This document shows positions 1 through 64,000 of a stretch of 64,000 nt of DNA, in pieces. The position numbers and the translations under genes were made by a program. The stretch is from positions 124,001 to 188,000 of the IMG/VR virus record IMGVR_UViG_3300037010_002844; one strand, given 5' to 3'. Within the stretch, counting starts at the first letter, position 1. The number at the start of each line of letters is the position of its first letter. The notes under the pieces were generated by a model that saw nothing but the letters and a program-made list of their open reading frames with translations, ran no database searches and was not told the DNA's origin.

Positions 1-2886
1 ATCGATGAAACCCGCCAAGCCCCGGCCGCCTGCTGACTTGAACGACTTGACAAGTGCGTTCTTCTCAGGATCAAGGAAGTTGCTCAACGAATCGAGCGAT
101 GTGACCTTGGCGCCTGAAGCCTGGTTGATTGCCTTCAATGTGCTCTGCGTCGGACGCAATTCCGAAGACTTGACGAGGAACTTCTGATTGATGATCTTGT
201 TCAGAGGATCTTTGTCATTATTGTACAAATTTGTGATGGCCCGAGTAAGCGCGGCCTGTCGAGCAGGATCAGTGATTCCTTGCGAGTTGAAGAACGCAGC
301 GTCGGGCATCTTGACCTGGACTGCTACAACATCTGCATCGTCTGTCGTTGAGACAACATTGACAGGAATCATGTCAGCATAGGCATCGACCTTCCACCGA
401 GGGGCCGACGGCACCTGATTGCTAGGCAGCGGATTGCTCTTGCCTGCGTCGGACGCGGAATCGTAGATCTGACCCGGAGTCACGAACCAAGTCTTTTCTG
501 ACGGCGTGGTTCGTGACTTGATGATCTCCGGCGGTACCTTAAACTGGTTACCTGCATCAAAGTCAAGGCCAGAACTATCACCGAACTGTGCCACCGAATC
601 ACCACCCAACGTGGCTCCAAAGAGCCTGGCCAACGCGAATCGTGAGTAGTTGGTCGACAACAGGTTGCCCAGCCTCAATCGAACCAACGGTGATGCTGCA
701 ATCATCTGGCTAAACGGTTGGGTGAAGGCGTAGTTGTTGTCCTTGTCTGACAACCAACGACCTTCGCTGTACTGTGGATAGATGAGAGTCGTCAGCTTGT
801 TGATTTTGACCCACATGTCCTTGAAATCAGCCGGGCTCGTGGCGGCCACGTAGAAGCTGAGGCCGATCTTGCGGACGGTGCTCTTGTAGATCTTGACGGG
901 CTCTACACGCCCGAAGCCATCAGATGATTCATAGTTGGCCGTGTAATCGTCAGACAATGACGACAGGAAGGCGTGGAAGGCAATAATCTCGTTGGTCCTC
1001 ACATCGTGAAAATAGAACGGGATGTACTCAGCATCGAGAGCACGTTCCATGTTCCGCAACGTGACATCGTTGTCGTTATCAGAGCCCTTGCCGACCGGGA
1101 TACGATTGCCGTTCTTCTTGCTGGCATCGTTCGACAACAGGTAGTACTGCGCTCGAGTGTCTGCGTCTTCTGAGGCAATGCCTGATTGGAAGCTACCCAA
1201 GTTATCAGTCGTGGCCTGCAGCGCTAGCGTGGCATTCGGCAGCAGGTACAACGCAGGTGCTCTGTTAGAGCTCCACGCCAGCTTGAGATTCTTGCCATCG
1301 CCCATTCGGTTCTTGCCGATGACATTTGACGGAACGTCATCGGGCAGCTTGTCGATGCTCGAGCGCCTGACGGGCTCACCCGGGGCGCTGATGTTGTCAA
1401 AGTCACTGTCGGTCAAGATCTTGTCGCCCAACGTTGAAAACACGTTCAAGGCTGAGACCAACTTTGAATGCCTCAACACATCGAGCATCGACAGCAGGTT
1501 CTTAACGCCAGACACCAGGTTGTTGCTCTGAAAGATCTTCTTGATTGACTCGATGATGCTAGAGATTGAACGGATGACAGCACGTGCAACGACAGAGTTG
1601 TAGCCCGGCGCAGACGTGATGGCTGTGGCATCGATCGTGACCAGGGCACCAGCGGTGCCATCACTAGAAATGCCAAAGAATGCCAGCGTCCCGACCTTGA
1701 GGCAGTCCGAAAACCTATGCAATGTGGGCCTGATTCCCAAGAGGGCGCCGATGTCCAACGGAAAGTTCGGTGGGAATGCATTGGGATCAGCCAGCTTAGC
1801 CTTTGTTGAAGATCCCAAGATGAAGCGACCGTCTCTCGTCTTCTTGTCTTCTGGCGTTCCTTTGATCAATGACAACAATGAGGCCAGGCCCTCGAACAGC
1901 AACTGAACTCCTGCTGTCAAGGCAGTCGACAGGGCGATCATGCCCAATGACGTGATTCCTGAGTAGGTATCGTATGTGTTGTTCATAGATCCCCACGAGC
2001 CATTGGCGATCGACACCAGGCCTTGGTCGGGAATCTCGTCAGCGCTGATGGTCCGGAGGACGTCTTGCGCCTCCAACATCGACAGGTCAATCTTGGTCGT
2101 TCCCAGTTGGTTGAATGACGGCAAGATCGCCTTGGCTTCCATGCCGCCGGAGCTGGGATTCAGACCTTCCTTTGCGGAGTTCAGCTCGCGGGATGCACGC
2201 ACCGACAAGGCAACGCCGACCTGTGCCATTCGTTTGGTCGAAAATCGACCAAACTTGGGTGAGTACAATGTCGGATTATCACTGGCCCCATAGGGAGCGT
2301 CAGACGTAAAGCGATTGTTGGCCAACACAGACTTGGTGTAGTTGCCGACCGTCGTGCCGTCGACTGACCCGTCGGGCACGTCGGGCAGCAAATGATTGCC
2401 GTCAATCGCATCGGGCGGCGAGCCCAACTCTTTGCCTTTCTTGAGCTTGACGATCGCCGGATCAGGCGCGGTGTACTTCTTATCGTCAGTTTGCGCGCCC
2501 GTCATCCATCCCTTCAAATTTGATGTGGATGAAGTGCCGCCGATGATGCTCTTGCCTTTCGTGAAGAAGGTAGAATTTTCGGTGGTGTGATCGGGCGCTG
2601 GAATAGCGGGCGTCTGATTGTTAGGCGCGGAAGTACTGGCATCAGATGCCGTGCCATCGACGGGGTAGTAGTTGATCTGCGTCTTCTTACCCAAGTAGTC
2701 TGCCAGCGTCTTCTTGGTGGTGTTGCTGAGGTCCTTCTTGGGCGGGTCGTTCTTGTCAACCGTCAAGTCGCCTTTGTCTGTCGTCAGCGGGTAACCAGGC
2801 GCAGGCGGTGCACTCGGGTCGCCAACATCGTAGGTGTACGACTGACCGTCAATGTCGAATCCAGGAGTGCCTGTGTTGGTGCCCAT
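1..2886 (-). CDS. Large baseplate/tail-tube-initiator-like virion protein (gp48/gp54-like domain), truncated by window edge
   Basis: Not in ORF track. Manual translation from ATG 2886 (MGTNTGTPGFDIDGQ...) stays open to position 1 (...GLAGFID). Contains YIPFYFHDVRTNEIIAFHAFLSSLSDDYTANY..GFGRVEPVKIYKSTVRKIGLSFYV, typical of tube-fold baseplate proteins. Lies just downstream of the tape measure gene. Confidence 0.7.
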   Translation of the reverse strand, partial: MGTNTGTPGFDIDGQSYTYDVGDPSAPPAPGYPLTTDKGDLTVDKNDPPKKDLSNTTKKTLADYLGKKTQINYYPVDGTASDASTSAPNNQTPAIPAPDHTTENSTFFTKGKSIIGGTSSTSNLKGWMTGAQTDDKKYTAPDPAIVKLKKGKELGSPPDAIDGNHLLPDVPDGSVDGTTVGNYTKSVLANNRFTSDAPYGASDNPTLYSPKFGRFSTKRMAQVGVALSVRASRELNSAKEGLNPSSGGMEAKAILPSFNQLGTTKIDLSMLEAQDVLRTISADEIPDQGLVSIANGSWGSMNNTYDTYSGITSLGMIALSTALTAGVQLLFEGLASLLSLIKGTPEDKKTRDGRFILGSSTKAKLADPNAFPPNFPLDIGALLGIRPTLHRFSDCLKVGTLAFFGISSDGTAGALVTIDATAITSAPGYNSVVARAVIRSISSIIESIKKIFQSNNLVSGVKNLLSMLDVLRHSKLVSALNVFSTLGDKILTDSDFDNISAPGEPVRRSSIDKLPDDVPSNVIGKNRMGDGKNLKLAWSSNRAPALYLLPNATLALQATTDNLGSFQSGIASEDADTRAQYYLLSNDASKKNGNRIPVGKGSDNDNDVTLRNMERALDAEYIPFYFHDVRTNEIIAFHAFLSSLSDDYTANYESSDGFGRVEPVKIYKSTVRKIGLSFYVAATSPADFKDMWVKINKLTTLIYPQYSEGRWLSDKDNNYAFTQPFSQMIAASPLVRLRLGNLLSTNYSRFALARLFGATLGGDSVAQFGDSSGLDFDAGNQFKVPPEIIKSRTTPSEKTWFVTPGQIYDSASDAGKSNPLPSNQVPSAPRWKVDAYADMIPVNVVSTTDDADVVAVQVKMPDAAFFNSQGITDPARQAALTRAITNLYNNDKDPLNKIINQKFLVKSSELRPTQSTLKAINQASGAKVTSLDSLSNFLDPEKNALVKSFKSAGGRGLAGFID

Positions 2887-2888
2887 CT

Positions 2889-3149
2889 CTACCCTGTGGA
2901 GCCCGAAGTCGCGCTCTCACTGTTAACTACTTCCCTGTCTCCGGTGAGACCCCTGATCAGTTCGGCACACGCCTCTGGGTCGGCTACGACTTTCTCGGCA
3001 AATTCGTCCATCTGCGAAATCAGGTTGACGAACAACGGTTCCAACATCGCCTGGATCTTCTTGCGATCCTCTTCAGTGCCCGCGAGGATCGCTCGCCGAT
3101 AGAGAGGATCGTTGACTAGCAAGTCTCGAATTTGCTGCTTCGTGCGCAT
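2889..3149 (-). CDS. Hypothetical protein (86 aa)
   Basis: Fills the gap between tape measure and the next gene, with tight spacing. Confidence 0.7.
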   Translation of the reverse strand: MRTKQQIRDLLVNDPLYRRAILAGTEEDRKKIQAMLEPLFVNLISQMDEFAEKVVADPEACAELIRGLTGDREVVNSESATSGSTG

Positions 3150-3192
3150 GGCAATATCCTACTCCACAATTCCCACGATTATTCGTGGGTCA

Positions 3193-6100
3193 TCACTTGG
3201 CCGTCACGGGAGTATACGTGTAACCCGTTGCTGTATCGGGCAGTGTGGTCGAAGCAGTCTTGTCGGGCGAGCCCGTCGCAAAGTTGATGCGGTCCCTGAT
3301 GACCGAGTCCTTACGCAGGACGATCGCTTTCTCAACGTCAGAAGCACTCATCTCGATCTTGACGGTCATGTTGATGACGACGTCTTTCGCCTTGATCTCG
3401 TAATTGAACTTGCCGCCCAAACCCATGCCGTTGGCTAGCGTCTTCAACTTGGCGTCCAACTTCAAATCCGGGAGCTTGCCCAAGGCATCATTCAGACTCT
3501 GGGCCTTAGTGACCATGTCGTTGATTGCAATCAACGCGGTGCCGATGCCGTCCTTCGTCATGCTCTTGGAGATGGCCTCAAGGTCGCTACCACTCTTCAG
3601 AATGTCTGTGAAGTTGCCAAAGGCCTTCTTGAGGTTCTCGAGGGCTGCCTTCTGACCAGCGATCTTGCCGATGATCGGATCAGCCAGTGAATCGGAGATC
3701 AACTTCAGTGGGGCGTCGCCTTGTCCGACGCCGCTCTTGGTGATCTTCTCGAAGAACCAACCAATTTCATTCATGATGAGTGCCATCTTGAAACCAATGC
3801 CGGCGATCTGCGTGCCGCCCGACACCAGTGAGTTGACGTCCTTGATGACCTTCATGACATCATTAATGAGGCCGAACAGCAACTTTAGGCTATCGATTTC
3901 CGACTTCTGTCCTGCCAATGTCTTGATGATGGGCAATCCCAAGACGTAAGAAATCAGCTCCATCGGCGCGATGCCGGCGCCGACGCCGCTCTTGAAGATC
4001 TTCTCAAAGAACCAAGCAACTTCGTTGATGACTTCAGCCATGGCAAAGCCCTTGCCGTGGATGTCGCCGCCTTTGGCATCACCCGTCAATGACGTGATGA
4101 TGCCGGGAATCATACCTACGATGTCCATCAATGACTTGAAGACATCGATGCCTTGTTTCAAGGACTCGGGCTTGGTACCCTTCTGAAGATTTTCGATGCC
4201 CATTTTGAGGCTATCGAACAGGAAGGGCATCTTCTCGTTGATCGAGGTGAAGATCTTTGGAACGATGTCACCAATCTTGTCAATGAAAGTAACCACGTTG
4301 AGGTTGGGCACCTTGGCCTGTGCTAGTTGCGAGCTCTGCGCCGTGATCGCCTGGACCATGATGAACATCTGCTGCAACAGCGGGCCGATAAACTTCGTGG
4401 CAGCGGCGTCAGAATCACTAAAGTGCCAACTCGACATTGTCTGCAGCAGGGGTTCGATGGCACTGATGATAGCAGGAATCACCTTTGACAAACCGTCAGA
4501 AATTTGAGTAACGTAGGCACCCAGGGCCTGCATGTTTTCAGGCTTCAGGTTCTTGTCGTCACCGTGTGCAATGATGTTACCAGTGACATCCTTCAACGCC
4601 TCGATGGCGTTGGGTGAAGGTGACATGGCCTGTGCAATTGACACCACTGAACCCAGCAACTGACCCACAGCCGCCGAGGCCTTGAGTTGACTCTCGTTGA
4701 GTCCACCTTGCACGAGAGGCATGACCTTTTCGACGAAAACGTTAATCAGACGTTCAACGTTCTTTGCCGTGTCACCTGCGTACTGCGTCACCTTATCGAT
4801 GGCCTTGTGCACGTCCTCGCCGGTTGTCCACATGCTGTCGACGGACTCGAACAGCTTGTCAGGTGGCTTCATGGCGTTTGCCAGGCTGCCCATTGCGTTC
4901 AAGATCTCAGCAAATGCCTTGGCAGCCTCGAGCATCTCAGGGCCGCCAGAGACTAGAGCCTGCAACGTCTTGGTGATCGTCTCAATGATGCCGATGATGC
5001 CGGACCCGCCAGGTTGGCCGATCATCGCCTTCATCATCTCAGTGACGCTATGGATTCGCTCGACGGTGTCATCCTTGCCACTGAGCAACGTGATGAACGA
5101 CGGCTTGACGGCCTCCAAAATGGCAGCGATGTTCTTGCCAAAGTTGGTGATCGAGTCCATGATCTTGGTGAAGGCGTCGACCTTCTCCTTGAAGCCCTGG
5201 CCCATTGGCACCTCATTGAGCTTCTTCATGATCTCGATAGCGGCTTCACCCATGACAGCTACTGCCGCGACCAACGCTGTCATGCCAGCGGCCAACGCAA
5301 TCGCGCCGAGGCCCGATGTTGACATGATGATAGCACCGATGCCCATGGCAGCGAGGGTGACGAGGCTGACAGCCAGGAACACCTTCGACAGTTCCCACAA
5401 GACGTCGACGACATTCTTCATGCGATTGATGTCAACGCCCTTGAGAGCCAAATAGACGAGGCCCATAATGCCAACCATCGCAAGCAAAGCTAGACCCACC
5501 GCAAGCAGACCGCTGCCCGTGTTGGCATCAACATTGACCTTCGAGACGATCTTCAACGCAAGTGCTGCTGGAACCATAGCCAACGCAGCAAGGCCCACTG
5601 TCTTCAGGCCTTCGATCAATTCAGCGTCTTTGATGTTGAACTTACGAATGAGAATGATCGCGGCGAAGACGGCGACCATGCCGATGAGGATAACGCCGGC
5701 AACTGCCAACAAGAACGTTTTGACCTTGGCCCAGTTGATGCCAGTGCCACCTTTTTCAGCTGCCTGACCGGCCTTGATGATCTCTTCTGACTTGCCTGCG
5801 CTGGGTAGCGGTGAACCTGGGGCCTCAGGCGCTGACTTGACTGTGCCGGCTGCCTCCGCGATCTTCGGACCGAACTTCTTGAAGATAGCACCCGCACCTG
5901 CGATGAAGCCCTTACCCAGTGCGGTGGTCAATGCGGCCAGCGCGGCTCGCGTCAGTGCAGGTCCAAACAGCGTTCCCGCCAACATTGGAATGAACGGCTT
6001 GACGGCTGGTAGAACAGTGTTCTGGAGGAAGTTAAGGACCTTGCCACCCAATACTTTGAGCAGGTCCCAAATTGCAGGTGCTAGGACCTTCCACGCGTGC

Positions 6101-8235
6101 TTTAGGCCTTCCGCGATGGGTGCCAACAGGTCTCCCAGGAATCCCAAAGCGCCAGAGCCCCCGGGCACGCCCAACTCGACCTTGCCCGTGATGACGTCAG
6201 TGATCCAGACGATGACGTCCTTCATCTTGTCGGAGATCCACTTGATGGCCTCACCCAGCATCTTGCTAATCGTGAGGAAGAACTCCTTGAAGCCGTTGAG
6301 CACCCGCTTGCCAGCGCCCTCACTCTTGTTGAAGAAATCGAAGAACTTCTCTTTGAGGTTGTCCATCAACTTCGAGAACGAGTATTCGCCCTTGGTGAAG
6401 CCCTTGAAGAACTTGATCAGCTCATCAGTGATTCCATTGAACAGTGCGCCGAACTTCTTCGGACTGAAGAGCTCCGCGATTCCACCAAGAATATCCTTGA
6501 CGCCAGGGAAGGCCTCAACGAAGGCCTTCCCTAGCCTGACGCCAGCCTGTTCGACCAACAACATGCCACGTTTGATGTTCCAGATGATATCACGGAACTC
6601 CTTGGAGGCCTGAATGCCACCCAAGAACCCATGGAAGAATCTATCGAAGAAGCCCCCCTGCATGCTGGAGCCGCCTGCCATCACGATGCGCTCAATCGAG
6701 TCGGCCAACTTCTCCATGGCTTCGGCCTGGCTCAACTGCTTCTTCTCGGCCTGCTCGCTCTTCTTCTTGATGTCATCCAGGGACGCGCCTTGGTTCTTCA
6801 TCGAGAAGGCCATCTGCGCTGTCTTCTCATCGAGGCCCGTGGTCGAGGCCAACAACTTCTTCTGCTGACGATTGAATTGGGATGCATCAACACCGGCGGC
6901 AGCGAACTGCTTGCGGAGCATCTCGATCTGCGTCGCGGGATCCTGTGCCTCCATCAACTTGAAAGCATCGACGGAAATGCCAAAGGCTTGCGACAGCTTG
7001 GCAGCATTTTCAGCCGCTGAGTCGAACGTCTCGAAGGCATCAAGTATGCCGGTGATCTTGTCGAGCTCGAGGCCCAGCTTGCGGGCATAGACCGATGCTT
7101 GACCGATCTCCTTGACGGTGGCACCCGCAAAGTGCTTCACGTCGTTCATGGCCTTGACCATGTCCCGTGAGATGTGCTTCGAAGCAATGCCAAACTGCTT
7201 GCCCAGGTCCATCGCCTGCTTCTGGATGGGCATCAACTGGTCTGCCATCGTGGTACCAAAGATCTTGGCACGAGCGCCGATGGTTCCCATCATCTCGCCG
7301 CTGAGACCGAGGCCTTTCTGCCAGGCCAGCAAGGCACCACCATTATCGTGGAACTCCTGTGCGAAGTTCTCAAAGGTCGGGCCCATCTCCTGCGACAGCT
7401 TCAGGAATTCCTCGAGGCGGTGAGCCATGTCGCCGAAGACGCGCCAGGCTGACAGGCCCGTGTCAGAGAAACCCTTCAATTCTGTTGCCATCGCAAAGAT
7501 GGCCTTGGGCCCCGTCTGATCGAGGGCTCCAAACTCCTTACGAATGTTCTCGATGGCCTGTAGCAGCTCATTAGAGCCGCCCGCCGCATTGTTGGCGATG
7601 TCGACCAGGCCCTTGAACATCTTGAATGGAATCGCGATGATCGCGCCCGCGATGTTAACCAACGAATCGAGTAGGCCTCCCAAGAAGCCCATCAGGCCCT
7701 TGCCGATGGCCATGACGTTCTTGATGCCCTGTTTGAATCCCGAGATCGCGGCGGCCGAGATCGCCCAAGATGTTGGGAACTTCTTGGACAGGTAGTCGCC
7801 CAACTTCTGCAGCTGCTTGAGCAGCAACTTGGAGACCCCACCGGGCTCCTCGAGGGCCCTCAAGAAATCATCCATTTTCGTCTGGTTGACTCCCTGCGCG
7901 GCCTGTTGCGTTTCTTTCATGCGGCCAGTCAAGGCCTGAACGGAGGTCCCAGCAGTGGCCGCCTTCTTACCCAGTTCATCCAGGGTCGCCTGCTGCGTCT
8001 TGGACAGATCACCCATCTTGTCAATCAGGATCTTGAGACTCTGAGTGACCTGGTTCAGCTGGTTGACAGTCTCTCTGACATCGAGCGTGCCCATGGCCGC
8101 CGCGAGCTGCTTCATCGACTCAACCTGAGTCGCCTGAGCATCGTCGATCTTGTTAGACGCCGCGGCCATGCGGTCCATCAGGGCCGCCATCTTTGTCGCG
8201 ATGTCTAGTTGTTCTTTGTCAATAGGCCCTGCCAT
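3193..8235 (-). CDS. Tail tape measure protein (1680 aa)
   Basis: Very long Ala/Gly/Lys-rich helical protein with a central hydrophobic segment cluster, downstream of tube and chaperone genes. Confidence 0.88.
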   Translation of the reverse strand: MAGPIDKEQLDIATKMAALMDRMAAASNKIDDAQATQVESMKQLAAAMGTLDVRETVNQLNQVTQSLKILIDKMGDLSKTQQATLDELGKKAATAGTSVQALTGRMKETQQAAQGVNQTKMDDFLRALEEPGGVSKLLLKQLQKLGDYLSKKFPTSWAISAAAISGFKQGIKNVMAIGKGLMGFLGGLLDSLVNIAGAIIAIPFKMFKGLVDIANNAAGGSNELLQAIENIRKEFGALDQTGPKAIFAMATELKGFSDTGLSAWRVFGDMAHRLEEFLKLSQEMGPTFENFAQEFHDNGGALLAWQKGLGLSGEMMGTIGARAKIFGTTMADQLMPIQKQAMDLGKQFGIASKHISRDMVKAMNDVKHFAGATVKEIGQASVYARKLGLELDKITGILDAFETFDSAAENAAKLSQAFGISVDAFKLMEAQDPATQIEMLRKQFAAAGVDASQFNRQQKKLLASTTGLDEKTAQMAFSMKNQGASLDDIKKKSEQAEKKQLSQAEAMEKLADSIERIVMAGGSSMQGGFFDRFFHGFLGGIQASKEFRDIIWNIKRGMLLVEQAGVRLGKAFVEAFPGVKDILGGIAELFSPKKFGALFNGITDELIKFFKGFTKGEYSFSKLMDNLKEKFFDFFNKSEGAGKRVLNGFKEFFLTISKMLGEAIKWISDKMKDVIVWITDVITGKVELGVPGGSGALGFLGDLLAPIAEGLKHAWKVLAPAIWDLLKVLGGKVLNFLQNTVLPAVKPFIPMLAGTLFGPALTRAALAALTTALGKGFIAGAGAIFKKFGPKIAEAAGTVKSAPEAPGSPLPSAGKSEEIIKAGQAAEKGGTGINWAKVKTFLLAVAGVILIGMVAVFAAIILIRKFNIKDAELIEGLKTVGLAALAMVPAALALKIVSKVNVDANTGSGLLAVGLALLAMVGIMGLVYLALKGVDINRMKNVVDVLWELSKVFLAVSLVTLAAMGIGAIIMSTSGLGAIALAAGMTALVAAVAVMGEAAIEIMKKLNEVPMGQGFKEKVDAFTKIMDSITNFGKNIAAILEAVKPSFITLLSGKDDTVERIHSVTEMMKAMIGQPGGSGIIGIIETITKTLQALVSGGPEMLEAAKAFAEILNAMGSLANAMKPPDKLFESVDSMWTTGEDVHKAIDKVTQYAGDTAKNVERLINVFVEKVMPLVQGGLNESQLKASAAVGQLLGSVVSIAQAMSPSPNAIEALKDVTGNIIAHGDDKNLKPENMQALGAYVTQISDGLSKVIPAIISAIEPLLQTMSSWHFSDSDAAATKFIGPLLQQMFIMVQAITAQSSQLAQAKVPNLNVVTFIDKIGDIVPKIFTSINEKMPFLFDSLKMGIENLQKGTKPESLKQGIDVFKSLMDIVGMIPGIITSLTGDAKGGDIHGKGFAMAEVINEVAWFFEKIFKSGVGAGIAPMELISYVLGLPIIKTLAGQKSEIDSLKLLFGLINDVMKVIKDVNSLVSGGTQIAGIGFKMALIMNEIGWFFEKITKSGVGQGDAPLKLISDSLADPIIGKIAGQKAALENLKKAFGNFTDILKSGSDLEAISKSMTKDGIGTALIAINDMVTKAQSLNDALGKLPDLKLDAKLKTLANGMGLGGKFNYEIKAKDVVINMTVKIEMSASDVEKAIVLRKDSVIRDRINFATGSPDKTASTTLPDTATGYTYTPVTAK

Positions 8236-8243
8236 GGATCACC

Positions 8244-8957
8244 TCAGAGGGGCCAAGGCACGCCGAGAATGCGCTCGAACTCAGACGCTGTCATGTGCTT
8301 GACGCCGAGCTTCTGCATCACGCTCTCGACGGTGGCGCCTGGGCGGCGTAGTTCTTCCTGAAAGTTTCGGCTAGCCAGCATTGCATTGCTGACCGCGCGT
8401 ACTTGTTCGACGGTCCCGCGGATCTTAGTGTTGACAGCCTTACCGACAAGCCAGGCGCCCAGCGTGGTGAAGAAGATCTTCCCAAGCAGGTTGGTGTGAA
8501 GTTCGTTGATCGGCTGCTTTGATTCAATCGTCACGGATTTGGGGGCGTGCTTAGCTAGGTAGTCCCGAGCGCGATTTAGGATCCCAATATCGCGAGAGTT
8601 GCCTTCGCTCAAAAAGAGCTGTTCAGCCTCTTCAAACGTGACAGCGCGCACTTCCTCCATCTCGTAGTCGTGACCTCCCACCGGGCCCGTCCTGACCATC
8701 ATGAAGTAGTGCGTGATGCTGTACGATCCAATACCTGTTCCCAAGTTGCCATTCGGCAGCAACTTAGCCGGAACTCCGGCCTCTTCTTGGACCTCGCGGA
8801 GTGCCGTTGCCTCGATTCCCTCGCCGGGGTCAACTCGGCCCTTGGGAAAGCACCAAGGGCCGTAGTTGTTTGAGGGTTTACAAACGAAGACCCGATAAGG
8901 CTCTTCCATGTTGTCAAGAACCACACCGCCAGCAGATGTCCACTTGTCCTTCGGCAT
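8244..8957 (-). CDS. NUDIX hydrolase fused to a C-terminal domain of unknown function
   Basis: Nudix box GRVDPGEGIEATALREVQEEAGV in the first ~135 aa, followed by an unrelated ~85-aa domain ending PWPL. Confidence 0.85.
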   Translation of the reverse strand: MPKDKWTSAGGVVLDNMEEPYRVFVCKPSNNYGPWCFPKGRVDPGEGIEATALREVQEEAGVPAKLLPNGNLGTGIGSYSITHYFMMVRTGPVGGHDYEMEEVRAVTFEEAEQLFLSEGNSRDIGILNRARDYLAKHAPKSVTIESKQPINELHTNLLGKIFFTTLGAWLVGKAVNTKIRGTVEQVRAVSNAMLASRNFQEELRRPGATVESVMQKLGVKHMTASEFERILGVPWPL

Positions 8958-8975
8958 GGTTGTAAGTAGGCACGT

Positions 8976-9263
8976 TCAGGTGAATCGCCTCAGTCTCGAG
9001 GGCACCTGACTTCGCGCCTTGTTCTGCATTGACCTGATCTCAGGCGTGTTCTGATGCAAGGCCTTGGTCAACGGTTGCGGGTTGTCGCTGCCGTCTGTGT
9101 TCCCCTTGTTCAACTCTTTGACGATCCTCTCGATGAACCAGCGCTTGTACGCCACCGGGAGGTCATAGACCTCCCGATAGAGGAAGCCCCCGTAGTACAT
9201 CAACAAGAACGTCGGCTCTAGGATGAGCTGGACTTTGTCACTTGGCTGCAGGCCAAAGAAACG
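8976..9263 (-). CDS. Small tail/baseplate assembly ORF, probably a frameshift extension of the upstream chaperone
   Basis: Frame open from 9263 (RFFGLQPSDKVQLILEPTFLLMYYGGFLYREVYDLPVAYKRWF...), overlapping the last codons of the upstream gene; no clear RBS. Confidence 0.7.
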   Translation of the reverse strand, partial: RFFGLQPSDKVQLILEPTFLLMYYGGFLYREVYDLPVAYKRWFIERIVKELNKGNTDGSDNPQPLTKALHQNTPEIRSMQNKARSQVPSRLRRFT

Positions 9264-10101
9264 TCACACCCAGCGGCATCCCGACCTCCTCGGAGTGACC
9301 GCACGAAGGACACGAGGTCTCCTGCTTCATCACGATGCCAGGTTCATTGTCGCGAATGTAGTTACGCAGTGCTAGCGAATCACGAGCCGGCATCATGCGA
9401 ACGAAGGCCGCGATCTTGGCGCGGTCTTCGACTCCGTCGATCGAAACAATGCTGTACAGCAAGTTCGTCGTCACGCCGGCCTCGGTCGACAGGCCCAACT
9501 TCTTCTGCTTCTCAGCAGTCGACAGCATCTCTTCCTCATCGCGGCCTGACAGGAAGCGGAAACGAACAGTCTTCTTGCTGTAGGGCAACGTGAACTCGAA
9601 GAGATTCATGCCTTCGGCAACGGGTTCGATCTCTAGACGACGTAGAGGCAGCGCCGCCAAGTTGAACTGGTGAGGTGCCTTGGTCTGACACTCCGGACAC
9701 TCGATCTCGGCGTCGTATTCAGCACCGTAACCGGTGATGCGGACGGCAACCATCAGCGCATTGCGGTCACCGATCAACAGATCACGGGGATCGATGCGCT
9801 TGTCGATCAAGCACGACTTGATCAGTTCCGTGATGACGGTGCCCTTCTTCAACAGAGCCTTGCTCGTCAGGATGTCCTCCTCACGGGCCGTCATGGCACG
9901 AATCTCGACAGTCTCAAGACCGTGCAATGGAGAATCAACGGGGTAGGTCGCGCCGTTTGACGGCAGCGGGACGGTCTCGACTGGGATCTCTAGGCCAAAG
10001 TCTTGTTTAGCCTGAGCCTGTGTCGTTGTCTGGGGAATCCGAGGATCAACGCCGGCGGCGCCCTTGAAGATTTCGTTTCGCTGTTCACGCTGTTCTGACA
10101 T
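9238..10101 (-). CDS. T4 gp26-like baseplate hub/tail assembly chaperone
   Basis: VPLPSNG..IRAMTAREEDIL..DLLIGDRNALMVAVRITGYG, two CxxC motifs, ends FLWP; start moved to ATG 10101 (MSEQ). Confidence 0.8.
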   Translation of the reverse strand: MSEQREQRNEIFKGAAGVDPRIPQTTTQAQAKQDFGLEIPVETVPLPSNGATYPVDSPLHGLETVEIRAMTAREEDILTSKALLKKGTVITELIKSCLIDKRIDPRDLLIGDRNALMVAVRITGYGAEYDAEIECPECQTKAPHQFNLAALPLRRLEIEPVAEGMNLFEFTLPYSKKTVRFRFLSGRDEEEMLSTAEKQKKLGLSTEAGVTTNLLYSIVSIDGVEDRAKIAAFVRMMPARDSLALRNYIRDNEPGIVMKQETSCPSCGHSEEVGMPLGVTFLWPAAK

Positions 10102-10177
10102 TTGTGGTCCCTTGTGTGGTGATCTTACCCTCCTGTCACCACTGCGTAAATAGGGACCTGGCACACGTGTCGGCCGT

Positions 10178-10522
10178 CTATGGCATGTGAGCCAATTTGA
10201 CGGACGACGGACCGATCAAGACAAAGACGTTGGCGCCCGTCACTCCATCGACCCTCGCAATCTCTTCTTTGGTCGCCCGGCGAATGAGGCCCTCGTGGAC
10301 CAGGTCGTCAACGTATGACTCAGTTCGAGGAAGATTGAAGCCGATCTCGAGCGAGATTTCACCCAAATAGACGGGGCGGGATACCTTGTGGAAGTATCTG
10401 ATGATTTTTCCTGCCACCTCTTGAGGTGTCGGCCCGATGTGCCTTTTAACCCAAGTTGGCATTTTCAGGCTCCCCATGCCGTGCAGCTCTGCTCGACCTT
10501 GATCCATGAGTTCATGGTACAC
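10178..10522 (-). CDS. Putative winged-helix DNA-binding protein
   Basis: VYLGEISLEIGFNLPRTESYVDDLVHEGLIRR resembles a wHTH; start uncertain. Confidence 0.55.
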   Translation of the reverse strand: MYHELMDQGRAELHGMGSLKMPTWVKRHIGPTPQEVAGKIIRYFHKVSRPVYLGEISLEIGFNLPRTESYVDDLVHEGLIRRATKEEIARVDGVTGANVFVLIGPSSVKLAHMP

Positions 10523-10547
10523 CTCCCGCCCGCGGGCTTACATACGG

Positions 10548-10826
10548 TCAGTTGCGGTAACGTACCTTTGGCGGGACGGCCTTGAGCTGGTCGACAAAGT
10601 CCCACCGCCTGTCAATTTCCTGCTCAAACTCGAGGGGCGACCAACCAGAGGCCCGCAGGACTTCCTCATACTCCCTGTCGTACTCGTGCTGTGACAGTTC
10701 ACCCGACTGGTATCGCACGGCTAGATCGTCGAGGATTGGTGCCATCTCATCGTAAGGCATCTTCCGCGGTACGCTCGCGAGGTGTTCCTTGACCAGTGCC
10801 TTGATGAGGTGTCTGAAGCGCAGCAT
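10548..10826 (-). CDS. Hypothetical protein (N-terminus resembles the leader family)
   Basis: ATG 10826 lies 5 nt after a TATTTA motif; MLRFRHLIKALVKEHL. Confidence 0.65.
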   Translation of the reverse strand: MLRFRHLIKALVKEHLASVPRKMPYDEMAPILDDLAVRYQSGELSQHEYDREYEEVLRASGWSPLEFEQEIDRRWDFVDQLKAVPPKVRYRN

Positions 10827-10921
10827 GATCGTAAATAGCACGAAGGCCCCCAATATAGGAGCCCTCGCCAGAAAGATCGTCGCCTTTGCGGTGACAGGAG
10901 AATCGACGATCCCTGATGTCT

Positions 10922-11363
10922 TTAACTATGGTGATGTGCCAGCTCATGACAGTCGGAACTCAGGACGATGCCGGAGACCTCATGGGCAGCATGATAATCA
11001 GCAACCCAATGGACGTAAGCTTGATGGGTTACGAAGTCTTCCGTCACATCGCCCAAGATCTCCCGGGCTTTCTGGAGAACCTCCACAAAGCGTTCCTTGG
11101 TTGTGCCCCCAATTATTCTTCACTCGTGAATGATGACCATGGACATACTTAGCGAAACCGGTCTGCAACGTCCAGAATTTAGGAATTTGACCGCACCCAC
11201 AAGCGCACTCTGGCTACACGTTCTTGCAAAAGAGAGCAACATAAAGATCACGCGACGTAAGTTTGTGTTTCTTTTGGCAATGGATTCGAAGTGAATCGAG
11301 GTTGTCGATTTCATAATCCGCGCACTTAGGACACTTAAACGAGGAAGGGTCCATCGGCAGCAT
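10922..11363 (-). pseudogene. Decayed Zn-finger/HNH homing-endonuclease-like gene
   Basis: FKCPKC..LRIHCQKKH (C2H2), in-frame TAG at 11214-11216, PECACGCG..KYVHGHH; another frame carries VSGIVLSSDCHELAH*, a degenerate HNH tail. Confidence 0.65.
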
Positions 11364-11411
11364 TGTACCATGGACCCATAACCTGTATCTTCGACAGAAG
11401 TCGAAAGCGAT

Positions 11412-11903
11412 TTAGAATTGCAGGCACGCGTTGTCGAAGCGCAGTGTTAGGCTGATCTCAGCCGGGCCGCCGTCTTCATACGTCAGTTCACCGAAGTTGA
11501 CCTCGGTGCAGAATGCACCCTTGATGTCCCAAAGTTCCACGACGGTGCCCACGGGATCCAGCAGCTTCAACTGGACGTCACGCTTGTAGAAGTCAGCGTA
11601 ACCAGCACGGCCCGAGACGCTCTCGTAGCACGTACGGATCCACTCCATCACCTGCTGCGCGCCGGACGGTGCAATCGGATCGTGCAACGTCACCGGAATG
11701 GTGTTGAACGTCGTCTTGCCGGCCAGGTAGCGGCGTGAATTGATGAATGGAATCTCGACCTCTTCGGTGGCCACCGTCGGTCGTGAGGTCGTCTTGATGA
11801 TGTAGGCGTCGAGGCCTTCGATCATGAGGACCCAACGGTTCTTGCGCTTCGGCTCGAACTTGTTGGGCAGCATCGATGTAACGTCAAGTGTCTCAGCTGG
11901 CAT
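11412..11903 (-). CDS. Tail tube protein (T4 gp19-like)
   Basis: FEPKRKNRW..RYLAGKTTFNTIPVTLHDP..YKRDVQLKLLDPVG..W.IKGAF..LTLRFD; 163 aa; GGAG RBS. Confidence 0.92.
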   Translation of the reverse strand: MPAETLDVTSMLPNKFEPKRKNRWVLMIEGLDAYIIKTTSRPTVATEEVEIPFINSRRYLAGKTTFNTIPVTLHDPIAPSGAQQVMEWIRTCYESVSGRAGYADFYKRDVQLKLLDPVGTVVELWDIKGAFCTEVNFGELTYEDGGPAEISLTLRFDNACLQF

Positions 11904-11946
11904 GGTATTCTCCTGTCACCAACTCTAAATATTCGACCTTGTCAAT

Positions 11947-12220
11947 TCATCCTCTATGACGTAGAGTGCGCGACTCGTTCTTTTGGACGTCGCCTTCAGC
12001 TTGGAAACACAACCACGAACTTCTGCCGTCTTGTTGAATGGGTCGCTGTGTAGACACATGATGACAACACGGGCCGCGCCTTCAGGTGCTAGCTGGTGAG
12101 CGATCTCAAGCTGCCTGTGACATTGTCCATCACGGCATCGAGGGCGCCGGCAAAGTCCTGTCGACCGGCCTCAAGTTTTTCGCGAATGATCCTTCTGATC
12201 TGTCCAATGGTTGCCTTCAT
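11947..12220 (-). pseudogene. Leader-family small gene, apparently frameshifted
   Basis: MKATIGQIRRIIREKLE... stops at TAG 12089-12091 (43 aa); a protein-like continuation QLEIAHQLAPEGAARVVIMCLH..VSKLK runs in another frame to TGA 11947. Confidence 0.5.
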
Positions 12221-12221
12221 C

Positions 12222-12452
12222 TCAACCGCTCTTGCTCGGCTTCAGAAGCCCGACTTGAGACCCAAGAATGGCCCTCGAAAATTCTTCTTTTACTAGACGG
12301 TGTAGCTCCTGTTCGGTAATGCGAGATACACGCGGGTCGGACACAGACTCAGCGAGCGGTACGACCTCAGTGGGCACGAACCCCTCATCACGCAGCTGCA
12401 ATGCTGCCTCTCTGATCAGCTCGCGGAGCCTATTCGGAGAAATGAGTCGCAT
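12222..12452 (-). CDS. Small leader-family protein
   Basis: MRLISPNRLRELIREA, plus a second copy ITEQELHRLVKEEF. Confidence 0.7.
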   Translation of the reverse strand: MRLISPNRLRELIREAALQLRDEGFVPTEVVPLAESVSDPRVSRITEQELHRLVKEEFSRAILGSQVGLLKPSKSG

Positions 12453-12802
12453 CAGCCGTGCTTACCAACATGGGCCCAAGGATCCTTCGTCAAGGCCGTG
12501 CTTTGGGGATTGCCAAGCCACTTCATCACAGCATCGATGTTGGACTCGATCTGAGTGATTGCCCTCAATAGCTTCTGCGCCTTGTCCATGACGTCGCTGC
12601 CCGGGCCAGCATTCTGCAGCAACTCAGAGATCGCCTTCTTGGCACCCGCCTTGCCGAGCGCCTGTTTAGCAGACGATAGACTCCCGTGGAGCGCCTGCAG
12701 AGGAGCCTGGACCTTGCCTTGTTCCATCGTGATCTCGTCGAGCTCCTGCTCTTCAAGTGTCTCACGGATGATCTGACGGAGCTGCTTTTGGGTGATCTTC
12801 AT
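12452..12802 (-). CDS. Small leader-family protein (putative internal head protein)
   Basis: MKITQKQLRQIIRETLEEQELDE. Confidence 0.75.
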   Translation of the reverse strand: MKITQKQLRQIIRETLEEQELDEITMEQGKVQAPLQALHGSLSSAKQALGKAGAKKAISELLQNAGPGSDVMDKAQKLLRAITQIESNIDAVMKWLGNPQSTALTKDPWAHVGKHG

Positions 12803-12828
12803 CTGTTATTTCCCGCTGAATTTGACCA

Positions 12829-13041
12829 TCAGGGCGCGCGCGCGACAATGTCCTCAAATCGAGAACGCTCGAAAGGCCCGTCGCCCAGGGCTTCTGCAGT
12901 CTCAAACGTCATCCTGTTGACCATGTTCAAAACGCGAGACTTGAGCGTGGCCGCGAAGGCGGCCGACAGGGTGCTGATCAACTCAGCCCTGCCGGCTTCT
13001 TCCTTGATGATCTTACGCAGCTTTTGTGAAGTGATCTTCAC
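12829..13041 (-). CDS. Small leader-family protein
   Basis: GTG start, MKITSQKLRKIIKEE. Confidence 0.7.
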   Translation of the reverse strand: MKITSQKLRKIIKEEAGRAELISTLSAAFAATLKSRVLNMVNRMTFETAEALGDGPFERSRFEDIVARAP

Positions 13042-13054
13042 TGTCAGCTCTCAA

Positions 13055-16000
13055 TCACTGCTGGGTGATGTTGTTGGTGACCACGAAGTCCAAGGAGACG
13101 AACTCGATCGACTTGGTCGGCTGGACATAGATCTTACCGCGGATCGTGTTGTTCTCGATGTCCTGCTGCGTCGTGGTGCTGGAGTCGATAATAACCTTGA
13201 ACCGCTCGAGGCCCGCCTGAGCCTGGATGCGCTGCAGACGCGGGGTAACCGCGGCCGTGAAGCGGGCCAGGGTGGCAGCCCTGTTGGGCTCGAAAATGAT
13301 CGTCTGCGAGATGTCGCGGACCTGGCGGCGGATCTCGATCAGCAACCTGCGAACGTTGACGCGATCGAGAGCCGAGGCCGCGGCCTGCAGGGTCTTCTGA
13401 CCCCAAACCACCACGCCGCCCTTCGGGTTGGTGCCACCGACGGCAGTTCCCGGGAAGGCGACCAATGGGTTGATGGCGACATCGTAGAGTGCGTCCATGT
13501 TAGGCTTCGACAGCTGAACACGGGCCTCGAGGACAGTCGGCAACGCACCGCGGGTGACACCGGCTGGAGCAAACCAGGGGTGACCGACCGCATCATTCAA
13601 GGCCAGGGCGCCGAGGACCGCGACAGAAGGTGGCGCGACGACGTTGGTCTTGGTGTTAGGATCCGGCATCACCACGTCTGGGAAGTAGGCAGCGGCGAAG
13701 TTGTTGTCCATCGCGCGGTTGGCGAACGAGTTGGCGGTGTAGGTGACAGACGGCAGCTGCGAATCAGTGAAGACCTCAGTGTCAGTGTTGTCGAACTGCT
13801 CGATGTCCATGATGTAGAGAGCATCAAACCGTTCCTTGACCGCGTCAGCCGCTGCGTTGGTGACGATCGGGTGACGGATGCCAGGGATCGCCAGCAACTG
13901 GATGTCTGTGTTCACCACGTTCTTCATGATTTCCAGCGCCTTGGCGTAGGTCCGGACGTTTGAGCCCTGGTCCCTGCCACGGTTGGTGGCGTTCATGTCA
14001 GCCGTGATGGCTGCGTTGTTGATCTCTGCTGAGTCCTTGTCGAACAGTAGGATTCCGTCGAAGCCGCCTTGCAATAGGAAGCTGAACTTGGCGAACCGAC
14101 GGTTGGCCTGGACGAGATCGTCTGTCTTGAAGGCCCGCGTCTTGTTGGCATCGTTAGCCGTGATCGCACCACCACGCACGTACTGTGCTGAGACCCACTG
14201 CGTCGGGTCAGCCAACGTCGTGGATGCCGTGACGACCTGCAGGTTCTCGAGGGTGAACAGGTTGTTGCAGAACCTGTCGGCATCAATGATGCCCCACGCG
14301 CCGGTGTCGACCGCGCCGGTGTTGTCACCGACAGACACGTTCTGGTTGATCTCCGAGAAGTCCGGGAAGTACTTGGCAAACGACTTCAACGAAGCGTTCT
14401 TCAAGGTCGATGCATTCGGAGTCGCCAGGCTGGCCACGTGCTCGAACTGGACGCCCCAGTAGAGCAATGGGTTGACTTGGACCTTGGCGCCAGAACCTGC
14501 GGTGATGTTGGAACGCATCGGCAGCGGCGGCTCGATTGCGCGCTTCAGGTAGGTGGCCGCAGTCAAGCTGCCGTCAGTGACGCTTGTCAGAGGAGCAGAG
14601 CCAGAGGTGACGAGGTGCTCGACGCCGCGGAAGCCCATGGGCAGTGCCGTCGGATCGACGGTGCCGTTCTCAACCCCAAGATCGACCTCGACGCGGACGA
14701 GGTTCGACTGTGCCGGGTAGTTGCCGTCGAAGACGATCTTCTGGGCCGGCTCGGCGCGGTCGAAGTCGAAGAACACGTGAGCATCGCCGACAATCTTGGC
14801 GATGTAGCGATCCGAGCTCGGATCCAAGTTGACGCCGCGGAACTGTTCCAGCGGCTGCTGAGCAGCATCGCGGTCGTTCCAGTCGCGGAGAACCAGGTCG
14901 AAGGAACCAAACTTGTTGGCTGGGTCCGTCGACGGGGTGATGTTCTCGATCGAGATCTTGTATAGCGTCGAGACATTGGCGCCGGCATCCAGAGCATGCA
15001 ACCGGAAGAGATTGGAAGGCGAGCCACCAAACTTCTGCGAGATGATCCACGGGGACTTAGCGTGGCTGAAACGATCAGTGAAGGCCTCGTAGTTCGGGAC
15101 CGTGCTCGAACCAACGTTGCGTGCAAGAGAAGCTGTCGTCAGGAAGACAGCAGTTTCAGCACCCGGTTTGGGCGCCGTGGCCGCACCTGCACCTGACAGC
15201 GCGGAAACGAGGCCCGAGCCGGTGACCACTGCAGTAGCAGGGTGAACGTCCCAGGATGCATACAGGAAGTGACCAGCCTGCTGAATCTTGTAGGGATCCG
15301 TGTTCAGGACGTTGGCAAAGTAGTTCGGGCTCGTCATGTCGAACGAAGCCGTGATAACGTTCGGGTACAGCGGGTCCGTTCCCTGGTGACCGTTCAACAG
15401 CAGCACGAAGTCCGACTTTGCGACACCTGCGTCCATCAGGACGACGGTGCCGACCAAGCCACCGTGAGCGGTGCCATCGGTAGCAACGAGGTTCGACGGA
15501 GGGGCTGAAGAGTTACCGGCTGTCGAAGAAGACACGCGGAGGATAACGCCCGAGGGGGCCATCAGCATGCCTCGAACGATGACCGCGGCAGTGTCTGCAC
15601 CGGGAGTCGTTGAACCCAATCCTTGGATGCCGGCCGACGAGAAGATAGTCGAACCAGCAGACTCTGACATGAACGCGCCGAGGAAGTAGGCTCGACCCAG
15701 AGGAGAACCCAAAGCGCCCGAATTGGCGTACGGGTTACCGTCCAGCGTGCCATCTGAGGCGCGCGGCAACTGCTGTCCGACAGTGAAACCAGCGCCGTTG
15801 ACCGAGCCGTCATCATTCCGCGTGCGGCCATCGCCTGCGCCCAGGACCCTGAGATAGGTCACTGCCTGCGCCTTGCGCATCCACTCAGTGACAGCCAACG
15901 GGCCGAACTTCTTGCCGTCGGTCTTACCGAACTTGGCGTAGAAGTCATCGATCGTGCCGACGGTGACCGGGATGAATGCAGGTCCTTTCACTGCCGTGCC

Positions 16001-16102
16001 AATAACGCCTGCGGGAACACCGACTGGTTCCTGGGTCACTGGACCCGAAAGATCGATTTCCCTTGCCGTCACGCCAGCGCTTCCGAACTTTAGCTGTGCC
16101 AT
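13055..16102 (-). CDS. Tail sheath protein, paralogue B (gp18-like)
   Basis: SAGVTAREIDLS..GTAVKGPAFIP; C-terminal PWFAPAG..INPL..VWGQKTLQ..SALDRVNVRRLL..FEPN. Confidence 0.95.
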   Translation of the reverse strand: MAQLKFGSAGVTAREIDLSGPVTQEPVGVPAGVIGTAVKGPAFIPVTVGTIDDFYAKFGKTDGKKFGPLAVTEWMRKAQAVTYLRVLGAGDGRTRNDDGSVNGAGFTVGQQLPRASDGTLDGNPYANSGALGSPLGRAYFLGAFMSESAGSTIFSSAGIQGLGSTTPGADTAAVIVRGMLMAPSGVILRVSSSTAGNSSAPPSNLVATDGTAHGGLVGTVVLMDAGVAKSDFVLLLNGHQGTDPLYPNVITASFDMTSPNYFANVLNTDPYKIQQAGHFLYASWDVHPATAVVTGSGLVSALSGAGAATAPKPGAETAVFLTTASLARNVGSSTVPNYEAFTDRFSHAKSPWIISQKFGGSPSNLFRLHALDAGANVSTLYKISIENITPSTDPANKFGSFDLVLRDWNDRDAAQQPLEQFRGVNLDPSSDRYIAKIVGDAHVFFDFDRAEPAQKIVFDGNYPAQSNLVRVEVDLGVENGTVDPTALPMGFRGVEHLVTSGSAPLTSVTDGSLTAATYLKRAIEPPLPMRSNITAGSGAKVQVNPLLYWGVQFEHVASLATPNASTLKNASLKSFAKYFPDFSEINQNVSVGDNTGAVDTGAWGIIDADRFCNNLFTLENLQVVTASTTLADPTQWVSAQYVRGGAITANDANKTRAFKTDDLVQANRRFAKFSFLLQGGFDGILLFDKDSAEINNAAITADMNATNRGRDQGSNVRTYAKALEIMKNVVNTDIQLLAIPGIRHPIVTNAAADAVKERFDALYIMDIEQFDNTDTEVFTDSQLPSVTYTANSFANRAMDNNFAAAYFPDVVMPDPNTKTNVVAPPSVAVLGALALNDAVGHPWFAPAGVTRGALPTVLEARVQLSKPNMDALYDVAINPLVAFPGTAVGGTNPKGGVVVWGQKTLQAAASALDRVNVRRLLIEIRRQVRDISQTIIFEPNRAATLARFTAAVTPRLQRIQAQAGLERFKVIIDSSTTTQQDIENNTIRGKIYVQPTKSIEFVSLDFVVTNNITQQ

Positions 16103-16156
16103 CTTCTCGTAGCCTCTGCGTTGTAAGTATCAGATCGTTTTGCAATCCATACCGCG

Positions 16157-16202
16157 AAAGAAAGCGGCCCTAAACTAGAGCCAAGCTGCTAGTTAGGGCC
16201 GC
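16157..16202 (-). terminator. Rho-independent terminator between the two sheath genes
   Basis: GCGGCCCTAACTAG/CTAGTTTAGGGCCGC stem followed by TTTCTTT on the minus strand. Confidence 0.7.
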
Positions 16203-16225
16203 ATTTCACAGTTCGGATTTGTTCA

Positions 16226-19200
16226 TCACACGAACTGGACGCCGCTGTTAGTGATGATGAAGTCGATCGCGATATACTCGATGACCCTCGTCGGCACCAC
16301 GACGATCCGACCGCGGAGGCGGTTGAGGTCGATGTCTTCCTGCGTGTTGTTCGTCTCGTTCATGATAACTTGGAACGCTTCCACGCCAGCCTGGGACTGA
16401 ATTAGACCTAGTTGCAGGATTGCGTCGGCCACGAACTTGTTACGCACCTCGGGGGTGTTCTGCTCAAAGACCAGCTTCTGAGCGATACCCATGATGATGC
16501 GCTTGACCTCCAGGAGGAGGCGACGGACGTTGACCCTGTCGAGTGCCGACTTGTTGATCTGCAACGTCTTCTGGCCATAGATGACGAAGCCTAGCCTCGG
16601 GAAGGTTGCGATCGGGTTGATTCGTGAATCGTAGAGCCTGTCACGATCGGGCACATTGAGACGCACGCTGACGTTGGTGACAAAGTCCAGCGCTGCGCGG
16701 TTGAAGCCGGCAGGCGCGAACCATGGGTAGGCAACGCGATCGTTGAAGGCCAAGGCACCCATGGCGGCGACCGAGGCCGGAACCTTGACGCGGCGGCGGT
16801 TGGTCGCATCGTCAACGAAGACGTCCGGGTAGTACGTGCCAGCGTAGTTATTGTCCAACGCTCGAGCATCGAACTGGTTTGCCGTCTGATCGATCGAGGG
16901 CCGTGCTGCCGAGTCATCGTACAGACGGTTCGAGGAATCATCGTAGGATGGGATGTCCATCACGTAGTAGGCCAGACCGTAGTCGCGGACCTTGTTGAGG
17001 GCATACTCTGTGATAAAGCTCTCGCGGATGCCCGGCAACGCCAGGATGTTCGTGTTGACGACCAGAGGATCAGTCATGATGTCGATTGCCGTCTTGTAGG
17101 AAGCGACCGTCGCATTCTGCTGACCCGTCCCGGTCGGGTTGTAACCCAGACCAGGCGCCGAGTAACCGACCGCAGCACCGCCGCCAGCGTCGAAGGACGA
17201 GGCCTTGTCATTCATCCTCCTCGCATCGCGGTCGAGAACATTGACGCCGTCCCAGCCACCAGCCATGAAGGTGATGAACTTGGTGAACTGCGAAAAGCGA
17301 TTGAAGTCCGAGGCGCTGCCTTGAGCCAACAAGGTGGCCAATGTGACACGCGGTCCGAGGACCGGATCCTTGATGGTGTAGTTGGTCAGGTCGAGCTTGC
17401 CGTTACGGATGTAAGCTGCTTCCTTCATGTGATCCTGAACCGACGAGGTGATGTCAGTCAGGGCACCATTGGACAGTGCAACCTTCGCCAACGTGAACTT
17501 GTTGTTGTTCAGTTGGTCTGCGCCCGAGCCAGAGACCAAGGCGTCCAACTTAGGAATGCCCATGAACTTGGTGTACGACTCGAGCAGACCGTTCTTGTCG
17601 TTGATGAGGTTGGGATTGAGCGGCAGAGTGTTGCGCTCAAACTTGACGCCCCAGTAGAACTGGCTGAGTGTCAGCTCAGTCGAACCGGGCTGGCCAAGCC
17701 AGGCTGCGCCGGCCGGAGCATCGCCCTTCGTCACCTTGGTGCGGAAAGGAACGGGCGGGATGATCGAACCCGACAGGGAAGACGCGGAACCCACGCCCAG
17801 GACGCCAGCCAACCGTGCAGTGGCGGAAGACGGTGAAGCGTCGGTCAACAGGTCGTTGGTCTTCGGGACCACCGCGCCGCGGAAGCCGAAGGGTAGCGAC
17901 TTCTGAGGCACCAAAGCACGCTCAACCTGGTCCGCGATGACAACGCGGACATACTGCGAGACGTTCGGGTACTTGCCTGTGGCGACCACGCGGCGTTCAG
18001 AGTCCAACGTCGTGTCAAAGTTATAGCTGACCTTGCGATCGCCGATCAACTTGCCGATGTAGTGATCTGACATCGGATCCAGTGAACAGCCTGGGAACAT
18101 CTCCAGGACCAACGGATTGGTGTCCGTGTCGTTCCAATCGCGGATCTGGACGGTGAAGGTGCCGTACGGGTTGGAATCGTCCAGCGAAGCCTTGAGGTCC
18201 GTGATGGCGATCTTGAAGAGGTTGTTGGCGTATTCGCCGTCGTCCAATGCCTCGAACTTGAAGAGGTCGTACTCTGTCGTGCCGAATGGCTGCGAGATGA
18301 AGTACGTCGTGGACGGTGCACGGTAACGCGTGTCGAAGGCTCCAAAGACCTTCCTCATCGGAAGGGTCTTGTCACCCGAGGTGCTGCTGGTGTTGTTGGA
18401 GCCCGAGAGGACGCCGACCACAGTCGCAGTGGCGAGCTCATCATCGACCGGGAAGTCTGCATAGACCAGGTGCTGCTCCTGGACGAACTTGTCAGGATCC
18501 GTGTTCAAGATCTTGGCGAAGTAGTCTGGGCTCGTCGGATTAAGTGAGGCCGTGAAGATCCTGACGCCCGGGTTGCCATCCGTGTTCCAGAAGGCATTGC
18601 CCAAGGTCGAAGAAATCGCGAGTTTGAACTTGCCACCAACCATCAAGGCCGAGTCAACGTTGCTGCCGTTGAAGGCGCCGACGGCGGTGCCGTTGCCATC
18701 CAGGACCATGAGGCGCGCGGTGGTCGGCAGCATCACCATGCCGCGGACCAGGTTGACGGTCGATCCCGAGTAGGAATCGTTGTCCGTGAACATCGGGATT
18801 CCATAGGCCTCATCGCTCTGCAAGGTGTGCTGAGCTGCCAAGAACTGGATTGCGCCGTTGTGGCGGCCCAGCTTGTCGTCAACGGCCGGAGTGCCATCCA
18901 GGTGCATGCCAGCCGAGAGAACTCGACCCGTCTGCAACGTGTTGGCGATGTCTGACTGCGTTGCGTTGGCACCCGCGCCCAGGACCCTGAGATAGGTCAA
19001 TGCGCTGCGATGCTTTAGAAACTCGTTGACCGCATACGGACCAAAGAGCTTTGGATCAAGGTTGCCGAATGTGGCAATGAACTGATCGAAGTTCCCGACC
19101 GTGACAGGGACGAACGCAGGTCCCCTGTTTGCGGTGCCGACAACGCCGGCAGGCGTTCCGACCGGACCGACGGGTGTCGGGGTCGAAATGTCAATCTCGC

Positions 19201-19240
19201 GCTCGAAAAAGTTGGGCGACCTGAAAGTCTGCTCGGGCAT
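16226..19240 (-). CDS. Tail sheath protein, paralogue A (gp18-like)
   Basis: FRSPNFFEREID..RGPAFVP; PWFAPAGFNR..INPIATF..YGQKTLQ..SALDRVNVRRLL. Confidence 0.95.
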   Translation of the reverse strand: MPEQTFRSPNFFEREIDISTPTPVGPVGTPAGVVGTANRGPAFVPVTVGNFDQFIATFGNLDPKLFGPYAVNEFLKHRSALTYLRVLGAGANATQSDIANTLQTGRVLSAGMHLDGTPAVDDKLGRHNGAIQFLAAQHTLQSDEAYGIPMFTDNDSYSGSTVNLVRGMVMLPTTARLMVLDGNGTAVGAFNGSNVDSALMVGGKFKLAISSTLGNAFWNTDGNPGVRIFTASLNPTSPDYFAKILNTDPDKFVQEQHLVYADFPVDDELATATVVGVLSGSNNTSSTSGDKTLPMRKVFGAFDTRYRAPSTTYFISQPFGTTEYDLFKFEALDDGEYANNLFKIAITDLKASLDDSNPYGTFTVQIRDWNDTDTNPLVLEMFPGCSLDPMSDHYIGKLIGDRKVSYNFDTTLDSERRVVATGKYPNVSQYVRVVIADQVERALVPQKSLPFGFRGAVVPKTNDLLTDASPSSATARLAGVLGVGSASSLSGSIIPPVPFRTKVTKGDAPAGAAWLGQPGSTELTLSQFYWGVKFERNTLPLNPNLINDKNGLLESYTKFMGIPKLDALVSGSGADQLNNNKFTLAKVALSNGALTDITSSVQDHMKEAAYIRNGKLDLTNYTIKDPVLGPRVTLATLLAQGSASDFNRFSQFTKFITFMAGGWDGVNVLDRDARRMNDKASSFDAGGGAAVGYSAPGLGYNPTGTGQQNATVASYKTAIDIMTDPLVVNTNILALPGIRESFITEYALNKVRDYGLAYYVMDIPSYDDSSNRLYDDSAARPSIDQTANQFDARALDNNYAGTYYPDVFVDDATNRRRVKVPASVAAMGALAFNDRVAYPWFAPAGFNRAALDFVTNVSVRLNVPDRDRLYDSRINPIATFPRLGFVIYGQKTLQINKSALDRVNVRRLLLEVKRIIMGIAQKLVFEQNTPEVRNKFVADAILQLGLIQSQAGVEAFQVIMNETNNTQEDIDLNRLRGRIVVVPTRVIEYIAIDFIITNSGVQFV

Positions 19241-19310
19241 TACCGTTCTCCTCTACGGTGTGGAATCGCTATGATAAGTATCAAGCGCTCGTGTCGAAAA
19301 CCAACATCGG

Positions 19311-20606
19311 TCAGTCGTCAATGACCACGATCGCAAGGCCGCCGAGATCACTCGAGGGCGAATAGACAGTCTCACCGACTGACGGTGTCGTAGACAAAAT
19401 TCTCACGTACCGCGTCGCGGGACGGCCGTTCTGATCAATGACCGTGACCTTCTTGTAACGATTCGTCGGGCGCGAGCGCGGAAGTCCTGACAAGGCGGGA
19501 TCGTTCGGGTCGATCTCAGATGATTGTCTGTACAACCGACCACGTCCATCGCGGCGTTGGTCGCGGTTCCTGACTTCCCCGTCTGCCAGTGGCAGTGTCG
19601 GATCATCAGCACCCAAGAACGGATCATCAACTCCAGCCACGCCAGACTCTTCAGACACTGTAATGCCGGTCTCGAACTTGATGTCAGGCGCCGAGATATA
19701 GCGCTTGACAGGAATCGGCACGCCAGGTGCTGAACTTGCGAGGATGTACGCCGGCACCTTGACGTTGAACTTGTACTTGATGAGACGCTCGCCTTGCGAC
19801 ATGTCTTCGAAGTTCGTCTCAGCATTGTAAAGGTCATCCGCGACTGTCGCCACGAACCAGTAACCCTTGGGCGTATCGAGTCGCCAACCCTGGGTCTGTG
19901 GTAGGAAGGACGATAGCAACGTCTCAATGATCTGGTTCATATGATGAGTGTACTGGGTCCAGACGATGACCTCGTAGTTGAGGGTCACAAACTGTGGGCT
20001 CGGAATGACAAGCGTTTCATAGACATTGTTCGTTCGATCAGCCGCCAAAAACCCGCCATCATTCACTGTCGCATCGTCTGCCAGCTCGCCTATCTCCCTT
20101 AGGGTCGTCAACTGGCCTAGGTCGGCATCGTTGGGTCCAACTGCGAGCCCCTGCTGGTGCTTCAGAAAAATCCTGTTGATCAAGTTTTGGTAGCCACGGT
20201 CCGATTTATCGAGTTTTCTACGAATCGTGATCTCACCGGTGCGCTGGTTGATGCCACGACCCGTAATGTCATCAGCGCTACTCTGACCGATCGAGGGACG
20301 ACCCACGGTGATCAAAGGCAAGACAAGCGAATTGGTCTTATCGCGGATCGGTCGATTGCGCTTCAACATGGCCCACTTTTCGCCGCCAGCAAAGATGACG
20401 GGGACTTTTCTCATATCCGTCCCATCTTCACCGCCAGCCACGAGTGGAATCTCCTTGTCGAACAAGTTGAAGAACGCCACGTCGACGTCCTCCAGCCCCA
20501 CCGCAGGGATGACGAGGTCAGAGACGGGCCCGCCCTGCGGATAACCCGTGGGCAAAGGTGCGATTCCGTAGTTCTCGCGGGGCTTAGCATTGAAGCGATT
20601 GGGCAT
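19311..20606 (-). CDS. Tail terminator/sheath stabiliser (gp15-like)
   Basis: VPVIFAGGEKW..LPLITVGR..PQFVTLNYEVIVWTQYTHHMNQIIE; sits between neck and sheath genes. Confidence 0.7.
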   Translation of the reverse strand: MPNRFNAKPRENYGIAPLPTGYPQGGPVSDLVIPAVGLEDVDVAFFNLFDKEIPLVAGGEDGTDMRKVPVIFAGGEKWAMLKRNRPIRDKTNSLVLPLITVGRPSIGQSSADDITGRGINQRTGEITIRRKLDKSDRGYQNLINRIFLKHQQGLAVGPNDADLGQLTTLREIGELADDATVNDGGFLAADRTNNVYETLVIPSPQFVTLNYEVIVWTQYTHHMNQIIETLLSSFLPQTQGWRLDTPKGYWFVATVADDLYNAETNFEDMSQGERLIKYKFNVKVPAYILASSAPGVPIPVKRYISAPDIKFETGITVSEESGVAGVDDPFLGADDPTLPLADGEVRNRDQRRDGRGRLYRQSSEIDPNDPALSGLPRSRPTNRYKKVTVIDQNGRPATRYVRILSTTPSVGETVYSPSSDLGGLAIVVIDD

Positions 20607-21277
20607 CAGTCATCCTCACCATAGAATGCAGAACCCACCTTGTCAGGATCGCCTTTGGGTGACACCTCACGGGGGCCTGACAGCGGCTTTTCTAGGACTC
20701 CGTTGTCCTGCAATGCACGTCGATCAGCCGTCGGTCCCTCTTTGTTTTCAGACTGCCCGCGCTGTTGCACGAAGGTCGTCTGCACTGCATCAGGCTCAGG
20801 CCTCGAAATGTCCGTCGGTCCCAAGGTCAACGCCTTAAACAAGCTCTCACGGGCCTTAGTTCCCGTCAACTTGACGCCGTCCTTGTGTTCGGGCAGGCCA
20901 TAGATGTTACGCATGAAGACGCGGTCTGAAATCTCATAGAAGATGTCCGAGAATGAAAAGTAATCACCCAGGGAGACGTTGATCCCCTTTTCAACCAGAT
21001 CACGGTGCTGGACGTAGACCTCGATCTTGTACTGCGGATCGACGCCAAACTGATCGATCTTGGTGTCTGTCTGAAAGTTGTTGTCCACCAACGCATCGAT
21101 GGCGATTGGATTGTCGACCACCTTCTTGATGGCCTCATTGTAGACCGCATGCGTCTTAGTCTTGAGCTCAGAGACCGGGTAGTAGAAGATCTTCTGACCG
21201 ACAACATCCTTGATGAACTCCTTGGTGATGTCGGAGATGAAGTTCAGCTCTCGAGGCGTGATGTACAACCTACTCAT
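20606..21277 (-). CDS. Neck/head closure protein (gp14-like)
   Basis: GQKIFYYPV..VYNEA..QFGVD..GDYF; gene order. Confidence 0.7.
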   Translation of the reverse strand: MSRLYITPRELNFISDITKEFIKDVVGQKIFYYPVSELKTKTHAVYNEAIKKVVDNPIAIDALVDNNFQTDTKIDQFGVDPQYKIEVYVQHRDLVEKGINVSLGDYFSFSDIFYEISDRVFMRNIYGLPEHKDGVKLTGTKARESLFKALTLGPTDISRPEPDAVQTTFVQQRGQSENKEGPTADRRALQDNGVLEKPLSGPREVSPKGDPDKVGSAFYGEDD

Positions 21278-21280
21278 GGT

Positions 21281-22465
21281 TCACCCGATCACGATGCTCT
21301 TGCCGAGCGGCATTGGGATGTACTTCAACATCTTCTGCATGTTCTCTGCAACGTTAGCCTGCTGTTCCATCAGCTTAGCGTTCGTCAGGTTGTCCAAGAA
21401 CTCCTTGAGCTGAGTCTGAAGCTTGTCGCGGTCTTCCCGCGCCTGAGTGATCAGCGACTCGCCGTTCAACTGCAGGTCTGCGTTTGGGATCGGAATCCCC
21501 TGAAACTTTGACCTGTTGAGGCCCAAGATCTCACGGGCCAAGGCCAGAGTGTATTGCCTGATCCACTGGCGACCCGGCTGCGTGATGCTGCTAAATGGAA
21601 TGTTACCAAGAGGCACGTTCTGCGGACCCGAAACACCATAGATCGACTGATCTTGACCTTGAAGAGCAGACGGGTTCAACGGATCGAGCATGCCAGCCTG
21701 AACTTTCAGGTACATGCGGCCAGTGTCAAGGTCCGTCGTCGGCGTGGGATAAATCCTGACGTTGCTGCCCAAGATCTCATAACTGTAATTTGATCGACGA
21801 ACGCGGGAGGCCATATTCAACATGCCCCTCCTCAACACGTCCTCGAACACTGGCAGCACGTAGAAGATCGTCGAGTTAACGTAGCTCTCGTAGTTGAACT
21901 CAGTGGCCAAGAAGTTGGTAATGTTGCTAGCGTTCATCAAGAACTGCTGAGCAGCATATGGCTCGAAGTGAAAGACATCGATCACGCGGATCGGGCTCTT
22001 GGTCGTCATGTTCTGGTAAATGACTGAACCCGAGACTGCGTCCTTCAGCTCTGTGTAGATGTTGTAGTCCTGACGGCCGGGCTGCAGGTCGAAGTAACCC
22101 AGAGTCGCGTCATAGTTGCCTCCCATGCCCGCGTACGTCGAGTATGGCGAGGCCTGACGCATCAGGAACTCCAACGTCTGAAATGGGTACTTGTTCGTCA
22201 GATCGCTGGCGGATCCCGTGGGCATGCCCAAAACGTTGGCCAGTTCAGATTGGATCTTCATCTCGTGAATCTTTCGAGCGTACTCACAGCACGCTTCCTC
22301 GAAACACGCCCAGATCTCTTTGGATGTCAGCTCGACAGACAGGACATCGTCGCCCAGCTTACGCTTGACGAAGGTGACCATCGAGTCGGCTTCCTGCTGA
22401 AACTGCAGGTCGGAATCGAAGAACCCGAACGGCGTCGGGCGCAGGGTTTGCACAAAGCTCGGCAT
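21281..22465 (-). CDS. Neck/head-tail adaptor (gp13-like)
   Basis: RKLGDDVLSVELT..WIRQYTLALAREILGLNRSKF..LNGESL. Confidence 0.85.
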   Translation of the reverse strand: MPSFVQTLRPTPFGFFDSDLQFQQEADSMVTFVKRKLGDDVLSVELTSKEIWACFEEACCEYARKIHEMKIQSELANVLGMPTGSASDLTNKYPFQTLEFLMRQASPYSTYAGMGGNYDATLGYFDLQPGRQDYNIYTELKDAVSGSVIYQNMTTKSPIRVIDVFHFEPYAAQQFLMNASNITNFLATEFNYESYVNSTIFYVLPVFEDVLRRGMLNMASRVRRSNYSYEILGSNVRIYPTPTTDLDTGRMYLKVQAGMLDPLNPSALQGQDQSIYGVSGPQNVPLGNIPFSSITQPGRQWIRQYTLALAREILGLNRSKFQGIPIPNADLQLNGESLITQAREDRDKLQTQLKEFLDNLTNAKLMEQQANVAENMQKMLKYIPMPLGKSIVIG

Positions 22466-22507
22466 GTGACCTTCCGATCGTAAGTATGGAAGGCTTCAAC
22501 CGAGGAA

Positions 22508-23215
22508 TCAACGACGCTTGTCGCGGATGAAGCTACGTGCTAGTTCCCTGATCAGGCTCTCCTCGTCCTGCTGCTTGACAGGATGCTTCTTGGCGACCAC
22601 GACAGGTTGCTCGTCACGCTGTTTCTGCTCATATCGCTCGCGGAGCGTCATGCTAGCAGCATCTCTGGCAACCGGCATGTTCTCATTGACGTCAGGCGTC
22701 TTGGGCTTCGGATCAGGCGGTGGCCTCCGTGGGGGCGGTGCAATCACCGGTGCGACAGGTGGTGCCTTTACCGCAGACTTAGACTTAGACGCCTCTTCTA
22801 CGACGATCGGCTGAGGAGACGTCTTGGGCTTGTTGACGACGATCGGCGCCGCCGAGACCTTGATCTCGGGCTTAGCGTGCCGCGAAACGACATTGATCGA
22901 CTCAGCAACGACCTTGATGGCCTTCTTGAAGTTGATCTGAAAATGAACGGGCGCGAAGTAGCGATTCTCAATCAACACTTCGACTCGCGCCTGGTAGAGC
23001 CCTTCAGCCAACTTGTCCTTCATCTGCGGCAACACGAACTGGACGACACCGTCCTCGCCCGTGCCGTGCCCATTGAACATGTAGGCCATCTCACCGCCCT
23101 CGCAGACGAGCCTGACTTTGGCCGGAGCGGGTGCTGCGCCCTCCACCTTGATCTTGAAGGCAAGCTCATTGCTCTCCTCCATGTCGAGATCGACTGTTTC
23201 AACGAGGGGTTCCAT
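22508..23215 (-). CDS. Hypothetical protein, beta-rich N-domain and Pro-rich tail
   Basis: ORF track; start moved to ATG 23215, which follows a TACTTA motif. Confidence 0.7.
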   Translation of the reverse strand: MEPLVETVDLDMEESNELAFKIKVEGAAPAPAKVRLVCEGGEMAYMFNGHGTGEDGVVQFVLPQMKDKLAEGLYQARVEVLIENRYFAPVHFQINFKKAIKVVAESINVVSRHAKPEIKVSAAPIVVNKPKTSPQPIVVEEASKSKSAVKAPPVAPVIAPPPRRPPPDPKPKTPDVNENMPVARDAASMTLRERYEQKQRDEQPVVVAKKHPVKQQDEESLIRELARSFIRDKRR

Positions 23216-23239
23216 CGTCTCGTAAGTATCCCCCACGGG

Positions 23240-23593
23240 TCACTTCAGGCGCTTGATAGAGATCCGAATGTCTTCCCAGGCTTTTCGAACTCGCGTTGAA
23301 ACGTGTTCAATCAGAGAGACAGCATAGCTCGAGGCGCGATTGACTCGCACTCTGACGAAGCCCTCGACCTTGGCAGGCGGCGGCTCGTCGTTCAACCTAA
23401 TCATCTTTGCCCAGACGATAACCTCATCCAACTCGCGGAGCGCTCGCTTCGCACCCGACTGTCCAATTCTGACAATGCGTCGCAGGACTTCATGCAGAGG
23501 ACCGCCGTAGCCCTGAGTAACGAGACCGGCGCGGCCCGCAAGGCCACGCGAAGATCCCATTCCTCGCGTGACGATGCGGTTGATCGGCCTCAT
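23240..23593 (-). CDS. Hypothetical protein
   Basis: ATGA overlap with the upstream gene. Confidence 0.7.
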   Translation of the reverse strand: MRPINRIVTRGMGSSRGLAGRAGLVTQGYGGPLHEVLRRIVRIGQSGAKRALRELDEVIVWAKMIRLNDEPPPAKVEGFVRVRVNRASSYAVSLIEHVSTRVRKAWEDIRISIKRLK

Positions 23594-24072
23594 GGCACCC
23601 GAACACGATCGAACACTGCGTCCATCGACGGATTGCCAGTATCATCGTAGAGGTCAAACCTCGCAACCTCGGTAGCGTTATCTTCCTTGTAGAAGATCAT
23701 CTGATTGTTGGTGATACGCCAGCGACCGTATTGAATGTCGTACAACTGCTGAATCTGCGCGGCCAGCGGCAGCACGGCTCGCAGGGTGTCGTCCACCTTC
23801 GGGTTGTTTTCTTCAACGTTGTACTGCTCAGTGGCGTACGATGCTGTCAAGAACGCGGTGCCGGTATCCCACAGAAGTTGACCACGAAAGTTGTCGGGAA
23901 AGGTGATGTAGGCAGCGTAAATCCCGGGCGCCGTCTGGTAGACGCCTGTCGTTGTCCGTGGCATGACCGCAGAACCAGAGATGTCCAACAGGGTGTAACC
24001 CACGCCCGAAGAACCCGTGGCGTCGGCCTTCAATCGTCCGAAGTTAGCATTTCGTAGCTGCTGCAGCGGCAT
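23590..24072 (-). CDS. Hypothetical, probably virion protein
   Basis: GAGG RBS; coupled to the next gene. Confidence 0.7.
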   Translation of the reverse strand: MPLQQLRNANFGRLKADATGSSGVGYTLLDISGSAVMPRTTTGVYQTAPGIYAAYITFPDNFRGQLLWDTGTAFLTASYATEQYNVEENNPKVDDTLRAVLPLAAQIQQLYDIQYGRWRITNNQMIFYKEDNATEVARFDLYDDTGNPSMDAVFDRVRVP

Positions 24073-24078
24073 GTCACC

Positions 24079-24966
24079 TCAATGGTACATCACCGCTCGA
24101 TCAGCAAAGGCATAGCCCTTGTCGATCAAGCCTGACACAATTTCGGGTGAAAACGTCAGTGAATCTTGGACCAACGGCGCGTCAGGCATCACGACCCTCA
24201 CCGTCACCTTGCGGTACTGTGGATCGATGACCGAGAGATCGTTCTTTAGGCCACACATCTCAATGTCATTCTTAATGATCTGGTCAGACATGAGGTCGAC
24301 GGCGCGAGTCACTGCGTCAGGAACCGCGCGCTTCGATGTTGAATCCCATCGAGTCATCTCCTCGATGTTGGTACACATGATGACGTCAATCTCAGTTGCT
24401 CCGAGCCTAATTGCCTCGCCCAAAGGAGTCACGTTCTTGATGCCGCCGTCTGACCACAACTGGCCTTCGATCTCAATGGGCTGCAAGAAAACTGGAAAAG
24501 ATGCCGAGGCTAGAACCCACTTCGTAAAATTGGGATCACTCTCGCGGGTAAACCTGTGTTCTCCAGTGTCCAACGAGACAGCTCCGACCGCCAGCATGCG
24601 ACCGTTGGAGGCAACCTTCTCGAGATGTAGATTATCGCTGACAAGCTTGATCAGAGGAGACGAATCATAAACTGACTTCTCCCACAGTGAGTGCAAGCGT
24701 CCAAACGGGAACCAGCGCTTGTAGATGTTCTTCTGATTGACCTGCGTCCGCCAGAAGTTTTCCAACCAGGCAACCGCCTCCTTCGGCGAACCCTTGGGCG
24801 TCATGCCGATGCCAGCAGTGTTCAAGGCGCCGACTGAAACACCACAGATGATGTCATAATCGATGCCTTGTTCGCCCATCCACTTCTTCAGGACGCCCAC
24901 CTGAAAGGCACCCTTGACGCCTCCACCACTCAGAACAAGTGCTCGCATGGTGCCCAACTCCTTCAT
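24079..24966 (-). CDS. Patatin-like phospholipase
   Basis: LSGGGVKG oxyanion loop, GVSVG nucleophile elbow, ASASFP, DGG catalytic Asp. Confidence 0.93.
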   Translation of the reverse strand: MKELGTMRALVLSGGGVKGAFQVGVLKKWMGEQGIDYDIICGVSVGALNTAGIGMTPKGSPKEAVAWLENFWRTQVNQKNIYKRWFPFGRLHSLWEKSVYDSSPLIKLVSDNLHLEKVASNGRMLAVGAVSLDTGEHRFTRESDPNFTKWVLASASFPVFLQPIEIEGQLWSDGGIKNVTPLGEAIRLGATEIDVIMCTNIEEMTRWDSTSKRAVPDAVTRAVDLMSDQIIKNDIEMCGLKNDLSVIDPQYRKVTVRVVMPDAPLVQDSLTFSPEIVSGLIDKGYAFADRAVMYH

Positions 24967-24978
24967 GGCTAAGTATCT

Positions 24979-26298
24979 TCAGGCATCAGACTTAGTGACG
25001 CTGTAAAGGGCAATGGTGACCGTGCTACCAACGAATGGTCGATCATGACGTAGTTTGATCCTGATCTCGGCGCCGGCTGACGAGAGCAAATCGCGAGTCG
25101 TCTCATAATTGAATGGAAGTCCTTGAACTGGCGCCTGAGTGCCCCTCGACTTCTGGCGAAATTCCTCAAGAGACAACGTGAGGTCTGCGGAATTGGCGCC
25201 CAAAGCAGTGACCGGTGGATAAGCGCCTTGGGCTTCAGCAACGATCTGACCCATGCGCTTGTAGACTATCTGATCAATCATGATCTTCGTGCCAGAAGGA
25301 ACGAATCCACCAGCGACCAACTGAGGCGCCACCACATCAACCAATGCATAGATGTTGTACTCGACGGTGTCAGTCATGACGCTGTCGGTAGACACGTCGA
25401 CCTCGGCCTTGATGATTCGCAGCAAATTGCCAGGATCTGGTTGAACGTAGAACGTTGATCCATTCTGATAGGAGTAACTGACGACTGGTGGGCTTACGGG
25501 AGGCGAAAAGAACCTGACGCTGCCCGAGGCATACAACACCTCGTAATCTCCTCCTGACGTCTCGAGAGGTTCACGCATTGTCTTGAGCGAACCACTGACC
25601 TTAACGACCACACCGTAGCCGTGTGGATCGCCAGGATTTGCAGCCTGTTGCTTAGCAATCCACTTGTCCTCGTTGTGCATCCGCCCGGATGTCATGTCAA
25701 TCCAGAACGGGTGAGCCGAATTGAACGTCAATCCATCGCCGGAATCGACCAACGTCTCGTCATTGACTCGAACGGAATCGCCGAACCAGGTGCAGGGGTC
25801 GCACAGATTGTGTGACACAACGACAAGTTCAGATCCGACGGTCGGCGCCAAGGCGACCATGGGAGTGCCGTCGGTCTGCATCTGCGCAATGGTCATCAAA
25901 GGTGATCCAGAGGCAGTCTTGGGAGGCACCTGGGCAGCGATCCACGCGGGACTGACAGAAGACGTGATCCAACTCGACCCGTCGTACTGCATGCCGACGA
26001 ATGGAGACGTAGGTACAGCTTCGACCTCGAGCTGTGCTTCGGAAAACATCGATTGGAGCGTGCTTTGGACGTCCTCCGTCGAGGTTCCGGCCGGGAACAG
26101 ACCTGAGGTGAAAGGCTTCTCGATGACGAGCCCGCGGCGCAGAAGCAGATCCTCATCGCCCGTGATCCCGTGGACTGCGCTCTCAAACTTGGGCAGCGGG
26201 ACGATGTTGCTCGTGGGCGCTGTCAACCAAAAGACGCCGGCGACAGAGAATGAACCACCGTTCTGACTGTTGACGTTGAGGACTGTGATCTGTGCCAT
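24979..26298 (-). CDS. Putative virion structural/appendage protein
   Basis: Beta-rich 439-aa ORF in the fibre cluster. Confidence 0.55.
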   Translation of the reverse strand: MAQITVLNVNSQNGGSFSVAGVFWLTAPTSNIVPLPKFESAVHGITGDEDLLLRRGLVIEKPFTSGLFPAGTSTEDVQSTLQSMFSEAQLEVEAVPTSPFVGMQYDGSSWITSSVSPAWIAAQVPPKTASGSPLMTIAQMQTDGTPMVALAPTVGSELVVVSHNLCDPCTWFGDSVRVNDETLVDSGDGLTFNSAHPFWIDMTSGRMHNEDKWIAKQQAANPGDPHGYGVVVKVSGSLKTMREPLETSGGDYEVLYASGSVRFFSPPVSPPVVSYSYQNGSTFYVQPDPGNLLRIIKAEVDVSTDSVMTDTVEYNIYALVDVVAPQLVAGGFVPSGTKIMIDQIVYKRMGQIVAEAQGAYPPVTALGANSADLTLSLEEFRQKSRGTQAPVQGLPFNYETTRDLLSSAGAEIRIKLRHDRPFVGSTVTIALYSVTKSDA

Positions 26299-26309
26299 GG
26301 TGATCTTAC

Positions 26310-26972
26310 CTATTTGTTGAACATCGGCAATCGACGAGCTACGTAAGCCGGGCGCGCCACTATGCTGCCAAATTGCAGGACCGGTGATCCAGTTGGCGTC
26401 CAGACGCGACCATTGCCTGATCGATCAGTGTAAATGTCGTCATCAAACGGCGACCACACGATCAATCCTTCGGTGTTGACTGGGGCCGGTGACAAGTATT
26501 CCGCCTGGACGTTGAGGGCATTCAGTTCACGAGTCCAGATCCTCAGATCTCTGATGTTTCCATTGAAGTAATGTGTCGTGGGAAGAGACTGCAGGTTGCC
26601 GACGACGAGGCCTGTGTATGCTACGAACGTTGTCGTGTCTGCCACATCAACGACCTGCTTGCCGTTGACGTATCCTTTGATCTGTCGGCTAGTCGTCGAC
26701 GCATTTCTGATCGTCATGACGATGTGATACCACGTTGACACTGCCAGCAGCGGACCGTTGTGGTCCGCAGACGTGGTACCGAAGTCAATCGTCAGACCGT
26801 CAGTCGCCGTCTCGAGTTCAATATTGGGAGAAATGCCAACGATGACTCGATAGTTGGCCGTCACCACAGGCGGAATCCAGATCCAACAAGCAATCGTCAA
26901 ATCCTGTGTTGCAGCGCCAGTCCACGCCGCGTTGAGCCGTGACGAAGCTGTGTTCGGAATGAATACAGACAT
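26310..26972 (-). CDS. LamG/concanavalin-A-like lectin domain protein
   Basis: TIACWI..TWYHIVMT..YVNGK..FNGNIRDLRIWTRELN. Confidence 0.8.
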   Translation of the reverse strand: MSVFIPNTASSRLNAAWTGAATQDLTIACWIWIPPVVTANYRVIVGISPNIELETATDGLTIDFGTTSADHNGPLLAVSTWYHIVMTIRNASTTSRQIKGYVNGKQVVDVADTTTFVAYTGLVVGNLQSLPTTHYFNGNIRDLRIWTRELNALNVQAEYLSPAPVNTEGLIVWSPFDDDIYTDRSGNGRVWTPTGSPVLQFGSIVARPAYVARRLPMFNK

Positions 26973-28822
26973 CAGGTCAGCTGGCCGTTCACGCCCTGGT
27001 AGGTGACGCCGTAGCTACCCGTGGCGTTCAAGGCAGCGCCAGACTGATTGACGATGACAATGCCCCACTTAGCAGGCAAGCGATCGACGCCGTAGTTGCG
27101 ACAGAATGAAATGGGTCCCGCAGTGTAGGTCTTCAGGTTAGCGTTAGCAGTGAGCTGCGCCAACAAGACTAGATTAGGAGGTGTTGACAAGGTCGCCGCG
27201 CCGTCGACACCAGACAGGCCTTCAGGATAAGTGACACCATCGACAGTGCCATAGCCGTAGACGTTGACGTATCCTGTGGTAGAAACTGCTGTCGTCGCGG
27301 TGGTGAACTTGATGAATAGCAGCACGTCCTCATAGAGGCTGACAGTGTTATCGACTGCAGCGCTCTGGCGGGCTGCTGACGAGCCCAAGCTCGACAGAGT
27401 GATGGGCAGCACTACACCAGATGGGCCATACTGCGGCACATATCTGCCCGCAATGGGCTGAGGGACCATGCTGCCAGATGCAACGCCTGTCAACCTAACG
27501 AATAGAGGTTCGCCTGGAAAACTATTGGCGACCTCGATTCGATTGAGGTCATTCACCCACATCGCATTAGACGTCAAGACCGCTGAGGCACCCACAACCG
27601 CGGCGTTCTCAACCTGAAATGAGACATTCAACGGAACGTAGTTATCCGGGATCGCATTGGTGTGCTGTGCAACCGTGACACCGTTGATCGACAACGTGAC
27701 TGTAGCGCCTGTCGTGGTGATCAGGTACTGGTTTATTGCTGTTGTCAACGCAGAACCAGGTAGGGTGACCGTGGTGCTCTGCGTAACGTTGTTACCGGCA
27801 GCGGTGCGAAAGACAACCTGCGTGTTTCCCAACGTCGGATCAAAAATAACGACCGCGCGTTGACCGGATGCCGACAAAGGCACGTCAACGATCTCAACAA
27901 GACCAAACCACGGTGTCTGGTTCGGCACACGAGAAGTACATGCTACACGAGTATTGATGACCAGCGGCCCGTAGTCGACGAATCGATTAGCTGCGACAAT
28001 GGCGCCATTGCCCAAACTGTTGGACAATGTCATGTTTGAGTTGACATTGGCAATGCTACCGCCCGAAGACGACATCAACATCCATTGTGAGTAAATGCCA
28101 CCATTGCCAGTGGTGCCCGGATACGGCGAGACCAGTTCTAGTTGAGTATCGTTGCTGATTGATCTGACCAATGTCCAAGCAGAATCAGGATCAACAGTCC
28201 TCTTAATGTACTGCTGCGTGTCAAGTTGACGCGCGAACAGTGATCCGATGCCATTGACGTAAGTTGAACCCGACGTGAACGTGACAGTGCCACTAAGTGG
28301 CAACGTCAACGAGCTGATGAAGTTGTCGCGGAAGGATCCTTCATCCGTTAGTATCGGACCACGTGTCCGAAGTGATCCACCCGAGTCAACCAGAAGAGGT
28401 GCTGGAACTCTTATGTCAAGATTCTTTGGGTCTGGATAGCTACCGCCTTCAGCATCGGCCTGAGAGACGCCGGCGTCCTTTGAGAACACAACCAGGTTAA
28501 CGCCACCGAACGAAGGCGAAGATCCCGCGACTGTCCAGCTGACGAGCACCGTCGGAGTGATCGACAACAACAGTGTCACAGCCCCCGACGTGCCCGTCGC
28601 GGTGATCTCGGCAGACGCGACCACTTTATCAATGACGGTTGTCTCATTTGACGGATCGATTTCAGACAACGTGAATTGAAGGATGGGCGCAGTACCAGTC
28701 ACAGCACCGGTGATGTTGTAGACAAGGACGACCTCACCCGCCGGTCCGGCGCGGAAGACGTACGATCCATTGGAGGTGATCGTACTGTTAAGCAGTACCT
28801 GTTCAACCTTCACGGTGCTCAT
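26972..28822 (-). CDS. Putative tail fibre/appendage protein
   Basis: Ser/Thr/Gly-rich beta protein with GTVTFTSGSTYVNGIGSLF..SISNDTQLEL module common in fibres. Confidence 0.6.
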   Translation of the reverse strand: MSTVKVEQVLLNSTITSNGSYVFRAGPAGEVVLVYNITGAVTGTAPILQFTLSEIDPSNETTVIDKVVASAEITATGTSGAVTLLLSITPTVLVSWTVAGSSPSFGGVNLVVFSKDAGVSQADAEGGSYPDPKNLDIRVPAPLLVDSGGSLRTRGPILTDEGSFRDNFISSLTLPLSGTVTFTSGSTYVNGIGSLFARQLDTQQYIKRTVDPDSAWTLVRSISNDTQLELVSPYPGTTGNGGIYSQWMLMSSSGGSIANVNSNMTLSNSLGNGAIVAANRFVDYGPLVINTRVACTSRVPNQTPWFGLVEIVDVPLSASGQRAVVIFDPTLGNTQVVFRTAAGNNVTQSTTVTLPGSALTTAINQYLITTTGATVTLSINGVTVAQHTNAIPDNYVPLNVSFQVENAAVVGASAVLTSNAMWVNDLNRIEVANSFPGEPLFVRLTGVASGSMVPQPIAGRYVPQYGPSGVVLPITLSSLGSSAARQSAAVDNTVSLYEDVLLFIKFTTATTAVSTTGYVNVYGYGTVDGVTYPEGLSGVDGAATLSTPPNLVLLAQLTANANLKTYTAGPISFCRNYGVDRLPAKWGIVIVNQSGAALNATGSYGVTYQGVNGQLT

Positions 28823-30129
28823 CTGATCTCCAACCAGGTCATGTCAGCCTTGACCTGCGTCTTGCCCGCGCCCAAGTTCGAGGCCACAACTGTCAAGATG
28901 TCGTTGGCGTTTACTCCTATGCCCAAGAAACCTGCGTTGCGCATGATTCGACCGTACACTTGGAAGAACTTCTGCATGTCAATTGTCACCACGCCAAGGT
29001 CAGAATTGACGACGCCGCGGTACAAGACCTCGCCACCGGTGAATCCAGTGGCAGCAACATCGTAATCCACCAAACTGGTATTGCCCGAAGAGTTGAATGA
29101 AGCGCCCGTCAACACGGGATTAGCGATGATGCGGAAGGCAATCGGATAACCTTGTGTGCTGATTGACAACGACTTGGGTTGAATGATGCTGCGATTGGTG
29201 ATGCCGTTGTACGTTGACTTGGGCCTGATCGAGAGGACAGGGGCTTCAACCTGAGTGATCAACACCGAATTTGTGTTGCCCACGCCATAGACCCAGTGTG
29301 CAGGTTCAACAGTCTGAGCCTGTGCCGCCACACGAGCGCAGATCAGATCGAGATAACCAGCAGACGACGACACAAGATTCGTCACCTTGGCCTGCACTGG
29401 CAACTTAGCCGTACGCATGTATGGCAGCGTCAGGGTGTTGGCGTGCTTCGACTCGTGGACCAAGATGTCATCAATGAAATAACGTGTGGTGCCGACGCCG
29501 AACCACTGCACCTCGATCTCGTATAGGTTGCCCTTCGAGACATTGAGGTTAAGACCACTGGCGCCAAAGCCATTGACCGGGTCCTTGCTGAAGGCACTCT
29601 GCGAGATGACGGTCTCGACGACTACACCCGTCGCGTCAGACCTCTCGACGATGTTGAAGGACGTACCATTGAGACGAAAGAACAATCCGTTGTTGTCATC
29701 TACGTAGCCCCAGTCCCTGAGCTGGCCTGCCTGGCCGGTGTCAGAATTGATAACTGACATTCCGATCAGCTGAGTGTAACCTGCCTGGTACTTGTAGTAC
29801 GTGTTGGTCCTCAACGTTGCAGATGAACCAGAGGTGCCGACGACAGCTACACGAAGTGCTGACTCTGCGGGAACGTGAGTCACAGAACCCGCAGACGCCG
29901 TCAGCACGTCCCAGAGGCGAGTGTCGAGCTCATACTTGTTGGTGAGGTCCGCAAGCAGGTATAGGCCTGCAACGCGGAGCTCATCTGCAACAGTGGCGCG
30001 GATGTTGCTGCCGAATGAGTCGGCCAGCGTAGACTTGAACGAACCCGTGACCTGCGCCGAGACGGGGTTCGTCGAGGTGCCGATTGGGTTGCCGTTGATG
30101 TCTGTCTGTACCGGGCTCTGTAGCGGCAT
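28819..30129 (-). CDS. Putative virion structural protein (lectin-like fold)
   Basis: YKYQAG..WGYVDDNNGLFF..EVQWFGVG..PYMRTAKLPV..LSIRPK. Confidence 0.6.
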   Translation of the reverse strand: MPLQSPVQTDINGNPIGTSTNPVSAQVTGSFKSTLADSFGSNIRATVADELRVAGLYLLADLTNKYELDTRLWDVLTASAGSVTHVPAESALRVAVVGTSGSSATLRTNTYYKYQAGYTQLIGMSVINSDTGQAGQLRDWGYVDDNNGLFFRLNGTSFNIVERSDATGVVVETVISQSAFSKDPVNGFGASGLNLNVSKGNLYEIEVQWFGVGTTRYFIDDILVHESKHANTLTLPYMRTAKLPVQAKVTNLVSSSAGYLDLICARVAAQAQTVEPAHWVYGVGNTNSVLITQVEAPVLSIRPKSTYNGITNRSIIQPKSLSISTQGYPIAFRIIANPVLTGASFNSSGNTSLVDYDVAATGFTGGEVLYRGVVNSDLGVVTIDMQKFFQVYGRIMRNAGFLGIGVNANDILTVVASNLGAGKTQVKADMTWLEIR

Positions 30130-30160
30130 CGTTCACTTTCTGAGCAATGTCAACTCATCA

Positions 30161-31138
30161 TCACGTCAATTCGGTGACTCGAGCAGCACCGTTGGTGCTG
30201 TTCCAAAGACCATCGATCTGGCCCACGTAGCCAAACGGAATCTCGTAGTAGCCTCGGGCCGTGAGCTGCACCGTGTAGCTGGTGTTCGAGGCAGTGGCTC
30301 CCAACTTGACGTACAACGTCTGGTTGCTGTCATTGAAAATCGTCGCACCGATGCGGTTGACGTTGGCAGCCAACAGCGTGACGTTGGTCGTGGAGGACGC
30401 AACGCTCAAAGTAGTTGATGTGTTTGCCACCGGATCAGATGCCAAGTAGCCAGCCGGCGTGGTGCGCAAGGTCCTGACGACACCGAGCGGGTCGACGCCG
30501 CCGATGATGACCGGCGCTGCGTTATTAGCAGTTGAACCCGACAGGACGGGACCAACGACGACCTGGCGACCGGAAGCATCCGTCAATAGACCACGAACGA
30601 TGCCGCCGGAGTCAGCACCCGCAATGAGGACCGGATTACCCGTAGCAGTCGAGCCTGACTGGTTCTGACCAACGACGGTGACAGTGCCGGAGACCTGCTG
30701 GGCACCCTGCGTGAAGACTGAAACTCCACCAGTGATGCTGACAGAGCCTGAGACCTGCTGAGCGCCTTGGGTATAGACAGCGACGGAGCCAGTGACCTGC
30801 TGAGCTCCCTGAGTGAAGACAGAGACGCCGCCAGAGACGCCGACAGTTCCTGAAACGCCCTGAATGCCTTGTGTGTAGACTGAAAGACCTTGGGCAGTGA
30901 CGAACAACTTGCCTGAGGTGTCAGTCAAGAAACCGCGAAGGATGCCGCCGGAGTCAGCGCCACCGACCAACTGCGGGAATCCTGTAGTGGTTGAGCCAGA
31001 CTGAACCGGACCGACAGCAGAAATGTTGCCAGAGATTGAAACAGATCCCGAGGTCTGGACGGCCAATGGATTTGTTGGGACGCCGATCGGGTTGCCGTTG
31101 ACATCGTACAGAATTGCTAGCGGATTGGTGACTCCCAT
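30161..31138 (-). CDS. Repeat-containing fibre-like protein
   Basis: Internal peptide repeats plus C-terminal LLAANVNRIGATIFNDS..LYVKLG beta-sandwich domain. Confidence 0.65.
   Translation of the reverse strand: MGVTNPLAILYDVNGNPIGVPTNPLAVQTSGSVSISGNISAVGPVQSGSTTTGFPQLVGGADSGGILRGFLTDTSGKLFVTAQGLSVYTQGIQGVSGTVGVSGGVSVFTQGAQQVTGSVAVYTQGAQQVSGSVSITGGVSVFTQGAQQVSGTVTVVGQNQSGSTATGNPVLIAGADSGGIVRGLLTDASGRQVVVGPVLSGSTANNAAPVIIGGVDPLGVVRTLRTTPAGYLASDPVANTSTTLSVASSTTNVTLLAANVNRIGATIFNDSNQTLYVKLGATASNTSYTVQLTARGYYEIPFGYVGQIDGLWNSTNGAARVTELT
30460..31020 (-). repeat. Intragenic peptide repeats
   Basis: 4x V(Y/F)TQG(A/I)Q(Q/G)V(S/T)G and 3x G..SGST....P..GG.D..G..R...TD.SG; cagagcctg/gagacctgctg-type DNA repeats visible. 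Confidence 0.75.
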
Positions 31139-31150
31139 ATCGTTGGCCTC

Positions 31151-31837
31151 TTAGGTGATGACTCTTGTTCGAGAAGTCTCAAAGATCCCAGAGTAAGTAA
31201 TCGTGTCAGTCGCTGTTGCCAACAGCGTGATGCCGTCAGGTGCATAGACCTTCCACTGCACTGTTGAGAAGGTCTTGTTGGCGTTGTATGACACGATTTG
31301 TTCTGTGATCTTCTTCGTCCGGCCCACGTCAGCATACCAAATAGATGACGTTGGGAATGGTTGTGGTCCGGTATCACAATAAGTAGTTCCGAACGTCTCA
31401 TATGGGCCACCGCCTCCATCAGCGAGGTGAATCAGCTGCCTGATCGCCGCGTGTGAAGCAGAGTTATACGCAACGTTCTGACTGAAGATGTACTGCCCGC
31501 CAGGACCCGTATCAGTGACGTCGATGCCTGCAGAGCCCGTCAACTTACGAGCATTCGGCAAAGAACCCGTCAACGTGATCAGCGCGTAGGCAGCATTAGG
31601 ATCGCCTCCTCCATGCATTGATGACGAGACAGGCGTCCAGTACGAATTTGTGTCGTCTCGGCGATAGAGGATGTTGTTCGCGGTATTCCAGAAGATTTCT
31701 CCGGGCTGCGAGACAACCGGAAAAGATGATCCTGAAGGAATGATCAGCACGCCACCCAGGGTCCGATCGAACTCCCAGATCCCAGTGATCGTCTTATTCG
31801 ACGAGTCGTCAATGACGACCTGGACTACATGCATCAT
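31151..31837 (-). CDS. Putative fibre/virion protein
   Basis: PGEIFWNTANNILYRR and LTGSLPNARKLTGSAGI motifs typical of fibres. Confidence 0.6.
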   Translation of the reverse strand: MMHVVQVVIDDSSNKTITGIWEFDRTLGGVLIIPSGSSFPVVSQPGEIFWNTANNILYRRDDTNSYWTPVSSSMHGGGDPNAAYALITLTGSLPNARKLTGSAGIDVTDTGPGGQYIFSQNVAYNSASHAAIRQLIHLADGGGGPYETFGTTYCDTGPQPFPTSSIWYADVGRTKKITEQIVSYNANKTFSTVQWKVYAPDGITLLATATDTITYSGIFETSRTRVIT

Positions 31838-32325
31838 TAGAGCACCCGCGTCCGCGTCACAGTGATAATGCGACGGCGGCTGTCGTAGGTAGGTACTTCA
31901 ATGACCTGGGCCTTCAACGAACCGTCAGGATTGTAAGCGCTGCTGGTCATAGCATTGATAAACCTGTAGTTCGGGCCATAGACTACTGTGTAGTCCTGCA
32001 GCTTTTGGGTCTTAGCGATGTCCGTCCAAATGGTGAGGTTGGTCAGACCGATGGTGTTGTACTGCAGCTCCTCATAACCATTCGCTGCATTATCATGCGC
32101 CAGAGAATTCAACGCCTCGTGGGTCGGCTCATCGAGTCCCAACCTGCGAATGACGCCTTCCTCGTGAAAGAAGAAGCCGCTGCCAGAGACTGATCCGGAA
32201 ACGTAATAGATCTCGCCGTCAGTCGACGGCAATGAGGCAGAAACGAGCAGCAGCTGGATCGATTCATCGATCCGCTCACCAGGAAAGTCGTCAGGTGTGC
32301 GACCGCCGCCGAAGATTCCGCCCAT
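31837..32325 (-). CDS. Putative virion protein
   Basis: C-terminus resembles that of the next gene; coupled. Confidence 0.6.
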   Translation of the reverse strand: MGGIFGGGRTPDDFPGERIDESIQLLLVSASLPSTDGEIYYVSGSVSGSGFFFHEEGVIRRLGLDEPTHEALNSLAHDNAANGYEELQYNTIGLTNLTIWTDIAKTQKLQDYTVVYGPNYRFINAMTSSAYNPDGSLKAQVIEVPTYDSRRRIITVTRTRVL

Positions 32326-32340
32326 TCCGCAGCATAACTA

Positions 32341-32859
32341 TCACTTCTGGGGTCTGGTCTTCCGTTGCTTCTTGCTGGGGGCCGCTTGTTCTTCTTCGAC
32401 ACGTTCAGCTTCAAGCGGATGATCTTCAGGCAGGTAACCCACGGGTCGCTCTTTCAGGTTCTGCGGCACCTGCGATTCATACTGGGCGACTTCCGCGAGC
32501 TTAGCTCGTTCAGAGTCCCAAACCGCCTTCGCATCAGCAACAGCTTTCTTCATTGCCTCTGCCGCTCCATGAGACGCCAGCCTACGGGCCTCAGTGTCGG
32601 TGAACAACTGCTTCACCAGTTCAATGCACGCAGAGACGTACGACAAGGCGTGTTCGCCTTCCTTGAGGGGCAGCTTGCCCGTGGTGACGTCTTCCTTGAT
32701 CTTGCCTCTGTACTCCTCGAGACGGGCCCCCGCCATCCCGAAGGCTGTCTTCATGGCGTTGAACTGCTTGACTTCTTCTTCGTAGACTTCCTTGGCATTT
32801 TCCAGCCGGCTGCCCATCGAAAACGTCGCAGCGACCCTACCCTCGTGAAAATCACTCAT
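32341..32859 (-). CDS. Hypothetical helical protein
   Basis: 172-aa ORF with TACAAT 6 nt before the ATG. Confidence 0.7.
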   Translation of the reverse strand: MSDFHEGRVAATFSMGSRLENAKEVYEEEVKQFNAMKTAFGMAGARLEEYRGKIKEDVTTGKLPLKEGEHALSYVSACIELVKQLFTDTEARRLASHGAAEAMKKAVADAKAVWDSERAKLAEVAQYESQVPQNLKERPVGYLPEDHPLEAERVEEEQAAPSKKQRKTRPQK

Positions 32860-32906
32860 GCCCGGATTGTACCGAGCATGAGTGTCACGTTAACTGTGAG
32901 AGATCA

Positions 32907-34535
32907 TCACCCGCCGGTGAAGACCTCCATGGTGATGACCGAGCCACTTCTGATCTTCATCGGGAACTTGAGGTCGCCCGTAGCCGCAGAAGTGCCCGGG
33001 TAGACGTCGTTGGCATTGCCTGCCGAGGTGCCTGGGACCAACAGAATACCATTCAGGTAGATGTTGAGATCCTTGGCAAAGTCCCTGCCCACGTAGCTGA
33101 GCAACGGCGCGTCCAGGTTCGTCGGATAGGTCACGTTGACGTTCGGGTTGATGAACTGAGCACCTGTGGTGCCAGCCTGCGCCCGCTTGCGGTGTAGTGC
33201 ACCCGAGACTGCCGTGTAGATCGAGCTCGACAGGGCATCAAACGCGCCGAGAATCGAAGTTCCCGCGCCGAAGAGTGCACCAAACTGATCCCACTCCGCA
33301 ATGCTGTTCGAGAAGTTGATGCTCGATGACAGCGCACCGGTGCCGTACTGGTCATTGAACTGCAGGTTACCGCCTGGGTTCAGTGACAAGTTGACGCTGG
33401 GCTGCAGGAACAGGCTCAGGGCGCTGCTGATGACGCCTGGGTTCGAGGCACCGATGTCGATCGGGTTGTTAGAACCCGTGCCAACAGTGATGCCGCTCTT
33501 GAAGCTGACAGCGTCATTGACAAACGTTGCCAAAGTGGCGCTGACGATCATCTCTGTATACGTCGGACCTGCGAAGAGCGACCACATCTGCTGCGTGCCG
33601 CTCAAAAAGGTCCAGGACGTGCCTGCCGCCAGCTGAATGTTGGTGCCCGTGGTGTCGACGACAACAGTCGCACCCTGGTTGTCGATCGCCCTCTGCAGGG
33701 TGATGTCTGCCAGGGTGACCACAGAACCACCCGTAATTGGTTGCGGAATGTCGATGAAGATGTTGTTGGAGAGGTACGCATCCTCAGGCAGGTCCTTGAG
33801 GTCCGTCCTGCTGATGTAGGCGTAGTTGATCGTCCGACCGCCGATGTCAGAGGCAGGGACCGGTGCCAGCGACGAGGTGCCGTTGATCATCTTCTCGTAG
33901 ATGAACGAGATCTGAGTACGGTTGCTGACATCATCGAACGTGTTGCCTGTGGCAACGCCCGGTTCAGCCTGCATCAGGCCGAAGATCTCCTGCCCGCCGC
34001 CCAAGGAGGTGGTCAAGGTAGAGTGCGTCCAAGCGTCGCGGACGATAACCAGGTTCTTGGGAGTGATTGCCGACGAGCCAGAGACCTGTTCGATGCTAAA
34101 TGCACCGTAGGTTCCTGCGAGGGCAACCAACGTACCCGTGGCATATGGCTCCAGGCCGACGACTGCCGGGCTGGCGGGTGCCGTTCCTAGGGACACTGAC
34201 AGCAATGCAAAGTTTGAACCCGTCGCAATGTTGACCTGCGTGAGGTTCTGGCGGCGGAACAGGAAGCGGTGCTGTTCAAGATCGGCAAGATCGCTGCCCA
34301 ACGTGTTGACGCCTCGGGCAGGCACGATGCCGTAACCGCCCGACACCTGCGTCACCATGTCGTACCAGCTGCCTGTCATGCCGGCCCACAACAGCTGCCT
34401 GATCTGAGTCCTCAACGCATTGAGGTCATCCTCAAGGCTGAGAGAACCGGTCTGCAGGCCGTCGCCAACCAACAACGCGTCATTGTACGTGTCTGAATTG
34501 AAGATCTGGGTTGGCTGATCGACAAACGTCCTCAT
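32907..34535 (-). CDS. Putative virion structural protein
   Basis: S/T/G-rich; C-terminal IYLNGILL..DVY module. Confidence 0.6.
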   Translation of the reverse strand: MRTFVDQPTQIFNSDTYNDALLVGDGLQTGSLSLEDDLNALRTQIRQLLWAGMTGSWYDMVTQVSGGYGIVPARGVNTLGSDLADLEQHRFLFRRQNLTQVNIATGSNFALLSVSLGTAPASPAVVGLEPYATGTLVALAGTYGAFSIEQVSGSSAITPKNLVIVRDAWTHSTLTTSLGGGQEIFGLMQAEPGVATGNTFDDVSNRTQISFIYEKMINGTSSLAPVPASDIGGRTINYAYISRTDLKDLPEDAYLSNNIFIDIPQPITGGSVVTLADITLQRAIDNQGATVVVDTTGTNIQLAAGTSWTFLSGTQQMWSLFAGPTYTEMIVSATLATFVNDAVSFKSGITVGTGSNNPIDIGASNPGVISSALSLFLQPSVNLSLNPGGNLQFNDQYGTGALSSSINFSNSIAEWDQFGALFGAGTSILGAFDALSSSIYTAVSGALHRKRAQAGTTGAQFINPNVNVTYPTNLDAPLLSYVGRDFAKDLNIYLNGILLVPGTSAGNANDVYPGTSAATGDLKFPMKIRSGSVITMEVFTGG

Positions 34536-34596
34536 CGGTTGCGTCTCCTATGACCTAAGGTCGAGACTAAATATCGATGAGGAAGAATCAGAACGT

Positions 34597-35055
34597 TCAG
34601 TACGGATACGTCGCTCGAAAATTGCTACCCGACCTGTAAGGATGTAGCATGTGAACGATTGACCCAGAGACCAACACGTAGTCGGAATCAGACCCTTGTT
34701 CCTGTAGGATGCCGTTGTAGAAGAACATCAAGGCTGAACCAGGAGTCGGAGCAAATGATAGCGCAAAATCTCGATTGACGCCGTCGTTGAGGCCGACCGG
34801 TCGCTCCATCCACATCGTGGTGGACCCGGTCAACATTCCGGTGGCAGAGATGACCAGGTCGCCGCCCGGTCCCCCGTCCGTGATTGTCACGCCCGGGCCC
34901 TGAACCAGCCTGCGAGCGCTCGGGGGCTGCGTTCCAGCAACGCCTGAGACAATGACCCATGGTGTCGTATTGACGACCTGATCGAGCTGATCGTGAGTAA
35001 GTGTCCCTACACCTCCTAGCTCGCTGTGGTCATCTACTACCCGATATGCCGTCAT
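34597..35055 (-). CDS. Putative virion structural protein
   Basis: ERPVGLNDGVNRDFAL..FYNGILQEQGSDSDYVL module common in phage virion proteins. Confidence 0.6.
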   Translation of the reverse strand: MTAYRVVDDHSELGGVGTLTHDQLDQVVNTTPWVIVSGVAGTQPPSARRLVQGPGVTITDGGPGGDLVISATGMLTGSTTMWMERPVGLNDGVNRDFALSFAPTPGSALMFFYNGILQEQGSDSDYVLVSGSIVHMLHPYRSGSNFRATYPY

Positions 35056-35116
35056 CCTTCACAGTCCCTGCTAACGTGAAAATATACCCTGTCGTGAACG
35101 ACCGGGGCCGACGGAC

Positions 35117-35338
35117 TCACCGCGGGACTGTCAGAAATGATTTGATGACGATCCAACGTAGTAACCGCGAAATTCTGACCTGCTCAGTCAGATTGTCTGA
35201 GTCACTCAGCAGTTCTTCGCTGTCATCTACGTCCTCAGCGCCTGACTTCATCATGCCTGTCCTCGATGGACCAGGTTGATATGAAAAGACGCCTTCTGGC
35301 AACCTCACTTGCTTTTTCTTGTTTTTTCCGTGGGTCAT
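35117..35338 (-). CDS. Hypothetical protein
   Basis: GAGG RBS before the ATG. Confidence 0.45.
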   Translation of the reverse strand: MTHGKNKKKQVRLPEGVFSYQPGPSRTGMMKSGAEDVDDSEELLSDSDNLTEQVRISRLLRWIVIKSFLTVPR

Positions 35339-35404
35339 CTGGTTACCTCACGGCAGCAACTCAAGGTTTCTATCTTGTTGCAGCACGTTCATGCTGCATA
35401 ACTA

Positions 35405-36010
35405 TCACAGACCCAAAGCGCCAGACACTTCCGCGGGCGTCAGTTCATCTTCTGGCAGCGGCTCAGTCCCCTCGAAAGCACCTGTCAGGTCGACGGGTTC
35501 AACATCACCATGGCCGTCCATCCACCGACGGCTGCACTTGACGATGCGCTTGCCTGCTTCACGGAGATCCTCATTTGTGACATTGACGAAGAGAATGCAC
35601 TTGTCAGCTGCACGAGCTTGGGACTCAGCCATCAGATTGCCGCACAACTCTGACTGCACCTTCTGAAGGTGCGCAATGTCGGCTAGCTCGTCGAGCACGG
35701 CCCGTGTCAGGTGCATATCCTCACGAATTTCGCGGAATGATTCACCCGACTTCACCTGCCAATCCTTTATGCTCTTGAAAGAGGAATCGATGTGCATCCG
35801 CGGGTCGTTGAAAGCGCAGTCTTTGGTGACCTCAGCCAGCATCTTGTCATCATAGACCAGATGTGCCGCGATATCGTCGGTTCCCTTCAATGAAGTTCCG
35901 ACGCCGGCGTTCTTCCGACGCGCATAGTCAACGATTTCGTCGTTTCTTTCAGCCGCCATAATCGCGAGGGTCTCTTCTAGCGCAGCGCGGTCCAACTTAA
36001 AATCACTCAT
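35405..36010 (-). CDS. Hypothetical protein
   Basis: GAGGAG RBS and TATTTA motif upstream. Confidence 0.75.
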   Translation of the reverse strand: MSDFKLDRAALEETLAIMAAERNDEIVDYARRKNAGVGTSLKGTDDIAAHLVYDDKMLAEVTKDCAFNDPRMHIDSSFKSIKDWQVKSGESFREIREDMHLTRAVLDELADIAHLQKVQSELCGNLMAESQARAADKCILFVNVTNEDLREAGKRIVKCSRRWMDGHGDVEPVDLTGAFEGTEPLPEDELTPAEVSGALGL

Positions 36011-36047
36011 GTTATCTCCTCAAAAGCGCGGCAGCGCTCCACTGGAG

Positions 36048-36650
36048 CTAAATATTGACTCGAGTGAGCAGGATGGGTTCGCCGGCCAGCGGACGGGCCG
36101 TCTTCCACTCGGGATACGCAGCAAGGAACTCATCGACGGCAGGCTTGACGCCGTGCTTCTCCGTCTCGATCTTGGCAGTCGCGTCCTTGACGTCCTTGTA
36201 ATCAGGCCGCTCAGCATACCAGAGGTCCTTGTCAGACCACCGACCCTCGTAATCGTCAATGATGACCAGAGAGTGTGGATGACACAGGTCCTCGAGGTGC
36301 AGCAGCTCCTGTTGAACAGTGTGGAAGTTGTGATCGCCGTCCAACAGCACTAGATCGAACTTCATGCCTTGCGCGACCAACTTGGGCAAGACATCGAGGC
36401 TGTTGCCCTGAATGAGGAACAGTTGCTGGTTTGGGCTCAAGTCTAGGTTCCTCGACATGATGGTGACCTGCTCTTGGACCAGAATATCCACACCGACCAT
36501 GACGAACTGTTCCTTGGCCCGCGCCATGAAGGCTGCCAAAGGAAACAACGAGACGCCACGATCGACACCGATCTCGATGACAAACGGAGGATGAGGCAAC
36601 CGATGAATGAAGTTCTTCATCATCGGCAGATACCCGTGATATGCCATCAC
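36048..36650 (-). CDS. Class I SAM-dependent methyltransferase (Methyltransf_24-like)
   Basis: VIEIGVDRGVS, GNSLDVL, FDLVLLDGDH, VIIDDY. Confidence 0.85.
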   Translation of the reverse strand: MMAYHGYLPMMKNFIHRLPHPPFVIEIGVDRGVSLFPLAAFMARAKEQFVMVGVDILVQEQVTIMSRNLDLSPNQQLFLIQGNSLDVLPKLVAQGMKFDLVLLDGDHNFHTVQQELLHLEDLCHPHSLVIIDDYEGRWSDKDLWYAERPDYKDVKDATAKIETEKHGVKPAVDEFLAAYPEWKTARPLAGEPILLTRVNI

Positions 36651-36937
36651 GCCACCCGCCTCAGATACGTTGGCCTAATGTCATTGGGATCGAACCAAAC
36701 GCATTGGTGCTTCTCACGGCGTTTGACAGGCACATAGCGTCCATGAATGATCATGCGTTGCAGGGTGACGAGGATGCCGGGAGGCCTGTCAGAATCTCCA
36801 GGCTTATCAGGCACACACTCACGCGTATAGATCCGTGTGGCACGCACGTACGTGCCATTTTCTTTCTTAATGAACCCAGTGATCACCAATGGTGACATCT
36901 GGACCCGCTTCGCCTTCTTGTCGTTGTGACCCATCAC
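36647..36937 (-). CDS. Hypothetical protein
   Basis: Overlaps both neighbours by 4 nt. Confidence 0.6.
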   Translation of the reverse strand: MMGHNDKKAKRVQMSPLVITGFIKKENGTYVRATRIYTRECVPDKPGDSDRPPGILVTLQRMIIHGRYVPVKRREKHQCVWFDPNDIRPTYLRRVA

Positions 36938-37158
36938 TGCCCCGCGATCAGCGCCTGGACTGCGGTCTCTACGCGGCGACGTAGCTCTTCCGGCAGCGCA
37001 GACAACAAAACGTAGGTCTCAGCTTTGACCGATGAGACGAGTGGACCACCGACGGTGTGAACGTCAGCGGGTTGAACGCCGACGCGCAAGGCGATGGGTG
37101 GCGGGCCCTTACGGGCCGCCATGATCGGTGCATAGAGGTCGATCTTCTGGACTTCCAT
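36934..37158 (-). CDS. Hypothetical protein
   Basis: Coupled ORF. Confidence 0.65.
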   Translation of the reverse strand: MEVQKIDLYAPIMAARKGPPPIALRVGVQPADVHTVGGPLVSSVKAETYVLLSALPEELRRRVETAVQALIAGQ

Positions 37159-37161
37159 GGT

Positions 37162-37341
37162 TCAACCCTTCAGGACGCCCTTACCTTCGTTGAGTGCCTG
37201 ATTTGCCCGAGCGAGCTCCTTCAACAGAAGGTTTCGCTGTTCCTTGAGGGCCACCACGTTTTCTCCGCGGTTGGTCTTTTCGTTGATCTGGGTCTCAAGG
37301 TCCCTGATCTGCTCGGCTAGCAGTTCTGACGTTGCTGACAT
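37162..37341 (-). CDS. Small coiled-coil protein (59 aa; not in ORF track)
   Basis: AAGGAGAGG RBS; MSATSELLAEQIRDLETQINEK...GVLKG*. Confidence 0.7.
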   Translation of the reverse strand: MSATSELLAEQIRDLETQINEKTNRGENVVALKEQRNLLLKELARANQALNEGKGVLKG

Positions 37342-37616
37342 GGACTTTCCTCTCCTTGGTTGTCTTACACCATTCGTGCGCGGAGGGACTGGGATCTATA
37401 CCTTCTCGTCATTGTTCCATCGACAACATCGACGAGAACGTCTCCTTCCACGGACGATTTCCCGAGACCAGCGGGCACATGGTCCAACGTGGACACACGG
37501 AGCTTGAATCCTGCTGATTTTACCTTGACGTATGCAAATGCCAGTGCCTGGCCGCGCCAATCCCAACAACTGGTCTGTTTGGCATTTGTTGTCTTTCAGT
37601 TTGTAACTGTGATTCT

Positions 37617-38356
37617 CTAGTAGGACTTAACGACCTTTCCCGTCGTTCTGTCCCACGCCGCCATCGTGGCATCGATGAACTTGACCTGCTCGTCAAGCTC
37701 TAGTTCTTGATTGTTGACTCGAATTAGAAGGATGCCGCGTTTCACTGCCTCACGTTCCTCAAGTCAATCTCTGAATTGCATCGTCTCGAAATCATGACCT
37801 GCGTGCACCTGTCTGAAGTGCCATTCACCGTCAGATTCGACCCAAACTTTACCGTCGTCAGACACAATGTCAACATCGAACATTACACCGTCGATGGACA
37901 CCTGCTTGTGTCTCTTGAATCCTCGAGACCTCAGCAGTTCTGCCAAGGCGCGTTCTGCTTTTAAGGAAGAATGACGATTATCAACTCTCGATAAAAGAAA
38001 TCGATGCCGTAGCTCAACGTCTTGAGCAAGACGTTGTTTCATTGAGTTACTTTTCTTCTCACTTGATTCTTGCGTGAACTTACGACGAGCTGCACACGCC
38101 TTGGAACATGTTTTCTTGACGTACACTTTTCGTTCCGGTGAAAACAACACCTGAAAAGTAGTGCCACACTCACACGTGCGCTCTTCGGTCACGAGCGTCT
38201 TTTCACCGCACCTCTTTGCAGTGGAGGCGCGAGCGTTCTCTTTGATCTTTTCAAGGCCTTCTTTGAATACGCTTGGGGCTTATGTTGCCACCTCACGTGG
38301 TTAGCTTTAGCTTGAAAAGTCTCAAAGAGAAGTTCACATTCATCACATCGTCACAT
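37617..38356 (-). pseudogene. Decayed Zn-finger + PD-(D/E)XK (Vsr/DUF559-like) endonuclease
   Basis: ATG-TGA then RCDEC..KANHVRWQH (C2H2); frameshift near 38265; CECG..CSKAC; FDVDIV..WVESDGEWH; internal TGA at 37764-37766 followed in frame by LEEREAVKRGILLIRV to TAG 37617. Confidence 0.8.
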
Positions 38357-38402
38357 GACAATAACTACACGTCATTTCCGTGGAGGTGATCAAAATAGAA
38401 CA

Positions 38403-38774
38403 TGGTGGAGGCGCCCGGAATCGAACCGGGGTCCGTAACAGATCCTCTGAGGACCTCATCCACAGGCTTGGTCCGTCTTGTTGCTCAACCTCCGGACGGG
38501 TCTAGCGACGCGAAATTTAGCGAGCTGGTCACCAACTCGACACTACGTTTTACGTCCAGTGCTTTGACGTGTTCCGCTTAACGTCCGGTTCCCCGACGTT
38601 TTCCCTGGCTTTCTGTTTCTAGGCGCCAGGACCCCATTCCTCAGGCCGCGAGGGCGAGAGGAGCAACACCATTGTCGTTGGCGTTTATACGTCACATGGG
38701 TTTTGAACTGGTCCCTCGTGCACCAGTGCCTGCAGTCTACAGTCTCAATGCCACGTCGAAGCCTAGTCGCCCCC
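38403..38774 (-). ncRNA. ssrA: tmRNA (one-piece, 372 nt), tag peptide ANDNGVAPLALAA
   Basis: 5' GGGGGCG pairs with 3' CGCCTCC-ACCA including G3:U; T-arm CCCGG-TTCGATT-CCGGG; internal tag ORF 38682-38641 ending ALAA*. Confidence 0.95.
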
Positions 38775-38836
38775 GTGCATTTGACCGAACAGCTCAGTTG
38801 TCAAAGATCGATGGCCGTAATTATGGCCTCACAGCG

Positions 38837-39214
38837 TCACTTCTTACCGCGAGGTTTTCCACCGGGCGGTTTGGGGTGCCCGCCCTTGCGCGGGTAAGTT
38901 CCCGCCTCAAGGTCGTCATCGTCCAACGTCAAGAAGTTCTCGGGCCGGGCCATCTGCCGCAGGTCCTCGTTCTTCTTCTCCAGCTCTGTAATCTTCTCCT
39001 TCTGGACCTTTTCCCAGCTATCGAAAAGTTCATCGTCTGTTGGGCCAGCGCCTGATCTCGTCAGCGAGGAGATGATGTAGGCCCGTAGACGATTGTGAAT
39101 CTCACGCAAGGCTGCTTCATCTGAGCCTACCGCCACCGACAATTCGCTCTCAAGTGCCCGGACCAGTAAGTTGTACAAGGCCAGGAACTCTTTCGGGTGA
39201 ATATTCAACTTCAT
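38837..39214 (-). CDS. Hypothetical protein
   Basis: ORF track, tight spacing. Confidence 0.75.
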   Translation of the reverse strand: MKLNIHPKEFLALYNLLVRALESELSVAVGSDEAALREIHNRLRAYIISSLTRSGAGPTDDELFDSWEKVQKEKITELEKKNEDLRQMARPENFLTLDDDDLEAGTYPRKGGHPKPPGGKPRGKK

Positions 39215-39217
39215 TAA

Positions 39218-39817
39218 TCAGCTCCGGCCCTGGAGCCTGTATGTCGTGTCGACAGTCAGGAGCTTCGTCCACTGCTTCGGGAACTTGGGAACGTTGACTG
39301 TGATCCAGTCGTGATTAACGTAGAGATCAATCGATCTCCCATGACGTCGAACGAAGCCCACGTCCTCGTACTCGGTGTAACCGTCGAGCACTACATCGAC
39401 CTGGTCGCCTTCCACGTGTTCAAATTCGAGTGACTGAGAGTTGTCGGTCTTGACGACCGGCAGTGCATGCAGCACGGATGCCGAGATCGTCTCTTCCACG
39501 TTAGGCAGGGAACTATCATCTTCCGCCTCTTTGGCGACGTCTTCGTAGACCTCGTCCTCATCCTCATCGTCCATGATGAGGCTGCCATTTGGCTTGGACT
39601 TCAGGCGCACGCGCTCTTCGGAAACGTGACAATCATCGCTGCACTCGTGGTCGCACTCGTCAACATCATCTTCAACATCAAGGATAAAGTCGTTGAGCCG
39701 ACCACGAAGATTGCGAACACGCTCGGTAATCGTTGACGATTCAACCAGCGACCGTGTCTGTTCGTAGTGAAACAGTACCTTCGCCAAAAAGAGCGCCTCT
39801 ACCTTAGTCAGTCTCAT
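39218..39817 (-). CDS. Hypothetical acidic protein
   Basis: GAGG RBS. Confidence 0.75.
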   Translation of the reverse strand: MRLTKVEALFLAKVLFHYEQTRSLVESSTITERVRNLRGRLNDFILDVEDDVDECDHECSDDCHVSEERVRLKSKPNGSLIMDDEDEDEVYEDVAKEAEDDSSLPNVEETISASVLHALPVVKTDNSQSLEFEHVEGDQVDVVLDGYTEYEDVGFVRRHGRSIDLYVNHDWITVNVPKFPKQWTKLLTVDTTYRLQGRS

Positions 39818-39831
39818 GTTTGCCTCTCAAC

Positions 39832-39869
39832 GCCGCAAGGCCGGGAACCCGTAGGCACCCGGCCGCAGC
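39832..39869 (-). terminator. GC-rich hairpin, possible terminator or processing site
   Basis: GCTGCGGCCGGG...CCCGGCCTTGCGGC; weak U-tract. Confidence 0.45.
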
Positions 39870-39889
39870 AATGCACTTCCCTTACGGGA

Positions 39890-40147
39890 TTAGCGCGACT
39901 TGTTGGTCGCGCTGTAGTGCTTGTGCAGGAGGCGGTACATGGTGCGCGCCTCGGCACCCGTCAACCGCAGCGCACCTTCCGGGAAGTCGATGAAGACCGA
40001 CGTCGCGTTCGTGCGAGGGTTGGTCGACGCCGCGAACAACATTGCACCTTCGTCACGAAGGACGGTCTCGGTCCGGATGTTGCCCTTGCGGTCCTCACGG
40101 CTGTTGATGCGTGCGTTGCGGTTCGTCGAGATGTTGGATCGGCTCAT
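39890..40147 (-). CDS. Small basic hypothetical protein
   Basis: Strong TAAGGAG RBS. Confidence 0.8.
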   Translation of the reverse strand: MSRSNISTNRNARINSREDRKGNIRTETVLRDEGAMLFAASTNPRTNATSVFIDFPEGALRLTGAEARTMYRLLHKHYSATNKSR

Positions 40148-40255
40148 GGGATAATCTCCTTAGGCAGGTTGATTCCGTGCCCGTAGTAGAACATTACCCG
40201 CCCAAGTGGATCATGTACACGTCACAAAATCATTTCAGATCTTTGGATCATTTAT

Positions 40256-40678
40256 TCACACATCTCGGCCAGGGTTAGACACCGTCCGATTATCAGAAGA
40301 TTTTTCTAGGGGCCTTCTAATAAAGCCATAGAGGTACTTGGCGGCCTCGTCGAGCTGCAACTGGAAGAGTTGCCACCAGACGTTTCCGAGAATGTCGGCA
40401 CGTTCCTTGCCCAAGGTTTCCTTGACTTCAGCCTTGAAGTTTGTGTAGTCGATTTCGAGAGCACACTCTGCAACGACTCGGGACCACTCCTCGCGCCACA
40501 CGGCGACGCGGTACTTGTAGTCCGTGCCGCAGTCCTCCTCAATCGGAGATGAATTGACCTCGTAGGTCTCAATGAGACGCACCAAATCTTCTCGCACTCG
40601 TGTGCGAACCCAGATGATGCGCTCGTCCTTTTTGTCCTGAACGGCACTGTAAAAACCGTCCAACGTGAATAGCCACAT
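40256..40678 (-). CDS. Hypothetical phage protein
   Basis: MWLFTLDGFYSAV..VRTR..TDYKYR..IDYTNFK; start moved to ATG 40678. Confidence 0.75.
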   Translation of the reverse strand: MWLFTLDGFYSAVQDKKDERIIWVRTRVREDLVRLIETYEVNSSPIEEDCGTDYKYRVAVWREEWSRVVAECALEIDYTNFKAEVKETLGKERADILGNVWWQLFQLQLDEAAKYLYGFIRRPLEKSSDNRTVSNPGRDV

Positions 40679-40737
40679 ACAGTTCAATCGTATTCCAGCG
40701 TCCTGAGCAATTGCACTGTACACAATCGTTAGTGCTT

Positions 40738-40774
40738 AAACAGGCGAAGGCCCGCGTTTGCGGGCCCTCAAGCC
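40738..40774 (-). terminator. Terminator after the major capsid gene
   Basis: GGCTTGAGGGCCCGC-AAAC-GCGGGCCTTCGCC then TGTTT. Confidence 0.7.
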
Positions 40775-40795
40775 TTAGGATTTCCCTAGTGAACG

Positions 40796-42697
40796 TCAGA
40801 TGACGTTCATGTCCAACACTGTGACGGTCCCGTAGAAGTCCGTGCGGACCATCTTCTTGCCGTATCGGGTCATGACACCCTTGCGCGGCGTGAAGTCTTC
40901 CGGCGCAAAAATCGTCGGGGTGACGATCAGTGGCACGTACGGGGCGTACACGTAACCCGTCTCGAGATAGCTGCCGCCCTTGTAGCCGATCAGGATCTTG
41001 TTGCGGGGGAAGTACGGGTCCTTGTAGACCGTGAAGCGGTTGGACACCGTGCCGATCGCTTCCGCACCAATGGTAAACGGAGAGCCAACCTGTCCCTCGC
41101 CATCGATCGAGAACTTCGGCTTGTACAGCGTGGAAGCCTCGAGGATGGTGCAGACGTCCGGGCCGGTGACCATAAAGTTGGCCGAGCCGCGAAGGGTCTT
41201 ACGGTGAATGGTGTTCGCCACGTCGATGATCGTCTCGATCAACGTCTCGTACCACTCGCGGACCGTGCCCGTGAATTGCGGGCCGATACTCAAGGAGCTC
41301 GCCAGCTGCTGACGGTCACCCGTCAGCTTGTTCACGAAGCGGCCCGGCGAACGCGACCAGAAGAAGTTCGCGCCGTTGGCCTGAGAGACGAGATCATTCA
41401 AGATCTCGCGGTCGATCTCGAGAGCGATCTGCTCCGAAAGGATGCTCGTCAGCTCGACCTCAGCGTCCATCGAGTGGTACGCGTTGAGGTCCTGTGCGAG
41501 TTCAGGCGACCAGCGAGCGCGGAGCCTGCGGGTTGTCGCGGTGATTGCGATCGACTCGATCTTGATATCGATCTCGGGGATGGCCGGAGCCGGGGTCACC
41601 GAGAAGTCCGTCTCGAAGGAGGGAACAGTCAAGGTCGCGCCCGAGCCACCATCGACCATGAGGGCGTCGGCGATCGCCATCGAAACCTTCTGCGTCGCCG
41701 TGTTCAGCGTTGGAACCGAGCCGCCGTTCGACAGCTTCAGCACGAACTGAATGTGCGAACCATTCAGCGGGTTCGGCGTGAAGACCGAGCCGTTCCAGTC
41801 ACCGCGCTTGTTCAGACGACGGAGGTTCAGCAGGCCCTTGCCCGACTGGTAGGAGTCACCCCACTCAACGGCGCCGTTGTTCGCCTGGAAGCCGAAGAGA
41901 GCGATCTGCTCCGGAGCAAGGAAGTCACCCTTCGGGATCTGGGCTGCGATTGCCGCGACCGAGAGGTGGACGAAGGTTACATCCAGGAGGTTGCTGCCCA
42001 GGTCGACCTCAACCTGCGGATCGAACTGCAACATGCGGGCGTTGGTGCCCGAGAAGTCCGTGCTCGAGGCCACGATGCCGCCGGCGGCCCAAGCGTTGTT
42101 GGCACCGGTCCATGCGCCAAGGTCGAGGTTCGAACCCGAGACACCCAGCGAGGCCGAGTGCACCTTCGAGTAACCGACATTCACCAGGTCGTACATACCA
42201 CCCGTGGCGAGTGATCCAGACTGGATGCCCTTGCCGGTCGGGTTGTTGTAGATCGACTGGCCACGCTGGTAAGTCTCGTAGGCCGAGGAGTTACTAAGCT
42301 GCGAGCCAGCATCACCACCAACGTTCGAGCCGTAGGTGTAATCGAGATAGAAGATCAGACCAGACGGTAGGCTCATCGGCTGAATCGAGACAAGCTCGTT
42401 TGCAACGAGGCCACCGAAGACGCGGCGGACGATCGGGAAGGCGATGTTCGAGAAGCCCTGGATCTGACCCGAGGAAGCGACAGCGCCGCCGCCAGTGGAC
42501 AGGGAGTTCGACTCCTTCAGGACCTGGGCAGCCTGGTTCTCCAGGAGCTGCGCCATCGTCTCGCGCTTGAAACCGTCGAGACCGCGGAGCAAGCCAGTAC
42601 GGCTCCACTTCTCAACAAGACGGGCACGCTCAGCACCGACGTGCTTCTCGCGGATGCCCTGGGCCAGCTGGTCCAGTGTAAAAAACTTTGAAGACAT
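40796..42697 (-). CDS. Major capsid protein (T4 gp23-like)
   Basis: LLENQ, FPIVRRVF, VSIQPMSLPSGLIFYL, LRARWSPELAQDLNAYH, EIDREI, YAPYVPL, PRKGVMTRYG. Confidence 0.97.
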   Translation of the reverse strand: MSSKFFTLDQLAQGIREKHVGAERARLVEKWSRTGLLRGLDGFKRETMAQLLENQAAQVLKESNSLSTGGGAVASSGQIQGFSNIAFPIVRRVFGGLVANELVSIQPMSLPSGLIFYLDYTYGSNVGGDAGSQLSNSSAYETYQRGQSIYNNPTGKGIQSGSLATGGMYDLVNVGYSKVHSASLGVSGSNLDLGAWTGANNAWAAGGIVASSTDFSGTNARMLQFDPQVEVDLGSNLLDVTFVHLSVAAIAAQIPKGDFLAPEQIALFGFQANNGAVEWGDSYQSGKGLLNLRRLNKRGDWNGSVFTPNPLNGSHIQFVLKLSNGGSVPTLNTATQKVSMAIADALMVDGGSGATLTVPSFETDFSVTPAPAIPEIDIKIESIAITATTRRLRARWSPELAQDLNAYHSMDAEVELTSILSEQIALEIDREILNDLVSQANGANFFWSRSPGRFVNKLTGDRQQLASSLSIGPQFTGTVREWYETLIETIIDVANTIHRKTLRGSANFMVTGPDVCTILEASTLYKPKFSIDGEGQVGSPFTIGAEAIGTVSNRFTVYKDPYFPRNKILIGYKGGSYLETGYVYAPYVPLIVTPTIFAPEDFTPRKGVMTRYGKKMVRTDFYGTVTVLDMNVI

Positions 42698-42747
42698 TGT
42701 CTTTTTCTCCGTGACTTTCAGTTGATCAGATATCGTTCATGCACCAA

Positions 42748-44751
42748 TCACTTGATGCCAGCGAGGCGTGCCCATCGATCCGTCTCGTAGCCCTCATCGA
42801 GCTTAGTCGAGGCGGGGCGAGTTGCCCGTGAGGCCGAACCGATGACCTTGCGGCCGGCGGACTCTACCAGAGGACGGGAAGTGCCTGCCAAAGTCTTGGT
42901 CAGGCTCTCGTAGATGAGCTTGGCCTCACGGAGGCTCTTCGCCTCATCGAGCCGCTCGATGATCTCAGCCTTCTGCTTGCGCGAGAGTGCCTCGTTCTGG
43001 AGCAACTTGTTCGTGAAGACCAGCTTCGCGTTGAACAGATTCGTTTCTGCCAACTTGTTGCGGAGGTTTGCGTCGGCCTTTCCTTCCGCGGGCCGGATCG
43101 GGCTGCCATTCAGGCGAGCACCATTGCGAGACGCGACTTCCGCCAGCGTCTTCGTCATCTTCTTGACACGCATCACCGACTCGGTGAAGCGGCCGTGCAG
43201 GGCAGCGTGCTCCTTCTTTAGGGCAGCAACCTTACGTGAATCCTTCTTTGCCGTCGCACGAGTGGCTTCCTTCTTCAAGGCAGCAGCGCGGGTCTTAATC
43301 CTCTCCTGCAGGCGCTTCTCGAAGCCGACGCGACGCTTCAGCGCCTCCATCGTTGCACCTGGCTCGCGCGATTCCTTGCCAGACTCAGCGCCCGGACCCA
43401 TCGAAGCCGGAGCGACATTGCCGCCCGCCTCACGAGAATCCTCGGCCTGATCCATTCCGAAGTCCGTCTCATCAAGCTGGTCATCGTCCTGGTCGTCGTC
43501 GCCTTCATCCATCGTCAGTTCGCCATCGATCTCGTCGAGCTGGTCGTCATCCTCGTCACCCTCATCGGACTCCGTGGTGACCTCACCGTCGAGCCAGGGA
43601 TCGCCTTCCGACTTGCCGCCGCCGAACTGATCAATGACTGCGTCAACGCCGGCGCCCTTGGTGGACGGGACCGCATCCTCGCGGAGGGACTTCATCCGAG
43701 CAATCTCACGGCGGAGCATGCTCTCGTCAATTTCGACAATCGTGTCGTCGCTGAGCCGGCGTGACTCCATCTGGTCATCCTGACCCTGGTCCTCACCGCC
43801 CATGTCGAGGTCGCCAAGATCCATGTCCTCGCCACCCTCTTCATCGCCTTCTTCGCCGCCTTCTTCGCCGGCGCCGAGGTCAAGATCTTCACCGCCCTCG
43901 CCGTCTTCGTCTTCGCCAGTGATCAAGTCAACACCGACCGAATCAAGGTCAATCTCATCGGGCAGGCCAGTGAGCTTCAGCGTCACATCGCCTTCATTCA
44001 TCAAATCTTTGAGGCTCTTCTTCGACATCTTCTGCTCCTGGAGCTTGCTGAGTTCTTTGAAGTACGTTTCGAGTTTCGCTTCGTATGAACTCTTCCGTGC
44101 GGGATCCGTTACCGCCTCCTGCACGTAGTCATACATATTCTCCACTCGTGAAATCATATGAGTGATTTGCTCTGAGTAACCACGAGACTCCTTGACCACC
44201 TTATGGGCGGCCTTGAATGCTTGCAGTTGCTCACCGAGCCGGTAGAGACCGGCTTCGAGTTCCTTGATGATTCCTGACTTGGTTGCCTTGGCGACCGGCG
44301 TCAAGGCTTCCACGGATTCAAGGCTAAGCTCGTATTCATCTCCATCGACTGACGTAGGCTGCCCAAAGACAGGTGCAGGGACGGCTGCACCGATGGGGTC
44401 TGTCGCCAACGCATCAAGGTCGAGCGTGACCTTTCCTTCTGCATCAGGGACTGAGATGGCAGCCGCCGCCGTGCCACCATCGCCGGCTGCAGGAACCGCG
44501 CCGACGGGAGCAGTGTCAGTGACCAAGTCGCCCGGCTTGTCCGGGGTGCCCGGAGCACCTGAAACGATTTCAACGACTTCGACATCATCGTCATCATCGA
44601 AATCACCGTGCTCCTTGAGGAGCTCCTTCTCGATCAGATCCCGAATCCTCGGGGTCACTGCCTCGATCAGGGTACGCCTAGCATTATCCTCAGCGACTTC
44701 CTTCAATCGCTTGGCATCTGCTAGAGCCTCTTCGTACAGCTGCTTTGACAT
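42748..44751 (-). CDS. Prohead scaffold/core protein (gp22-like)
   Basis: Acidic low-complexity middle, coiled-coil, NLFNAKLVFTNKL..RWARLAGIK end; immediately upstream of the capsid gene. Confidence 0.8.
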   Translation of the reverse strand: MSKQLYEEALADAKRLKEVAEDNARRTLIEAVTPRIRDLIEKELLKEHGDFDDDDDVEVVEIVSGAPGTPDKPGDLVTDTAPVGAVPAAGDGGTAAAAISVPDAEGKVTLDLDALATDPIGAAVPAPVFGQPTSVDGDEYELSLESVEALTPVAKATKSGIIKELEAGLYRLGEQLQAFKAAHKVVKESRGYSEQITHMISRVENMYDYVQEAVTDPARKSSYEAKLETYFKELSKLQEQKMSKKSLKDLMNEGDVTLKLTGLPDEIDLDSVGVDLITGEDEDGEGGEDLDLGAGEEGGEEGDEEGGEDMDLGDLDMGGEDQGQDDQMESRRLSDDTIVEIDESMLRREIARMKSLREDAVPSTKGAGVDAVIDQFGGGKSEGDPWLDGEVTTESDEGDEDDDQLDEIDGELTMDEGDDDQDDDQLDETDFGMDQAEDSREAGGNVAPASMGPGAESGKESREPGATMEALKRRVGFEKRLQERIKTRAAALKKEATRATAKKDSRKVAALKKEHAALHGRFTESVMRVKKMTKTLAEVASRNGARLNGSPIRPAEGKADANLRNKLAETNLFNAKLVFTNKLLQNEALSRKQKAEIIERLDEAKSLREAKLIYESLTKTLAGTSRPLVESAGRKVIGSASRATRPASTKLDEGYETDRWARLAGIK

Positions 44752-44801
44752 GCTACCGTTTCCCTGCTGCAGTAAGTATCATCCCGTGATGCAGTTTCAC
44801 A

Positions 44802-45365
44802 TCACTTGAACTGTTCCAGACCCGACTTGGGATCTGGCATAGATGTGATGGTGCCTGCGTCGCCCAGGGTATTCGCATCATGGACCTTGCCACTCGTGGC
44901 CGTCGGGGAACGAGTTCCCGTGTTCGGTCCGCCGGGCACGTAGGTGGGCTTAACATCAGAAGACTTGATCTTCGGATTTGCCGACTTGTCGACGCCGTCT
45001 GTCTTGCCCGGCCCAGGAGATGATAGGTCAGGAACGTAGGAGTTCGCAGGATCTCCTGCGTTGACCCAAGCGTCATCAGCACCCTTCGATGTGTCAGGAG
45101 CCTGAATCGATGCCTTGGCGCCACCGTAGGTGAAATCAACACCATCCGGGAAGTGCTGCGCATCGCCAGCCTGAATGCCTGAAGTAGCGGCAGCACGGAG
45201 GATGTCGTTACCCTCCTTGGCCGCGTACTTGTAGGCGTCGGCCTGGTCCACGCCGTAGAACGGTGGCGACGTCGTCGAGTCCCCCTTGAAGAGGTTCTCA
45301 AAAAACGTCCTCCGCGGTGACTTCGGCGGAACGTATGTCGTGTACTTTCCCTTACCAGCAGGCAT
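44802..45365 (-). CDS. Hypothetical head-module protein
   Basis: AAGGAG RBS; Pro/Gly-rich. Confidence 0.75.
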   Translation of the reverse strand: MPAGKGKYTTYVPPKSPRRTFFENLFKGDSTTSPPFYGVDQADAYKYAAKEGNDILRAAATSGIQAGDAQHFPDGVDFTYGGAKASIQAPDTSKGADDAWVNAGDPANSYVPDLSSPGPGKTDGVDKSANPKIKSSDVKPTYVPGGPNTGTRSPTATSGKVHDANTLGDAGTITSMPDPKSGLEQFK

Positions 45366-45380
45366 CTTCGTTCTCCTTGA

Positions 45381-45632
45381 TCAGACGCCCTTACGGATCG
45401 ACTTCATAACCCGGGCCCTGGTCTCGACGATCTTGTTGAGACGAGCGCGAAGGCGCAACTCTTCGACCTTCAACGCCTTGGCGTAGTCGATCTTCTTCTC
45501 AAGAGCGTCAGCATACTCGTCCGCATCCACCTCGTCGGTGTCCTTGGCGCGCTTCTCCGGGTCTTCCATGTCCCCGAACTTACCGACTTCTTCTTCAATG
45601 ATCTTCTTGAGTAGCTTTGACGTGAGCTTCAT
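45381..45632 (-). CDS. Small leader-family protein
   Basis: MKLTSKLLKKIIEEEV. Confidence 0.8.
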   Translation of the reverse strand: MKLTSKLLKKIIEEEVGKFGDMEDPEKRAKDTDEVDADEYADALEKKIDYAKALKVEELRLRARLNKIVETRARVMKSIRKGV

Positions 45633-45686
45633 CTATGCACCCTCTCCTGCGTTTAGTGCTACGTCTAAATAGGCATCACCCCGCGA

Positions 45687-46160
45687 TTACGCGGTTTTCT
45701 TGGCCGGTGCATCCATGAAAGCCAGGTTGGCCCACTTTGACGCCGCCTCTTCACCAAAAACCTCTTCAGGTGAGCCAACGAACTTTTCTTCCTGCACGAC
45801 GCGGGACTGGGTGCCTTCAGACGGACGAGCCGCTGAGTCTCCGGCGCCCAACATCTTGGGCAAGGTCGTCATGGCGGTGTCTGCCAGAATGTCTGCCATC
45901 AGCGCGTTGCCGCGTGCCTCAGCTTTGATGGCCTGAGCCAGTGCCTCAGTCGGGCGTCGCCCGTTGGGCAATGTCTGCATGTCAAGCGGCGACTTTCCTC
46001 GAGCGACCGGACGCTGAGGAGCGCGAGATTCAGTGACGGGCAGCGTCATTCCCATCGAAGCGCCAGCACCCGATCCCAGGCCTTCCTGCAAGATCTCAAC
46101 GAGGCACTCTTTGACGATTGCCTTCAGTTGCTGACGTGACATTTTGCCTGTTCCAGACAT
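45687..46160 (-). CDS. Head-module protein with leader-like N-terminus
   Basis: KMSRQQLKAIVKECLVEILQE. Confidence 0.75.
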   Translation of the reverse strand: MSGTGKMSRQQLKAIVKECLVEILQEGLGSGAGASMGMTLPVTESRAPQRPVARGKSPLDMQTLPNGRRPTEALAQAIKAEARGNALMADILADTAMTTLPKMLGAGDSAARPSEGTQSRVVQEEKFVGSPEEVFGEEAASKWANLAFMDAPAKKTA

Positions 46161-46162
46161 GA

Positions 46163-46666
46163 TTACCCCATCGCCTTTTTCGAAAGATTTTTGTGGGCCA
46201 TCCTGCGCTCCATTGGGGAGGCACGATCGAGCATCAAGACACCATTTAGGTGGTCGACCTCGTGCTGCACAATTCGCGCCAAGAAACCGTTGAGGAAGGC
46301 GTGTTGAGTCTGCCCGGAGACGTCCTGGTACTCGATTTCAATCTCCGTCGAACGAGCAACATTGACAGCAACTCCAGGAATCGACAGGCAACCCTCTGGC
46401 CCGAACTCGACTTCCTTGGAAGACCAGACAATCACGGGATTGACCATGAAGATCATCTCACAAGCTTGTTCACCTGCTGACGGATCGACAACAATCAAAC
46501 GTTGATTGATGCCAACCTGTGGAGCGGCTAGGCCAACGCCGCGTGAGGCGTACATGGTCTCGGCCATCTTCTCGAGTTGGATCTTGAGCTCGGGCCCAAA
46601 GTCATCGACACGGTCGCAGGTCGCCTGCAAGCCCTGGTCGGGGAAGAGAACGACCTGCATGATCAA
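46163..46666 (-). CDS. def: Peptide deformylase
   Basis: All three motifs present: GVGLAAPQVG, EGCLS, QHEVDHLNG. Confidence 0.96.
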   Translation of the reverse strand: MIMQVVLFPDQGLQATCDRVDDFGPELKIQLEKMAETMYASRGVGLAAPQVGINQRLIVVDPSAGEQACEMIFMVNPVIVWSSKEVEFGPEGCLSIPGVAVNVARSTEIEIEYQDVSGQTQHAFLNGFLARIVQHEVDHLNGVLMLDRASPMERRMAHKNLSKKAMG

Positions 46667-47067
46667 CCGACTCCCTGCCAGCCCGCCGAGCCGTCACCCA
46701 GAGTGCCACTCAACTGCGGCATTTCGACAGCATCGATATTTGTCAGGCCACCACAGAACGCAAAGGCTGGCGAGCTGGAGTCGCCAGCAAAATAGACTGC
46801 TGTCACTCGAAGTTCCAGCGTCACCGTCGCATTGGGGCCCACCAGGTAGTAGTTGCTACCCAGGATACCGTTACGAGTGAAACCGACGCGGAGCTTGTTG
46901 GTGCCGTCCAGGTTTGAAACTGTCAGCGTCCTGCTGATCTTGGGCAGGTCAATCCTCAAACAACCCGAAGTTGCCTGAGGTGCGACAGACGACGTGACAA
47001 AAGGCAGCGCAGAAGACTGAAACTCTCCTGCGTAACCAATGCCACCTTTGGGGTTGTTGAGACTCAT
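46663..47067 (-). CDS. Hypothetical beta-sandwich virion protein
   Basis: Coupled ORF in the head module. Confidence 0.65.
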   Translation of the reverse strand: MSLNNPKGGIGYAGEFQSSALPFVTSSVAPQATSGCLRIDLPKISRTLTVSNLDGTNKLRVGFTRNGILGSNYYLVGPNATVTLELRVTAVYFAGDSSSPAFAFCGGLTNIDAVEMPQLSGTLGDGSAGWQGVG

Positions 47068-47073
47068 CTTGCA

Positions 47074-47721
47074 TTACCTCTTGTACGACAGGATGTCGTT
47101 TAGAACCCGGTCAATCCGGTCGCTGCGGTTGAAGATCCGCTTCAGCTCGCCATCGCTTAGCTGGCGACCTTCTGGAATCATGAAGGCACCAGGCGTTGAA
47201 GGCTCAGAAACGTAGTCCCAACAGATCAACTGAAAGTCATCCTGAACCACGTAGTAGTCGCCATCCTTCCGAGTTGACCCCACGCCCCGCGAGGAGATAC
47301 CCAACTTGACGTTGCTCTCGGCCAACGACTGCAGGATCTGACCCGAGGGGGTATTCAGGATCTCGACGGTTCCCATCACTGTTCCGTTCTCGAGGTAGGC
47401 CTCACGGACAATGTGGGAAACGTTCTTCAGGTTGATGACCGAGGAATCAGGGTGATCGAGCTCACCAAGAGCACGATTCTCAATGATGAACTTCTGGTAG
47501 TTCCTGACCTCGCGCTCCAACACACGGAGCGGATAGATTCGGCCGTTCTGGTTTAGGGTGTCTGCCTTCTGCAGGATTCCCTTCATCAGGATCTTCTTGA
47601 CAGCGGGCACCTTGACAGCGTTGCCCTGAGAATCTTCAGTAATGGTCTCAGGCTTGACGACCTCGGTGACCAGCTTGTAGTCAAAGATGTCGTAGGTATT
47701 CAGTAGCCTCTGGTTGCTCAT
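47074..47721 (-). CDS. Prohead core protease (T4 gp21-like)
   Basis: NQNGRIYP, ALGELDHP, VSH, TPSGQI, LGISSRGVGS, DYVSEPSTPGA. Confidence 0.95.
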   Translation of the reverse strand: MSNQRLLNTYDIFDYKLVTEVVKPETITEDSQGNAVKVPAVKKILMKGILQKADTLNQNGRIYPLRVLEREVRNYQKFIIENRALGELDHPDSSVINLKNVSHIVREAYLENGTVMGTVEILNTPSGQILQSLAESNVKLGISSRGVGSTRKDGDYYVVQDDFQLICWDYVSEPSTPGAFMIPEGRQLSDGELKRIFNRSDRIDRVLNDILSYKR

Positions 47722-47725
47722 GACA

Positions 47726-48580
47726 TCACTCCTCACCGTTTAGTTCGGTACTCAACTTGGTGTAAAGCATGAAGCGAGTCACTGTCTCATCATTGACCAC
47801 ATCGAGGGTCTCGGAGATCAGGCGCTCTCGGGCCTCGTTCAGCTTTTCATTGACGTACTTGTTAGCGTTTGCTGCAGTGTACTCGTCCATTCGTTGCAAC
47901 AGGTCAGACTTGATCTCTGCCAGTTTCTTGTGAATGACGGTCGGATCATCGTGAGCGGCCGAAAAGACATACGCCTTGACGAGTGACTTCTGATCATCGT
48001 TCAGGACACCAGCGTACTTCTCGTTCAACTTCTTTGTCATGACCTTCATCAACAGGCGAGCAGTTCCGTTAGACTCTTCACTGATGACATGATCATCAGC
48101 CTCTGGTCGTTCAGACACCAACCACTGGACCAACTGGTCCTCGTAGGTCGCCATCCTCGACAAGTCCTTGTCGGTCGATCGCCAATCATTGAGCAGCGTC
48201 TGCACGGTGGCATACATCCTGTACTCATTGATCTGTTGATCATAGAAGTTGTCATCTTTGATCGAGTAGTTGATGTGCTTGATGAGCAGCGACTTCTCGC
48301 GGTCCAGAGTCTGGATGTCGTGAGATCGGGCCGCCGAGCGCGCCTCGTTCAGGATGTTAGCAGCGACTGCCTCTGACGTCACCTTCGTCTTAATCAACGA
48401 ATTGACGAGCCTAAACTCTCGGTACAGCTCAGAACCAGGCTTGAAGTGCTTTCGGAGGATCTTCAACGCCACGGCAGACTTCTTCTGGTTGCCCTCGACG
48501 AGGGCGGTCGAAATGGTGCGGACAAGGAACTCGTAGAGTAGTCCAGCATTACGCTTCTTGTTGTGGCCCTTGCTGCTCAT
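47726..48580 (-). CDS. Helical head-assembly-region protein
   Basis: HNKKRNAGLLYEFL; lies between portal and protease. Confidence 0.7.
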   Translation of the reverse strand: MSSKGHNKKRNAGLLYEFLVRTISTALVEGNQKKSAVALKILRKHFKPGSELYREFRLVNSLIKTKVTSEAVAANILNEARSAARSHDIQTLDREKSLLIKHINYSIKDDNFYDQQINEYRMYATVQTLLNDWRSTDKDLSRMATYEDQLVQWLVSERPEADDHVISEESNGTARLLMKVMTKKLNEKYAGVLNDDQKSLVKAYVFSAAHDDPTVIHKKLAEIKSDLLQRMDEYTAANANKYVNEKLNEARERLISETLDVVNDETVTRFMLYTKLSTELNGEE

Positions 48581-51500
48581 GACTCGTCATCCTCGTTGTC
48601 ATCATCGATGATAAGTACATCGCCTTCGTTAATGGCGCTGCCTGTCAGACCCGGTTCGATCGACTCATCAATCTCGATGTTGATCTCTTGGTCCTCTTTT
48701 ATCAAACCATTCTTCGATCCGCGCTCACCAGGGAACTTCTTTTCCCAACTTAGCAACGCAGCGACCACGTCGCCAGGAAGCCGCTGCTGACGTGCGACGC
48801 TTTCGCCGAATGGGTCGCTGACGACAGACTTCAAGAAGTCGGTATCGTAAGGATCCTCCATCGCTCGATTGTCAGTCGAAGTCATCTTCCTGAAGTCAGG
48901 CATGTGCGTCTTAGACGGTCCGTGCGTCAAGTGACGGCTACGGTTGTAGAGCACGCGGTCAAGCTGCTTCTGAGCCTTGACTGGAATCTCGACGTCCTTC
49001 ATGGCGCCGACGCGGAGCCCAAATGTCTCATCGTCATCATTGTCGTCAGCTGACGTCAGGAGCTGAACACCAGGCGTGGTCTCCTCTTCTGGTTCCTCAC
49101 CTGCGTTTTCCTCGGGAGGCGTCTCTTCTCCGCCTGCGGGTTCCTCACCGCCTCCACCTTCATCGCCGCCGCCAAAGAGGTCTTCGCCTCCCCCGCCGCC
49201 ATCCCCTCCAGCACCCGCGCCGGACTCGATGGCTGCGTCAACGACCTTATCTTTCATGCGATTCTTGTCGATCTGCTTGCACTCCTGATCGTTGAGGCCC
49301 CAGATCTCCTTGCGGACAAAGTCCTTATCAATGAAGCCTTCAGGGGCCGAGCCGCCGATCTCAAACTTGGCACGCCACAGTTCTAGCTTCTGTTGCTGTG
49401 CGACAGTCGACGGGTTGGACAGATGCAACGTAAAGTTCTGCAGATCATCACCGTCATACCCGTGTGCATAGAGGTGGATGATCGCCAGCTTGTTGAGCTC
49501 GGCAAGGATCGTCTTCTGAATGACAGCAATGGTACGCGAGAACCTGATGTCCTCCTGCGCCAACGTGGCCTTGCTGCTAAGCATCTCATCGTAACCCAAG
49601 TAGGCGCGTGGGATCTTCAGAGCAGCAAACAGCTTCTTCTGAATGTAGGCCACGTCCTCGACGGCGGCAGTGTTCTGGCCTCCCGCGAGGGTTTCAATGC
49701 GAGTTCCAGACTCTTGGCCACGAACTGGGATGAAGTAGTCCTCATCGACGCTCTGAAACGCAAATATTAGTCCTACACCACCACCACCACCATGAGGTGA
49801 TTGTGCACCTTTCGCAGCATTTTCACCACCCACGGCAAGATTGTGCCATCGATCAACGGTAACACTGTACACATCTTCAGTTGTATCGATGAGCTCAACA
49901 GAAATGACGACGTGGTTGTTCGCACCGTCAGAAGCAACAACGCCGGTGTCAACGTTGTTGACGTACTGACGACCCAAGGCCGCAGGATGGTGCGCAGCCC
50001 AAACTGCCTTCCAGTTAAGGTAATCGGCGATGATGAACTTACCGACGACGTTTTTATGCAGCGATTTCGCGAGATCGTGAGCCAGATGAGCGTTCGTTGC
50101 TGCGTAGAGCTTCATGAACGTTACGTCGGACTTCAACCGTCTCAGGAACGCATCGAGCCCCTCGAACCTACGAAGCGATCTGATGACGTTGATAACGTAG
50201 ACCTGGCACTCAGGCGACCAAACATAGCGCATGTTCTGTCGGGCACGCTCCCTTCGTTCAGGGTCAGCCCACATCGTAGACATCGCTTCAGAACGTTTGA
50301 CGTAATGCTCAGCGTTCGTTATCAACTGCAGGTTGCCAGTTGAGTTGTTGAGCTTGTCAAAGTTGACGTGATGAATTGTCTTTCCCTGCTGTGAGATGTG
50401 CCCGTTCCGATAGACCTCGAGCCCGAACGCATGAGCCGCGATCAACTCGTGGGTAAAGATGCGTGTTCCGAACGATGGATCGAGCACCTTTTCGTAACAG
50501 TGCTTGTCAACTTCAGAAACTTCAGCGCCTGACATCGGTGCATATGTAACGTGCAACGGCATCAAGCTGTCGCCCGAACGTAGATCCTTCGCTTTAACGT
50601 GAGAACCATCACGAAGCATCATCCTATGTTCAGGTGTGACATTGATGACGCCGCCGTCGTCCAGCGTCACCCTGACAAACTGTTTCGTAGTACCTGACTT
50701 CCCGGCCCAGATCACCTTGCCGGGTACCAACCTACCCCCCGCTTCGAGATCAAGGGAATAAGTCTCATGGTCTCGGCGCCCTTCATTCCACTCCTTGACT
50801 AGCTCATCGATCCGCAGCATCCTACCATCCAACAATGGTATCTGAACGTTCGCTGCGAAGCACAGTGGATTGTACCTGAGGTCCACACGACCAGAAGAGC
50901 GATCAATGACCTGATTCGTCCTGAGGTTCTTCCTCTGCTCTTCAACATAAAGAGGCACGTCCTGCGCTGGAACGTTGGCAACGTCGATGTAGAAGACGCG
51001 GCGTTCAGGTGCCCTGACGACGCGGTACACCAACATTGCATCTTCGATGAGGATCAACTGACGCCAAATGCGGCGGGCAGGCTCAATGATCGATGACCCG
51101 TAAGGCAAGAACATGTCGTTGCCCAAGAGCCGAAAGTGAGTGATCTCCCAGTTCTCGAGGACTCGATTACCTAGGGTGACCCAGCGATACCTGACCGCAA
51201 ACGGATCGTCACGATCGTAGTTCTCTTCGCGCTCGATCTCGTTGACAGGGATCGGGAACGCTGAGACGACTCCGTACGTTGGAGAAACGTCATTATAGAG
51301 GAAGAAGTCGCCGTACTTAACAAGATTGCGCGCCCAGGATCGCAGGTTGAACTCGGTGTTCAACGTATTGTAGAAAAGGTCCTCGAGCACCTCGCGAATC
51401 TTCTCATTGTCCGAGTAAATGTGGAGGACGCGGCCTTTCTCATCCTGTGCACACGTTTCGTCGGCATAGATGTCAAGAGCAGCCGCGATCTCAGGAGTAT

Positions 51501-53088
51501 TGTGCGAGATCACACTATCGGTGGCAAAGTTCTTGTACCCGTCAACGGTGAGGTCGTAGAGAGGGATCTCACCGACATACTCAACGGAAACTACCTTACA
51601 GTTGTTGTAAGTCTCCTGAAAGTCACTAAACTTCTTGAAGCCATTCTGCGACAACCTGGAGATAATCGTGTTCTTGTTGGCGCCAAGCTTTTCGGCGAGA
51701 CGAGGCAACGTCACGCTGGGTGTATATGCATCACAGATCTGTTGGAACGTCAGTGAATTACCGTTCGAACCTCGTGGACGACCGCCCTTTCGGACGCTCT
51801 TAATCTGATTGACGGTCACTTCCTCGTCGTGATACCCCATTGTTGAACGCAACTCTGTCCACGACATCCGGGCGCGGCGGGCCAAAAACTTGTCAAGTAC
51901 GTTGACAGTGCAACCGAGCTTAATGCACAAAGAACGCTTCGTGTCACCAGCAGTCATCGAAGACTTCAATAGCTCGAGGCTCAAGTCCCGTGTCAGTAGA
52001 CCGGGTCGGTTGTTGATCATAGAATCAGCTTGACCGCCAGCATATGCCGCAACAAATTTATTGAACGTTGAGAATCCGTGGGTCGCCAATCGTTCATAGA
52101 TCAGGTTCCATGTGACATCAAGAGCATTTGCAATCGCCGGCATGCTGAAACCAACACGTTCAGCAGTCTCTAGGATTCGAGCAAAAGTCACATCCCTGCG
52201 AGCGCCAGGAGCATTGTCACGCATCCGAGCTGCATGGTTCTTCTTGAACTCTTCGATCCACTCACGGTTTTCGGGTGCCCACTTCACCCCGTTGTTGATC
52301 GCGGCGTGGTAACTGTCATGGGCAGACTTCGTCATGATCCTGAGATTTTCAGGACGATTATCAGTCTTAATGAAGTTGATGTGGTGGACAACCTCATCTT
52401 CGTTGAGCTGACGACCGGCAACCCACTCAGCGATCAGTTGGTGCTCTTTGGTCCAACCGCGGAACCTATCGTCCATCGTGTAGATCCACGAGTAGCCAAG
52501 GGTGCCTTCTTTGGCATCAGCAAAGATGTCTTTGCGGTAGAAGGGCATCATTGCATCGCCGGGTTTCAGGTCCTCAACACGACGGTATGTACCGTCACGA
52601 AGCATCAGTCGATGTTCCGGTGATGCAACAATCTCTTTTCCATTATCAAATTTGATCTTCCAGGCACTATCGACACAGGTCTGACGAGCCTGTTTACCGA
52701 ACGCCGGAACGATGCGCTTCAAATTGTGATCGTACGAATAGACAATGAAGATGTGATCCGGATTTTTCTCACACTCTTGCGCTAGCTCACCTATAGTCTT
52801 GAAACCATCTGAGGTTGCGATCTTAGTGTCAATCGCAAGTGAATACTCCATTTCTTGAAAGTCCTGATAGCGCATCAAGCGCTCGCTCAGGTTGTAGGCA
52901 TTTGCCGTGATGGTCGCGTAGGTCGGCGCCAGCGACTTCTGAAAGAGCAACGTGCCTGACGACTTAGTCTTGTCAGCGACCGCGATCGTCGTGTCGGCGG
53001 TGCGGATCTTCTTCTTGATGACAGGACCACTTCGAAACAGTCGCGTCAGTCGTCGGAAAAGGCTTTGAGGTGCTTCTTTTTTTGCCAT
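48577..53088 (-). CDS. Portal protein (T4 gp20-like) with two inteins; ~685 aa after splicing
   Basis: PEIAAALDIYADE, KYGDFF, LIEDAMLVYRVVRAPERRVFYIDV, EDYFIPVRG, KKLFAALKIP, QEDIRFSRTI. Confidence 0.95.
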   Translation of the reverse strand: MAKKEAPQSLFRRLTRLFRSGPVIKKKIRTADTTIAVADKTKSSGTLLFQKSLAPTYATITANAYNLSERLMRYQDFQEMEYSLAIDTKIATSDGFKTIGELAQECEKNPDHIFIVYSYDHNLKRIVPAFGKQARQTCVDSAWKIKFDNGKEIVASPEHRLMLRDGTYRRVEDLKPGDAMMPFYRKDIFADAKEGTLGYSWIYTMDDRFRGWTKEHQLIAEWVAGRQLNEDEVVHHINFIKTDNRPENLRIMTKSAHDSYHAAINNGVKWAPENREWIEEFKKNHAARMRDNAPGARRDVTFARILETAERVGFSMPAIANALDVTWNLIYERLATHGFSTFNKFVAAYAGGQADSMINNRPGLLTRDLSLELLKSSMTAGDTKRSLCIKLGCTVNVLDKFLARRARMSWTELRSTMGYHDEEVTVNQIKSVRKGGRPRGSNGNSLTFQQICDAYTPSVTLPRLAEKLGANKNTIISRLSQNGFKKFSDFQETYNNCKVVSVEYVGEIPLYDLTVDGYKNFATDSVISHNTPEIAAALDIYADETCAQDEKGRVLHIYSDNEKIREVLEDLFYNTLNTEFNLRSWARNLVKYGDFFLYNDVSPTYGVVSAFPIPVNEIEREENYDRDDPFAVRYRWVTLGNRVLENWEITHFRLLGNDMFLPYGSSIIEPARRIWRQLILIEDAMLVYRVVRAPERRVFYIDVANVPAQDVPLYVEEQRKNLRTNQVIDRSSGRVDLRYNPLCFAANVQIPLLDGRMLRIDELVKEWNEGRRDHETYSLDLEAGGRLVPGKVIWAGKSGTTKQFVRVTLDDGGVINVTPEHRMMLRDGSHVKAKDLRSGDSLMPLHVTYAPMSGAEVSEVDKHCYEKVLDPSFGTRIFTHELIAAHAFGLEVYRNGHISQQGKTIHHVNFDKLNNSTGNLQLITNAEHYVKRSEAMSTMWADPERRERARQNMRYVWSPECQVYVINVIRSLRRFEGLDAFLRRLKSDVTFMKLYAATNAHLAHDLAKSLHKNVVGKFIIADYLNWKAVWAAHHPAALGRQYVNNVDTGVVASDGANNHVVISVELIDTTEDVYSVTVDRWHNLAVGGENAAKGAQSPHGGGGGVGLIFAFQSVDEDYFIPVRGQESGTRIETLAGGQNTAAVEDVAYIQKKLFAALKIPRAYLGYDEMLSSKATLAQEDIRFSRTIAVIQKTILAELNKLAIIHLYAHGYDGDDLQNFTLHLSNPSTVAQQQKLELWRAKFEIGGSAPEGFIDKDFVRKEIWGLNDQECKQIDKNRMKDKVVDAAIESGAGAGGDGGGGGEDLFGGGDEGGGGEEPAGGEETPPEENAGEEPEEETTPGVQLLTSADDNDDDETFGLRVGAMKDVEIPVKAQKQLDRVLYNRSRHLTHGPSKTHMPDFRKMTSTDNRAMEDPYDTDFLKSVVSDPFGESVARQQRLPGDVVAALLSWEKKFPGERGSKNGLIKEDQEINIEIDESIEPGLTGSAINEGDVLIIDDDNEDDES
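49753..50862 (-). mobile_element. Intein 2 in portal (370 aa, HNH-containing, Cys1...Phe-Gln/Ser+1)
   Basis: YNPL|CFAANVQIPLLDG, block B VTPEHRMM, IHHVNFDKLNN, VYSVTVDRWHNL..IFAFQ|SVDEDYF. Confidence 0.88.
51499..52842 (-). mobile_element. Intein 1 in portal (448 aa, HNH-containing, Ser1...His-Asn/Thr+1)
   Basis: EMEY|SLAIDTKI, ASPEHRLM, VHHINFIKTDNRPENL, LYDLTVDGYKNF..SHN|TPEI. Confidence 0.92.
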
Positions 53089-53165
53089 GATGTTCGCCCG
53101 ACTATTTCAGTCGCGGCTCAGGGTTAATAGTAAGGTTCACTGCTGCAGCGTATACGGTAGCGTGA

Positions 53166-53477
53166 TCAAACGTCCCCTTCACCCTTCACGGGCTTCAAAG
53201 AAACCTTCTTTGGTTCGACCTTCTTCTTCTCGACGTAGGATCCAGGCGTACTTACCATGTCCTCGAGAATCTTTTCCATCTGTGCAAGATGAGGCGTCAG
53301 CGCATTGATCATCGGCCCGTTGGCTGACTTCTGAAATACCTCGACCGCCGCCAACAGCTTGGAGGCGCCATTGACGACTTCACGAATTGATGCATGGTCG
53401 ACGGCCTCGTTGACCGAGGAAGACAGTTCCTCAGCAATGATCTTCCGAAGACGTGGTAGGGTAATCTTGTTGCTCAT
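53166..53477 (-). CDS. Small leader-family protein
   Basis: MSNKITLPRLRKIIAEELSSSVNE. Confidence 0.8.
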   Translation of the reverse strand: MSNKITLPRLRKIIAEELSSSVNEAVDHASIREVVNGASKLLAAVEVFQKSANGPMINALTPHLAQMEKILEDMVSTPGSYVEKKKVEPKKVSLKPVKGEGDV

Positions 53478-53517
53478 CGCGAGACCTTCTCTGCAGTGTA
53501 AGTATTGGTGACCAGCG

Positions 53518-55146
53518 TCACCGTAGCAACCAGCTAAAATCGCTCACGTCAGCATTCTTGATCTGCGATGGATCGCGGGGCTTGTGAACGTTGTAAGGAT
53601 TAACGCCCCTGATGTTAGGATTGATCAGCGGCTGTGCTGACTGAATGTCACCTGGCATCTGCGCTGAGTCCCTGCGCGCGACCTGCGTGGCCTTCAACAT
53701 GGCCATCGCCATCTCATGAGCCTGTTCATTGACTCCTGAACCGCCGTTGGTCAGCCAAATGCCAATCGCTAGACTCATAATCAAGTCGTCATGACTGTCA
53801 CGGGTGGCCTGAGCCTTGGACCCCTGCCAGATGAAGGCCTGCATCTGATCGTAGAAGCGTTGCGAGTAGATTTTGACAATCTTGTTGCGGATGATCTCCT
53901 CGAGCTTCGCCAGGATCTGCGGACGAGTGTTACCTTGCGTCTCAAAGCCAGGAATTGCCTCTGGGTCGCTCGAGATGTACTCGAACATGTCGCCTGTCAT
54001 ATTGCGATAATACAGACGCTTGTAGCCGATGTCTCTGAGTCTGACAGCCGTCATGTAGCCAAAATTGTTACGCTCTGGGCACAGCAAGGCAGTGTTATAC
54101 TTCTTGCCGTAGTCAGCTAGAAGGTCGGCCAACTTGTCAGGCGGAATCTTGCCCATGTATTCTGCGACGACTTCACAATCATTTACGTCAATGACGTGCA
54201 TCGTCGAATAGTCGGCAGCGTCTCCACGGGCCACGTCAGATGAAATAACATACTTCTTGCCCGGCTCAGGATCAGACCAGATCCAGACAGCATTCTGCGG
54301 TCCTTCTTTGCGAATCGGACTGTCGATCATGCTCCTGAGATAGTCCATCTCCGTGGGTTGCAGGAATGTGTCACCTGACGAGATGAAGTCGCAAAGGAAC
54401 TCCTGGGCAACTTTTCGCTTTGGCAGGTTCTTGGTTTCCTTGTCAAACCATGCCTGATCGTGCTCGGGATGAACGTGCCATGGAAGATTGATAGTGTTGA
54501 ACTCATTGACCTGTGCTATTGCGTCGGTCCACAACTTGTAGTACATGCCGCCGACGCCGTTAGGCGTGGAAATAATGATCGCAGAACCGCCCGTGGAGAT
54601 AGTCGGATAGAGACCGGTCCAGATCTCTTCAAAGTCTCTGATGAATGCGGCCTCATCGACGATGAGAAGTGACAAGGCCTCCGAACGACCAGCGTCTGGT
54701 GAGGTCGGTACGGCCGCGATGACTGACCCATTGGCAAACGTGATCTGTTGCTTGGTCGATTCGAACTTGGTGAGGAGCAACCACTTGGGCAGGCCGTCAA
54801 GGATTGTCTTCACCTTCTTGATGAAGTTCATGGCGGTCTGCAACTTGGTAGCGATGACCAGGACGTTCTTGTCCTTCTTGAAGATCGCGTACCAGACGGC
54901 GTAGGCCGCGGTGACGGTTGACAGGCCCAGCTGACGTGACTTCAGGACGATGTTGAAGCGATTCTCTTCAAATGCCTTGATGCAGTCATCCTGAAAGTAG
55001 TAGGTGTCGAACGGGATCAGGCCCCTCTTGGGGTGCTGGATCTTCGCATAGTTCTTCATGAAGTAGACGGCGTTTTTGCCGCACTTCAGAATCTCGCGGA
55101 CCTGTTCTTCTCTACCGAGCGGACCGTTGGACGTGGCAATTGACAT
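53518..55146 (-). CDS. terL: Terminase large subunit (T4 gp17-like)
   Basis: LKSRQLGLST Walker A, LLIVDEAAF Walker B, ISTPNG, DVARG and HDDLIMSLA nuclease motifs. Confidence 0.96.
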   Translation of the reverse strand: MSIATSNGPLGREEQVREILKCGKNAVYFMKNYAKIQHPKRGLIPFDTYYFQDDCIKAFEENRFNIVLKSRQLGLSTVTAAYAVWYAIFKKDKNVLVIATKLQTAMNFIKKVKTILDGLPKWLLLTKFESTKQQITFANGSVIAAVPTSPDAGRSEALSLLIVDEAAFIRDFEEIWTGLYPTISTGGSAIIISTPNGVGGMYYKLWTDAIAQVNEFNTINLPWHVHPEHDQAWFDKETKNLPKRKVAQEFLCDFISSGDTFLQPTEMDYLRSMIDSPIRKEGPQNAVWIWSDPEPGKKYVISSDVARGDAADYSTMHVIDVNDCEVVAEYMGKIPPDKLADLLADYGKKYNTALLCPERNNFGYMTAVRLRDIGYKRLYYRNMTGDMFEYISSDPEAIPGFETQGNTRPQILAKLEEIIRNKIVKIYSQRFYDQMQAFIWQGSKAQATRDSHDDLIMSLAIGIWLTNGGSGVNEQAHEMAMAMLKATQVARRDSAQMPGDIQSAQPLINPNIRGVNPYNVHKPRDPSQIKNADVSDFSWLLR

Positions 55147-55529
55147 CAGCTGAGCTCAAACACTGTCTTGCGGCGGTAATAAGCAGTGCGCTTTGGATTG
55201 TGAATGCCGAAGTTGATGACCTCGACTGAATCATCGGAGGCTCCCTCAGAAGTCTTCAGGGCCTTGCCAGCGAGTTCCTTGTACGTGGCCTTCACCTTCT
55301 TCATGACGGCGCTGATGATGGCTTGCGACTCCTCAGAGTAACGCCTCTTCATCAGGATCATTTCCTTCTCCGTGCCAAAGTTGACAACTGCGGCGTAAGA
55401 GGCGATGATGCGATTACCGTGCAGGGTAAACTTCACAGAGTAACCTGCCGTATTGGGCGTTGATGAACGGCCCCATGAGGTGTCGATTGCCTGACCCAAG
55501 GCATTGAAGTCGATTTTCACGTCTGCCAT
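55146..55529 (-). CDS. Hypothetical protein
   Basis: AGGAG RBS and TACTTA motif; coupled to terL. Confidence 0.75.
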   Translation of the reverse strand: MADVKIDFNALGQAIDTSWGRSSTPNTAGYSVKFTLHGNRIIASYAAVVNFGTEKEMILMKRRYSEESQAIISAVMKKVKATYKELAGKALKTSEGASDDSVEVINFGIHNPKRTAYYRRKTVFELS

Positions 55530-55561
55530 GTCCCGTTGCTCCTGGCCTAAGTATAGGGCGC

Positions 55562-55864
55562 TCAGTCGATCTCGAGGTCGACGACCAACGGAGGCCTACC
55601 TGCGACCTCAGCATCCAACGCGGCGCGTTCGGGTCGCCAGCCAGCAGCCCATTCCTTGCGCCTCGGGGCAGCCCAAGCCAAGGCGCAACGATTGCAGCAG
55701 GCAAATTCATGCCACGCTGCCTCATCGTCTTGCGTTCTCATCACCGTCCCACAGACAGCACAGGACAGCGGCACGCTCGGGGAGGCCTCACACGGAACGA
55801 TAACGCAGTAACCGCCCGGTCTCCGAGAGATCAGACGGTCACGTAGGTACGGTTGACGATCCAC
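55562..55864 (-). CDS. Putative Zn-finger protein
   Basis: CAVC..CCNRC. Confidence 0.65.
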   Translation of the reverse strand: MDRQPYLRDRLISRRPGGYCVIVPCEASPSVPLSCAVCGTVMRTQDDEAAWHEFACCNRCALAWAAPRRKEWAAGWRPERAALDAEVAGRPPLVVDLEID

Positions 55865-55878
55865 CGAGCGATCTTACA

Positions 55879-58464
55879 TCACTCGTAGACTACCTTGGTG
55901 TCCTTTTCATTCTTGGTGATCTCAAGAACGGTGTCGGCAGAATCCTTGACGCCATCAACGTGAGTGATAATCATGACCGTTCTGAAGTGGCGCTTCAACG
56001 AAGACAACAAACGATTGCAAGCCTCGACGCCAGCGTCGTCCAGTGCACCAAAGCCCTCATCCAGGATGAACATGTCAGTCTTGGGCAGCGACGAGACGTT
56101 GATCAGCGCCACACGGATGGCGATCGAGCTGATCATCTTCTCCATGCCTGAACCCAACTCAACGATTCGCCGTGAGTCGCCGTAGTTGATGTAGACGTCC
56201 ATCCAGTCAGACTCTGGGTCAACCTCGAGTTCTACCGTGAAGTCAACAATGCCAGTCAAGATCTTGGCGATCTCTGCGTTGATGACCGGCAACTGCGATG
56301 TCACGATTACGCTCGGGATTCCCTTTCGTGAAAAGGCGTTGGCAACGAGCTCATAGACCTTCATGCCCTGCAAGAGGGTCTCGCGGTTCTTCTTCTCATT
56401 CAATGCTTTTTCTGCGTCCGAAATAAGCTTACCTTTGTCGGCGGCGGCTGTCATCTTCTCCCCGTCGAGCCTCGCAATGACCGCCGTGAGTTCATCAATT
56501 TCAGTGCGGAGGGAAACCACCTCTGCATTTTCGTCATTTTTCAGAGCCTCTTCTAGTTCATCCAGCTTGGCCTTAGAAATCTCAAGACTGGAGATCTGGG
56601 TCTCTTGCTGCGTCTCGAGCTTCACCAGTTCGATTTGCTTGTTTGATAGCTCGACCTTCAACCGCGAGTGAAGCTCATGCAACTTCTGAATCTTCTCGAC
56701 TTTGTCTCGAATGTTTTCCGTCTTCAGTTCGTCCAACGAGACGGCGGCTCGGTCAAGCTTCTCCAAGGCGCGACCAGTCTTGTCACGTTGCGATTCGATC
56801 TTGCCTTTGACAAAGTGTGCATCCTTGATGAACTTGCAGGTTGGGAACTTGTCGCCACACGGGACGTCATCAAGGATCTTCAGGGAACGCTCCTGTTGCT
56901 TCAACAGAGCGGCTTCCTTCTCGTGAGAGTGCTTCAACGATACGACAGTCGACTCAAGGGCGTTGAACGCCTTCAGGCGCTTCTTCAACTCTTCGATGTC
57001 GTGTTCTTCCTTGAGGGTGTCGATCGTCGACACCTTGCCTTCAATCTTGCCGATCTCCACGCGGAGGTCGACGATCTTGGCGGCAACAGACGCCACCTGA
57101 CGCTCCAGAGTGATGACCTTGTTACGTTGCGATTCGACCTGCGACTTGCTAACTGGTGTGAAGTCACTGTGACGAGCGAGCTGAGCACGAACCTCAGCTA
57201 GACGCTCTGCGGCCTCCTGCTCCTTGTACGTCTTGTCGTCGATGGCTGCCGACAACTTTTCGAGCTTTGACTTCAGGTCAGTGGCAACCTGATTCCAATC
57301 CTTGTCGGGATAGGCACGCAGCTGTGCCTTAGCGTTGTTGACATCCTTGTTGGCTAGGTCGTACATCCTGTCAAAGACGTCGAGGTCGAGGAACCGCGAC
57401 AAGATCTGCCGGCGGCGCGAGGAACCCTGCTGAATGAACTGATTGATCTCACCTTGTGCCGAAAGCGAGGTCAACAAGAAGTCGTCTTGGCTGCCGATGA
57501 GGTTTCTGATGACCTTTTCGGTGTCATTTCGCTGTTCACCCGCTAGGTCGATAACGTCGCCAGATTCTGTGACACGGTACGCATTCAATGAAGTGACTGC
57601 GTGAACAATGCCTCTCCGAGCATTCTCGTGTTTGACAGTCTGACGCTCGAAGACGTAATCGGTGCCTCCAACGTTGACGATGGCACGAGTGTAGCAGTAG
57701 GGCTTGCGAGCGTTGATGACGTGCAGGTTCTTGATCGAACCGCGGTCAGTACTGTTGAACAGCGAGTACATGATCGAGCCGACGATTGACGACTTGCCGG
57801 CGCGGTTCTGACCGAAGATGCCAACGATGCCCTCGAGCCCGTCAAAGTTGATGTGATTGCCCTCGCCGTAGGCAAAGACATTGTCAAACTTCAAGTCACG
57901 GAGAGACCACTTCGTGTTCCGCGGAGCCTCCTCCATGCCAGTAACAGCGGCGAGGTATGTCTTGACCTGCTCACCGACGCGGGTCCAGACTTCATCCGGG
58001 TAGTTTGAGTCTACGTGGTAGTTGCGAATCAGGCCCATCAGGATGTCAGGATTGCGTAGGTCCGCTCGGGCCAGCGTCTGAGTGCCAGCCGTTAGCGTTT
58101 CCTTGTTGATGTGCTGGTCAACTTTGAAGGTGACTTCCGTCGCATTCATCGTCTGCTTCAGCATCGATGTCAACGACTGGACTTCTTGTTGCGCGACGTG
58201 CGTGCGACTCTTGATCCTAAACCGTGAACCATGAGGATATGTGCTAGCAACCTCGAACGTCTTCTTGACGTCACCTTCCCAGTCGACGGTAACAAAAGGC
58301 TTCGGGTTGGGCAGCTGCCTGAAATCCACGCTAAAGCTGTTACGATCCTTGATCGACCAGCTCAAGTACCCGTGTACCAGGTCTTCCGCGTAGTTCTGCT
58401 GGACTGTCGAACCCGGGTATGCAATCCAACCCTGGTTAACCTTGATACGAACTTTCTTGCTCAT
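55879..58464 (-). CDS. sbcC: SbcC/Rad50 (gp46-like) ATPase carrying the C-terminal part of SbcD at its N-terminus
   Basis: IAYPGSTVQQNYAE (SbcD motif), then GQNRAGKSS Walker A, coiled-coil with PCGDKFPTC hook, GSGMEK signature, ILDEGFGALD, ITH. Confidence 0.9.
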   Translation of the reverse strand: MSKKVRIKVNQGWIAYPGSTVQQNYAEDLVHGYLSWSIKDRNSFSVDFRQLPNPKPFVTVDWEGDVKKTFEVASTYPHGSRFRIKSRTHVAQQEVQSLTSMLKQTMNATEVTFKVDQHINKETLTAGTQTLARADLRNPDILMGLIRNYHVDSNYPDEVWTRVGEQVKTYLAAVTGMEEAPRNTKWSLRDLKFDNVFAYGEGNHINFDGLEGIVGIFGQNRAGKSSIVGSIMYSLFNSTDRGSIKNLHVINARKPYCYTRAIVNVGGTDYVFERQTVKHENARRGIVHAVTSLNAYRVTESGDVIDLAGEQRNDTEKVIRNLIGSQDDFLLTSLSAQGEINQFIQQGSSRRRQILSRFLDLDVFDRMYDLANKDVNNAKAQLRAYPDKDWNQVATDLKSKLEKLSAAIDDKTYKEQEAAERLAEVRAQLARHSDFTPVSKSQVESQRNKVITLERQVASVAAKIVDLRVEIGKIEGKVSTIDTLKEEHDIEELKKRLKAFNALESTVVSLKHSHEKEAALLKQQERSLKILDDVPCGDKFPTCKFIKDAHFVKGKIESQRDKTGRALEKLDRAAVSLDELKTENIRDKVEKIQKLHELHSRLKVELSNKQIELVKLETQQETQISSLEISKAKLDELEEALKNDENAEVVSLRTEIDELTAVIARLDGEKMTAAADKGKLISDAEKALNEKKNRETLLQGMKVYELVANAFSRKGIPSVIVTSQLPVINAEIAKILTGIVDFTVELEVDPESDWMDVYINYGDSRRIVELGSGMEKMISSIAIRVALINVSSLPKTDMFILDEGFGALDDAGVEACNRLLSSLKRHFRTVMIITHVDGVKDSADTVLEITKNEKDTKVVYE

Positions 58465-59114
58465 GCGTCTCCGAGGACGGTGGCGCCTGGGTATTTGTCG
58501 AGGTCGCCTTCATCGATCACAAGTTCAACTTCACGAGAGCGAAGGAACTGCAACTTATGGATGTCGCCCAGGAGGGCAAAATCATAATCTTTGAAAAAGT
58601 CAAGATTGAGACCTTCCTCGATCAACCAATCGGTCTCCGTCCGCGCACCGTACACCGGTCCGTGATAACACGCAATGTTGATCTTACCGGGTAGCGGTTT
58701 GACTGCTGCCCAACCTTCAACATCAAAGAGGCTGTAGATGCACCAAACGTAACCCGGTGAGAACTCATAGCAACCGCTCTGCTTGTAGAGATGAATCATC
58801 GGGTCCTTCAATGCCTCGACGATGGGAGTGACAGCATCCTGTCGCGAGAGGTTGACAAGGTTCCCGTCATGATTTCCGAGCGTCAAGTGAACCTCGGCGA
58901 CCGATGACATTGACTTGAGCCACCTCGTCAACTCATCGATGTACTCTGGGCTAAGGCCCGTCGTCTTGGTATGGAAGATGTCGCCACCGACAAAGATGTG
59001 CTCGATCCCCTGATCCTTGACGTCCTTGACAAAGGCATCAAAGACCTCACGGTACTCATCGTGCCGCGAAAGGCCTCGCCAGTGCACGTCTGCAATATGT
59101 GCTATCTTGAGCAT
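58461..59114 (-). CDS. sbcD: SbcD/Mre11 (gp47-like) nuclease, N-terminal part
   Basis: HIADVH, GGDIFH, GNHD, YHG, GDIHK; ends before the YPGS motif. Confidence 0.88.
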   Translation of the reverse strand: MLKIAHIADVHWRGLSRHDEYREVFDAFVKDVKDQGIEHIFVGGDIFHTKTTGLSPEYIDELTRWLKSMSSVAEVHLTLGNHDGNLVNLSRQDAVTPIVEALKDPMIHLYKQSGCYEFSPGYVWCIYSLFDVEGWAAVKPLPGKINIACYHGPVYGARTETDWLIEEGLNLDFFKDYDFALLGDIHKLQFLRSREVELVIDEGDLDKYPGATVLGDA

Positions 59115-59174
59115 GTGCCCTATCCAGAGGGTATAATTGAGCGCCCTGCCTGTACAAATACAATGGCGCTAACA

Positions 59175-60173
59175 TCACATTCTGATACGTAGGGGCACAT
59201 TGGTCGCTCGTGACAGGCGATCGAAGAATGAACTCGACCAGGTCGGTTCCTTCGCAGCCTCGACGGCAGCCTTGAACTGTTGCTTCGTCATCTTGCCTGG
59301 GTCGCCCCACTCACGGACATCGACCAGTGCCACGTCAACTGCGTATTCTTGCAACTTCTTGGCGATCCTGGGCGCCTTCGTCGCCCACATGTCACCGTCC
59401 AACGCTAGGGCAATGGGCGTACAATTAGCGATGATCTGAGAAAACAATCGTGACTCTTCGTTGAGGTCTGAGCCCAACAAAGGCACTGCGTTCTCACCAC
59501 ACTTCATCAGATCGAATGGCCCCTCGCAGATCACCAGACGACGCTTCCAGTCAATGTTGATCTCGTTGAATACGATGGATAGCTTGTCGTCCTCGGGATT
59601 GTCGTACTTCGGGCGCTTGTCCCACTCATCGACGCTACGACCCACGTAGAAGTTCAACTTGCCTTCCCAATCAAATGAAGGCATGATGACGCGGCGGCGC
59701 CAACGATGTTCACCTGAGACGCCAAGCTTGAAGTACCACGCGTCTCTACGAGTGACGTTCCTTTTCTTTAGGTAGGTCCAGGCCGCGAGGACGTCTGGAT
59801 CTGATAGCGACGCCAACGTCAGCAGCCTGAAGTCCTTGGGCAGCTCGAGAGGCTTTTTGTCGTTGTCGACGTCAATGTACCTGAGACGAGCGCGAACATC
59901 CTCAGGCATGAACTCATCGCGGTAGCGATTGAGTTGCGCCTGCGTTCCGTACTTCTTGATCAGGGGTGCCAGCGTGTGGGCCTTCCATCCGCACGACCAG
60001 CAGTGATTCACGTCATCTTCTACACGGATGACCAGCTTGCGCTTACTCGAATCCTTGTGCGAGTGACACGTGGGAATCGGACAGCGCACCCCGAAGTTCT
60101 TGCCGTTTGCAGCAAGGTGTCCCTTCCCAAATACGCTCTCGTAGAACTTACATTTCTCAGAGAGGCTCTGCAC
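59175..60173 (-). CDS. DNA primase (Zn finger + Toprim)
   Basis: CPIPTC..HCWSC, YLKKR, ICEGPFD, LDGD, DPG. Confidence 0.85.
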   Translation of the reverse strand: MQSLSEKCKFYESVFGKGHLAANGKNFGVRCPIPTCHSHKDSSKRKLVIRVEDDVNHCWSCGWKAHTLAPLIKKYGTQAQLNRYRDEFMPEDVRARLRYIDVDNDKKPLELPKDFRLLTLASLSDPDVLAAWTYLKKRNVTRRDAWYFKLGVSGEHRWRRRVIMPSFDWEGKLNFYVGRSVDEWDKRPKYDNPEDDKLSIVFNEINIDWKRRLVICEGPFDLMKCGENAVPLLGSDLNEESRLFSQIIANCTPIALALDGDMWATKAPRIAKKLQEYAVDVALVDVREWGDPGKMTKQQFKAAVEAAKEPTWSSSFFDRLSRATNVPLRIRM

Positions 60174-60197
60174 GCTTACATTGTCCCGCTCAGGACC

Positions 60198-60776
60198 TCA
60201 TATGTTCATGAGACAGGCAGCACGGGCAATAACGTACGCATCGGTTGCATCACGCGACCAATCGACGGAGGTACCGTTCTTCTTGGTCGGCCACTTCACA
60301 TGTGACAAATCGTGCTGTGCCATGTGATCGAAGACCTGCTCCTTCTGGCTCTTGCCTGCTACCGAAGGCTTCTGCAGCTTCAAGCCACACTGCTTGCGGG
60401 CCGTGGGTGCAGAGATGTAATTGGGCTCTACGTTGAAGGTGTTCCGTGAGATATACGAGACGATCCCGTTGAACCTCAGCAACGAGGCAATGGTCGTGGC
60501 AGACGACATCCCCTGTCGAAAGCCCAGTAGAGGTTCTTCAATTGCGACGGCAATCTCGGCATTAGCGTGATTGACGTGCAATCCGTTTAGGTAGTGAGCC
60601 ACCACGTCGGCCTTGTCCCACAGCGTCTTACACTTCTTGAACTCGATATGATCGAGGTGGACAATGTGATTGCCAGTCCCGTCGGGGACCACGTCACGGT
60701 CGATCAAACAGACGCCCGTAATCGACGTAGAAACATCGAGTCCCAACACGTAACGGCGTTTCATCTTCAGTGGCAT
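60198..60776 (-). CDS. RuvC-like Holliday junction resolvase
   Basis: VLGLDVSTSITG, AIEEP, DATDAYVIA. Confidence 0.85.
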   Translation of the reverse strand: MPLKMKRRYVLGLDVSTSITGVCLIDRDVVPDGTGNHIVHLDHIEFKKCKTLWDKADVVAHYLNGLHVNHANAEIAVAIEEPLLGFRQGMSSATTIASLLRFNGIVSYISRNTFNVEPNYISAPTARKQCGLKLQKPSVAGKSQKEQVFDHMAQHDLSHVKWPTKKNGTSVDWSRDATDAYVIARAACLMNI

Positions 60777-60816
60777 GTCATAACTGTGGACCCTCGCGGC
60801 CTCTCGTAAAATCGAG

Positions 60817-61233
60817 TTACAATAGACCTAGGCCCTTCAATTCACGCTCTGTGATTACTCGGAGGGCCACGCCGTGATCACGGCACCATATTCCAGCGGC
60901 CTCTAGCTTCTTGACAACCGTCGGACGGGTCAACCGCTTGGAAGGCTTGATTTCGACCACCTCGATGCGACCATCATCATACTCGATCTTGAAGTCTGGG
61001 ATATAACGGCGAACGCGGCCCGTCTTTTTGTTACTGATGTAGTCGATGGTAAATGCCTCGTACCACCAGGTCTTCACTGAAGCCTCACCGTCGAGGTACT
61101 CCATGAACTTGAGCTCCCATCCAGAGCGATACTTACACGCCGCGCCCGTCTTCGTCGAGGTGTATGTCCCCGTGATGTAGTGACCCTTGCGCTTCCGGCG
61201 CTTACGCTTGACGGGTGCTTTCTTGGCGGCCAT
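60817..61233 (-). CDS. Head completion nuclease (T4 gp4/TnsA-N-like)
   Basis: YRSGWELKFMEYLD, WWYE, RRYIPDF, EIKP, ITE. Confidence 0.85.
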   Translation of the reverse strand: MAAKKAPVKRKRRKRKGHYITGTYTSTKTGAACKYRSGWELKFMEYLDGEASVKTWWYEAFTIDYISNKKTGRVRRYIPDFKIEYDDGRIEVVEIKPSKRLTRPTVVKKLEAAGIWCRDHGVALRVITERELKGLGLL

Positions 61234-61269
61234 CTGTGGATTGTATTGCGTCCCACCAGATGAGCAACA

Positions 61270-63777
61270 TCAAAAGTCGATCCCGACTTTGAAAAGAATC
61301 CGATCCCCGTGGCGCTTGACGATGGGCTGAGCGAGTTGGGTCTTCGCCACCACGTTCAAGTTCTCGTCATGAAAATTGAGGCCAGTGATGTAGACGTAAT
61401 TGGGATCGTTGTCAGTCTTGAAGCCCGAGGCAGGTAGCAGCTTGAAGTTCGGGTTGGAACTTGAGTTGAGCTGATTTTGGGCCGCAATCACCTCTAGCTT
61501 TAGCGAGTGAATCGACTGGACACCTCTAAACGAGACCTCGAAGTGATCCTTTCCGTAGAAGTAGAGGTGCGGGTTCTTGATGACAATGATTCCCTCGTCG
61601 TAGAAGACGTTGCCCACAGAGTTCCATGTGGATGCTGAGGTGAAGGTGTCGGCGCGATAGATGTTACCGTTGCCGTCGTCCTTCAGGGTCATCGGCACAC
61701 GGCCATTTGAGCCAGTCATGCCGCTCTCGTAGAGCTCAAGGGTGCCAGGCATAATTCTTTGGCCATAGTACAGATTACTGACGTCAAAGAATGTCACCTG
61801 GTTGGATGAGGGATCACGAGTACGTTGGTAGATCGTCAGCGGGGCATTGTTTTCAACGCCCGGAATGTAAGTGCCCGATGCCACTGATTGAGTTAGCTTA
61901 CGCATGAACCCAACGTAGGCTCGGCCAGGCTGATTACCCGGTTGCTCTGGCGTGAACCCGATCAACTCGTCAATGAACCTATCGGCATCTGCGGCCGCCA
62001 CACCCTCCACGTCTTCAAAGGCGCTGCCAAACAAGATGGAGGCAGTAGACAGCATGTTGCCTAGGTGAACGTAGCTCAGTTCTTCGACCCCGTCGTCACC
62101 GACCATGATGGTCCTAAGGCTCTCGCTCGCCAACAGTTCATAGGCAGGGATAAAGTTGCCATCGTCGCACGGCAGGATCAGCAAGTTCCTAGCACGGACC
62201 TTGGGATCATCGTACAGAAAATCGTTGGCGGCTCGAGCCTCTGTGGTGTAGTCAATGACCGACGCCGACAGATCGTGAGCCCGAGGGAAGACGTCGCTCG
62301 CAAAGTCACGCAGGTAATTTTCAATGTTGATGTAGTGACCATTGACGCCGAACGACATGGCCACGTTGAACGGTGACTGCGTGGTGCCGTCGACCTCAAA
62401 GAAGGGCGTCTGCATGATGCCACCGTGAGTGCCGACGAACTGCCTGAAGGGCGATTCCTGAATGAAGAACGGAGGCAAATAGAAGGCGACCAGGTTCCAG
62501 TCGAGCAACTTGGGCCCCTGAGACGCAGAAAACACGATGTCATCGTTGCTCATGTAGAAGCGCTTGAGCGCCACGTCATGAAGTTCAGCATTCAACGGGT
62601 GATTGAAGGCTACCGCAGCTGAGATTGGCGCGTCGATTCCAACCGTGCCATTGAGTTGCGTCAGACCCTCACGGAGGGCCGGATCTGCCGCAAAGAACAA
62701 TGATTGCTCATTGTTGCCTTTGTTGGTCCCCTCCCAATAGTTGCCAACGCACAGAACCGATGGCATGCCCTGGGCAGGGTCGCCAAACAACAAGGGCGCC
62801 ACTGTGCCGCTTGGAATGACGAACAACCCCTTGTCAACGCCGTCAATGTTGAAGCTGCCAGTTCCTTGGTTGATGAGACTCGTGCCCCAGCGAACCACCA
62901 CGTGGTGCCAGCGATTCCACTGCAACGAGTTATCGTCAGACAAGAACACAAGATCGTTCGGATAATTTCCTGGCAATGCCTCTGACGGCCGCGTGTCTGC
63001 GCTATGGCTCAACTGGAGCAATAGACGATAGCCAAGAGGCCGACCATTTTGGTCCTTCGCTGAGCCAGTGACCAACGACAAGGCATAGCACGATGAAACG
63101 TGCATGATGGTGCCAGCCTTGAACTGGCCATTGGGCTCCTCTGTCTGGTAACGTGGATTGATGTAGAAATCGAACGAGAATGAACCACTCAATGAGTAAT
63201 TGAGCGCCACGTAACCCTCGTGAGCCTGGTCGCTCATAGAGACATCGTAGTTCGGATACAACAGCACTGAACTCGTCGGAACAGAAGATGCGGTGAAGAA
63301 GTTCAGGGAGTTGTAGTTGGAGTAGGCCCAGTGCGCCGACGGGTACGACGTCCTGTAGTATTTCATCAAGATGTCCTTGACGATCAACTTCCTCGTGGTG
63401 TTTGAGCTGAAGTTGACGGAAGGCGTGAACCTGATGATGTCGAGAATCTTCTGCTTACGCGCTGAGATCGCCTGGCTGTCGACCTTGGACAAGTAGTCAT
63501 CCAGCATCCCAGGAAACTTCTCTGCGATGGTACTGACGTACTTAGCCAGACGCCCCAGCATCGTCAACTGACCGATGGTTGCGTTGAGGTCAGAATCGTC
63601 TTTCGTCGCATCAACGAACCCGGGTAGGGAGGTGACGTCTTTTTCGATCGACGACCGTCGAGCAAAAACGTGAACTGACCCAGTCACGCCCATCGACGAC
63701 GAGGAATATTGCCTAATCGGATTGGCGATGACGCTGAACGACTCTAGGTCGTTCTGGCTAACGGGGGTGAGTGACAT
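61270..63777 (-). CDS. Virion/baseplate structural protein with LamG-like domain
   Basis: WHHVVVRW LamG motif; C-terminal DDGNGNIY..VGNVFYDEG..YITGLNFHDENLNVVAKTQLAQP. Confidence 0.65.
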   Translation of the reverse strand: MSLTPVSQNDLESFSVIANPIRQYSSSSMGVTGSVHVFARRSSIEKDVTSLPGFVDATKDDSDLNATIGQLTMLGRLAKYVSTIAEKFPGMLDDYLSKVDSQAISARKQKILDIIRFTPSVNFSSNTTRKLIVKDILMKYYRTSYPSAHWAYSNYNSLNFFTASSVPTSSVLLYPNYDVSMSDQAHEGYVALNYSLSGSFSFDFYINPRYQTEEPNGQFKAGTIMHVSSCYALSLVTGSAKDQNGRPLGYRLLLQLSHSADTRPSEALPGNYPNDLVFLSDDNSLQWNRWHHVVVRWGTSLINQGTGSFNIDGVDKGLFVIPSGTVAPLLFGDPAQGMPSVLCVGNYWEGTNKGNNEQSLFFAADPALREGLTQLNGTVGIDAPISAAVAFNHPLNAELHDVALKRFYMSNDDIVFSASQGPKLLDWNLVAFYLPPFFIQESPFRQFVGTHGGIMQTPFFEVDGTTQSPFNVAMSFGVNGHYINIENYLRDFASDVFPRAHDLSASVIDYTTEARAANDFLYDDPKVRARNLLILPCDDGNFIPAYELLASESLRTIMVGDDGVEELSYVHLGNMLSTASILFGSAFEDVEGVAAADADRFIDELIGFTPEQPGNQPGRAYVGFMRKLTQSVASGTYIPGVENNAPLTIYQRTRDPSSNQVTFFDVSNLYYGQRIMPGTLELYESGMTGSNGRVPMTLKDDGNGNIYRADTFTSASTWNSVGNVFYDEGIIVIKNPHLYFYGKDHFEVSFRGVQSIHSLKLEVIAAQNQLNSSSNPNFKLLPASGFKTDNDPNYVYITGLNFHDENLNVVAKTQLAQPIVKRHGDRILFKVGIDF

Positions 63778-63827
63778 TCCTGCTCCTCATCATAACTATA
63801 CCCCGTTGCATCGGGGGCCTCAGTCCG

Positions 63828-63965
63828 TCAGATGTTGCAGATGACACACTGGTTGGTCACCTGGCCATGTCGTGCCGTGGAACATTTGACTGAACAGAAC
63901 TTCTTGTCCTTCTTGTAAGACTCGAAGGGCTTTAAACACGTTTGGCATGTGTATTGATAACGCAT
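63828..63965 (-). pseudogene. Truncated Zn-finger N-terminus of an endonuclease-type gene (45 aa)
   Basis: MRYQYTCQTCLKPFES..KKFCSVKC..NQCVICNI*; breaks off at a hairpin (63801-63817). Confidence 0.5.
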
Positions 63966-64000
63966 GCCAAATCGTACAACTTTCTGTTTGACTGCTTACC

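What the first reader, a model, noticed from the sequence alone, without database searches (positions are those of the whole stretch)
11947..53477. Dispersed family of small proteins sharing an N-terminal MK(I/L)TxxxLRxIIxEE leader: candidate capsid-targeting/cargo system
Seen: unrelated small ORFs begin with the same amphipathic basic-then-Glu leader: MKITSQKLRKIIKEE (13041), MKITQKQLRQIIRETLEE (12802), MRLISPNRLRELIRE with a second internal copy (12452), MKATIGQIRRIIREKLE (12220), MKLTSKLLKKIIEEE (45632), KMSRQQLKAIVKE (46160), MSNKITLPRLRKIIAEE (53477), and weaker MLRFRHLIKALVKE (10826). What follows the leader differs completely. Known: T4 internal proteins carry a short N-terminal capsid-targeting sequence removed by gp21 after (I/L)xE, and a gp21-like protease is encoded here. 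Inference: a modular tag that loads interchangeable cargo proteins into the prohead for injection (e.g. anti-defence factors), with a four-gene cassette between sheath and tube.
Basis: partly seen in the sequence, partly recalled or inferred. Interest (0 to 1): 0.8.

Follow-up and report, generated by a model that had tools for sequence, protein, structure and literature searches.

The report
Shared phage leader: likely capsid-loading tag
Eight otherwise unrelated small proteins of this uncultured giant T4-like phage start with the same 14-residue peptide. Hundreds of unrelated proteins in related phages carry it too. It most likely acts like the T4 capsid-targeting sequence, a tag that loads proteins into the forming head and is then cut off, but no experiment has tested this.

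Summary
Eight minus-strand ORFs start with M-K-(I/L)-T-x-x-Q-L-(R/K)-x-I-I-x-E. A profile trained only on other contigs finds seven of them plus one internal copy, and nothing else in six frames. Their bodies are unrelated to each other.

The window is part of a 309-kb uncultured far-T4-like phage. It encodes a gp23-type capsid protein, a gp20 portal, and a gp21-type S77 protease with the catalytic His and Ser intact.

In relatives I found 482 distinct leader proteins in 297 unrelated body clusters. Tandem arrays reach 11 genes, and both sides of the tail-tube gene are insertion hotspots. Conservation stops sharply after Glu14/15 and acts on the protein, not the DNA.

The leader ends in hydrophobic-hydrophobic-x-Glu. 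That matches the T4 gp21 cleavage rule (L/I-x-E) and the invariant VLKE at the predicted capsid-protein maturation site.

Best reading: a prohead-targeting propeptide removed by the head protease, a new sequence variant of the T4 CTS/internal-protein system. Three window members are conserved head-module genes, probably core proteins. The other five sit beside the tube gene at sites that vary between relatives.

Packaging, cleavage, injection and any anti-defence role are untested. Most bodies are acidic, unlike the basic T4 internal proteins (from memory).

The parts
12829..13041 (-). Leader ORF 1 of the sheath-tube cassette, 70 aa, GTG start. The leader reads VKITSQKLRKIIKE as translated (GTG initiates as Met); the body is a singleton.
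   Evidence: (43.0 bits)
12452..12802 (-). Leader ORF 2 of the cassette, 116 aa, leader MKITQKQLRQIIRE. Only 3 homologues were found among 5.8 billion proteins.
   Evidence: (43.1 bits)
12222..12452 (-). Leader ORF 3 of the cassette, 76 aa, degenerate leader MRLISPNRLRELIRE. Its start overlaps the stop of ORF 2.
12279..12326 (-). Second, internal leader copy inside ORF 3 (SRITEQELHRLVKEEF), with no Met.
   Evidence: 22.1 bits
12089..12220 (-). Leader ORF 4 of the cassette, 43 aa, leader MKATIGQIRRIIRE.
   Evidence: 22.6 bits
10548..10826 (-). Weak leader ORF downstream of the tube gene, 92 aa from the Met, MLRFRHLIKALVKE. Glu sits at residue 14, as in canonical leaders.
   Evidence: cluster C16 with homologues in L081 and L116
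45381..45632 (-). Conserved head-module leader protein, 83 aa (family C2, MKLTSxLLKKIIEEE), with an acidic middle. By position and size it is a candidate gp67-like core protein.
   Evidence: 34.3 bits
45687..46160 (-). Conserved head-module leader protein, 157 aa (family C0, ...SRQQLKAIVKECLVEIL). A candidate gp68-like core protein.
   Evidence: 18.1 bits
53166..53477 (-). Conserved leader protein between terminase and portal, 103 aa (family C1). The AlphaFold model shows a leader helix (residues 7-23) followed by a helical hairpin.
   Evidence: 32.1 bits
47074..47736 (-). gp21-type prohead serine protease (Peptidase_S77). The residues matching T4 His85 and Ser140 are conserved. This is the presumed leader-removing enzyme.
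42748..44751 (-). Scaffold-like coiled-coil protein just upstream of the capsid gene, 667 aa. It is enriched in [LI]xE motifs and has an internal leader-like site, SLKDLMNE, at residues 242-253 (about 44028-43993).
40796..42697 (-). gp23-type major capsid protein, 633 aa. The predicted maturation site VLKE-S lies at residues 59-63 (about 42523-42509), inside the invariant LLENQAAQVLKE.
11412..11903 (-). gp19-type tail tube gene. Both of its flanks are insertion hotspots for leader genes in relatives.
13055..16102 (-). Tail sheath paralogue 2, the upstream border of the cassette. No terminator-like site lies between it and the tube gene.

Best explanation
The 14-residue N-terminal peptide M-K-(I/L)-T-x-x-Q-L-(R/K)-x-I-I-(K/R)-E is a portable propeptide. 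It directs whatever protein it is fused to into the assembling prohead, binding either the scaffolding core or the inner face of the shell. The phage's gp21-type S77 protease then cuts it off after the Glu. [quoted passage not shown]

Three leader proteins (83, 157 and 103 aa) are conserved head-module genes, probably core components. The other leader genes sit in variable cassettes on either side of the tail-tube gene and are accessory passengers. Some passengers may stay in the head and enter the next host with the DNA; others may be cut up and expelled.

Shown: the tag exists, is modular, is conserved at protein level and ends in a protease-type motif. The protease is present and its catalytic residues are intact.

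Inferred: targeting, cleavage and the fate of the bodies.
For: 1. N-terminal specificity and modularity. The motif is essentially confined to N-termini on the coding strand in the window. The same holds in 80 related loci, where 119 of 131 hits lie next to a start codon, and in the complete 484-kb phage LR756508.1, where 20 of 21 do. I found 482 distinct leader proteins in 297 unrelated body clusters. Information content is high at positions 1-14, moderate at 15, and near zero from position 17.

2. Protein-level constraint. Synonymous sites vary and the upstream regions are unrelated. Internal copies without a Met exist.

3. Protease logic. The leader ends in I-I-x-E. T4 gp21 cuts after L/I-x-E, and the T4 CTS is the first 10 residues of IPIII (PMC9026906). 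T4 IPII and IPIII start MKTYQEFIAE, gp22 starts MLKEQLIAE and gp24 starts MAKINELLRE. The window protease is S77 with the T4 His85 and Ser140 equivalents conserved.

4. Independent substrate. The capsid-protein segment homologous to the T4 gp23 cleavage region carries the invariant LLENQAAQVLKE, followed by variable, indel-prone residues, in 45 of the 48 distinct sequences aligned; the three most distant differ in it. It has the same hydrophobic-hydrophobic-K-E ending as the leader.

5. Motif distribution. The motif [ILV][ILV][KR]E is enriched in the scaffold-like protein and in leader-protein bodies, but is absent from the mature capsid protein and 13 other structural proteins.

6. Genomic position. 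Conserved members lie between protease and scaffold/capsid genes, and between terminase and portal. The variable members lie inside the late sheath-tube operon with no terminator. In LR756508.1, 18 of 20 leader genes lie within 75 kb around the capsid gene.

7. Hypervariable cassettes, as at T4 IP loci (the T4 pattern is from memory of Repoila 1994 and Comeau & Krisch 2005). The sheath-tube gap is at most 200 bp in 34 relatives and 0.4-3.9 kb in 38; 20 of those 38 carry leader genes. Arrays of 10-11 genes occur after the tube gene.

8. A few passengers are enzymes: YkuD, an AAA_33 kinase-like protein and HAD-like DUF2608 on canonical leaders, and an HD domain on a weak one. This recalls packaged T4 Alt.
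Against: - There is no direct evidence of packaging or cleavage. No cultured close relative or virion proteome exists.
- The residue after the Glu is usually Glu (45%) or Ala (26%). In the T4 sites I read it is Ala or Ser.
- The leader shows no sequence homology to the T4 CTS beyond the initial MK and the final I-x-E. It is longer and strongly basic.
- Bodies are mostly acidic (median pI 4.9; 74% below pI 6), unlike the basic T4 IPs (from memory). Acidic proteins fit poorly beside packed DNA.
- The enrichment of cleavage-type motifs in bodies and scaffold could simply reflect helical periodicity.
- Many cassettes flank tail genes rather than head genes.
- A bacterial chromosomal membrane protein carries nine similar internal repeats. 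The peptide type is therefore not unique to phage heads.
Confidence: 0.55

Rival explanations
1. The leader is a shared binding helix for a partner that is not part of the virion, such as a host protein, a phage chaperone, a degradation or regulatory factor, or nucleic acid. The leader proteins would then be intracellular accessory factors that are never packaged.
For: The leader is a basic amphipathic helix. AlphaFold models a helix at residues 7-23, and the hydrophobic moment is 0.60. Bodies are acidic and mostly lack known domains. A bacterial membrane protein carries nine similar repeats, so the peptide could be a generic interaction motif. Some arrays sit near DNA-metabolism genes.
Against: This reading does not explain the strict N-terminal position or the obligatory ending in hydrophobic-hydrophobic-x-Glu. 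It does not explain the match to the predicted capsid-protein maturation site, or the conserved members inside the head module next to the protease and scaffold genes. It also leaves unexplained why accessory genes sit inside late structural operons. The hydrophobic moment is not significantly above shuffles (6.8% of shuffles reach it).
Confidence: 0.17
2. The leader proteins are all auxiliary scaffold or core proteins of a very large head. The leader would be a co-assembly helix, and the bodies would be cut to pieces and expelled during maturation. Nothing would be delivered to the host.
For: Bodies are acidic, like the T4 core proteins gp22, gp67 and gp68 (gp67 sequence). Cleavage-type motifs are enriched within the bodies (z = 4.5 to 9.2), and a second R-L-L-x-E site often follows the leader. 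Three families are conserved head-module genes. The genome is 309 kb, so the head needs a large core.
Against: A scaffold role fits poorly with 238 singleton bodies out of 297 clusters. It also fits poorly with presence/absence variation between close relatives, and with enzyme passengers such as YkuD, a kinase-like protein, HD and HAD domains. This is a sub-case of the best explanation, with the same targeting and cleavage but a different fate, rather than a true alternative.
Confidence: 0.15
3. The leader loads proteins into the tail, either the tube lumen or around the tape measure. This would resemble the N-terminal signals of cargo in extracellular contractile injection systems.
For: In the window and many relatives the variable cassettes lie directly between the sheath and tube genes or just after the tube gene.
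Against: The conserved leader families lie in the head module. The leader ends in a head-protease motif shared with the capsid protein. From general knowledge, not tested here: phage tail tubes are filled by the tape measure protein, and cargo signals of contractile injection systems are longer, disordered and not conserved in sequence.
Confidence: 0.06
4. The conserved element works at the nucleic-acid level, as a translation-initiation enhancer, an RNA structure or a recombination site. The peptide would be a by-product.
For: In arrays the first 45 nt are about 80% identical while both flanks are at 25-31%, which is random level. Such islands could mediate cassette exchange.
Against: In the window, third-codon positions are 38% identical against 56% for positions 1 and 2, and only 46% of identical residues use the same codon. 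The peptide is conserved between phages of 40% and 55% GC. Internal copies without a start codon keep the peptide. Recombination at the leader is a likely secondary consequence, not the primary function.
Confidence: 0.03
5. The leader proteins are one old paralogous family whose bodies have diverged beyond recognition. Only the first helix of a common fold stays conserved.
For: Many bodies are small and predicted to be helical (for one family).
Against: Body lengths range from about 30 to over 450 residues, and some contain unrelated Pfam domains (YkuD, AAA_33, HD_4, DUF2608). Conservation drops abruptly, not gradually, after residue 15. The weak DEK_C/DUF5760 hit for one ORF does not recur in 74 other leader proteins.
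Confidence: 0.04

Closest known systems
T4 capsid-targeting sequence (CTS) of the internal proteins IPI/IPII/IPIII and Alt, removed by the gp21 prohead protease
   Same: - A short N-terminal peptide shared by otherwise unrelated proteins.
- It starts with MK and ends in I-x-E, the gp21 cleavage rule.
- A gp21-family S77 protease and gp20, gp23 and gp19 homologues are present in the same genome.
- The bearer genes are dispersed and variable between relatives (the T4 IP-locus pattern is from memory).
- A few bearers are enzymes, like Alt.
   Different: - 14 residues rather than 10, and strongly basic (T4 MKTYQEFIAE has net charge -1).
- No detectable sequence homology to the T4 CTS.
- Far more conserved across a deep clade: protease identity falls to about 43% while the leader stays nearly identical.
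- 8 bearers in this 64-kb window, 20 in one complete relative, and arrays of up to 11, against four known in T4.
- Bodies are mostly acidic rather than basic.
- Function is untested here.
T4 prohead core proteins gp22, gp67 and gp68, and the vertex protein gp24 (short N-terminal propeptides cut by gp21)
   Same: - gp22 starts MLKEQLIAE and gp24 starts MAKINELLRE.
- The window's 83-aa and 157-aa leader proteins lie in the protease-scaffold-capsid gene block and match gp67 (80 aa) and gp68 (141 aa) in size.
- Both sets are acidic.
- The scaffold-like protein's N-terminus resembles those of immuto and of T4 gp22.
   Different: - No significant sequence similarity to gp67, gp68 or gp22 (no Pfam or PHROG hits).
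- The gene order differs: in T4, genes 67 and 68 precede gene 21.
- A peptide deformylase gene is inserted in the block here.
Propeptide-directed loading and Glu-specific processing of inner-body and ejection proteins in phiKZ-like giant phages (phiKZ gp175, SPN3US gp245)
   Same: Many head-internal proteins are processed after Glu by a gp21-related protease. Their propeptides can hold redundant cleavage sites (PMC9026906). Here a second R-L-L-x-E site often follows the leader.
   Different: From memory, those propeptides are long and not a single conserved tag. This phage belongs to the T4 lineage, with gp23, gp20 and gp19 homologues, and is not phiKZ-like.
Scaffold-derived and encapsulin cargo-loading peptides (P22 scaffold C-terminal coat-binding helix; encapsulin targeting peptides)
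   Same: A short, portable peptide suffices to load unrelated cargo into an HK97-fold shell. In P22 the peptide is a basic helix that binds the coat protein electrostatically (from memory, not tested here).
   Different: Those tags are C-terminal and are not removed by a protease. No sequence relationship is apparent.

Membership tests
T4-type CTS / internal-protein system | A short N-terminal peptide shared by proteins whose remaining sequence is unrelated | tested here: met
   The 8 window ORFs have unrelated bodies. In relatives there are 297 body clusters. Conservation ends at residue 15-16.
T4-type CTS / internal-protein system | The peptide ends in the prohead-protease cleavage motif (L/I-x-E in T4) | tested here: met
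   All 8 window leaders end in [IV]-x-E. Glu14 was part of my selection rule in relatives. However, the window-independent matrix and the profile search recover the same ending. The T4 rule is taken from PMC9026906.
T4-type CTS / internal-protein system | The genome encodes a gp21-family (Peptidase S77) prohead protease with its catalytic residues | tested here: met
   PF03420 at E = 6e-25. PDB 5jbl at E = 5e-14. The T4 His85 and Ser140 equivalents are conserved.
T4-type CTS / internal-protein system | Sequence homology of the tag to the T4 CTS (MKTYQEFIAE) | tested here: not met
   Only the initial MK and the final I-x-E are shared. Length and charge differ. The tag is therefore an analogue or a very distant variant, not the same sequence family.
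T4-type CTS / internal-protein system | The tag is necessary and sufficient for incorporation into the prohead core | not testable with these tools
   This needs leader-reporter packaging assays.
T4-type CTS / internal-protein system | The tag is removed by the protease, and mature proteins are present in virions and ejected with the DNA | not testable with these tools
   No isolate or virion proteome exists for the clade.
T4-type CTS / internal-protein system | Bearer genes lie in hypervariable loci that differ between close relatives | tested here: met
   The sheath-tube gap is at most 200 bp in 34 loci and 0.4-3.9 kb in 38, with leader genes in 20 of those. Arrays of 9-11 genes follow the tube gene in some relatives and none in most.
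T4-type CTS / internal-protein system | Small basic passenger proteins (typical of the T4 IPs, though not strictly defining) | tested here: not met
   Median body pI is 4.9, and only 9% are above pI 9.
Pfam DEK_C (PF08766) / DUF5760 (PF19064) | A match above the family gathering score that recurs across leader proteins | tested here: not met
   One ORF gives E = 0.005 and 0.011, below the cut-offs. Neither family appears among the 25 most frequently matched when 74 leader proteins are scanned at E up to 1.
Cargo signals of extracellular contractile injection systems | An N-terminal signal on payloads encoded beside tail-like structural genes and loaded into the tube | not tested
   Only the gene position beside the sheath and tube genes fits. 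The head-module members and the protease-type ending argue against it.

The most novel reading that the evidence does not exclude
The leader is a universal head-loading and ejection tag for a large, wholly uncultured branch of T4-related giant phages. The hundreds to thousands of unrelated proteins that carry it would then be a previously unseen repertoire of virion-delivered effectors. These would include enzymes such as an L,D-transpeptidase, a kinase-like protein and phosphohydrolases. They would be organised in islands of up to 11 genes that swap cassettes by recombination at the leader. A sequence profile alone would then predict the injected proteome of phages that cannot be grown.
Probability: 0.3. 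Interest if true: 0.8.

Novelty: new variant of a known kind. Interest (0 to 1): 0.66.

Why it matters
If the tag works as proposed, one 14-residue profile would identify the head-internal, and possibly injected, proteins of a large group of uncultured giant phages. Such proteins are normally found only by virion proteomics of cultured phages.

The tag marks several hundred unrelated small proteins, which are obvious candidates for early-acting host-takeover or counter-defence factors. It also shows where these genomes exchange such genes, namely the flanks of the tail-tube gene.

It would extend the T4 capsid-targeting principle, so far documented mainly in T-even phages, to a deep and diverse lineage with a different and much better conserved tag. 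It would also offer a second natural tag for loading foreign proteins into phage heads.

If the tag instead proves to be a co-assembly helix of sacrificial core proteins, it still says how very large T4-type heads build their cores.

Tried and rejected
- Pfam and PHROGs on all eight leader ORFs gave nothing above threshold. The weak DEK_C/DUF5760 hits to one ORF did not recur in 74 other leader proteins, so I dropped that lead.
- tblastn of the 103-aa and 83-aa proteins against 50,697 GenBank phage records found no match even at E = 1. No close cultured relative exists. Only a shorter leader-like N-terminus turned up in Flavobacterium phage immuto, and clear leaders in the uncultured LR756508.1.
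- BLASTP of the scaffold-like protein against T4 gp22 was not significant. Its assignment rests on position, composition and homology to the immuto protein upstream of the capsid gene.
- The ESM Atlas look-up of the 103-aa protein returned only unnamed viral clusters.
- A full-text search for the motif strings found no paper.
- Sequencing runs: only DNA runs from sediment and microbial-mat metagenomes hold the region. The cassette is identical in the contigs that span it, in three of the four runs. I did not run an RNA-only search. This gives no expression or polymorphism data.
- The genome-contig scan for the leader found 8 stretches on 6 contigs, all in MAGs of unrelated phyla and probably mis-binned phage DNA. 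No host could be inferred.
- The leader profile against 1.84 billion representatives found 12,014 proteins at E up to 0.001. The listed top hits are multi-copy proteins, and one is a bacterial membrane protein with nine internal repeats. The count is therefore an upper bound and not a census of phage leaders.
- A single read-through of the 103-aa family into the portal ORF (L025) is too isolated to argue for a portal association.
- The hydrophobic moment of the consensus leader is not significantly above shuffles.

Full report
**What the window is.** Almost all long ORFs lie on the minus strand. The window is 100% identical to part of a 309-kb IMG/VR contig. It encodes these T4-type proteins:
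- large terminase (53518-55146)
- gp20 portal interrupted by intein/HNH sequences (48577-53088)
- gp21-type Peptidase_S77 prohead protease (47074-47736)
- gp23-type major capsid protein (40796-42697)
- gp19-type tail tube protein (11412-11903)
- two tandem sheath paralogues

The capsid protein is at most 48% identical to anything in 50,697 GenBank phage records. The nearest are the uncultured 484-kb phage LR756508.1, Microcystis phage Mel-JY01, Flavobacterium phage immuto and Rhodothermus phage RM378. This is therefore an uncultured, distant member of the T4 lineage with a giant genome. It was found in sediment and microbial-mat metagenomes.

**Checking the observation.**
- A core regex hits nine times in all six frames. 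All hits are on the coding strand, and eight lie 7-16 residues from an ORF start.
- Among 70 genes this gives 8 N-terminal hits against 1 internal hit (p = 1.3e-9). Shuffled proteins give 0.018 on average.
- Because that regex was derived from the data, I trained a position matrix on 254 leaders from other contigs. Scored at start codons, the background mean is -44 bits.
- The weak 10826 ORF scores lower, but it keeps Glu at residue 14 and has homologues with the same N-terminus.
- The bodies are unrelated to one another.

**The constraint acts on the peptide, not the DNA.**
- Among the window's leaders, third-codon positions are 38% identical against 56% for positions 1 and 2. Identical residues use the same codon only 46% of the time, and the upstream regions are unrelated.
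- The peptide is kept in phages of 55% and 40% GC.
- It is also kept in internal copies that lack a start codon.

**Relatives.**
- The protease and tube proteins each find several hundred related IMG/VR contigs. In 80 loci around the protease, 119 of 131 motif hits lie next to a start codon and 116 are on the coding strand.
- Three window proteins belong to conserved, syntenic families. The 83-aa and 157-aa proteins lie between the protease and the scaffold/capsid genes. The 103-aa protein lies between the terminase and the portal.
- Everything else is variable. Across all fetched loci I catalogued 482 distinct leader proteins in 297 body clusters, of which 238 are singletons.
- With one representative from each of 53 clusters, information content is high for positions 1-14 (consensus M-K-I-T-k-r-Q-L-R-r-I-I-K-E), moderate at 15 (Glu or Ala), and about zero from position 17.
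- The 116-aa cassette protein has only three homologues among 5.8 billion proteins.
It hits only 8 stretches in 596 Gb of cellular genomes, all in MAGs.
- Of 119 loci selected by the leader pattern alone, 62 encode portal, terminase or protease homologues at 25-79% identity. The tag is thus better conserved than the structural proteins.
- In the complete genome of LR756508.1, 20 of 21 core-motif hits are N-terminal, and 18 lie within 75 kb around the capsid gene.

**Variable loci.**
- In 72 relatives with both sheath and tube genes, the genes are adjacent (gap at most 200 bp) in 34 and separated by 0.4-3.9 kb in 38. Of those 38, 20 hold one to three leader genes, often beside GIY-YIG-like ORFs.
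- Downstream of the tube gene, most relatives have no leader gene, but some have arrays of 9-11.
- In those arrays the first 45 nt are about 80% identical while both flanks are at random level. The leader probably also serves as a recombination handle.
- In the window the four cassette genes are tightly packed or overlapping. No terminator-like site separates the sheath and tube genes, so they are most likely expressed with the late structural genes.

**Why a capsid-targeting propeptide is the best reading.**
- T4 gp21 cuts after L/I-x-E, and the first 10 residues of IPIII suffice to target foreign proteins into the head (PMC9026906; PMC3012670).
- From the T4 genome I confirmed the N-termini: MKTYQEFIAE for IPII and IPIII, a related start ending in I-T-E for IPI, MLKEQLIAE for gp22 and MAKINELLRE for gp24.
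- The present leader has the same layout: it starts with Met-Lys, runs through an amphipathic stretch, and ends in Ile-x-Glu.
- The window protease aligns with T4 gp21 and keeps His85 and Ser140.
- The capsid protein gives an independent check. The segment that aligns with the T4 gp23 cleavage region contains LLENQAAQVLKE. It is invariant in 45 of the 48 distinct sequences aligned and is followed at once by variable, indel-prone residues. Its ending, V-L-K-E, is of the same type as the leader's I-I-K-E.
- The motif [ILV][ILV][KR]E occurs three times in the scaffold-like protein (0.3 expected). It occurs 46 times in leader-protein bodies (12.7 expected). It does not occur at all in the mature capsid protein or in 13 other structural proteins. 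Helical periodicity could contribute to this enrichment.
- The 667-aa protein upstream of the capsid gene is homologous at both ends to the protein in the same position in immuto. It also carries an internal leader-like site.

**What does not fit neatly.**
- The leader is longer and far more basic than the T4 CTS and shows no sequence homology to it.
- The residue after the Glu is often another Glu.
- Bodies are mostly acidic (median pI 4.9). The T4 internal proteins are basic (from memory).
- By analogy with T4, many of these proteins may be core components that are degraded and expelled rather than injected.
- A minority carry enzyme domains: YkuD, AAA_33 and DUF2608/HAD on canonical leaders, and HD_4 on a weak one. 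That would make sense for delivered proteins.
- AlphaFold models the 103-aa family as a leader helix (residues 7-23, pLDDT about 72) followed by a confident helical hairpin. This fits a separable tag but is not informative about function.

**Wider distribution and caveats.**
- A profile of 121 leaders finds 12,014 representative proteins at E up to 0.001 among 1.84 billion.
- The top hits hold two or more copies. One of them (P0018) translates exactly from its contig as a single ORF of three leader-body units, with what look like translated ribosome-binding sites at the junctions. It is probably a set of fused array genes.
- Another (P0048) is a bacterial chromosomal membrane protein with nine internal repeats of a similar peptide. 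Similar peptides therefore exist outside phages, and the count is an upper bound.

**Novelty.** The principle is known from T4: a short, cleavable N-terminal tag on diverse head-internal proteins encoded in variable loci. New here are the tag itself, its depth of conservation, and the scale (eight bearers in 64 kb, 20 in a complete relative, arrays of 11, about 300 unrelated body families in a small sample). It also occurs in an uncultured giant-phage lineage. I found no paper containing the motif. I rate it a new variant of a known kind.

**Confidence.**
- About 0.95 that the tag is a real, modular, protein-level feature.
- About 0.55 that it is a head-targeting propeptide removed by the S77 protease.
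- About 0.3 that a substantial share of the passengers are delivered into the host.

Noticed in passing
window 38403-38774 (-): ARAGORN calls a phage-encoded tmRNA gene with tag peptide ANDNGVAPLALAA.
   Followed up: no
window 48577-53088 (-): The gp20-type portal ORF is 1503 aa because it carries intein splicing domains and an HNH endonuclease.
   Followed up: no
window 13055-16102 and 16226-19240 (-): Two tandem tail-sheath paralogues of about 1000 aa each sit side by side, with a terminator-like hairpin between them at 16183-16165.
   Followed up: no
window 46163-46666 (-): A peptide deformylase gene sits inside the head-assembly block, between the protease and the leader-bearing core-like proteins. 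It is at the same place in at least some relatives.
   Followed up: partly
window 24079-24966 (-), 8244-8957 (-): A patatin-like phospholipase lies among the tail/baseplate genes. A NUDIX hydrolase lies next to the putative tape-measure gene.
   Followed up: no
L114:2815-3741, L123:2072-2863, L099:4165-4899 and others: In several relatives the sheath-tube gap also holds GIY-YIG-like homing-endonuclease ORFs (N-termini such as MYGIIYVITNN...KYVG) next to the leader genes. I identified them by eye only.
   Followed up: no
L306:409-1695 (P0018); also P0005, P0008, P0034: These are single ORFs made of two or three leader-body units. The junctions look like translated Shine-Dalgarno sequences (…EGK-MKIT…). 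They are probably array genes fused by loss of stop codons, and if real they would be natural polyproteins.
   Followed up: partly
L307:4001-6883 (P0048): A bacterial chromosomal membrane protein, flanked by CTP synthase and CorC/CNNM genes, has nine internal repeats of a leader-like peptide (LTxxDLRxIIxEEL). Its function is unknown.
   Followed up: partly
L025:4343-9130: In one relative the 103-aa leader family reads through in frame into the portal ORF, giving 1596 aa. This is a single case and could be a lost stop codon or a sequencing error.
   Followed up: partly
L162 (MW353176.1) 113144-113902, 123311-123532, 111140-111610; L287 81481-81900: The cultured Flavobacterium phage immuto has a shorter version of the leader (MKKSQLRQIIKE, MKKSQIVKAVQE, MKLDLLKKLIKE) on at least four hypothetical proteins. 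That makes it a possible experimental system.
   Followed up: partly

Follow-up and report, generated by a model that had tools for sequence, protein, structure and literature searches.

A one-piece tmRNA gene with a conserved position downstream of the capsid gene in a clade of uncultured T4-like jumbo phages

Both tmRNAs and SmpB were reported in huge phages in 2020 (Al-Shayeb et al., PMC7162821), and in a survey of 18,146 genomes of isolate phages, 402 (2.3%) had a tmRNA gene (Buchholz et al. 2022, PMC9004378); one of the roles proposed there is “maintaining the hijacked machinery”. The original prediction for the locus described below, made from the sequence, had stated that some large phages carry ssrA, which is indeed what these two studies report (PMC7162821, PMC9004378). 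Annotation of a tmRNA is routine in individual jumbo and T4-like phages, which include the Stenotrophomonas myophage Marzo (PMC8928761) and the Sinorhizobium jumbo phage AP-J-162 (PMC11242549), while two-piece (permuted) forms are exemplified by Melnitz and the pelagimyophages (PMC9004378). Since phage tmRNAs are already documented, the gene analysed here adds to a known group. They have been catalogued, and we know of none that has been tested genetically or functionally. What is added here is synteny across a whole clade, a fold tested by covariation, selection on the tag peptide, the absence of smpB from complete genomes and a negative result on host inference.

The phage in question resembles the tmRNA-bearing huge and isolate phages in its large myovirus-type genome, many tRNAs, single tmRNA and other translation genes, and probably also in a translation-maintenance role. 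It differs from them in belonging to a distinct, uncultured clade: its capsid protein is matched best, at 48% identity, by that of an uncultured 484 kb phage in the phage database, and no cultured phage exceeds 43%. Moreover, some huge phages also carry SmpB (PMC7162821), whereas none was found in the present record and in five of its relatives. A fixed position behind the capsid gene and a covariation-tested fold are documented in the present analysis and not in the earlier reports.

The window, by which we mean the whole 64,000-nt stretch of DNA that was analysed, comprises bases 124001–188000 of a 309,433-bp IMG/VR virus record estimated by CheckV to be 91% complete. ARAGORN reports exactly one tmRNA in it, with the tag ANDNGVAPLALAA followed by a stop at RNA nt 93–134, and an Rfam cmscan search returns the same coordinates with a match to RF00023 of 93.1 bits (E = 5.9e-35; gathering score 47), which is untruncated and extends over model positions 1–374 of 374. 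The two programs thus agree on the complete, full-length gene that had been placed at 38403–38774. Its parts, with positions in the window and RNA numbering from the mature 5′ end, are as follows.

38403–38774, minus strand: one-piece tmRNA (ssrA) gene of 372 nt, found by ARAGORN and Rfam RF00023, with an encoded CCA at 38403–38405
38768–38774, minus strand: 5′ strand of the acceptor stem, RNA 1–7, pairing with RNA 362–368 (38407–38413)
38728–38755, minus strand: 5′ strands of the long helix H2, with H2a at RNA 20–26 and H2d at RNA 40–47
38434–38440 and 38460–38467, minus strand: 3′ partners of H2, RNA 335–341 and 308–315, pairing with H2a and H2d
38693–38727, minus strand: pseudoknot PK1, RNA 48–82, with stem a 48–52/64–68 and stem b 55–62/75–82
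38641–38682, minus strand: tag frame, RNA 93–134, with resume codon GCC at nt 93, 13 codons (ANDNGVAPLALAA) and UGA at nt 132–134
38639–38661, minus strand: helix H5 hairpin, RNA 114–136, with the stop codon in its 3′ strand
38471–38630, minus strand: downstream domain, RNA 145–304, with hairpin A (145–171) and pseudoknots B (176–201), C (205–235), D (236–271) and E (273–304)
38414–38430, minus strand: T-arm, RNA 345–361, with a 5-bp stem and UUCGAUU loop (CCCGG / UUCGAUU / CCGGG)

The tRNA-like end can be read directly in the sequence. The 7-bp acceptor stem (GGGGGCG/CGCCUCC) has G3.U, the alanine identity element, as its third pair, and the 3′ end of the RNA consists of a discriminator A followed by the encoded CCA. 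The alanine-type acceptor stem, T-arm and encoded CCA named in the original prediction are therefore all present, and the tag reported by ARAGORN ends in ...LALAA, in agreement with the LAA-terminated tag frame described there. That account named every one of these elements, gave no strand, which is minus, and overstated the base composition as high GC: the window has 52–60% GC, the whole record 55.6% and the tmRNA itself 58%. PK1 lies between helix H2 and the resume codon, directly 5′ of the latter. With the bacterial one-piece SsrA (RF00023), the RNA shares the G3.U tRNA-like domain, T-arm, H2 and PK1, and also the short tag frame with its xAA degron, the hairpin containing the stop codon and the downstream pseudoknots. 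It departs from bacterial SsrA in being encoded by a lytic-type phage without smpB, in a tag that in the phages is 13–15 aa long as compared with 9–11 aa in most bacterial one-piece ANDN tags, and in its downstream domain, in which the three post-tag pseudoknots of the textbook molecule are apparently replaced by one hairpin and four small pseudoknots, two of the helices being weak.

A two-piece tmRNA (RF01849 or RF04321) was considered and excluded, as the gene runs collinearly with positions 1–374 of RF00023 and is reported by ARAGORN as not permuted; the tmRNA of Rhodobacter phage RcRudolph, used as a control, is reported by the same program as permuted. The two-piece tmRNAs of Alphaproteobacteria and phages are similar in having ANDN tags of 12–14 aa which end in ALAA, such as ANDNYAPVALAA and ANDNNAAPVALAA, and their mRNA-like domain yields weak nucleotide matches to the gene in the window; unlike them, the latter is unpermuted, specifies one continuous RNA and follows RF00023 from end to end.

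The gene sits 162 kb into the 309 kb record, with phage structural genes flanking it on both sides. A T4-type major capsid gene, 2 kb upstream and on the same strand, served as an anchor for synteny, and the side opposite to the capsid and portal genes is occupied by virion structural and tail-fibre-like genes. The main neighbours are the following.

40796–42697, minus strand: T4-type major capsid gene Gp23 (PF07068, E = 1e-74; PHROG 138, major head protein)
48577–53088, minus strand: T4-type portal gene Gp20 with an intein and HNH insert (PF07230, E = 1.5e-61; PF14890; PF13392)
28819–30129, minus strand: virion structural protein gene (PHROG 1645, E = 8e-64)

No tyrosine integrase (PF00589) was found in the whole record. 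The stretch from the capsid gene to the tmRNA was recovered with zero differences in contigs from other sediment and microbial-mat runs, two of which may be the source of this DNA and are not independent of it, and in a fourth study 89% of the sampled words were present, in fragments. With phage genes on both flanks, no integrase and contiguity that was reproduced, it is very unlikely that the gene stems from a host flank, an att-site remnant or a chimera. The tmRNA is phage-encoded, as had been claimed for it: it belongs to a virus record, lies among Gp23, Gp20 and virion genes in the absence of an integrase, and keeps its position in relatives. Its carrier is a T4-like jumbo phage from sediment and microbial mats.

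A search with the capsid protein identified more than 560 related viral contigs, of which 80, with 64–86% identity, were taken for comparison. They form a clade without a cultured member, consisting of T4-like jumbo phages of about 300–370 kb. By ARAGORN and an nhmmer profile, 13 of the capsid-anchored relatives were found to contain a tmRNA; in every case it lies 1.9–7.6 kb downstream, on the strand of the capsid gene. When loci with 4 kb or more of downstream flank are counted, the gene is present in 11 of 37 relatives, and among the closest ones (capsid identity of at least 77%) in 6 of 8. Five large, incomplete relatives without a tmRNA near the capsid gene had none elsewhere in the sequence at hand. 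No tmRNA turned up in most of the relatives that are more distant, indicating that the wider group can do without it. Further members came from a pattern scan of viral contigs; nine of them, with enough flank, have the same capsid gene (74–95% identity) 2–4 kb upstream. Complete genomes are among the nine, one of 369 kb with terminal repeats and another of 340 kb. In total, tmRNAs were found in at least 27 related phage contigs, and 22 or more independent contigs, drawn from different metagenomes, share the capsid-tmRNA arrangement.

Helices were drawn on the window RNA by comparison with close relatives and then tested on 24 distinct sequences of the clade aligned with MAFFT. Over 91 pairs, standard pairs occupy 80.4% of the cells, as opposed to 68.0 ± 0.5% in shuffles, none of 500 reaching the observed value, and 35–42% in slid registers. 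Compensatory changes were seen in 62 of the 91 pairs, against 44.6 in shuffles and 31–40 in slid registers, and the covariation score was 0.362, against 0.166 and 0.08–0.11, respectively. In 22 of the 24 sequences, G.U forms the third pair of the acceptor stem, and later positions of the stem covary, for example as GGGAGUG/CACUUCC or GCGCUGG/CCAGUGC. The T-arm is paired in 98.3% of cells, with compensatory changes in 3 of its 5 pairs; in H2a, 94.6% of cells pair and 5 of 7 pairs show compensatory changes, H2d is 93.2% paired, and parts of H5 range from 73 to 96%. In PK1, stem a (98.3% paired, 4 of 5 compensatory) and stem b (89.9%, 6 of 7) together have 10 of 12 compensatory pairs. Downstream of the tag, all pairs are compensatory in hairpin A (6 of 6), both stems of pseudoknot C (5 of 5 each), stem 1 of D (6 of 6) and stem 2 of E (5 of 5). 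Pairing is weaker in pseudoknot B (61–68%) and in stem 2 of D (53.5%), partly because one sub-clade has a differing middle region that MAFFT could not align. Three of the four post-tag pseudoknots are therefore well supported, and a covarying hairpin precedes them. The z-score of the nested minimum free energy fold is only −1.72, which is to be expected of a pseudoknotted RNA; the method, which cannot model pseudoknots, is uninformative here. The concern raised with the original prediction, that the pseudoknots might prove unfoldable, is answered by covariation of their stems across the 24 sequences.

All 27 clade sequences contain an open frame of 13–15 codons, opening at a GCN codon at nt 90–94. 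It closes with TGA in 23 members, TAA in 2 and TAG in 2. Every substitution in the first four codons, which specify ANDN, is synonymous in the 27 sequences, as seen from the codon counts below.

Tag codon 1 (Ala): GCC 24, GCG 2, GCA 1
Tag codon 2 (Asn): AAC 26, AAT 1
Tag codon 3 (Asp): GAC 17, GAT 10
Tag codon 4 (Asn): AAC 23, AAT 4

At the other end, the tags terminate in LAA (21), IAA (3), HAA (2) or LVA (1), so that (L/I/H)AA is found in 26 of 27. The combination of synonymous-only changes in ANDN with a conserved xAA end marks selection on the tag as a peptide, which consists of an ANDN start, a free middle and a ClpX-type xAA end. Together with the compensatory changes in the helices, the synonymous-only substitutions indicate long purifying selection within the phage lineage, and it is nearly certain that the gene is a real, selected, phage-borne tmRNA.

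The original prediction had also observed that the window lacks smpB. SmpB (PF01668) is in fact missing from the entire 309 kb record, with no match at E ≤ 1, and none was found in five relatives, two of which are complete genomes; SspB was likewise not found. With no smpB in the phage, host SmpB, alanyl-tRNA synthetase and EF-Tu would be needed, if the established pathway applies. Other components of translation are well represented. ARAGORN reports 49 tRNA genes in the record, including two tRNA-CUA and one tRNA-UUA identified by this program only. The tRNA cluster also contains an RF1-like gene, which is short at the N-terminus and has PPT and GGQ motifs, and the record includes a gene for a CCA-adding enzyme. 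The latter fits the lack of an encoded CCA in most tmRNAs of the clade, while in the window the CCA is specified by the gene.

One possible expression signal was noticed upstream of the gene.

38797–38806, minus strand: upstream motif CTTTGACAAC, with a TTGACA hexamer at 38799–38804, a possible promoter element

In the window, the hexamer is located 24 nt before the mature 5′ end of the tmRNA. The motif CTTGACAAC is conserved in the window (WIN) and in L014, L015, L021, L025 and L033, with a variant in L043 (alignment A2), and in these seven clade members it ends 24–31 nt before G1. A sigma-70 scan detected no −10 hexamer matching the TTGACA motif, and no convincing sigma-70 promoter or intrinsic terminator flanking the tmRNA on its strand. 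No RNA sequencing runs containing the tmRNA region were found.

Taken together, these data are best explained by a functional phage-encoded one-piece tmRNA which sustains ribosome recycling as part of a translation toolkit, and we consider this overall explanation probable; the physiological role by itself, i.e. maintenance of translation, is rated as likely to much the same degree or slightly less. The phage genome would supply the transcript, which, after trimming to G1 and CCA, would be charged with alanine by the host alanyl-tRNA synthetase by virtue of G3.U. Host SmpB and EF-Tu would then bring it to ribosomes that have stalled on an mRNA which is broken or lacks a stop codon, where translation would resume at GCC, append ANDNGVAPLALAA and end at UGA, freeing the ribosome and leaving the truncated protein with a ClpXP-type LAA degron. 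The phage would benefit by keeping the ribosome pool cycling and by clearing aborted products during infection, in a setting where host transcription and the supply of stable RNAs have presumably ceased and much mRNA is being degraded. The tmRNA may accordingly be viewed as one item in a carried toolkit that includes the 49 tRNAs, the CCA-adding enzyme and the RF1-like factor. Charging, SmpB dependence, timing of expression and advantage to the phage are inferred, with the steps modelled on the established tmRNA pathway. The RNA is divergent, its 93 bits being well below the 168.9 bits of a one-piece tmRNA on a phage-derived-looking contig from a metagenome-assembled genome (MAG), and its compatibility with the SmpB or alanyl-tRNA synthetase of a given host is putative.

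The same activity might instead serve counter-defence, a sharper form of the role against RNA-cleaving host defences suggested in the original prediction, with an extra tmRNA neutralising host immunity that acts on RNA, either by rescuing ribosomes after defence nucleases have cut mRNA or tRNA, or by tagging toxic effectors produced from stop-less mRNAs. As this would be a special case of the activity proposed above, involving the same molecule and pathway, all of the structural evidence applies to it equally. The many tRNAs in the genome are also in line with such a role, since phage tRNAs are a known type of answer to tRNA-cleaving defences. A concrete target is the DRT2 effector Neo, which is made from stop-less mRNA (PMC11100668); it has been argued that Neo is released by ArfA without a tag, and not by way of the tmRNA, the tag of which would mark it for degradation (PMC11100668). 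However, the genes around the tmRNA are structural genes and ORFans, with none identified as serving defence or anti-defence, we found no paper linking a phage tmRNA to defence, and a fixed place in the structural module across the clade resembles housekeeping and not an island shaped by an arms race. We therefore regard counter-defence, in either form, as unlikely.

Somewhat less likely still is a broader proposal, in which the tmRNA could form one arm of a rewiring of termination and rescue, together with the suppressor tRNAs and the truncated RF1-like factor. If true, host or defence proteins would be destroyed in one version, for instance through tagging of DRT2 Neo, and in another the read-through products of host genes would be made degradable; the long and variable tags of 13–15 aa would then reflect tuning to the adaptors and proteases of the host. 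A further reading, remodelling of the proteome, seems improbable to us. According to it, the tmRNA would tag host proteins for ClpXP, so that their amino acids are recycled, and it might act in concert with amber and ochre suppressor tRNAs, which would cause read-through of host TAG and TAA codons as far as the 3′ ends of mRNAs while sparing phage genes, most of which end in TGA. For phage Melnitz, it has been proposed that host proteins are tagged selectively (PMC9004378), and the two tRNA-CUA and one tRNA-UUA genes could act as the suppressors, although these are predictions made by ARAGORN only. Of the 313 ORFs of the phage, 75% terminate with TGA, as do 82% of the ORFs with 300 aa or more and 23 of the 27 tags. 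This bias is, however, compositional, as 79% of out-of-frame stop triplets are also TGA, and it was rejected as a sign of a suppression programme; furthermore, the RF1-like factor would read UAA and UAG, thereby opposing suppression. Lastly, although tmRNA genes are common sites of prophage integration, ssrA fragments occur in prophages (PMC9004378) and host flanks can occur in IMG/VR contigs, it is most improbable, and in our view refuted by conservation and covariation, that the gene is a passenger or remnant without phage function, be it a captured host ssrA, an att-site fragment or chimeric host DNA, because it is of full length and no 3′ fragment, lies deep within a record lacking an integrase and between structural genes, keeps its synteny in the 22 or more independent contigs, carries the compensatory and synonymous-only changes of long purifying selection, and scores 150–314 bits within the clade as compared with 78 bits for the best bacterial tmRNA.

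With more than 27 sequences, the clade provides a clean set for comparative work on the benefit that a ribosome-rescue RNA of its own brings to a phage, and its fixed gene position, covarying fold, selected tags and complete genomes without smpB make it a reasonable choice.

Less can be said in favour of the host proposed in the original prediction, which tentatively took the combination of a one-piece tmRNA with an ANDN tag and high GC to point to a host of Myxococcota or delta type. One genome of each bacterial species was scanned for ANDN-tagged one-piece genes, with the requirement of a T-loop downstream, which excludes permuted genes. Among the matches listed, which number at least 120, such tmRNAs occur in Myxococcota, Gemmatimonadota, Acidobacteriota, Oxalobacteraceae, Endozoicomonas and Methylophaga, and also in Clostridia, Spirochaetota, Nitrospirota, Cloacimonadota, relatives of Desulfovibrio and others. 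Since they are spread over at least ten phyla, the combination is not diagnostic of a host, and no bacterial tmRNA is specifically close to that of the phage, leaving the assignment to Myxococcota unsupported. The best bacterial scores against the nhmmer profile of the clade were obtained by four MAGs of Polyangia/Myxococcales (73–78 bits), with Massilia at 72.8, as compared with 150–314 bits for clade members, and identity over the alignable ends was 0.65–0.70 for all bacteria and 0.74–0.88 within the clade. A set of 30 alphaproteobacterial two-piece tmRNAs scored at most 42 bits against the same profile with both pieces summed; the alphaproteobacterial sample had a match in 149 of 151 genomes, one unpublished genome (G055) contributing to the tally alone. 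BLAST comparison with five bacterial genomes of different phyla gave a match confined to the universal 36-nt T-arm/acceptor end, and so cannot rank donors. Tag sequences are tied at 10 of 13 residues between the alphaproteobacterial ANDNYAPVALAA, ANDNRAPVALAA and ANDNNAAPVALAA and those of Myxococcaceae. Overall, neither the nhmmer profile, end identity, sub-profiles of the mRNA domain nor tag identity separates Myxococcota from Oxalobacteraceae, Alphaproteobacteria and others. Myxobacteria have a GC content of roughly 68–70%, and that of the phage, which originates from sediment and mat communities, is well below this, at 55.6%. A mismatch between tmRNA type and host is known from phage Melnitz, which infects a gammaproteobacterium and has an alphaproteobacterial-type tmRNA, of a class unlike that of its host (PMC9004378). 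As a practical caution, the one- or two-piece form of a phage tmRNA and its tag sequence do not predict the phylum of the host.

The only bacterial ANDNG tag among the matches listed came from an alphaproteobacterial MAG, and was rejected as a clue to the host. This MAG has a two-piece tmRNA of its own, and the one-piece copy is on a 12.5 kb ORFan-rich contig which shares RF-like and sigma-like genes with the phage, indicating that the contig is a mis-binned phage fragment. BLASTN against 50,697 phage records gave a single weak match, to the tag region of Rhodobacter phage RcRudolph, which did not point to a relative; the match corresponds to a permuted tmRNA. The latter is unannotated in RcRudolph, and came to light through this tag-region match. 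Unannotated tmRNAs can hide under “hypothetical protein” calls, or inflate MAGs through mis-binning of phage contigs.

One-piece tmRNAs with ANDN tags are present on no fewer than 118 viral contigs, with lengths of 100-530 kb in many cases, and the tags on these contigs (L210-L326) are highly varied, with more than 80 distinct sequences, mostly of 12-15 aa. The tags of bacterial one-piece ANDN tmRNAs (L090-L209, one genome per species) are short and stereotyped: among the matches listed, ANDNLALAA occurs at least 18 times, ANDNSYALAA at least 13 times and ANDNFALAA at least 11 times. One alphaproteobacterial MAG (G015) carries its own two-piece tmRNA, scoring 294 bits, on a large contig, and a one-piece tmRNA on a 12.5-kb contig, L361 (G015:C29:1-12485), which also contains many ORFans, a DHFR gene and a sigma-70-like gene. 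Release factor-like and sigma-like genes are common to L361 and the 309-kb phage, and this contig looks like a mis-binned phage fragment. The features concerned are as follows:

L198:41-398, minus strand: extra one-piece tmRNA of the MAG, 168.9 bits, ARAGORN tag ATANDNGAAALAA
G000:C1:260529-261347 (locus L327:1453-2271), minus strand: RF1-like gene of the phage, within the tRNA cluster
G000:C1:282448-283092: sigma-70-like factor gene of the phage, recognized solely because the L361 sigma-70-like ORF is 31% identical to it

The phage RF1-like gene, 47% identical to its homologue on L361, matches prfA over positions 157-330 with 190 bits, which is under the equivalog cut-off; it possesses the PPT and GGQ motifs and is devoid of the N-terminal domain. 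In the phage genome, TTGACA hexamers number 272 vs 116 predicted from base composition, an enrichment of about 2.3 times. A second conserved motif, GTGGTAGATATAG, is located about 60-130 nt upstream of the tmRNA in six related phage contigs (L015, L021, L025, L033, L043 and L050; alignment A2), in several of which it comes after the stop codon of the upstream ORF, and is missing from the window and from the entire 309-kb record. It may represent a clade-specific promoter or regulatory site.

Among the relatives, the capsid gene and the tmRNA lie anywhere between 1.9 and 7.6 kb apart, a variation suggesting that small, possibly mobile, genes are gained and lost around the tmRNA. Two ORFs of the window are listed here, the first lying directly downstream of the tmRNA:

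37764-38192, minus strand: ORF with weak DUF559 and REase_MTES_1575 endonuclease-fold matches (E about 2e-3)
48577-53088, minus strand: T4-type portal gene (Gp20), 1503 aa

The portal ORF owes its length to the presence of an intein splicing domain (PF14890) and of an inserted HNH endonuclease (PF13392), and several HNH PHROGs were matched as well.

The 309-kb record contains 49 tRNA genes, and the following features, all outside the window, pertain to its tRNA set:

G000:C1:228801-228949: two tRNAs with CUA anticodons, side by side (ARAGORN)
G000:C1:288775-288850: one tRNA with a UUA anticodon (ARAGORN)
G000:C1:265523-265618: unusual 96-nt tRNA called with a four-base anticodon
G000:C1:60570-61302, minus strand: CCA-adding enzyme (PF01743), match split in two

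The CUA tRNAs, labeled "Pyl" by ARAGORN, are predicted amber suppressors, and the UUA tRNA is a predicted ochre suppressor. Code 11 leaves the structural genes of the window open, and there is therefore no sign of wholesale recoding. The two PF01743 pieces (model positions 1-85 at 61045-61302 and 72-125 at 60570-60728) occupy different open frames, suggesting that the gene is split or has undergone an insertion or a frameshift.

We also found a tmRNA lacking annotation in a cultured phage, Rhodobacter phage RcRudolph:

L009:1230-1594, plus strand (OP009285.1, about 49090-49454, minus strand): permuted, two-piece tmRNA with tag ANDNVRMDAQALAA

The Rfam models RF01849 (94.8 bits) and RF04321 (103.6 bits) both match this tmRNA, which is overlapped in part by the hypothetical-protein CDS RCRUDOLPH_61.

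What the first reader, a model, noticed from the sequence alone, without database searches (positions are those of the whole stretch)
49753..50862. Atypical portal intein ending in Phe-Gln, with a Gly-rich insertion before the splice junction
Seen: removing CFAAN...IFAFQ restores YNPL-SVDEDYF portal sequence. The C-terminal residue is Gln instead of Asn, the penultimate His is replaced by Phe, and GGENAAKGAQSPHGGGGGVG separates blocks F and G. Known: Gln-ending inteins are rare. Inference: the portal is essential, so it should splice, possibly slowly or conditionally, which could gate head assembly.
Basis: partly seen in the sequence, partly recalled or inferred. Interest (0 to 1): 0.6.

Follow-up and report, generated by a model that had tools for sequence, protein, structure and literature searches.

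The report
Portal intein ending in Phe-Gln
The single portal gene of this 309 kb phage carries a real self-splicing protein insert that ends in Phe-Gln instead of the usual His-Asn, and about a dozen diverged relatives share that ending, so it is a working variant of a known kind and not an error or a wreck.

Summary
Window 49753-50862 (minus strand) encodes a 370-aa class 1 intein (Cys1, block B T-P-E-H, HNH nuclease core, block F, block G G-L-I-F-A-F-Q, Ser+1). It sits in the only T4-type portal gene of a 309 kb phage genome.

- **Junction:** it is exact. Relatives with an empty site read RYNPL|S(I/Q)DEDYF, and T4 gp20 has the same spacing. The site matches gp20 328|Ser329, in the clip domain.
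- **Phe-Gln end:** this is a conserved trait. Twelve Cys1 inteins at this site, 45-56% identical to the window's intein, form one strongly supported clade, and all end in [Phe/Trp]-Gln|Ser. Both Gln codons and both Ser codon families are used. A thirteenth Phe-Gln end lies in the sister clade. About 33 inteins at five other sites of the same portals all end in Asn.
- **Insertion:** it is only partly special. All 29 inteins at this site carry a long block F-G loop (19-42 residues after the block F motif, against the usual 9). The window adds about 9 more, including a (GGT)5 repeat that is modelled as disordered.

Splicing by Gln cyclisation has precedent (PolII and CIV RNR inteins). The idea that splicing gates head assembly is untested. 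Reads could not be checked.

The parts
48577..53088 (-). Portal gene (T4 gp20 type), 1503 codons plus stop. It carries two inteins and is the only portal gene in the 309 kb genome.
   Evidence: ORF. Pfam Portal_T4 1.5e-61. Single locus in the genome, with the profile match split at positions 255/250.
49753..50862 (-). Intein 2 (the finding): 370 aa, residues 743-1112, from Cys1 to Phe-Gln.
   Evidence: Junction fixed by empty-site alleles. The AlphaFold2 model has mean pLDDT 81, and the listed Foldseek PDB hits are inteins plus a few related bacterial intein-like and Hedgehog autoprocessing (Hint-fold) domains.
50860..50862 (-). Cys1 (TGC), the N-terminal splice nucleophile (block A).
   Evidence: Invariant in the 11-sequence alignment A2. 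NCBIfam intein_Nterm scores 40.3 bits against a cut-off of 24.5.
50626..50637 (-). Block B, T-P-E-H (Thr B:7 and His B:10).
   Evidence: T81 and H84 are invariant in A2. Column read-out.
50305..50406 (-). HNH nuclease core (HHVN...N...EH). Directly after it, a conserved segment present in all full-length relatives is missing.
   Evidence: Pfam HNH_3 scores 26.8 bits against a cut-off of 24.8. Gap in P0001 at columns 201-264 of alignment A1.
49831..49872 (-). Block F, VYSVTVDRWHNLAV. Position F:4 is Ser (Asn in the other clade members) and the block F His is present.
49774..49830 (-). F-G spacer GGENAAKGAQSPHGGGGGV, which includes (GGT)5 at 49777-49791.
   Evidence: pLDDT is below 50 for model residues 355-366.
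49753..49773 (-). Block G, GLIFAFQ. The last beta-strand is IFAF, G:6 is Phe and G:7 is Gln (CAG).
   Evidence: Strand at model residues 371-374. Codons. [F/W]Q in all 12 clade members.
49750..49752 (-). Ser+1 (AGC), the C-extein nucleophile. It corresponds to Ser329 of T4 gp20.
51499..52842 (-). Intein 1: 448 aa, residues 83-530, from Ser1 to Ser-His-Asn|Thr, with an HNH domain. It is canonical at its C-terminus and serves as an internal control.
50863..51498 (-). Middle extein (residues 531-742).
   Evidence: tblastn hits to phage portals. Alignment to T4 gp20.
48580..49752 (-). C-extein (residues 1113-1503).
   Evidence: Alignment to T4 gp20 from residue 329.

Best explanation
This is a functional class 1 intein with an HNH-type homing endonuclease remnant. 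It is inserted in the clip domain of the phage's only portal protein and is removed after translation.

Inferred mechanism:
1. Cys1 makes the thioester, helped by block B Thr and His.
2. Ser+1 takes over the N-extein.
3. The terminal Gln cyclises to an aminoglutarimide, taking the place of the usual Asn-to-succinimide step. The helper is probably the block F His, because the usual penultimate His is replaced by Phe.
4. The ester then rearranges to a peptide bond, giving ...RYNPL-SVDEDYF...

The aromatic-Gln ending is an adapted, selected state shared by a clade of portal inteins. It is not a recent defect. The long loop between blocks F and G is a lineage trait. Its Gly-rich extra piece here most likely arose by triplet slippage in a tolerant, disordered loop and has no specific role. 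The homing endonuclease of this copy has probably lost function.

What is shown: anatomy, junction, conservation and phylogeny. What is inferred: the chemistry, the splicing rate and the state of the endonuclease.
For: - **Identity and fold:** Pfam Intein_splicing and HNH_3 and NCBIfam intein_Nterm. The AlphaFold2 model places IFAF as the closing strand, and its PDB neighbours are inteins.
- **Exact junction:** empty-site alleles and T4 gp20 spacing.
- **Need to splice:** the genome (estimated 91% complete) has one portal gene. The site lies in the gp20 clip domain, residues 279-358, which binds the terminase and the neck (PMC4493910).
- **Selection on the splicing residues:** C1, T and H of block B, Q and S+1 are invariant in 11 sequences that are 45-56% identical to the window's intein.
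- **Clade:** the 12 Cys1...[F/W]Q inteins form a clade with 99/99 support, on a tree built without the last 8 residues.
- **Codons:** Gln is CAG or CAA and Ser+1 is AGC or TCG.
- **Internal control:** about 33 distinct inteins at five other sites of the same portals all end in Asn.
- **Second origin:** a second Phe-Gln end lies in the sister clade, next to Leu-Asn relatives.
- **Loop:** there are 19-42 residues after the block F motif in all 29 site-mates, and 28 here. The basic 10-residue loop is modelled with confidence in relative P0006 (pLDDT about 83), while the extension here is below 50.
- **Precedent:** Gln-ending inteins splice, and about 5% of working inteins lack His G:6 (PMC4031507). 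The Pab PolII intein combines Gln G:7 with Ser F:4, as here (PMC8175363).
Against: No experiment or proteomic data show the spliced portal. The chemistry is taken from other inteins that are not close relatives. The profile match to the Pab PolII intein is only 2.7e-4 and covers the N-terminal blocks alone. Model coordinates could not be inspected, so the position of the block F His relative to Gln is unknown. That His is not strictly conserved in the clade: it is shifted by one position in P0005 and P0017 and absent in L007b. Raw reads were not available.
Confidence: 0.8

Rival explanations
1. The Phe-Gln end and the Gly-rich loop make splicing slow or conditional, so that portal maturation, and with it head assembly or terminase docking, is timed by the intein.
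For: The Pab and Mma PolII inteins are slow with their native Gln (PMC4031507). The site lies in the clip domain, so an unspliced insert would block the terminase and neck interface (PMC4493910). The portal carries two inteins.
Against: No sensor feature was found: Cys1 has Ser at +1, so no Cys1/Cys+1 disulfide trap is possible. The Gly-rich part is not conserved even in the nearest relative, P0005. The CIV RNR intein splices better with Gln than with Asn (PMC4031507). Clade-wide fixation of aromatic-Gln fits an optimised site as well as a timer. Many relatives carry 3-5 inteins of ordinary His-Asn type in the same gene, so inteins in this gene are explained by homing alone.
Confidence: 0.12
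2. The intein is decayed and no longer splices. The insert is either kept as an extra domain or the gene is dead.
For: The canonical C-terminal dyad is absent. The curated C-terminal model does not match. The endonuclease part carries a deletion.
Against: It is the only portal gene. The 1503-codon frame is intact. All splice-site residues are invariant across a diverged clade, with synonymous codon changes. A 370-aa insert in the ring-forming clip domain is hard to reconcile with a dodecameric portal.
Confidence: 0.05
3. Sequence or boundary artefact. Either the true end is canonical, or the junction is at the other Gln-Ser pair (GAQ|SPH), which would leave 16 extra residues in the portal.
For: The spacer holds a (GGT)5 repeat, which is prone to slippage, and a second Gln-Ser dipeptide.
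Against: The identical protein is on 6 contigs, and the one whose DNA was fetched differs by 1 base in 4512. Twelve other inteins at this site end in [F/W]Q|S, and none of them has the inner Gln-Ser. Empty-site alleles and T4 gp20 fix the spacing. IFAF is modelled as the closing strand of the fold.
Confidence: 0.03

Closest known systems
PolII (DP2) inteins of Pyrococcus abyssi and P. horikoshii, and of Methanoculleus marisnigri
   Same: These are class 1 inteins with Cys1 and a native C-terminal Gln that is cyclised. The Pab intein also has Ser at block F position 4, as here (PMC8175363, PMC4031507).
   Different: They keep the penultimate His, have Cys at +1, are archaeal mini-inteins without an HNH domain, and have no long F-G loop. 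Sequence relation is weak: 2lcj scores E 2.7e-4 over the N-terminal blocks only.
Ribonucleotide reductase intein of Chilo iridescent virus (CIV RNR)
   Same: It is a viral intein whose native C-terminal Gln works better than Asn (PMC4031507, citing Amitai et al. 2004). It is the best precedent for an adapted Gln end.
   Different: The host protein and lineage differ. Its penultimate residue and loop could not be checked because the paper is not held.
Inteins that lack the penultimate His (about 5% of working inteins; Chen, Benner and Perler 2000, cited in PMC4031507)
   Same: G:6 is not His, yet splicing goes on. In some of these inteins, putting His back impairs splicing.
   Different: As far as the review describes them, they end in Asn. 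Here the loss of His is combined with Gln and a conserved aromatic residue.
HNH-containing phage inteins (in-frame HNH homing endonuclease; Dalgaard et al. 1997, cited in bioRxiv 10.1101/2025.01.02.630785)
   Same: An in-frame HNH nuclease sits between the splicing blocks of an intein in a phage structural or replication gene.
   Different: This copy lacks a conserved segment after the HNH core. The family is specific to T4-type portals of large phages.
Class 3 inteins (no N-terminal nucleophile, Cys at block F position 4)
   Same: The sister clade at the same portal site has Pro1 and Cys F:4.
   Different: The window's intein has Cys1 and Ser F:4, so it is class 1. The sister clade also lacks the Trp B:12 and Thr G:5 of the class 3 signature. 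That signature is recalled from the literature and was not tested beyond the column read-out.

Membership tests
Intein, class 1 | Hint-fold splicing domain | tested here: met
   Pfam PF14890 at 1.5e-13. AlphaFold2 model with pLDDT 81. The 47 Foldseek PDB matches at E<=0.001 are led by inteins; the rest listed are bacterial intein-like and Hedgehog autoprocessing (Hint-fold) domains.
Intein, class 1 | Cys or Ser at position 1, and block B Thr-x-x-His | tested here: met
   Cys1 and T-P-E-H are present and invariant in the clade. TIGR01445 scores 40.3 bits against a cut-off of 24.5.
Intein, class 1 | Cys, Ser or Thr as the first C-extein residue | tested here: met
   Ser+1 (AGC) is invariant, with both Ser codon families used among relatives.
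Intein, class 1 | In-frame insert at a conserved site, with intein-free alleles that close up exactly | tested here: met
   P0022, P0035 and P0036 have empty sites. Mel-JY01, immuto and T4 gp20 have the same spacing.
Intein, class 1 | C-terminal His-Asn (block G positions 6 and 7) | tested here: not met
   The end is Phe-Gln. TIGR01443 intein_Cterm gives no hit, although it does hit intein 1. Both deviations are known, tolerated variants (PMC4031507), so this does not exclude membership.
Intein, class 1 | Demonstrated excision and extein ligation | not testable with these tools
   This needs expression or proteomics.
Gln-terminated inteins (PolII and CIV RNR type) | Native C-terminal Gln directly before the +1 nucleophile | tested here: met
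   Gln1112|Ser1113. The Gln is conserved in 13 inteins at this site.
Gln-terminated inteins (PolII and CIV RNR type) | Common descent with the described Gln-ending inteins | tested here: not met
   There is only a weak N-terminal block match to 2lcj. On the tree, the nearest relatives are Asn-ending inteins of the same portal site. The Gln end therefore arose independently here.
Class 3 intein | No nucleophile at position 1, and Cys at block F position 4 | tested here: not met
   Cys1 is present and F:4 is Ser.
HNH homing endonuclease | HNH (beta-beta-alpha-metal) core motif | tested here: met
   PF13392 scores 26.8 bits against a cut-off of 24.8, at residues 153-186 of the intein.
HNH homing endonuclease | Complete nuclease and DNA-binding module, as in relatives | tested here: inconclusive
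   A conserved segment (A1 columns 201-264, about 46-50 residues in close relatives) is missing only in the window's copy. Activity was not tested.
Bacterial intein-like (BIL) domain | Lacks the +1 nucleophile, and cleaves instead of splicing | tested here: not met
   Ser+1 is present and conserved, and the insert interrupts an essential conserved protein.

The most novel reading that the evidence does not exclude
Aromatic-Gln is a co-adapted block G that defines a distinct catalytic solution for C-terminal cleavage: glutarimide formation without the penultimate His. It arose at least twice at this one portal site, each time with Phe at G:6 next to Gln. Together with the long F-G loop, it may set the tempo of portal clip maturation in large phages.
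Probability: 0.2. Interest if true: 0.6.

Novelty: new variant of a known kind. Interest (0 to 1): 0.4.

Why it matters
C-terminal Gln inteins and inteins without the penultimate His are each known, but only from a few scattered cases. It is still unclear how Gln cyclisation is catalysed and why it is sometimes slow. This portal site offers a natural comparison set. It holds a dozen diverged [Phe/Trp]-Gln inteins, a probable second origin of Phe-Gln, and Asn-ending relatives (His-, Lys-, Leu- and Arg-Asn), all in the same extein context. Mini-inteins of 153-177 aa are among them. That makes the roles of G:6 and G:7 directly testable by swaps. In practice, annotation pipelines that rely on the His-Asn C-terminal model will misplace the end of these inteins, and so the mature portal sequence. 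For phage biology, it shows that the portal of this group of large T4-type phages is a hot spot for inteins, with at least six insertion sites and up to five inteins in one gene.

Tried and rejected
**Steps that failed or were not possible**
Identical protein on 6 contigs stands in for it.
- The search for related loci with the broad alignment A1 failed because it had no conserved stretch. The narrower A2 gave two loci.
- The original papers on Gln-ending inteins and on inteins without the penultimate His are not held. Their content is cited only through the review PMC4031507.
- Literature searches for T4-type portal inteins or aromatic-Gln ends found no description of this family. The library is partial, so this is weak evidence of novelty.
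- The big representative search and the metagenome scan were not used, because the word search already gave enough relatives.
The exteins were searched piece by piece, by reference.
- The search for homologous proteins only saw proteins of about 830-2630 aa, so intein-free or single mini-intein portals are under-sampled there. Intein-free portals came from the phage tblastn.

**Ideas considered and rejected**
- Alternative junction at the inner Gln-Ser (GAQ|SPH): relatives lack it and the spacing fixes the outer one.
- A junction shifted by one residue (Leu as first residue, Gln as +1): no nucleophiles would be in place.
- Class 3 mechanism: Cys1 is present and F:4 is Ser.
- The antisense ORF at 49801-50343 (+, 180 aa) inside the intein is taken as a chance frame within a well-supported coding region. 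It was not tested further.

Full report
**1. What is in the sequence**

The window is bases 124001-188000 of a 309,433-base virus record, estimated 91% complete. On the minus strand, 48577-53088 is one open frame of 1503 codons. It lies between a large terminase subunit gene (53518-55146) and a head maturation protease gene (47074-47736).

Pfam finds a T4-type portal (Portal_T4, 1.5e-61) broken into pieces, two intein splicing domains and two HNH nuclease motifs. The genome has no second portal gene. The portal profile is matched in two parts that meet at profile positions 250-255, exactly at the finding.

- Intein 1 is residues 83-530 (window 51499-52842): Ser1 ... Ser-His-Asn|Thr.
- Intein 2, the finding, is residues 743-1112 (window 49753-50862): Cys1 ... 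Phe-Ala-Phe-Gln|Ser.

**2. The junction is exact**

Three related portals have the site empty: RYNPL|SIDEDYF in P0022, and KYNPL|SQDEDFF and KFNPL|SQDDDFF in P0035 and P0036. The intein-free portals of Microcystis phage Mel-JY01 and Flavobacterium phage immuto have the same five residues between the conserved Asn and the E-D-aromatic-aromatic motif.

The exteins were searched separately, by reference. The middle extein aligns to T4 gp20 up to residue 322, and the C-extein aligns from Ser329 on. Six unaligned residues lie between these on both sides. [quoted passage not shown] This domain protrudes from the capsid and binds the terminase and the neck (PMC4493910).

Two other junctions were considered. 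One is the inner Gln-Ser of the spacer. The other is a shift by one residue. Both are excluded by this spacing, by the need for nucleophiles at position 1 and at +1, and by the relatives. I did not build or search a joined extein sequence.

**3. The atypical end is real and conserved**

The codons are TTT CAG | AGC. The curated NCBIfam model of the intein C-terminal region finds intein 1 (18.9 bits, cut-off 15.6) but gives nothing for intein 2, even at E up to 10. The N-terminal model finds both. The Pfam match to intein 2 ends at profile position 147 of 155, in block F.

A word-based search with the intein region found 45 proteins, and one scan of viral contigs added two loci. Among inteins at this same site, 13 of 29 distinct ones end in Gln: 11 in Phe-Gln and 2 in Trp-Gln.

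On a maximum-likelihood tree built without the last eight residues, the 12 Cys1...[F/W]Q inteins form one clade with 99/99 support. The window's nearest relative is P0005. The members aligned in A2 are 45-56% identical to the window's intein, with paths of about 0.9-1.2 changes per site. Even so, Cys1, the block B Thr and His, the Gln and Ser+1 never change.

Where DNA was fetched, Gln is CAG in three and CAA in three, and Ser+1 is AGC in two and TCG in four. This is the signature of selection on the residues.

As an internal control, about 33 distinct inteins at five other insertion sites of these same portals all end in Asn: His-Asn about 20, Ser-Asn 8, and single cases of Gly-, Ala-, Lys- and Glu-Asn (counted by eye from the printed junctions).

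The identical 1503-aa protein occurs on six contigs. A 7 kb contig from a JGI metagenome differs from the window by one base in 4512. Raw reads could not be examined.

**4. A probable second origin**

The sister clade at the same site (100/99 support) has Pro at position 1, Ala in place of the block B Thr, and Cys at block F position 4. It ends in Leu-Asn or Lys-Asn. The exception is the intein of locus L008, which ends in Phe-Gln and groups (99/96) with a Leu-Asn intein.

The tree needs at least two changes of the end residue. In both cases Gln comes with an aromatic residue before it, which hints that the two positions are coupled. Exchange of the short block G between co-infecting phages cannot be excluded as an alternative.

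**5. The Gly-rich insertion**

Count the residues from just after the block F motif (His-Asn-Leu/Phe) to the end of the intein. Ordinary inteins in these proteins have 9; examples are intein 1 and the His-Asn inteins at sites a, c0 and c1. All 29 inteins at this site have 19-42. Eight of the twelve members of the Gln clade have 19, P0005 has 24 and the window has 28.

So a longer F-G loop, by about 10 residues, is a lineage trait. It also appears in related inteins at sites b and e. The window adds about 9 more residues of its own, including five GGT codons in a row (49777-49791). That pattern points to triplet slippage.

In the AlphaFold2 model of the window's intein (mean pLDDT 81), the strands NLAVG and IFAF pair up as in other inteins. 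Residues 355-366, inside the spacer, fall below pLDDT 50. In the model of relative P0006 (mean 84), the basic loop is modelled with confidence, about 83.

**6. How it most likely works**

This part is inferred from the established intein mechanism (PMC4031507):
1. An N-S acyl shift at Cys1, helped by Thr B:7 and His B:10.
2. Transfer of the N-extein to Ser+1.
3. Cyclisation of Gln to an aminoglutarimide, which frees the intein.
4. An O-N shift that closes the portal backbone.

Because G:6 is not His, the block F His is the likely helper. In the Pab PolII intein, that His lies 4 A from the terminal Gln, and position F:4 is Ser, as here (PMC8175363). What the conserved aromatic residue does is unknown. 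A packing role that positions the longer Gln side chain is my guess.

Published cases go both ways on speed. Pab and Mma PolII are slow with Gln, while CIV RNR is better with Gln than with Asn (PMC4031507). Clade-wide fixation suggests the second situation.

**7. The gating idea**

Nothing found here supports regulated splicing. There is no Cys at +1 for a disulfide trap. The Gly-rich piece is not conserved. Relatives carry up to five inteins of ordinary type in the same gene, so the presence of inteins is explained by homing. The idea is not excluded either, and kinetics would decide it.

**8. State of the mobile element**

All full-length relatives have a well-conserved segment after the HNH core (alignment A1 columns 201-264). 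The window's intein alone lacks it. The nuclease is probably inactive, so this copy is likely fixed and kept only by the need to splice.

**9. Novelty**

Gln-ending inteins and inteins without the penultimate His are known. I found no description of a conserved aromatic-Gln block G with a long F-G loop, or of this portal intein family, in the library. That library is incomplete. I rate it a new variant of a known kind, of moderate interest.

Noticed in passing
window 51499-52842 (-): A second intein (448 aa, with HNH) sits in the same portal, between ...QEMEY and TPEIAAAL. It starts with Ser, not Cys, and ends in canonical Ser-His-Asn|Thr. Relatives at this site start with Ser (P0006, P0011, P0032) or Cys (P0008, P0022, L008).
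   Followed up: partly
window about 50305 (-), after the HNH core of intein 2: The window's intein lacks a conserved segment (about 46-50 residues in close relatives, alignment A1 columns 201-264) that every full-length relative has. The homing endonuclease is probably decayed.
   Followed up: partly
L007:1-6747 (IMG/VR UViG 3300010379_000183): This portal gene has at least five inteins. Two lie back to back at the finding's site...RYNPM|C...LLHN|CFQG...SFQ|SVEEDFF. The Cys1 of the Gln-ending intein thus serves as the +1 residue of the His-Asn intein in front of it.
   Followed up: partly
L008:1024-5655, and proteins P0015, P0016, P0023-P0034: The sister inteins at the same site have Pro at position 1, Ala in place of the block B Thr, and Cys at block F position 4. 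They look like class 3, but have Tyr or Phe at B:12 and Leu at G:5. One of them (L008) ends in Phe-Gln after a 42-residue tail. They may be a separate lineage of inteins that lack an N-terminal nucleophile.
   Followed up: partly
relatives of the portal (P0005-P0038, L003, L007, L008): This T4-type portal is an intein hot spot. Six insertion sites were seen: after ...MEY, before CKYGD, after LPYG(K/S), after W.QL, the finding's site, and before SKATLAQ. One gene can hold one to five inteins.
   Followed up: partly
own genome outside the window: G000:C1:76.4-79.1 kb, 85.9-86.3 kb and 110.8-111.1 kb: There are seven further Intein_splicing matches in other genes of the phage (ten in the genome, three of them in the portal). 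One match, at 85888-86253, has 3 TGA and 1 TAG stops inside it, and another has 1 TGA. The cause could be a broken intein, an intron or something else. It was not examined.
   Followed up: no
window 49075-49221 (-): The C-terminal part of the portal has a Gly- and Glu-rich low-complexity stretch (residues 1290-1338). A similar one is present in the portals of L007 and L008.
   Followed up: no
L003 (LR756508.1, 484 kb uncultured phage), 3030-7190: This portal has three inteins at sites other than the finding's. The third (HNH type, ending Leu-Lys-Asn|Ser) is the one that matched the window's intein in the phage collection. The gene upstream (1167-2948) also holds an intein.
   Followed up: no
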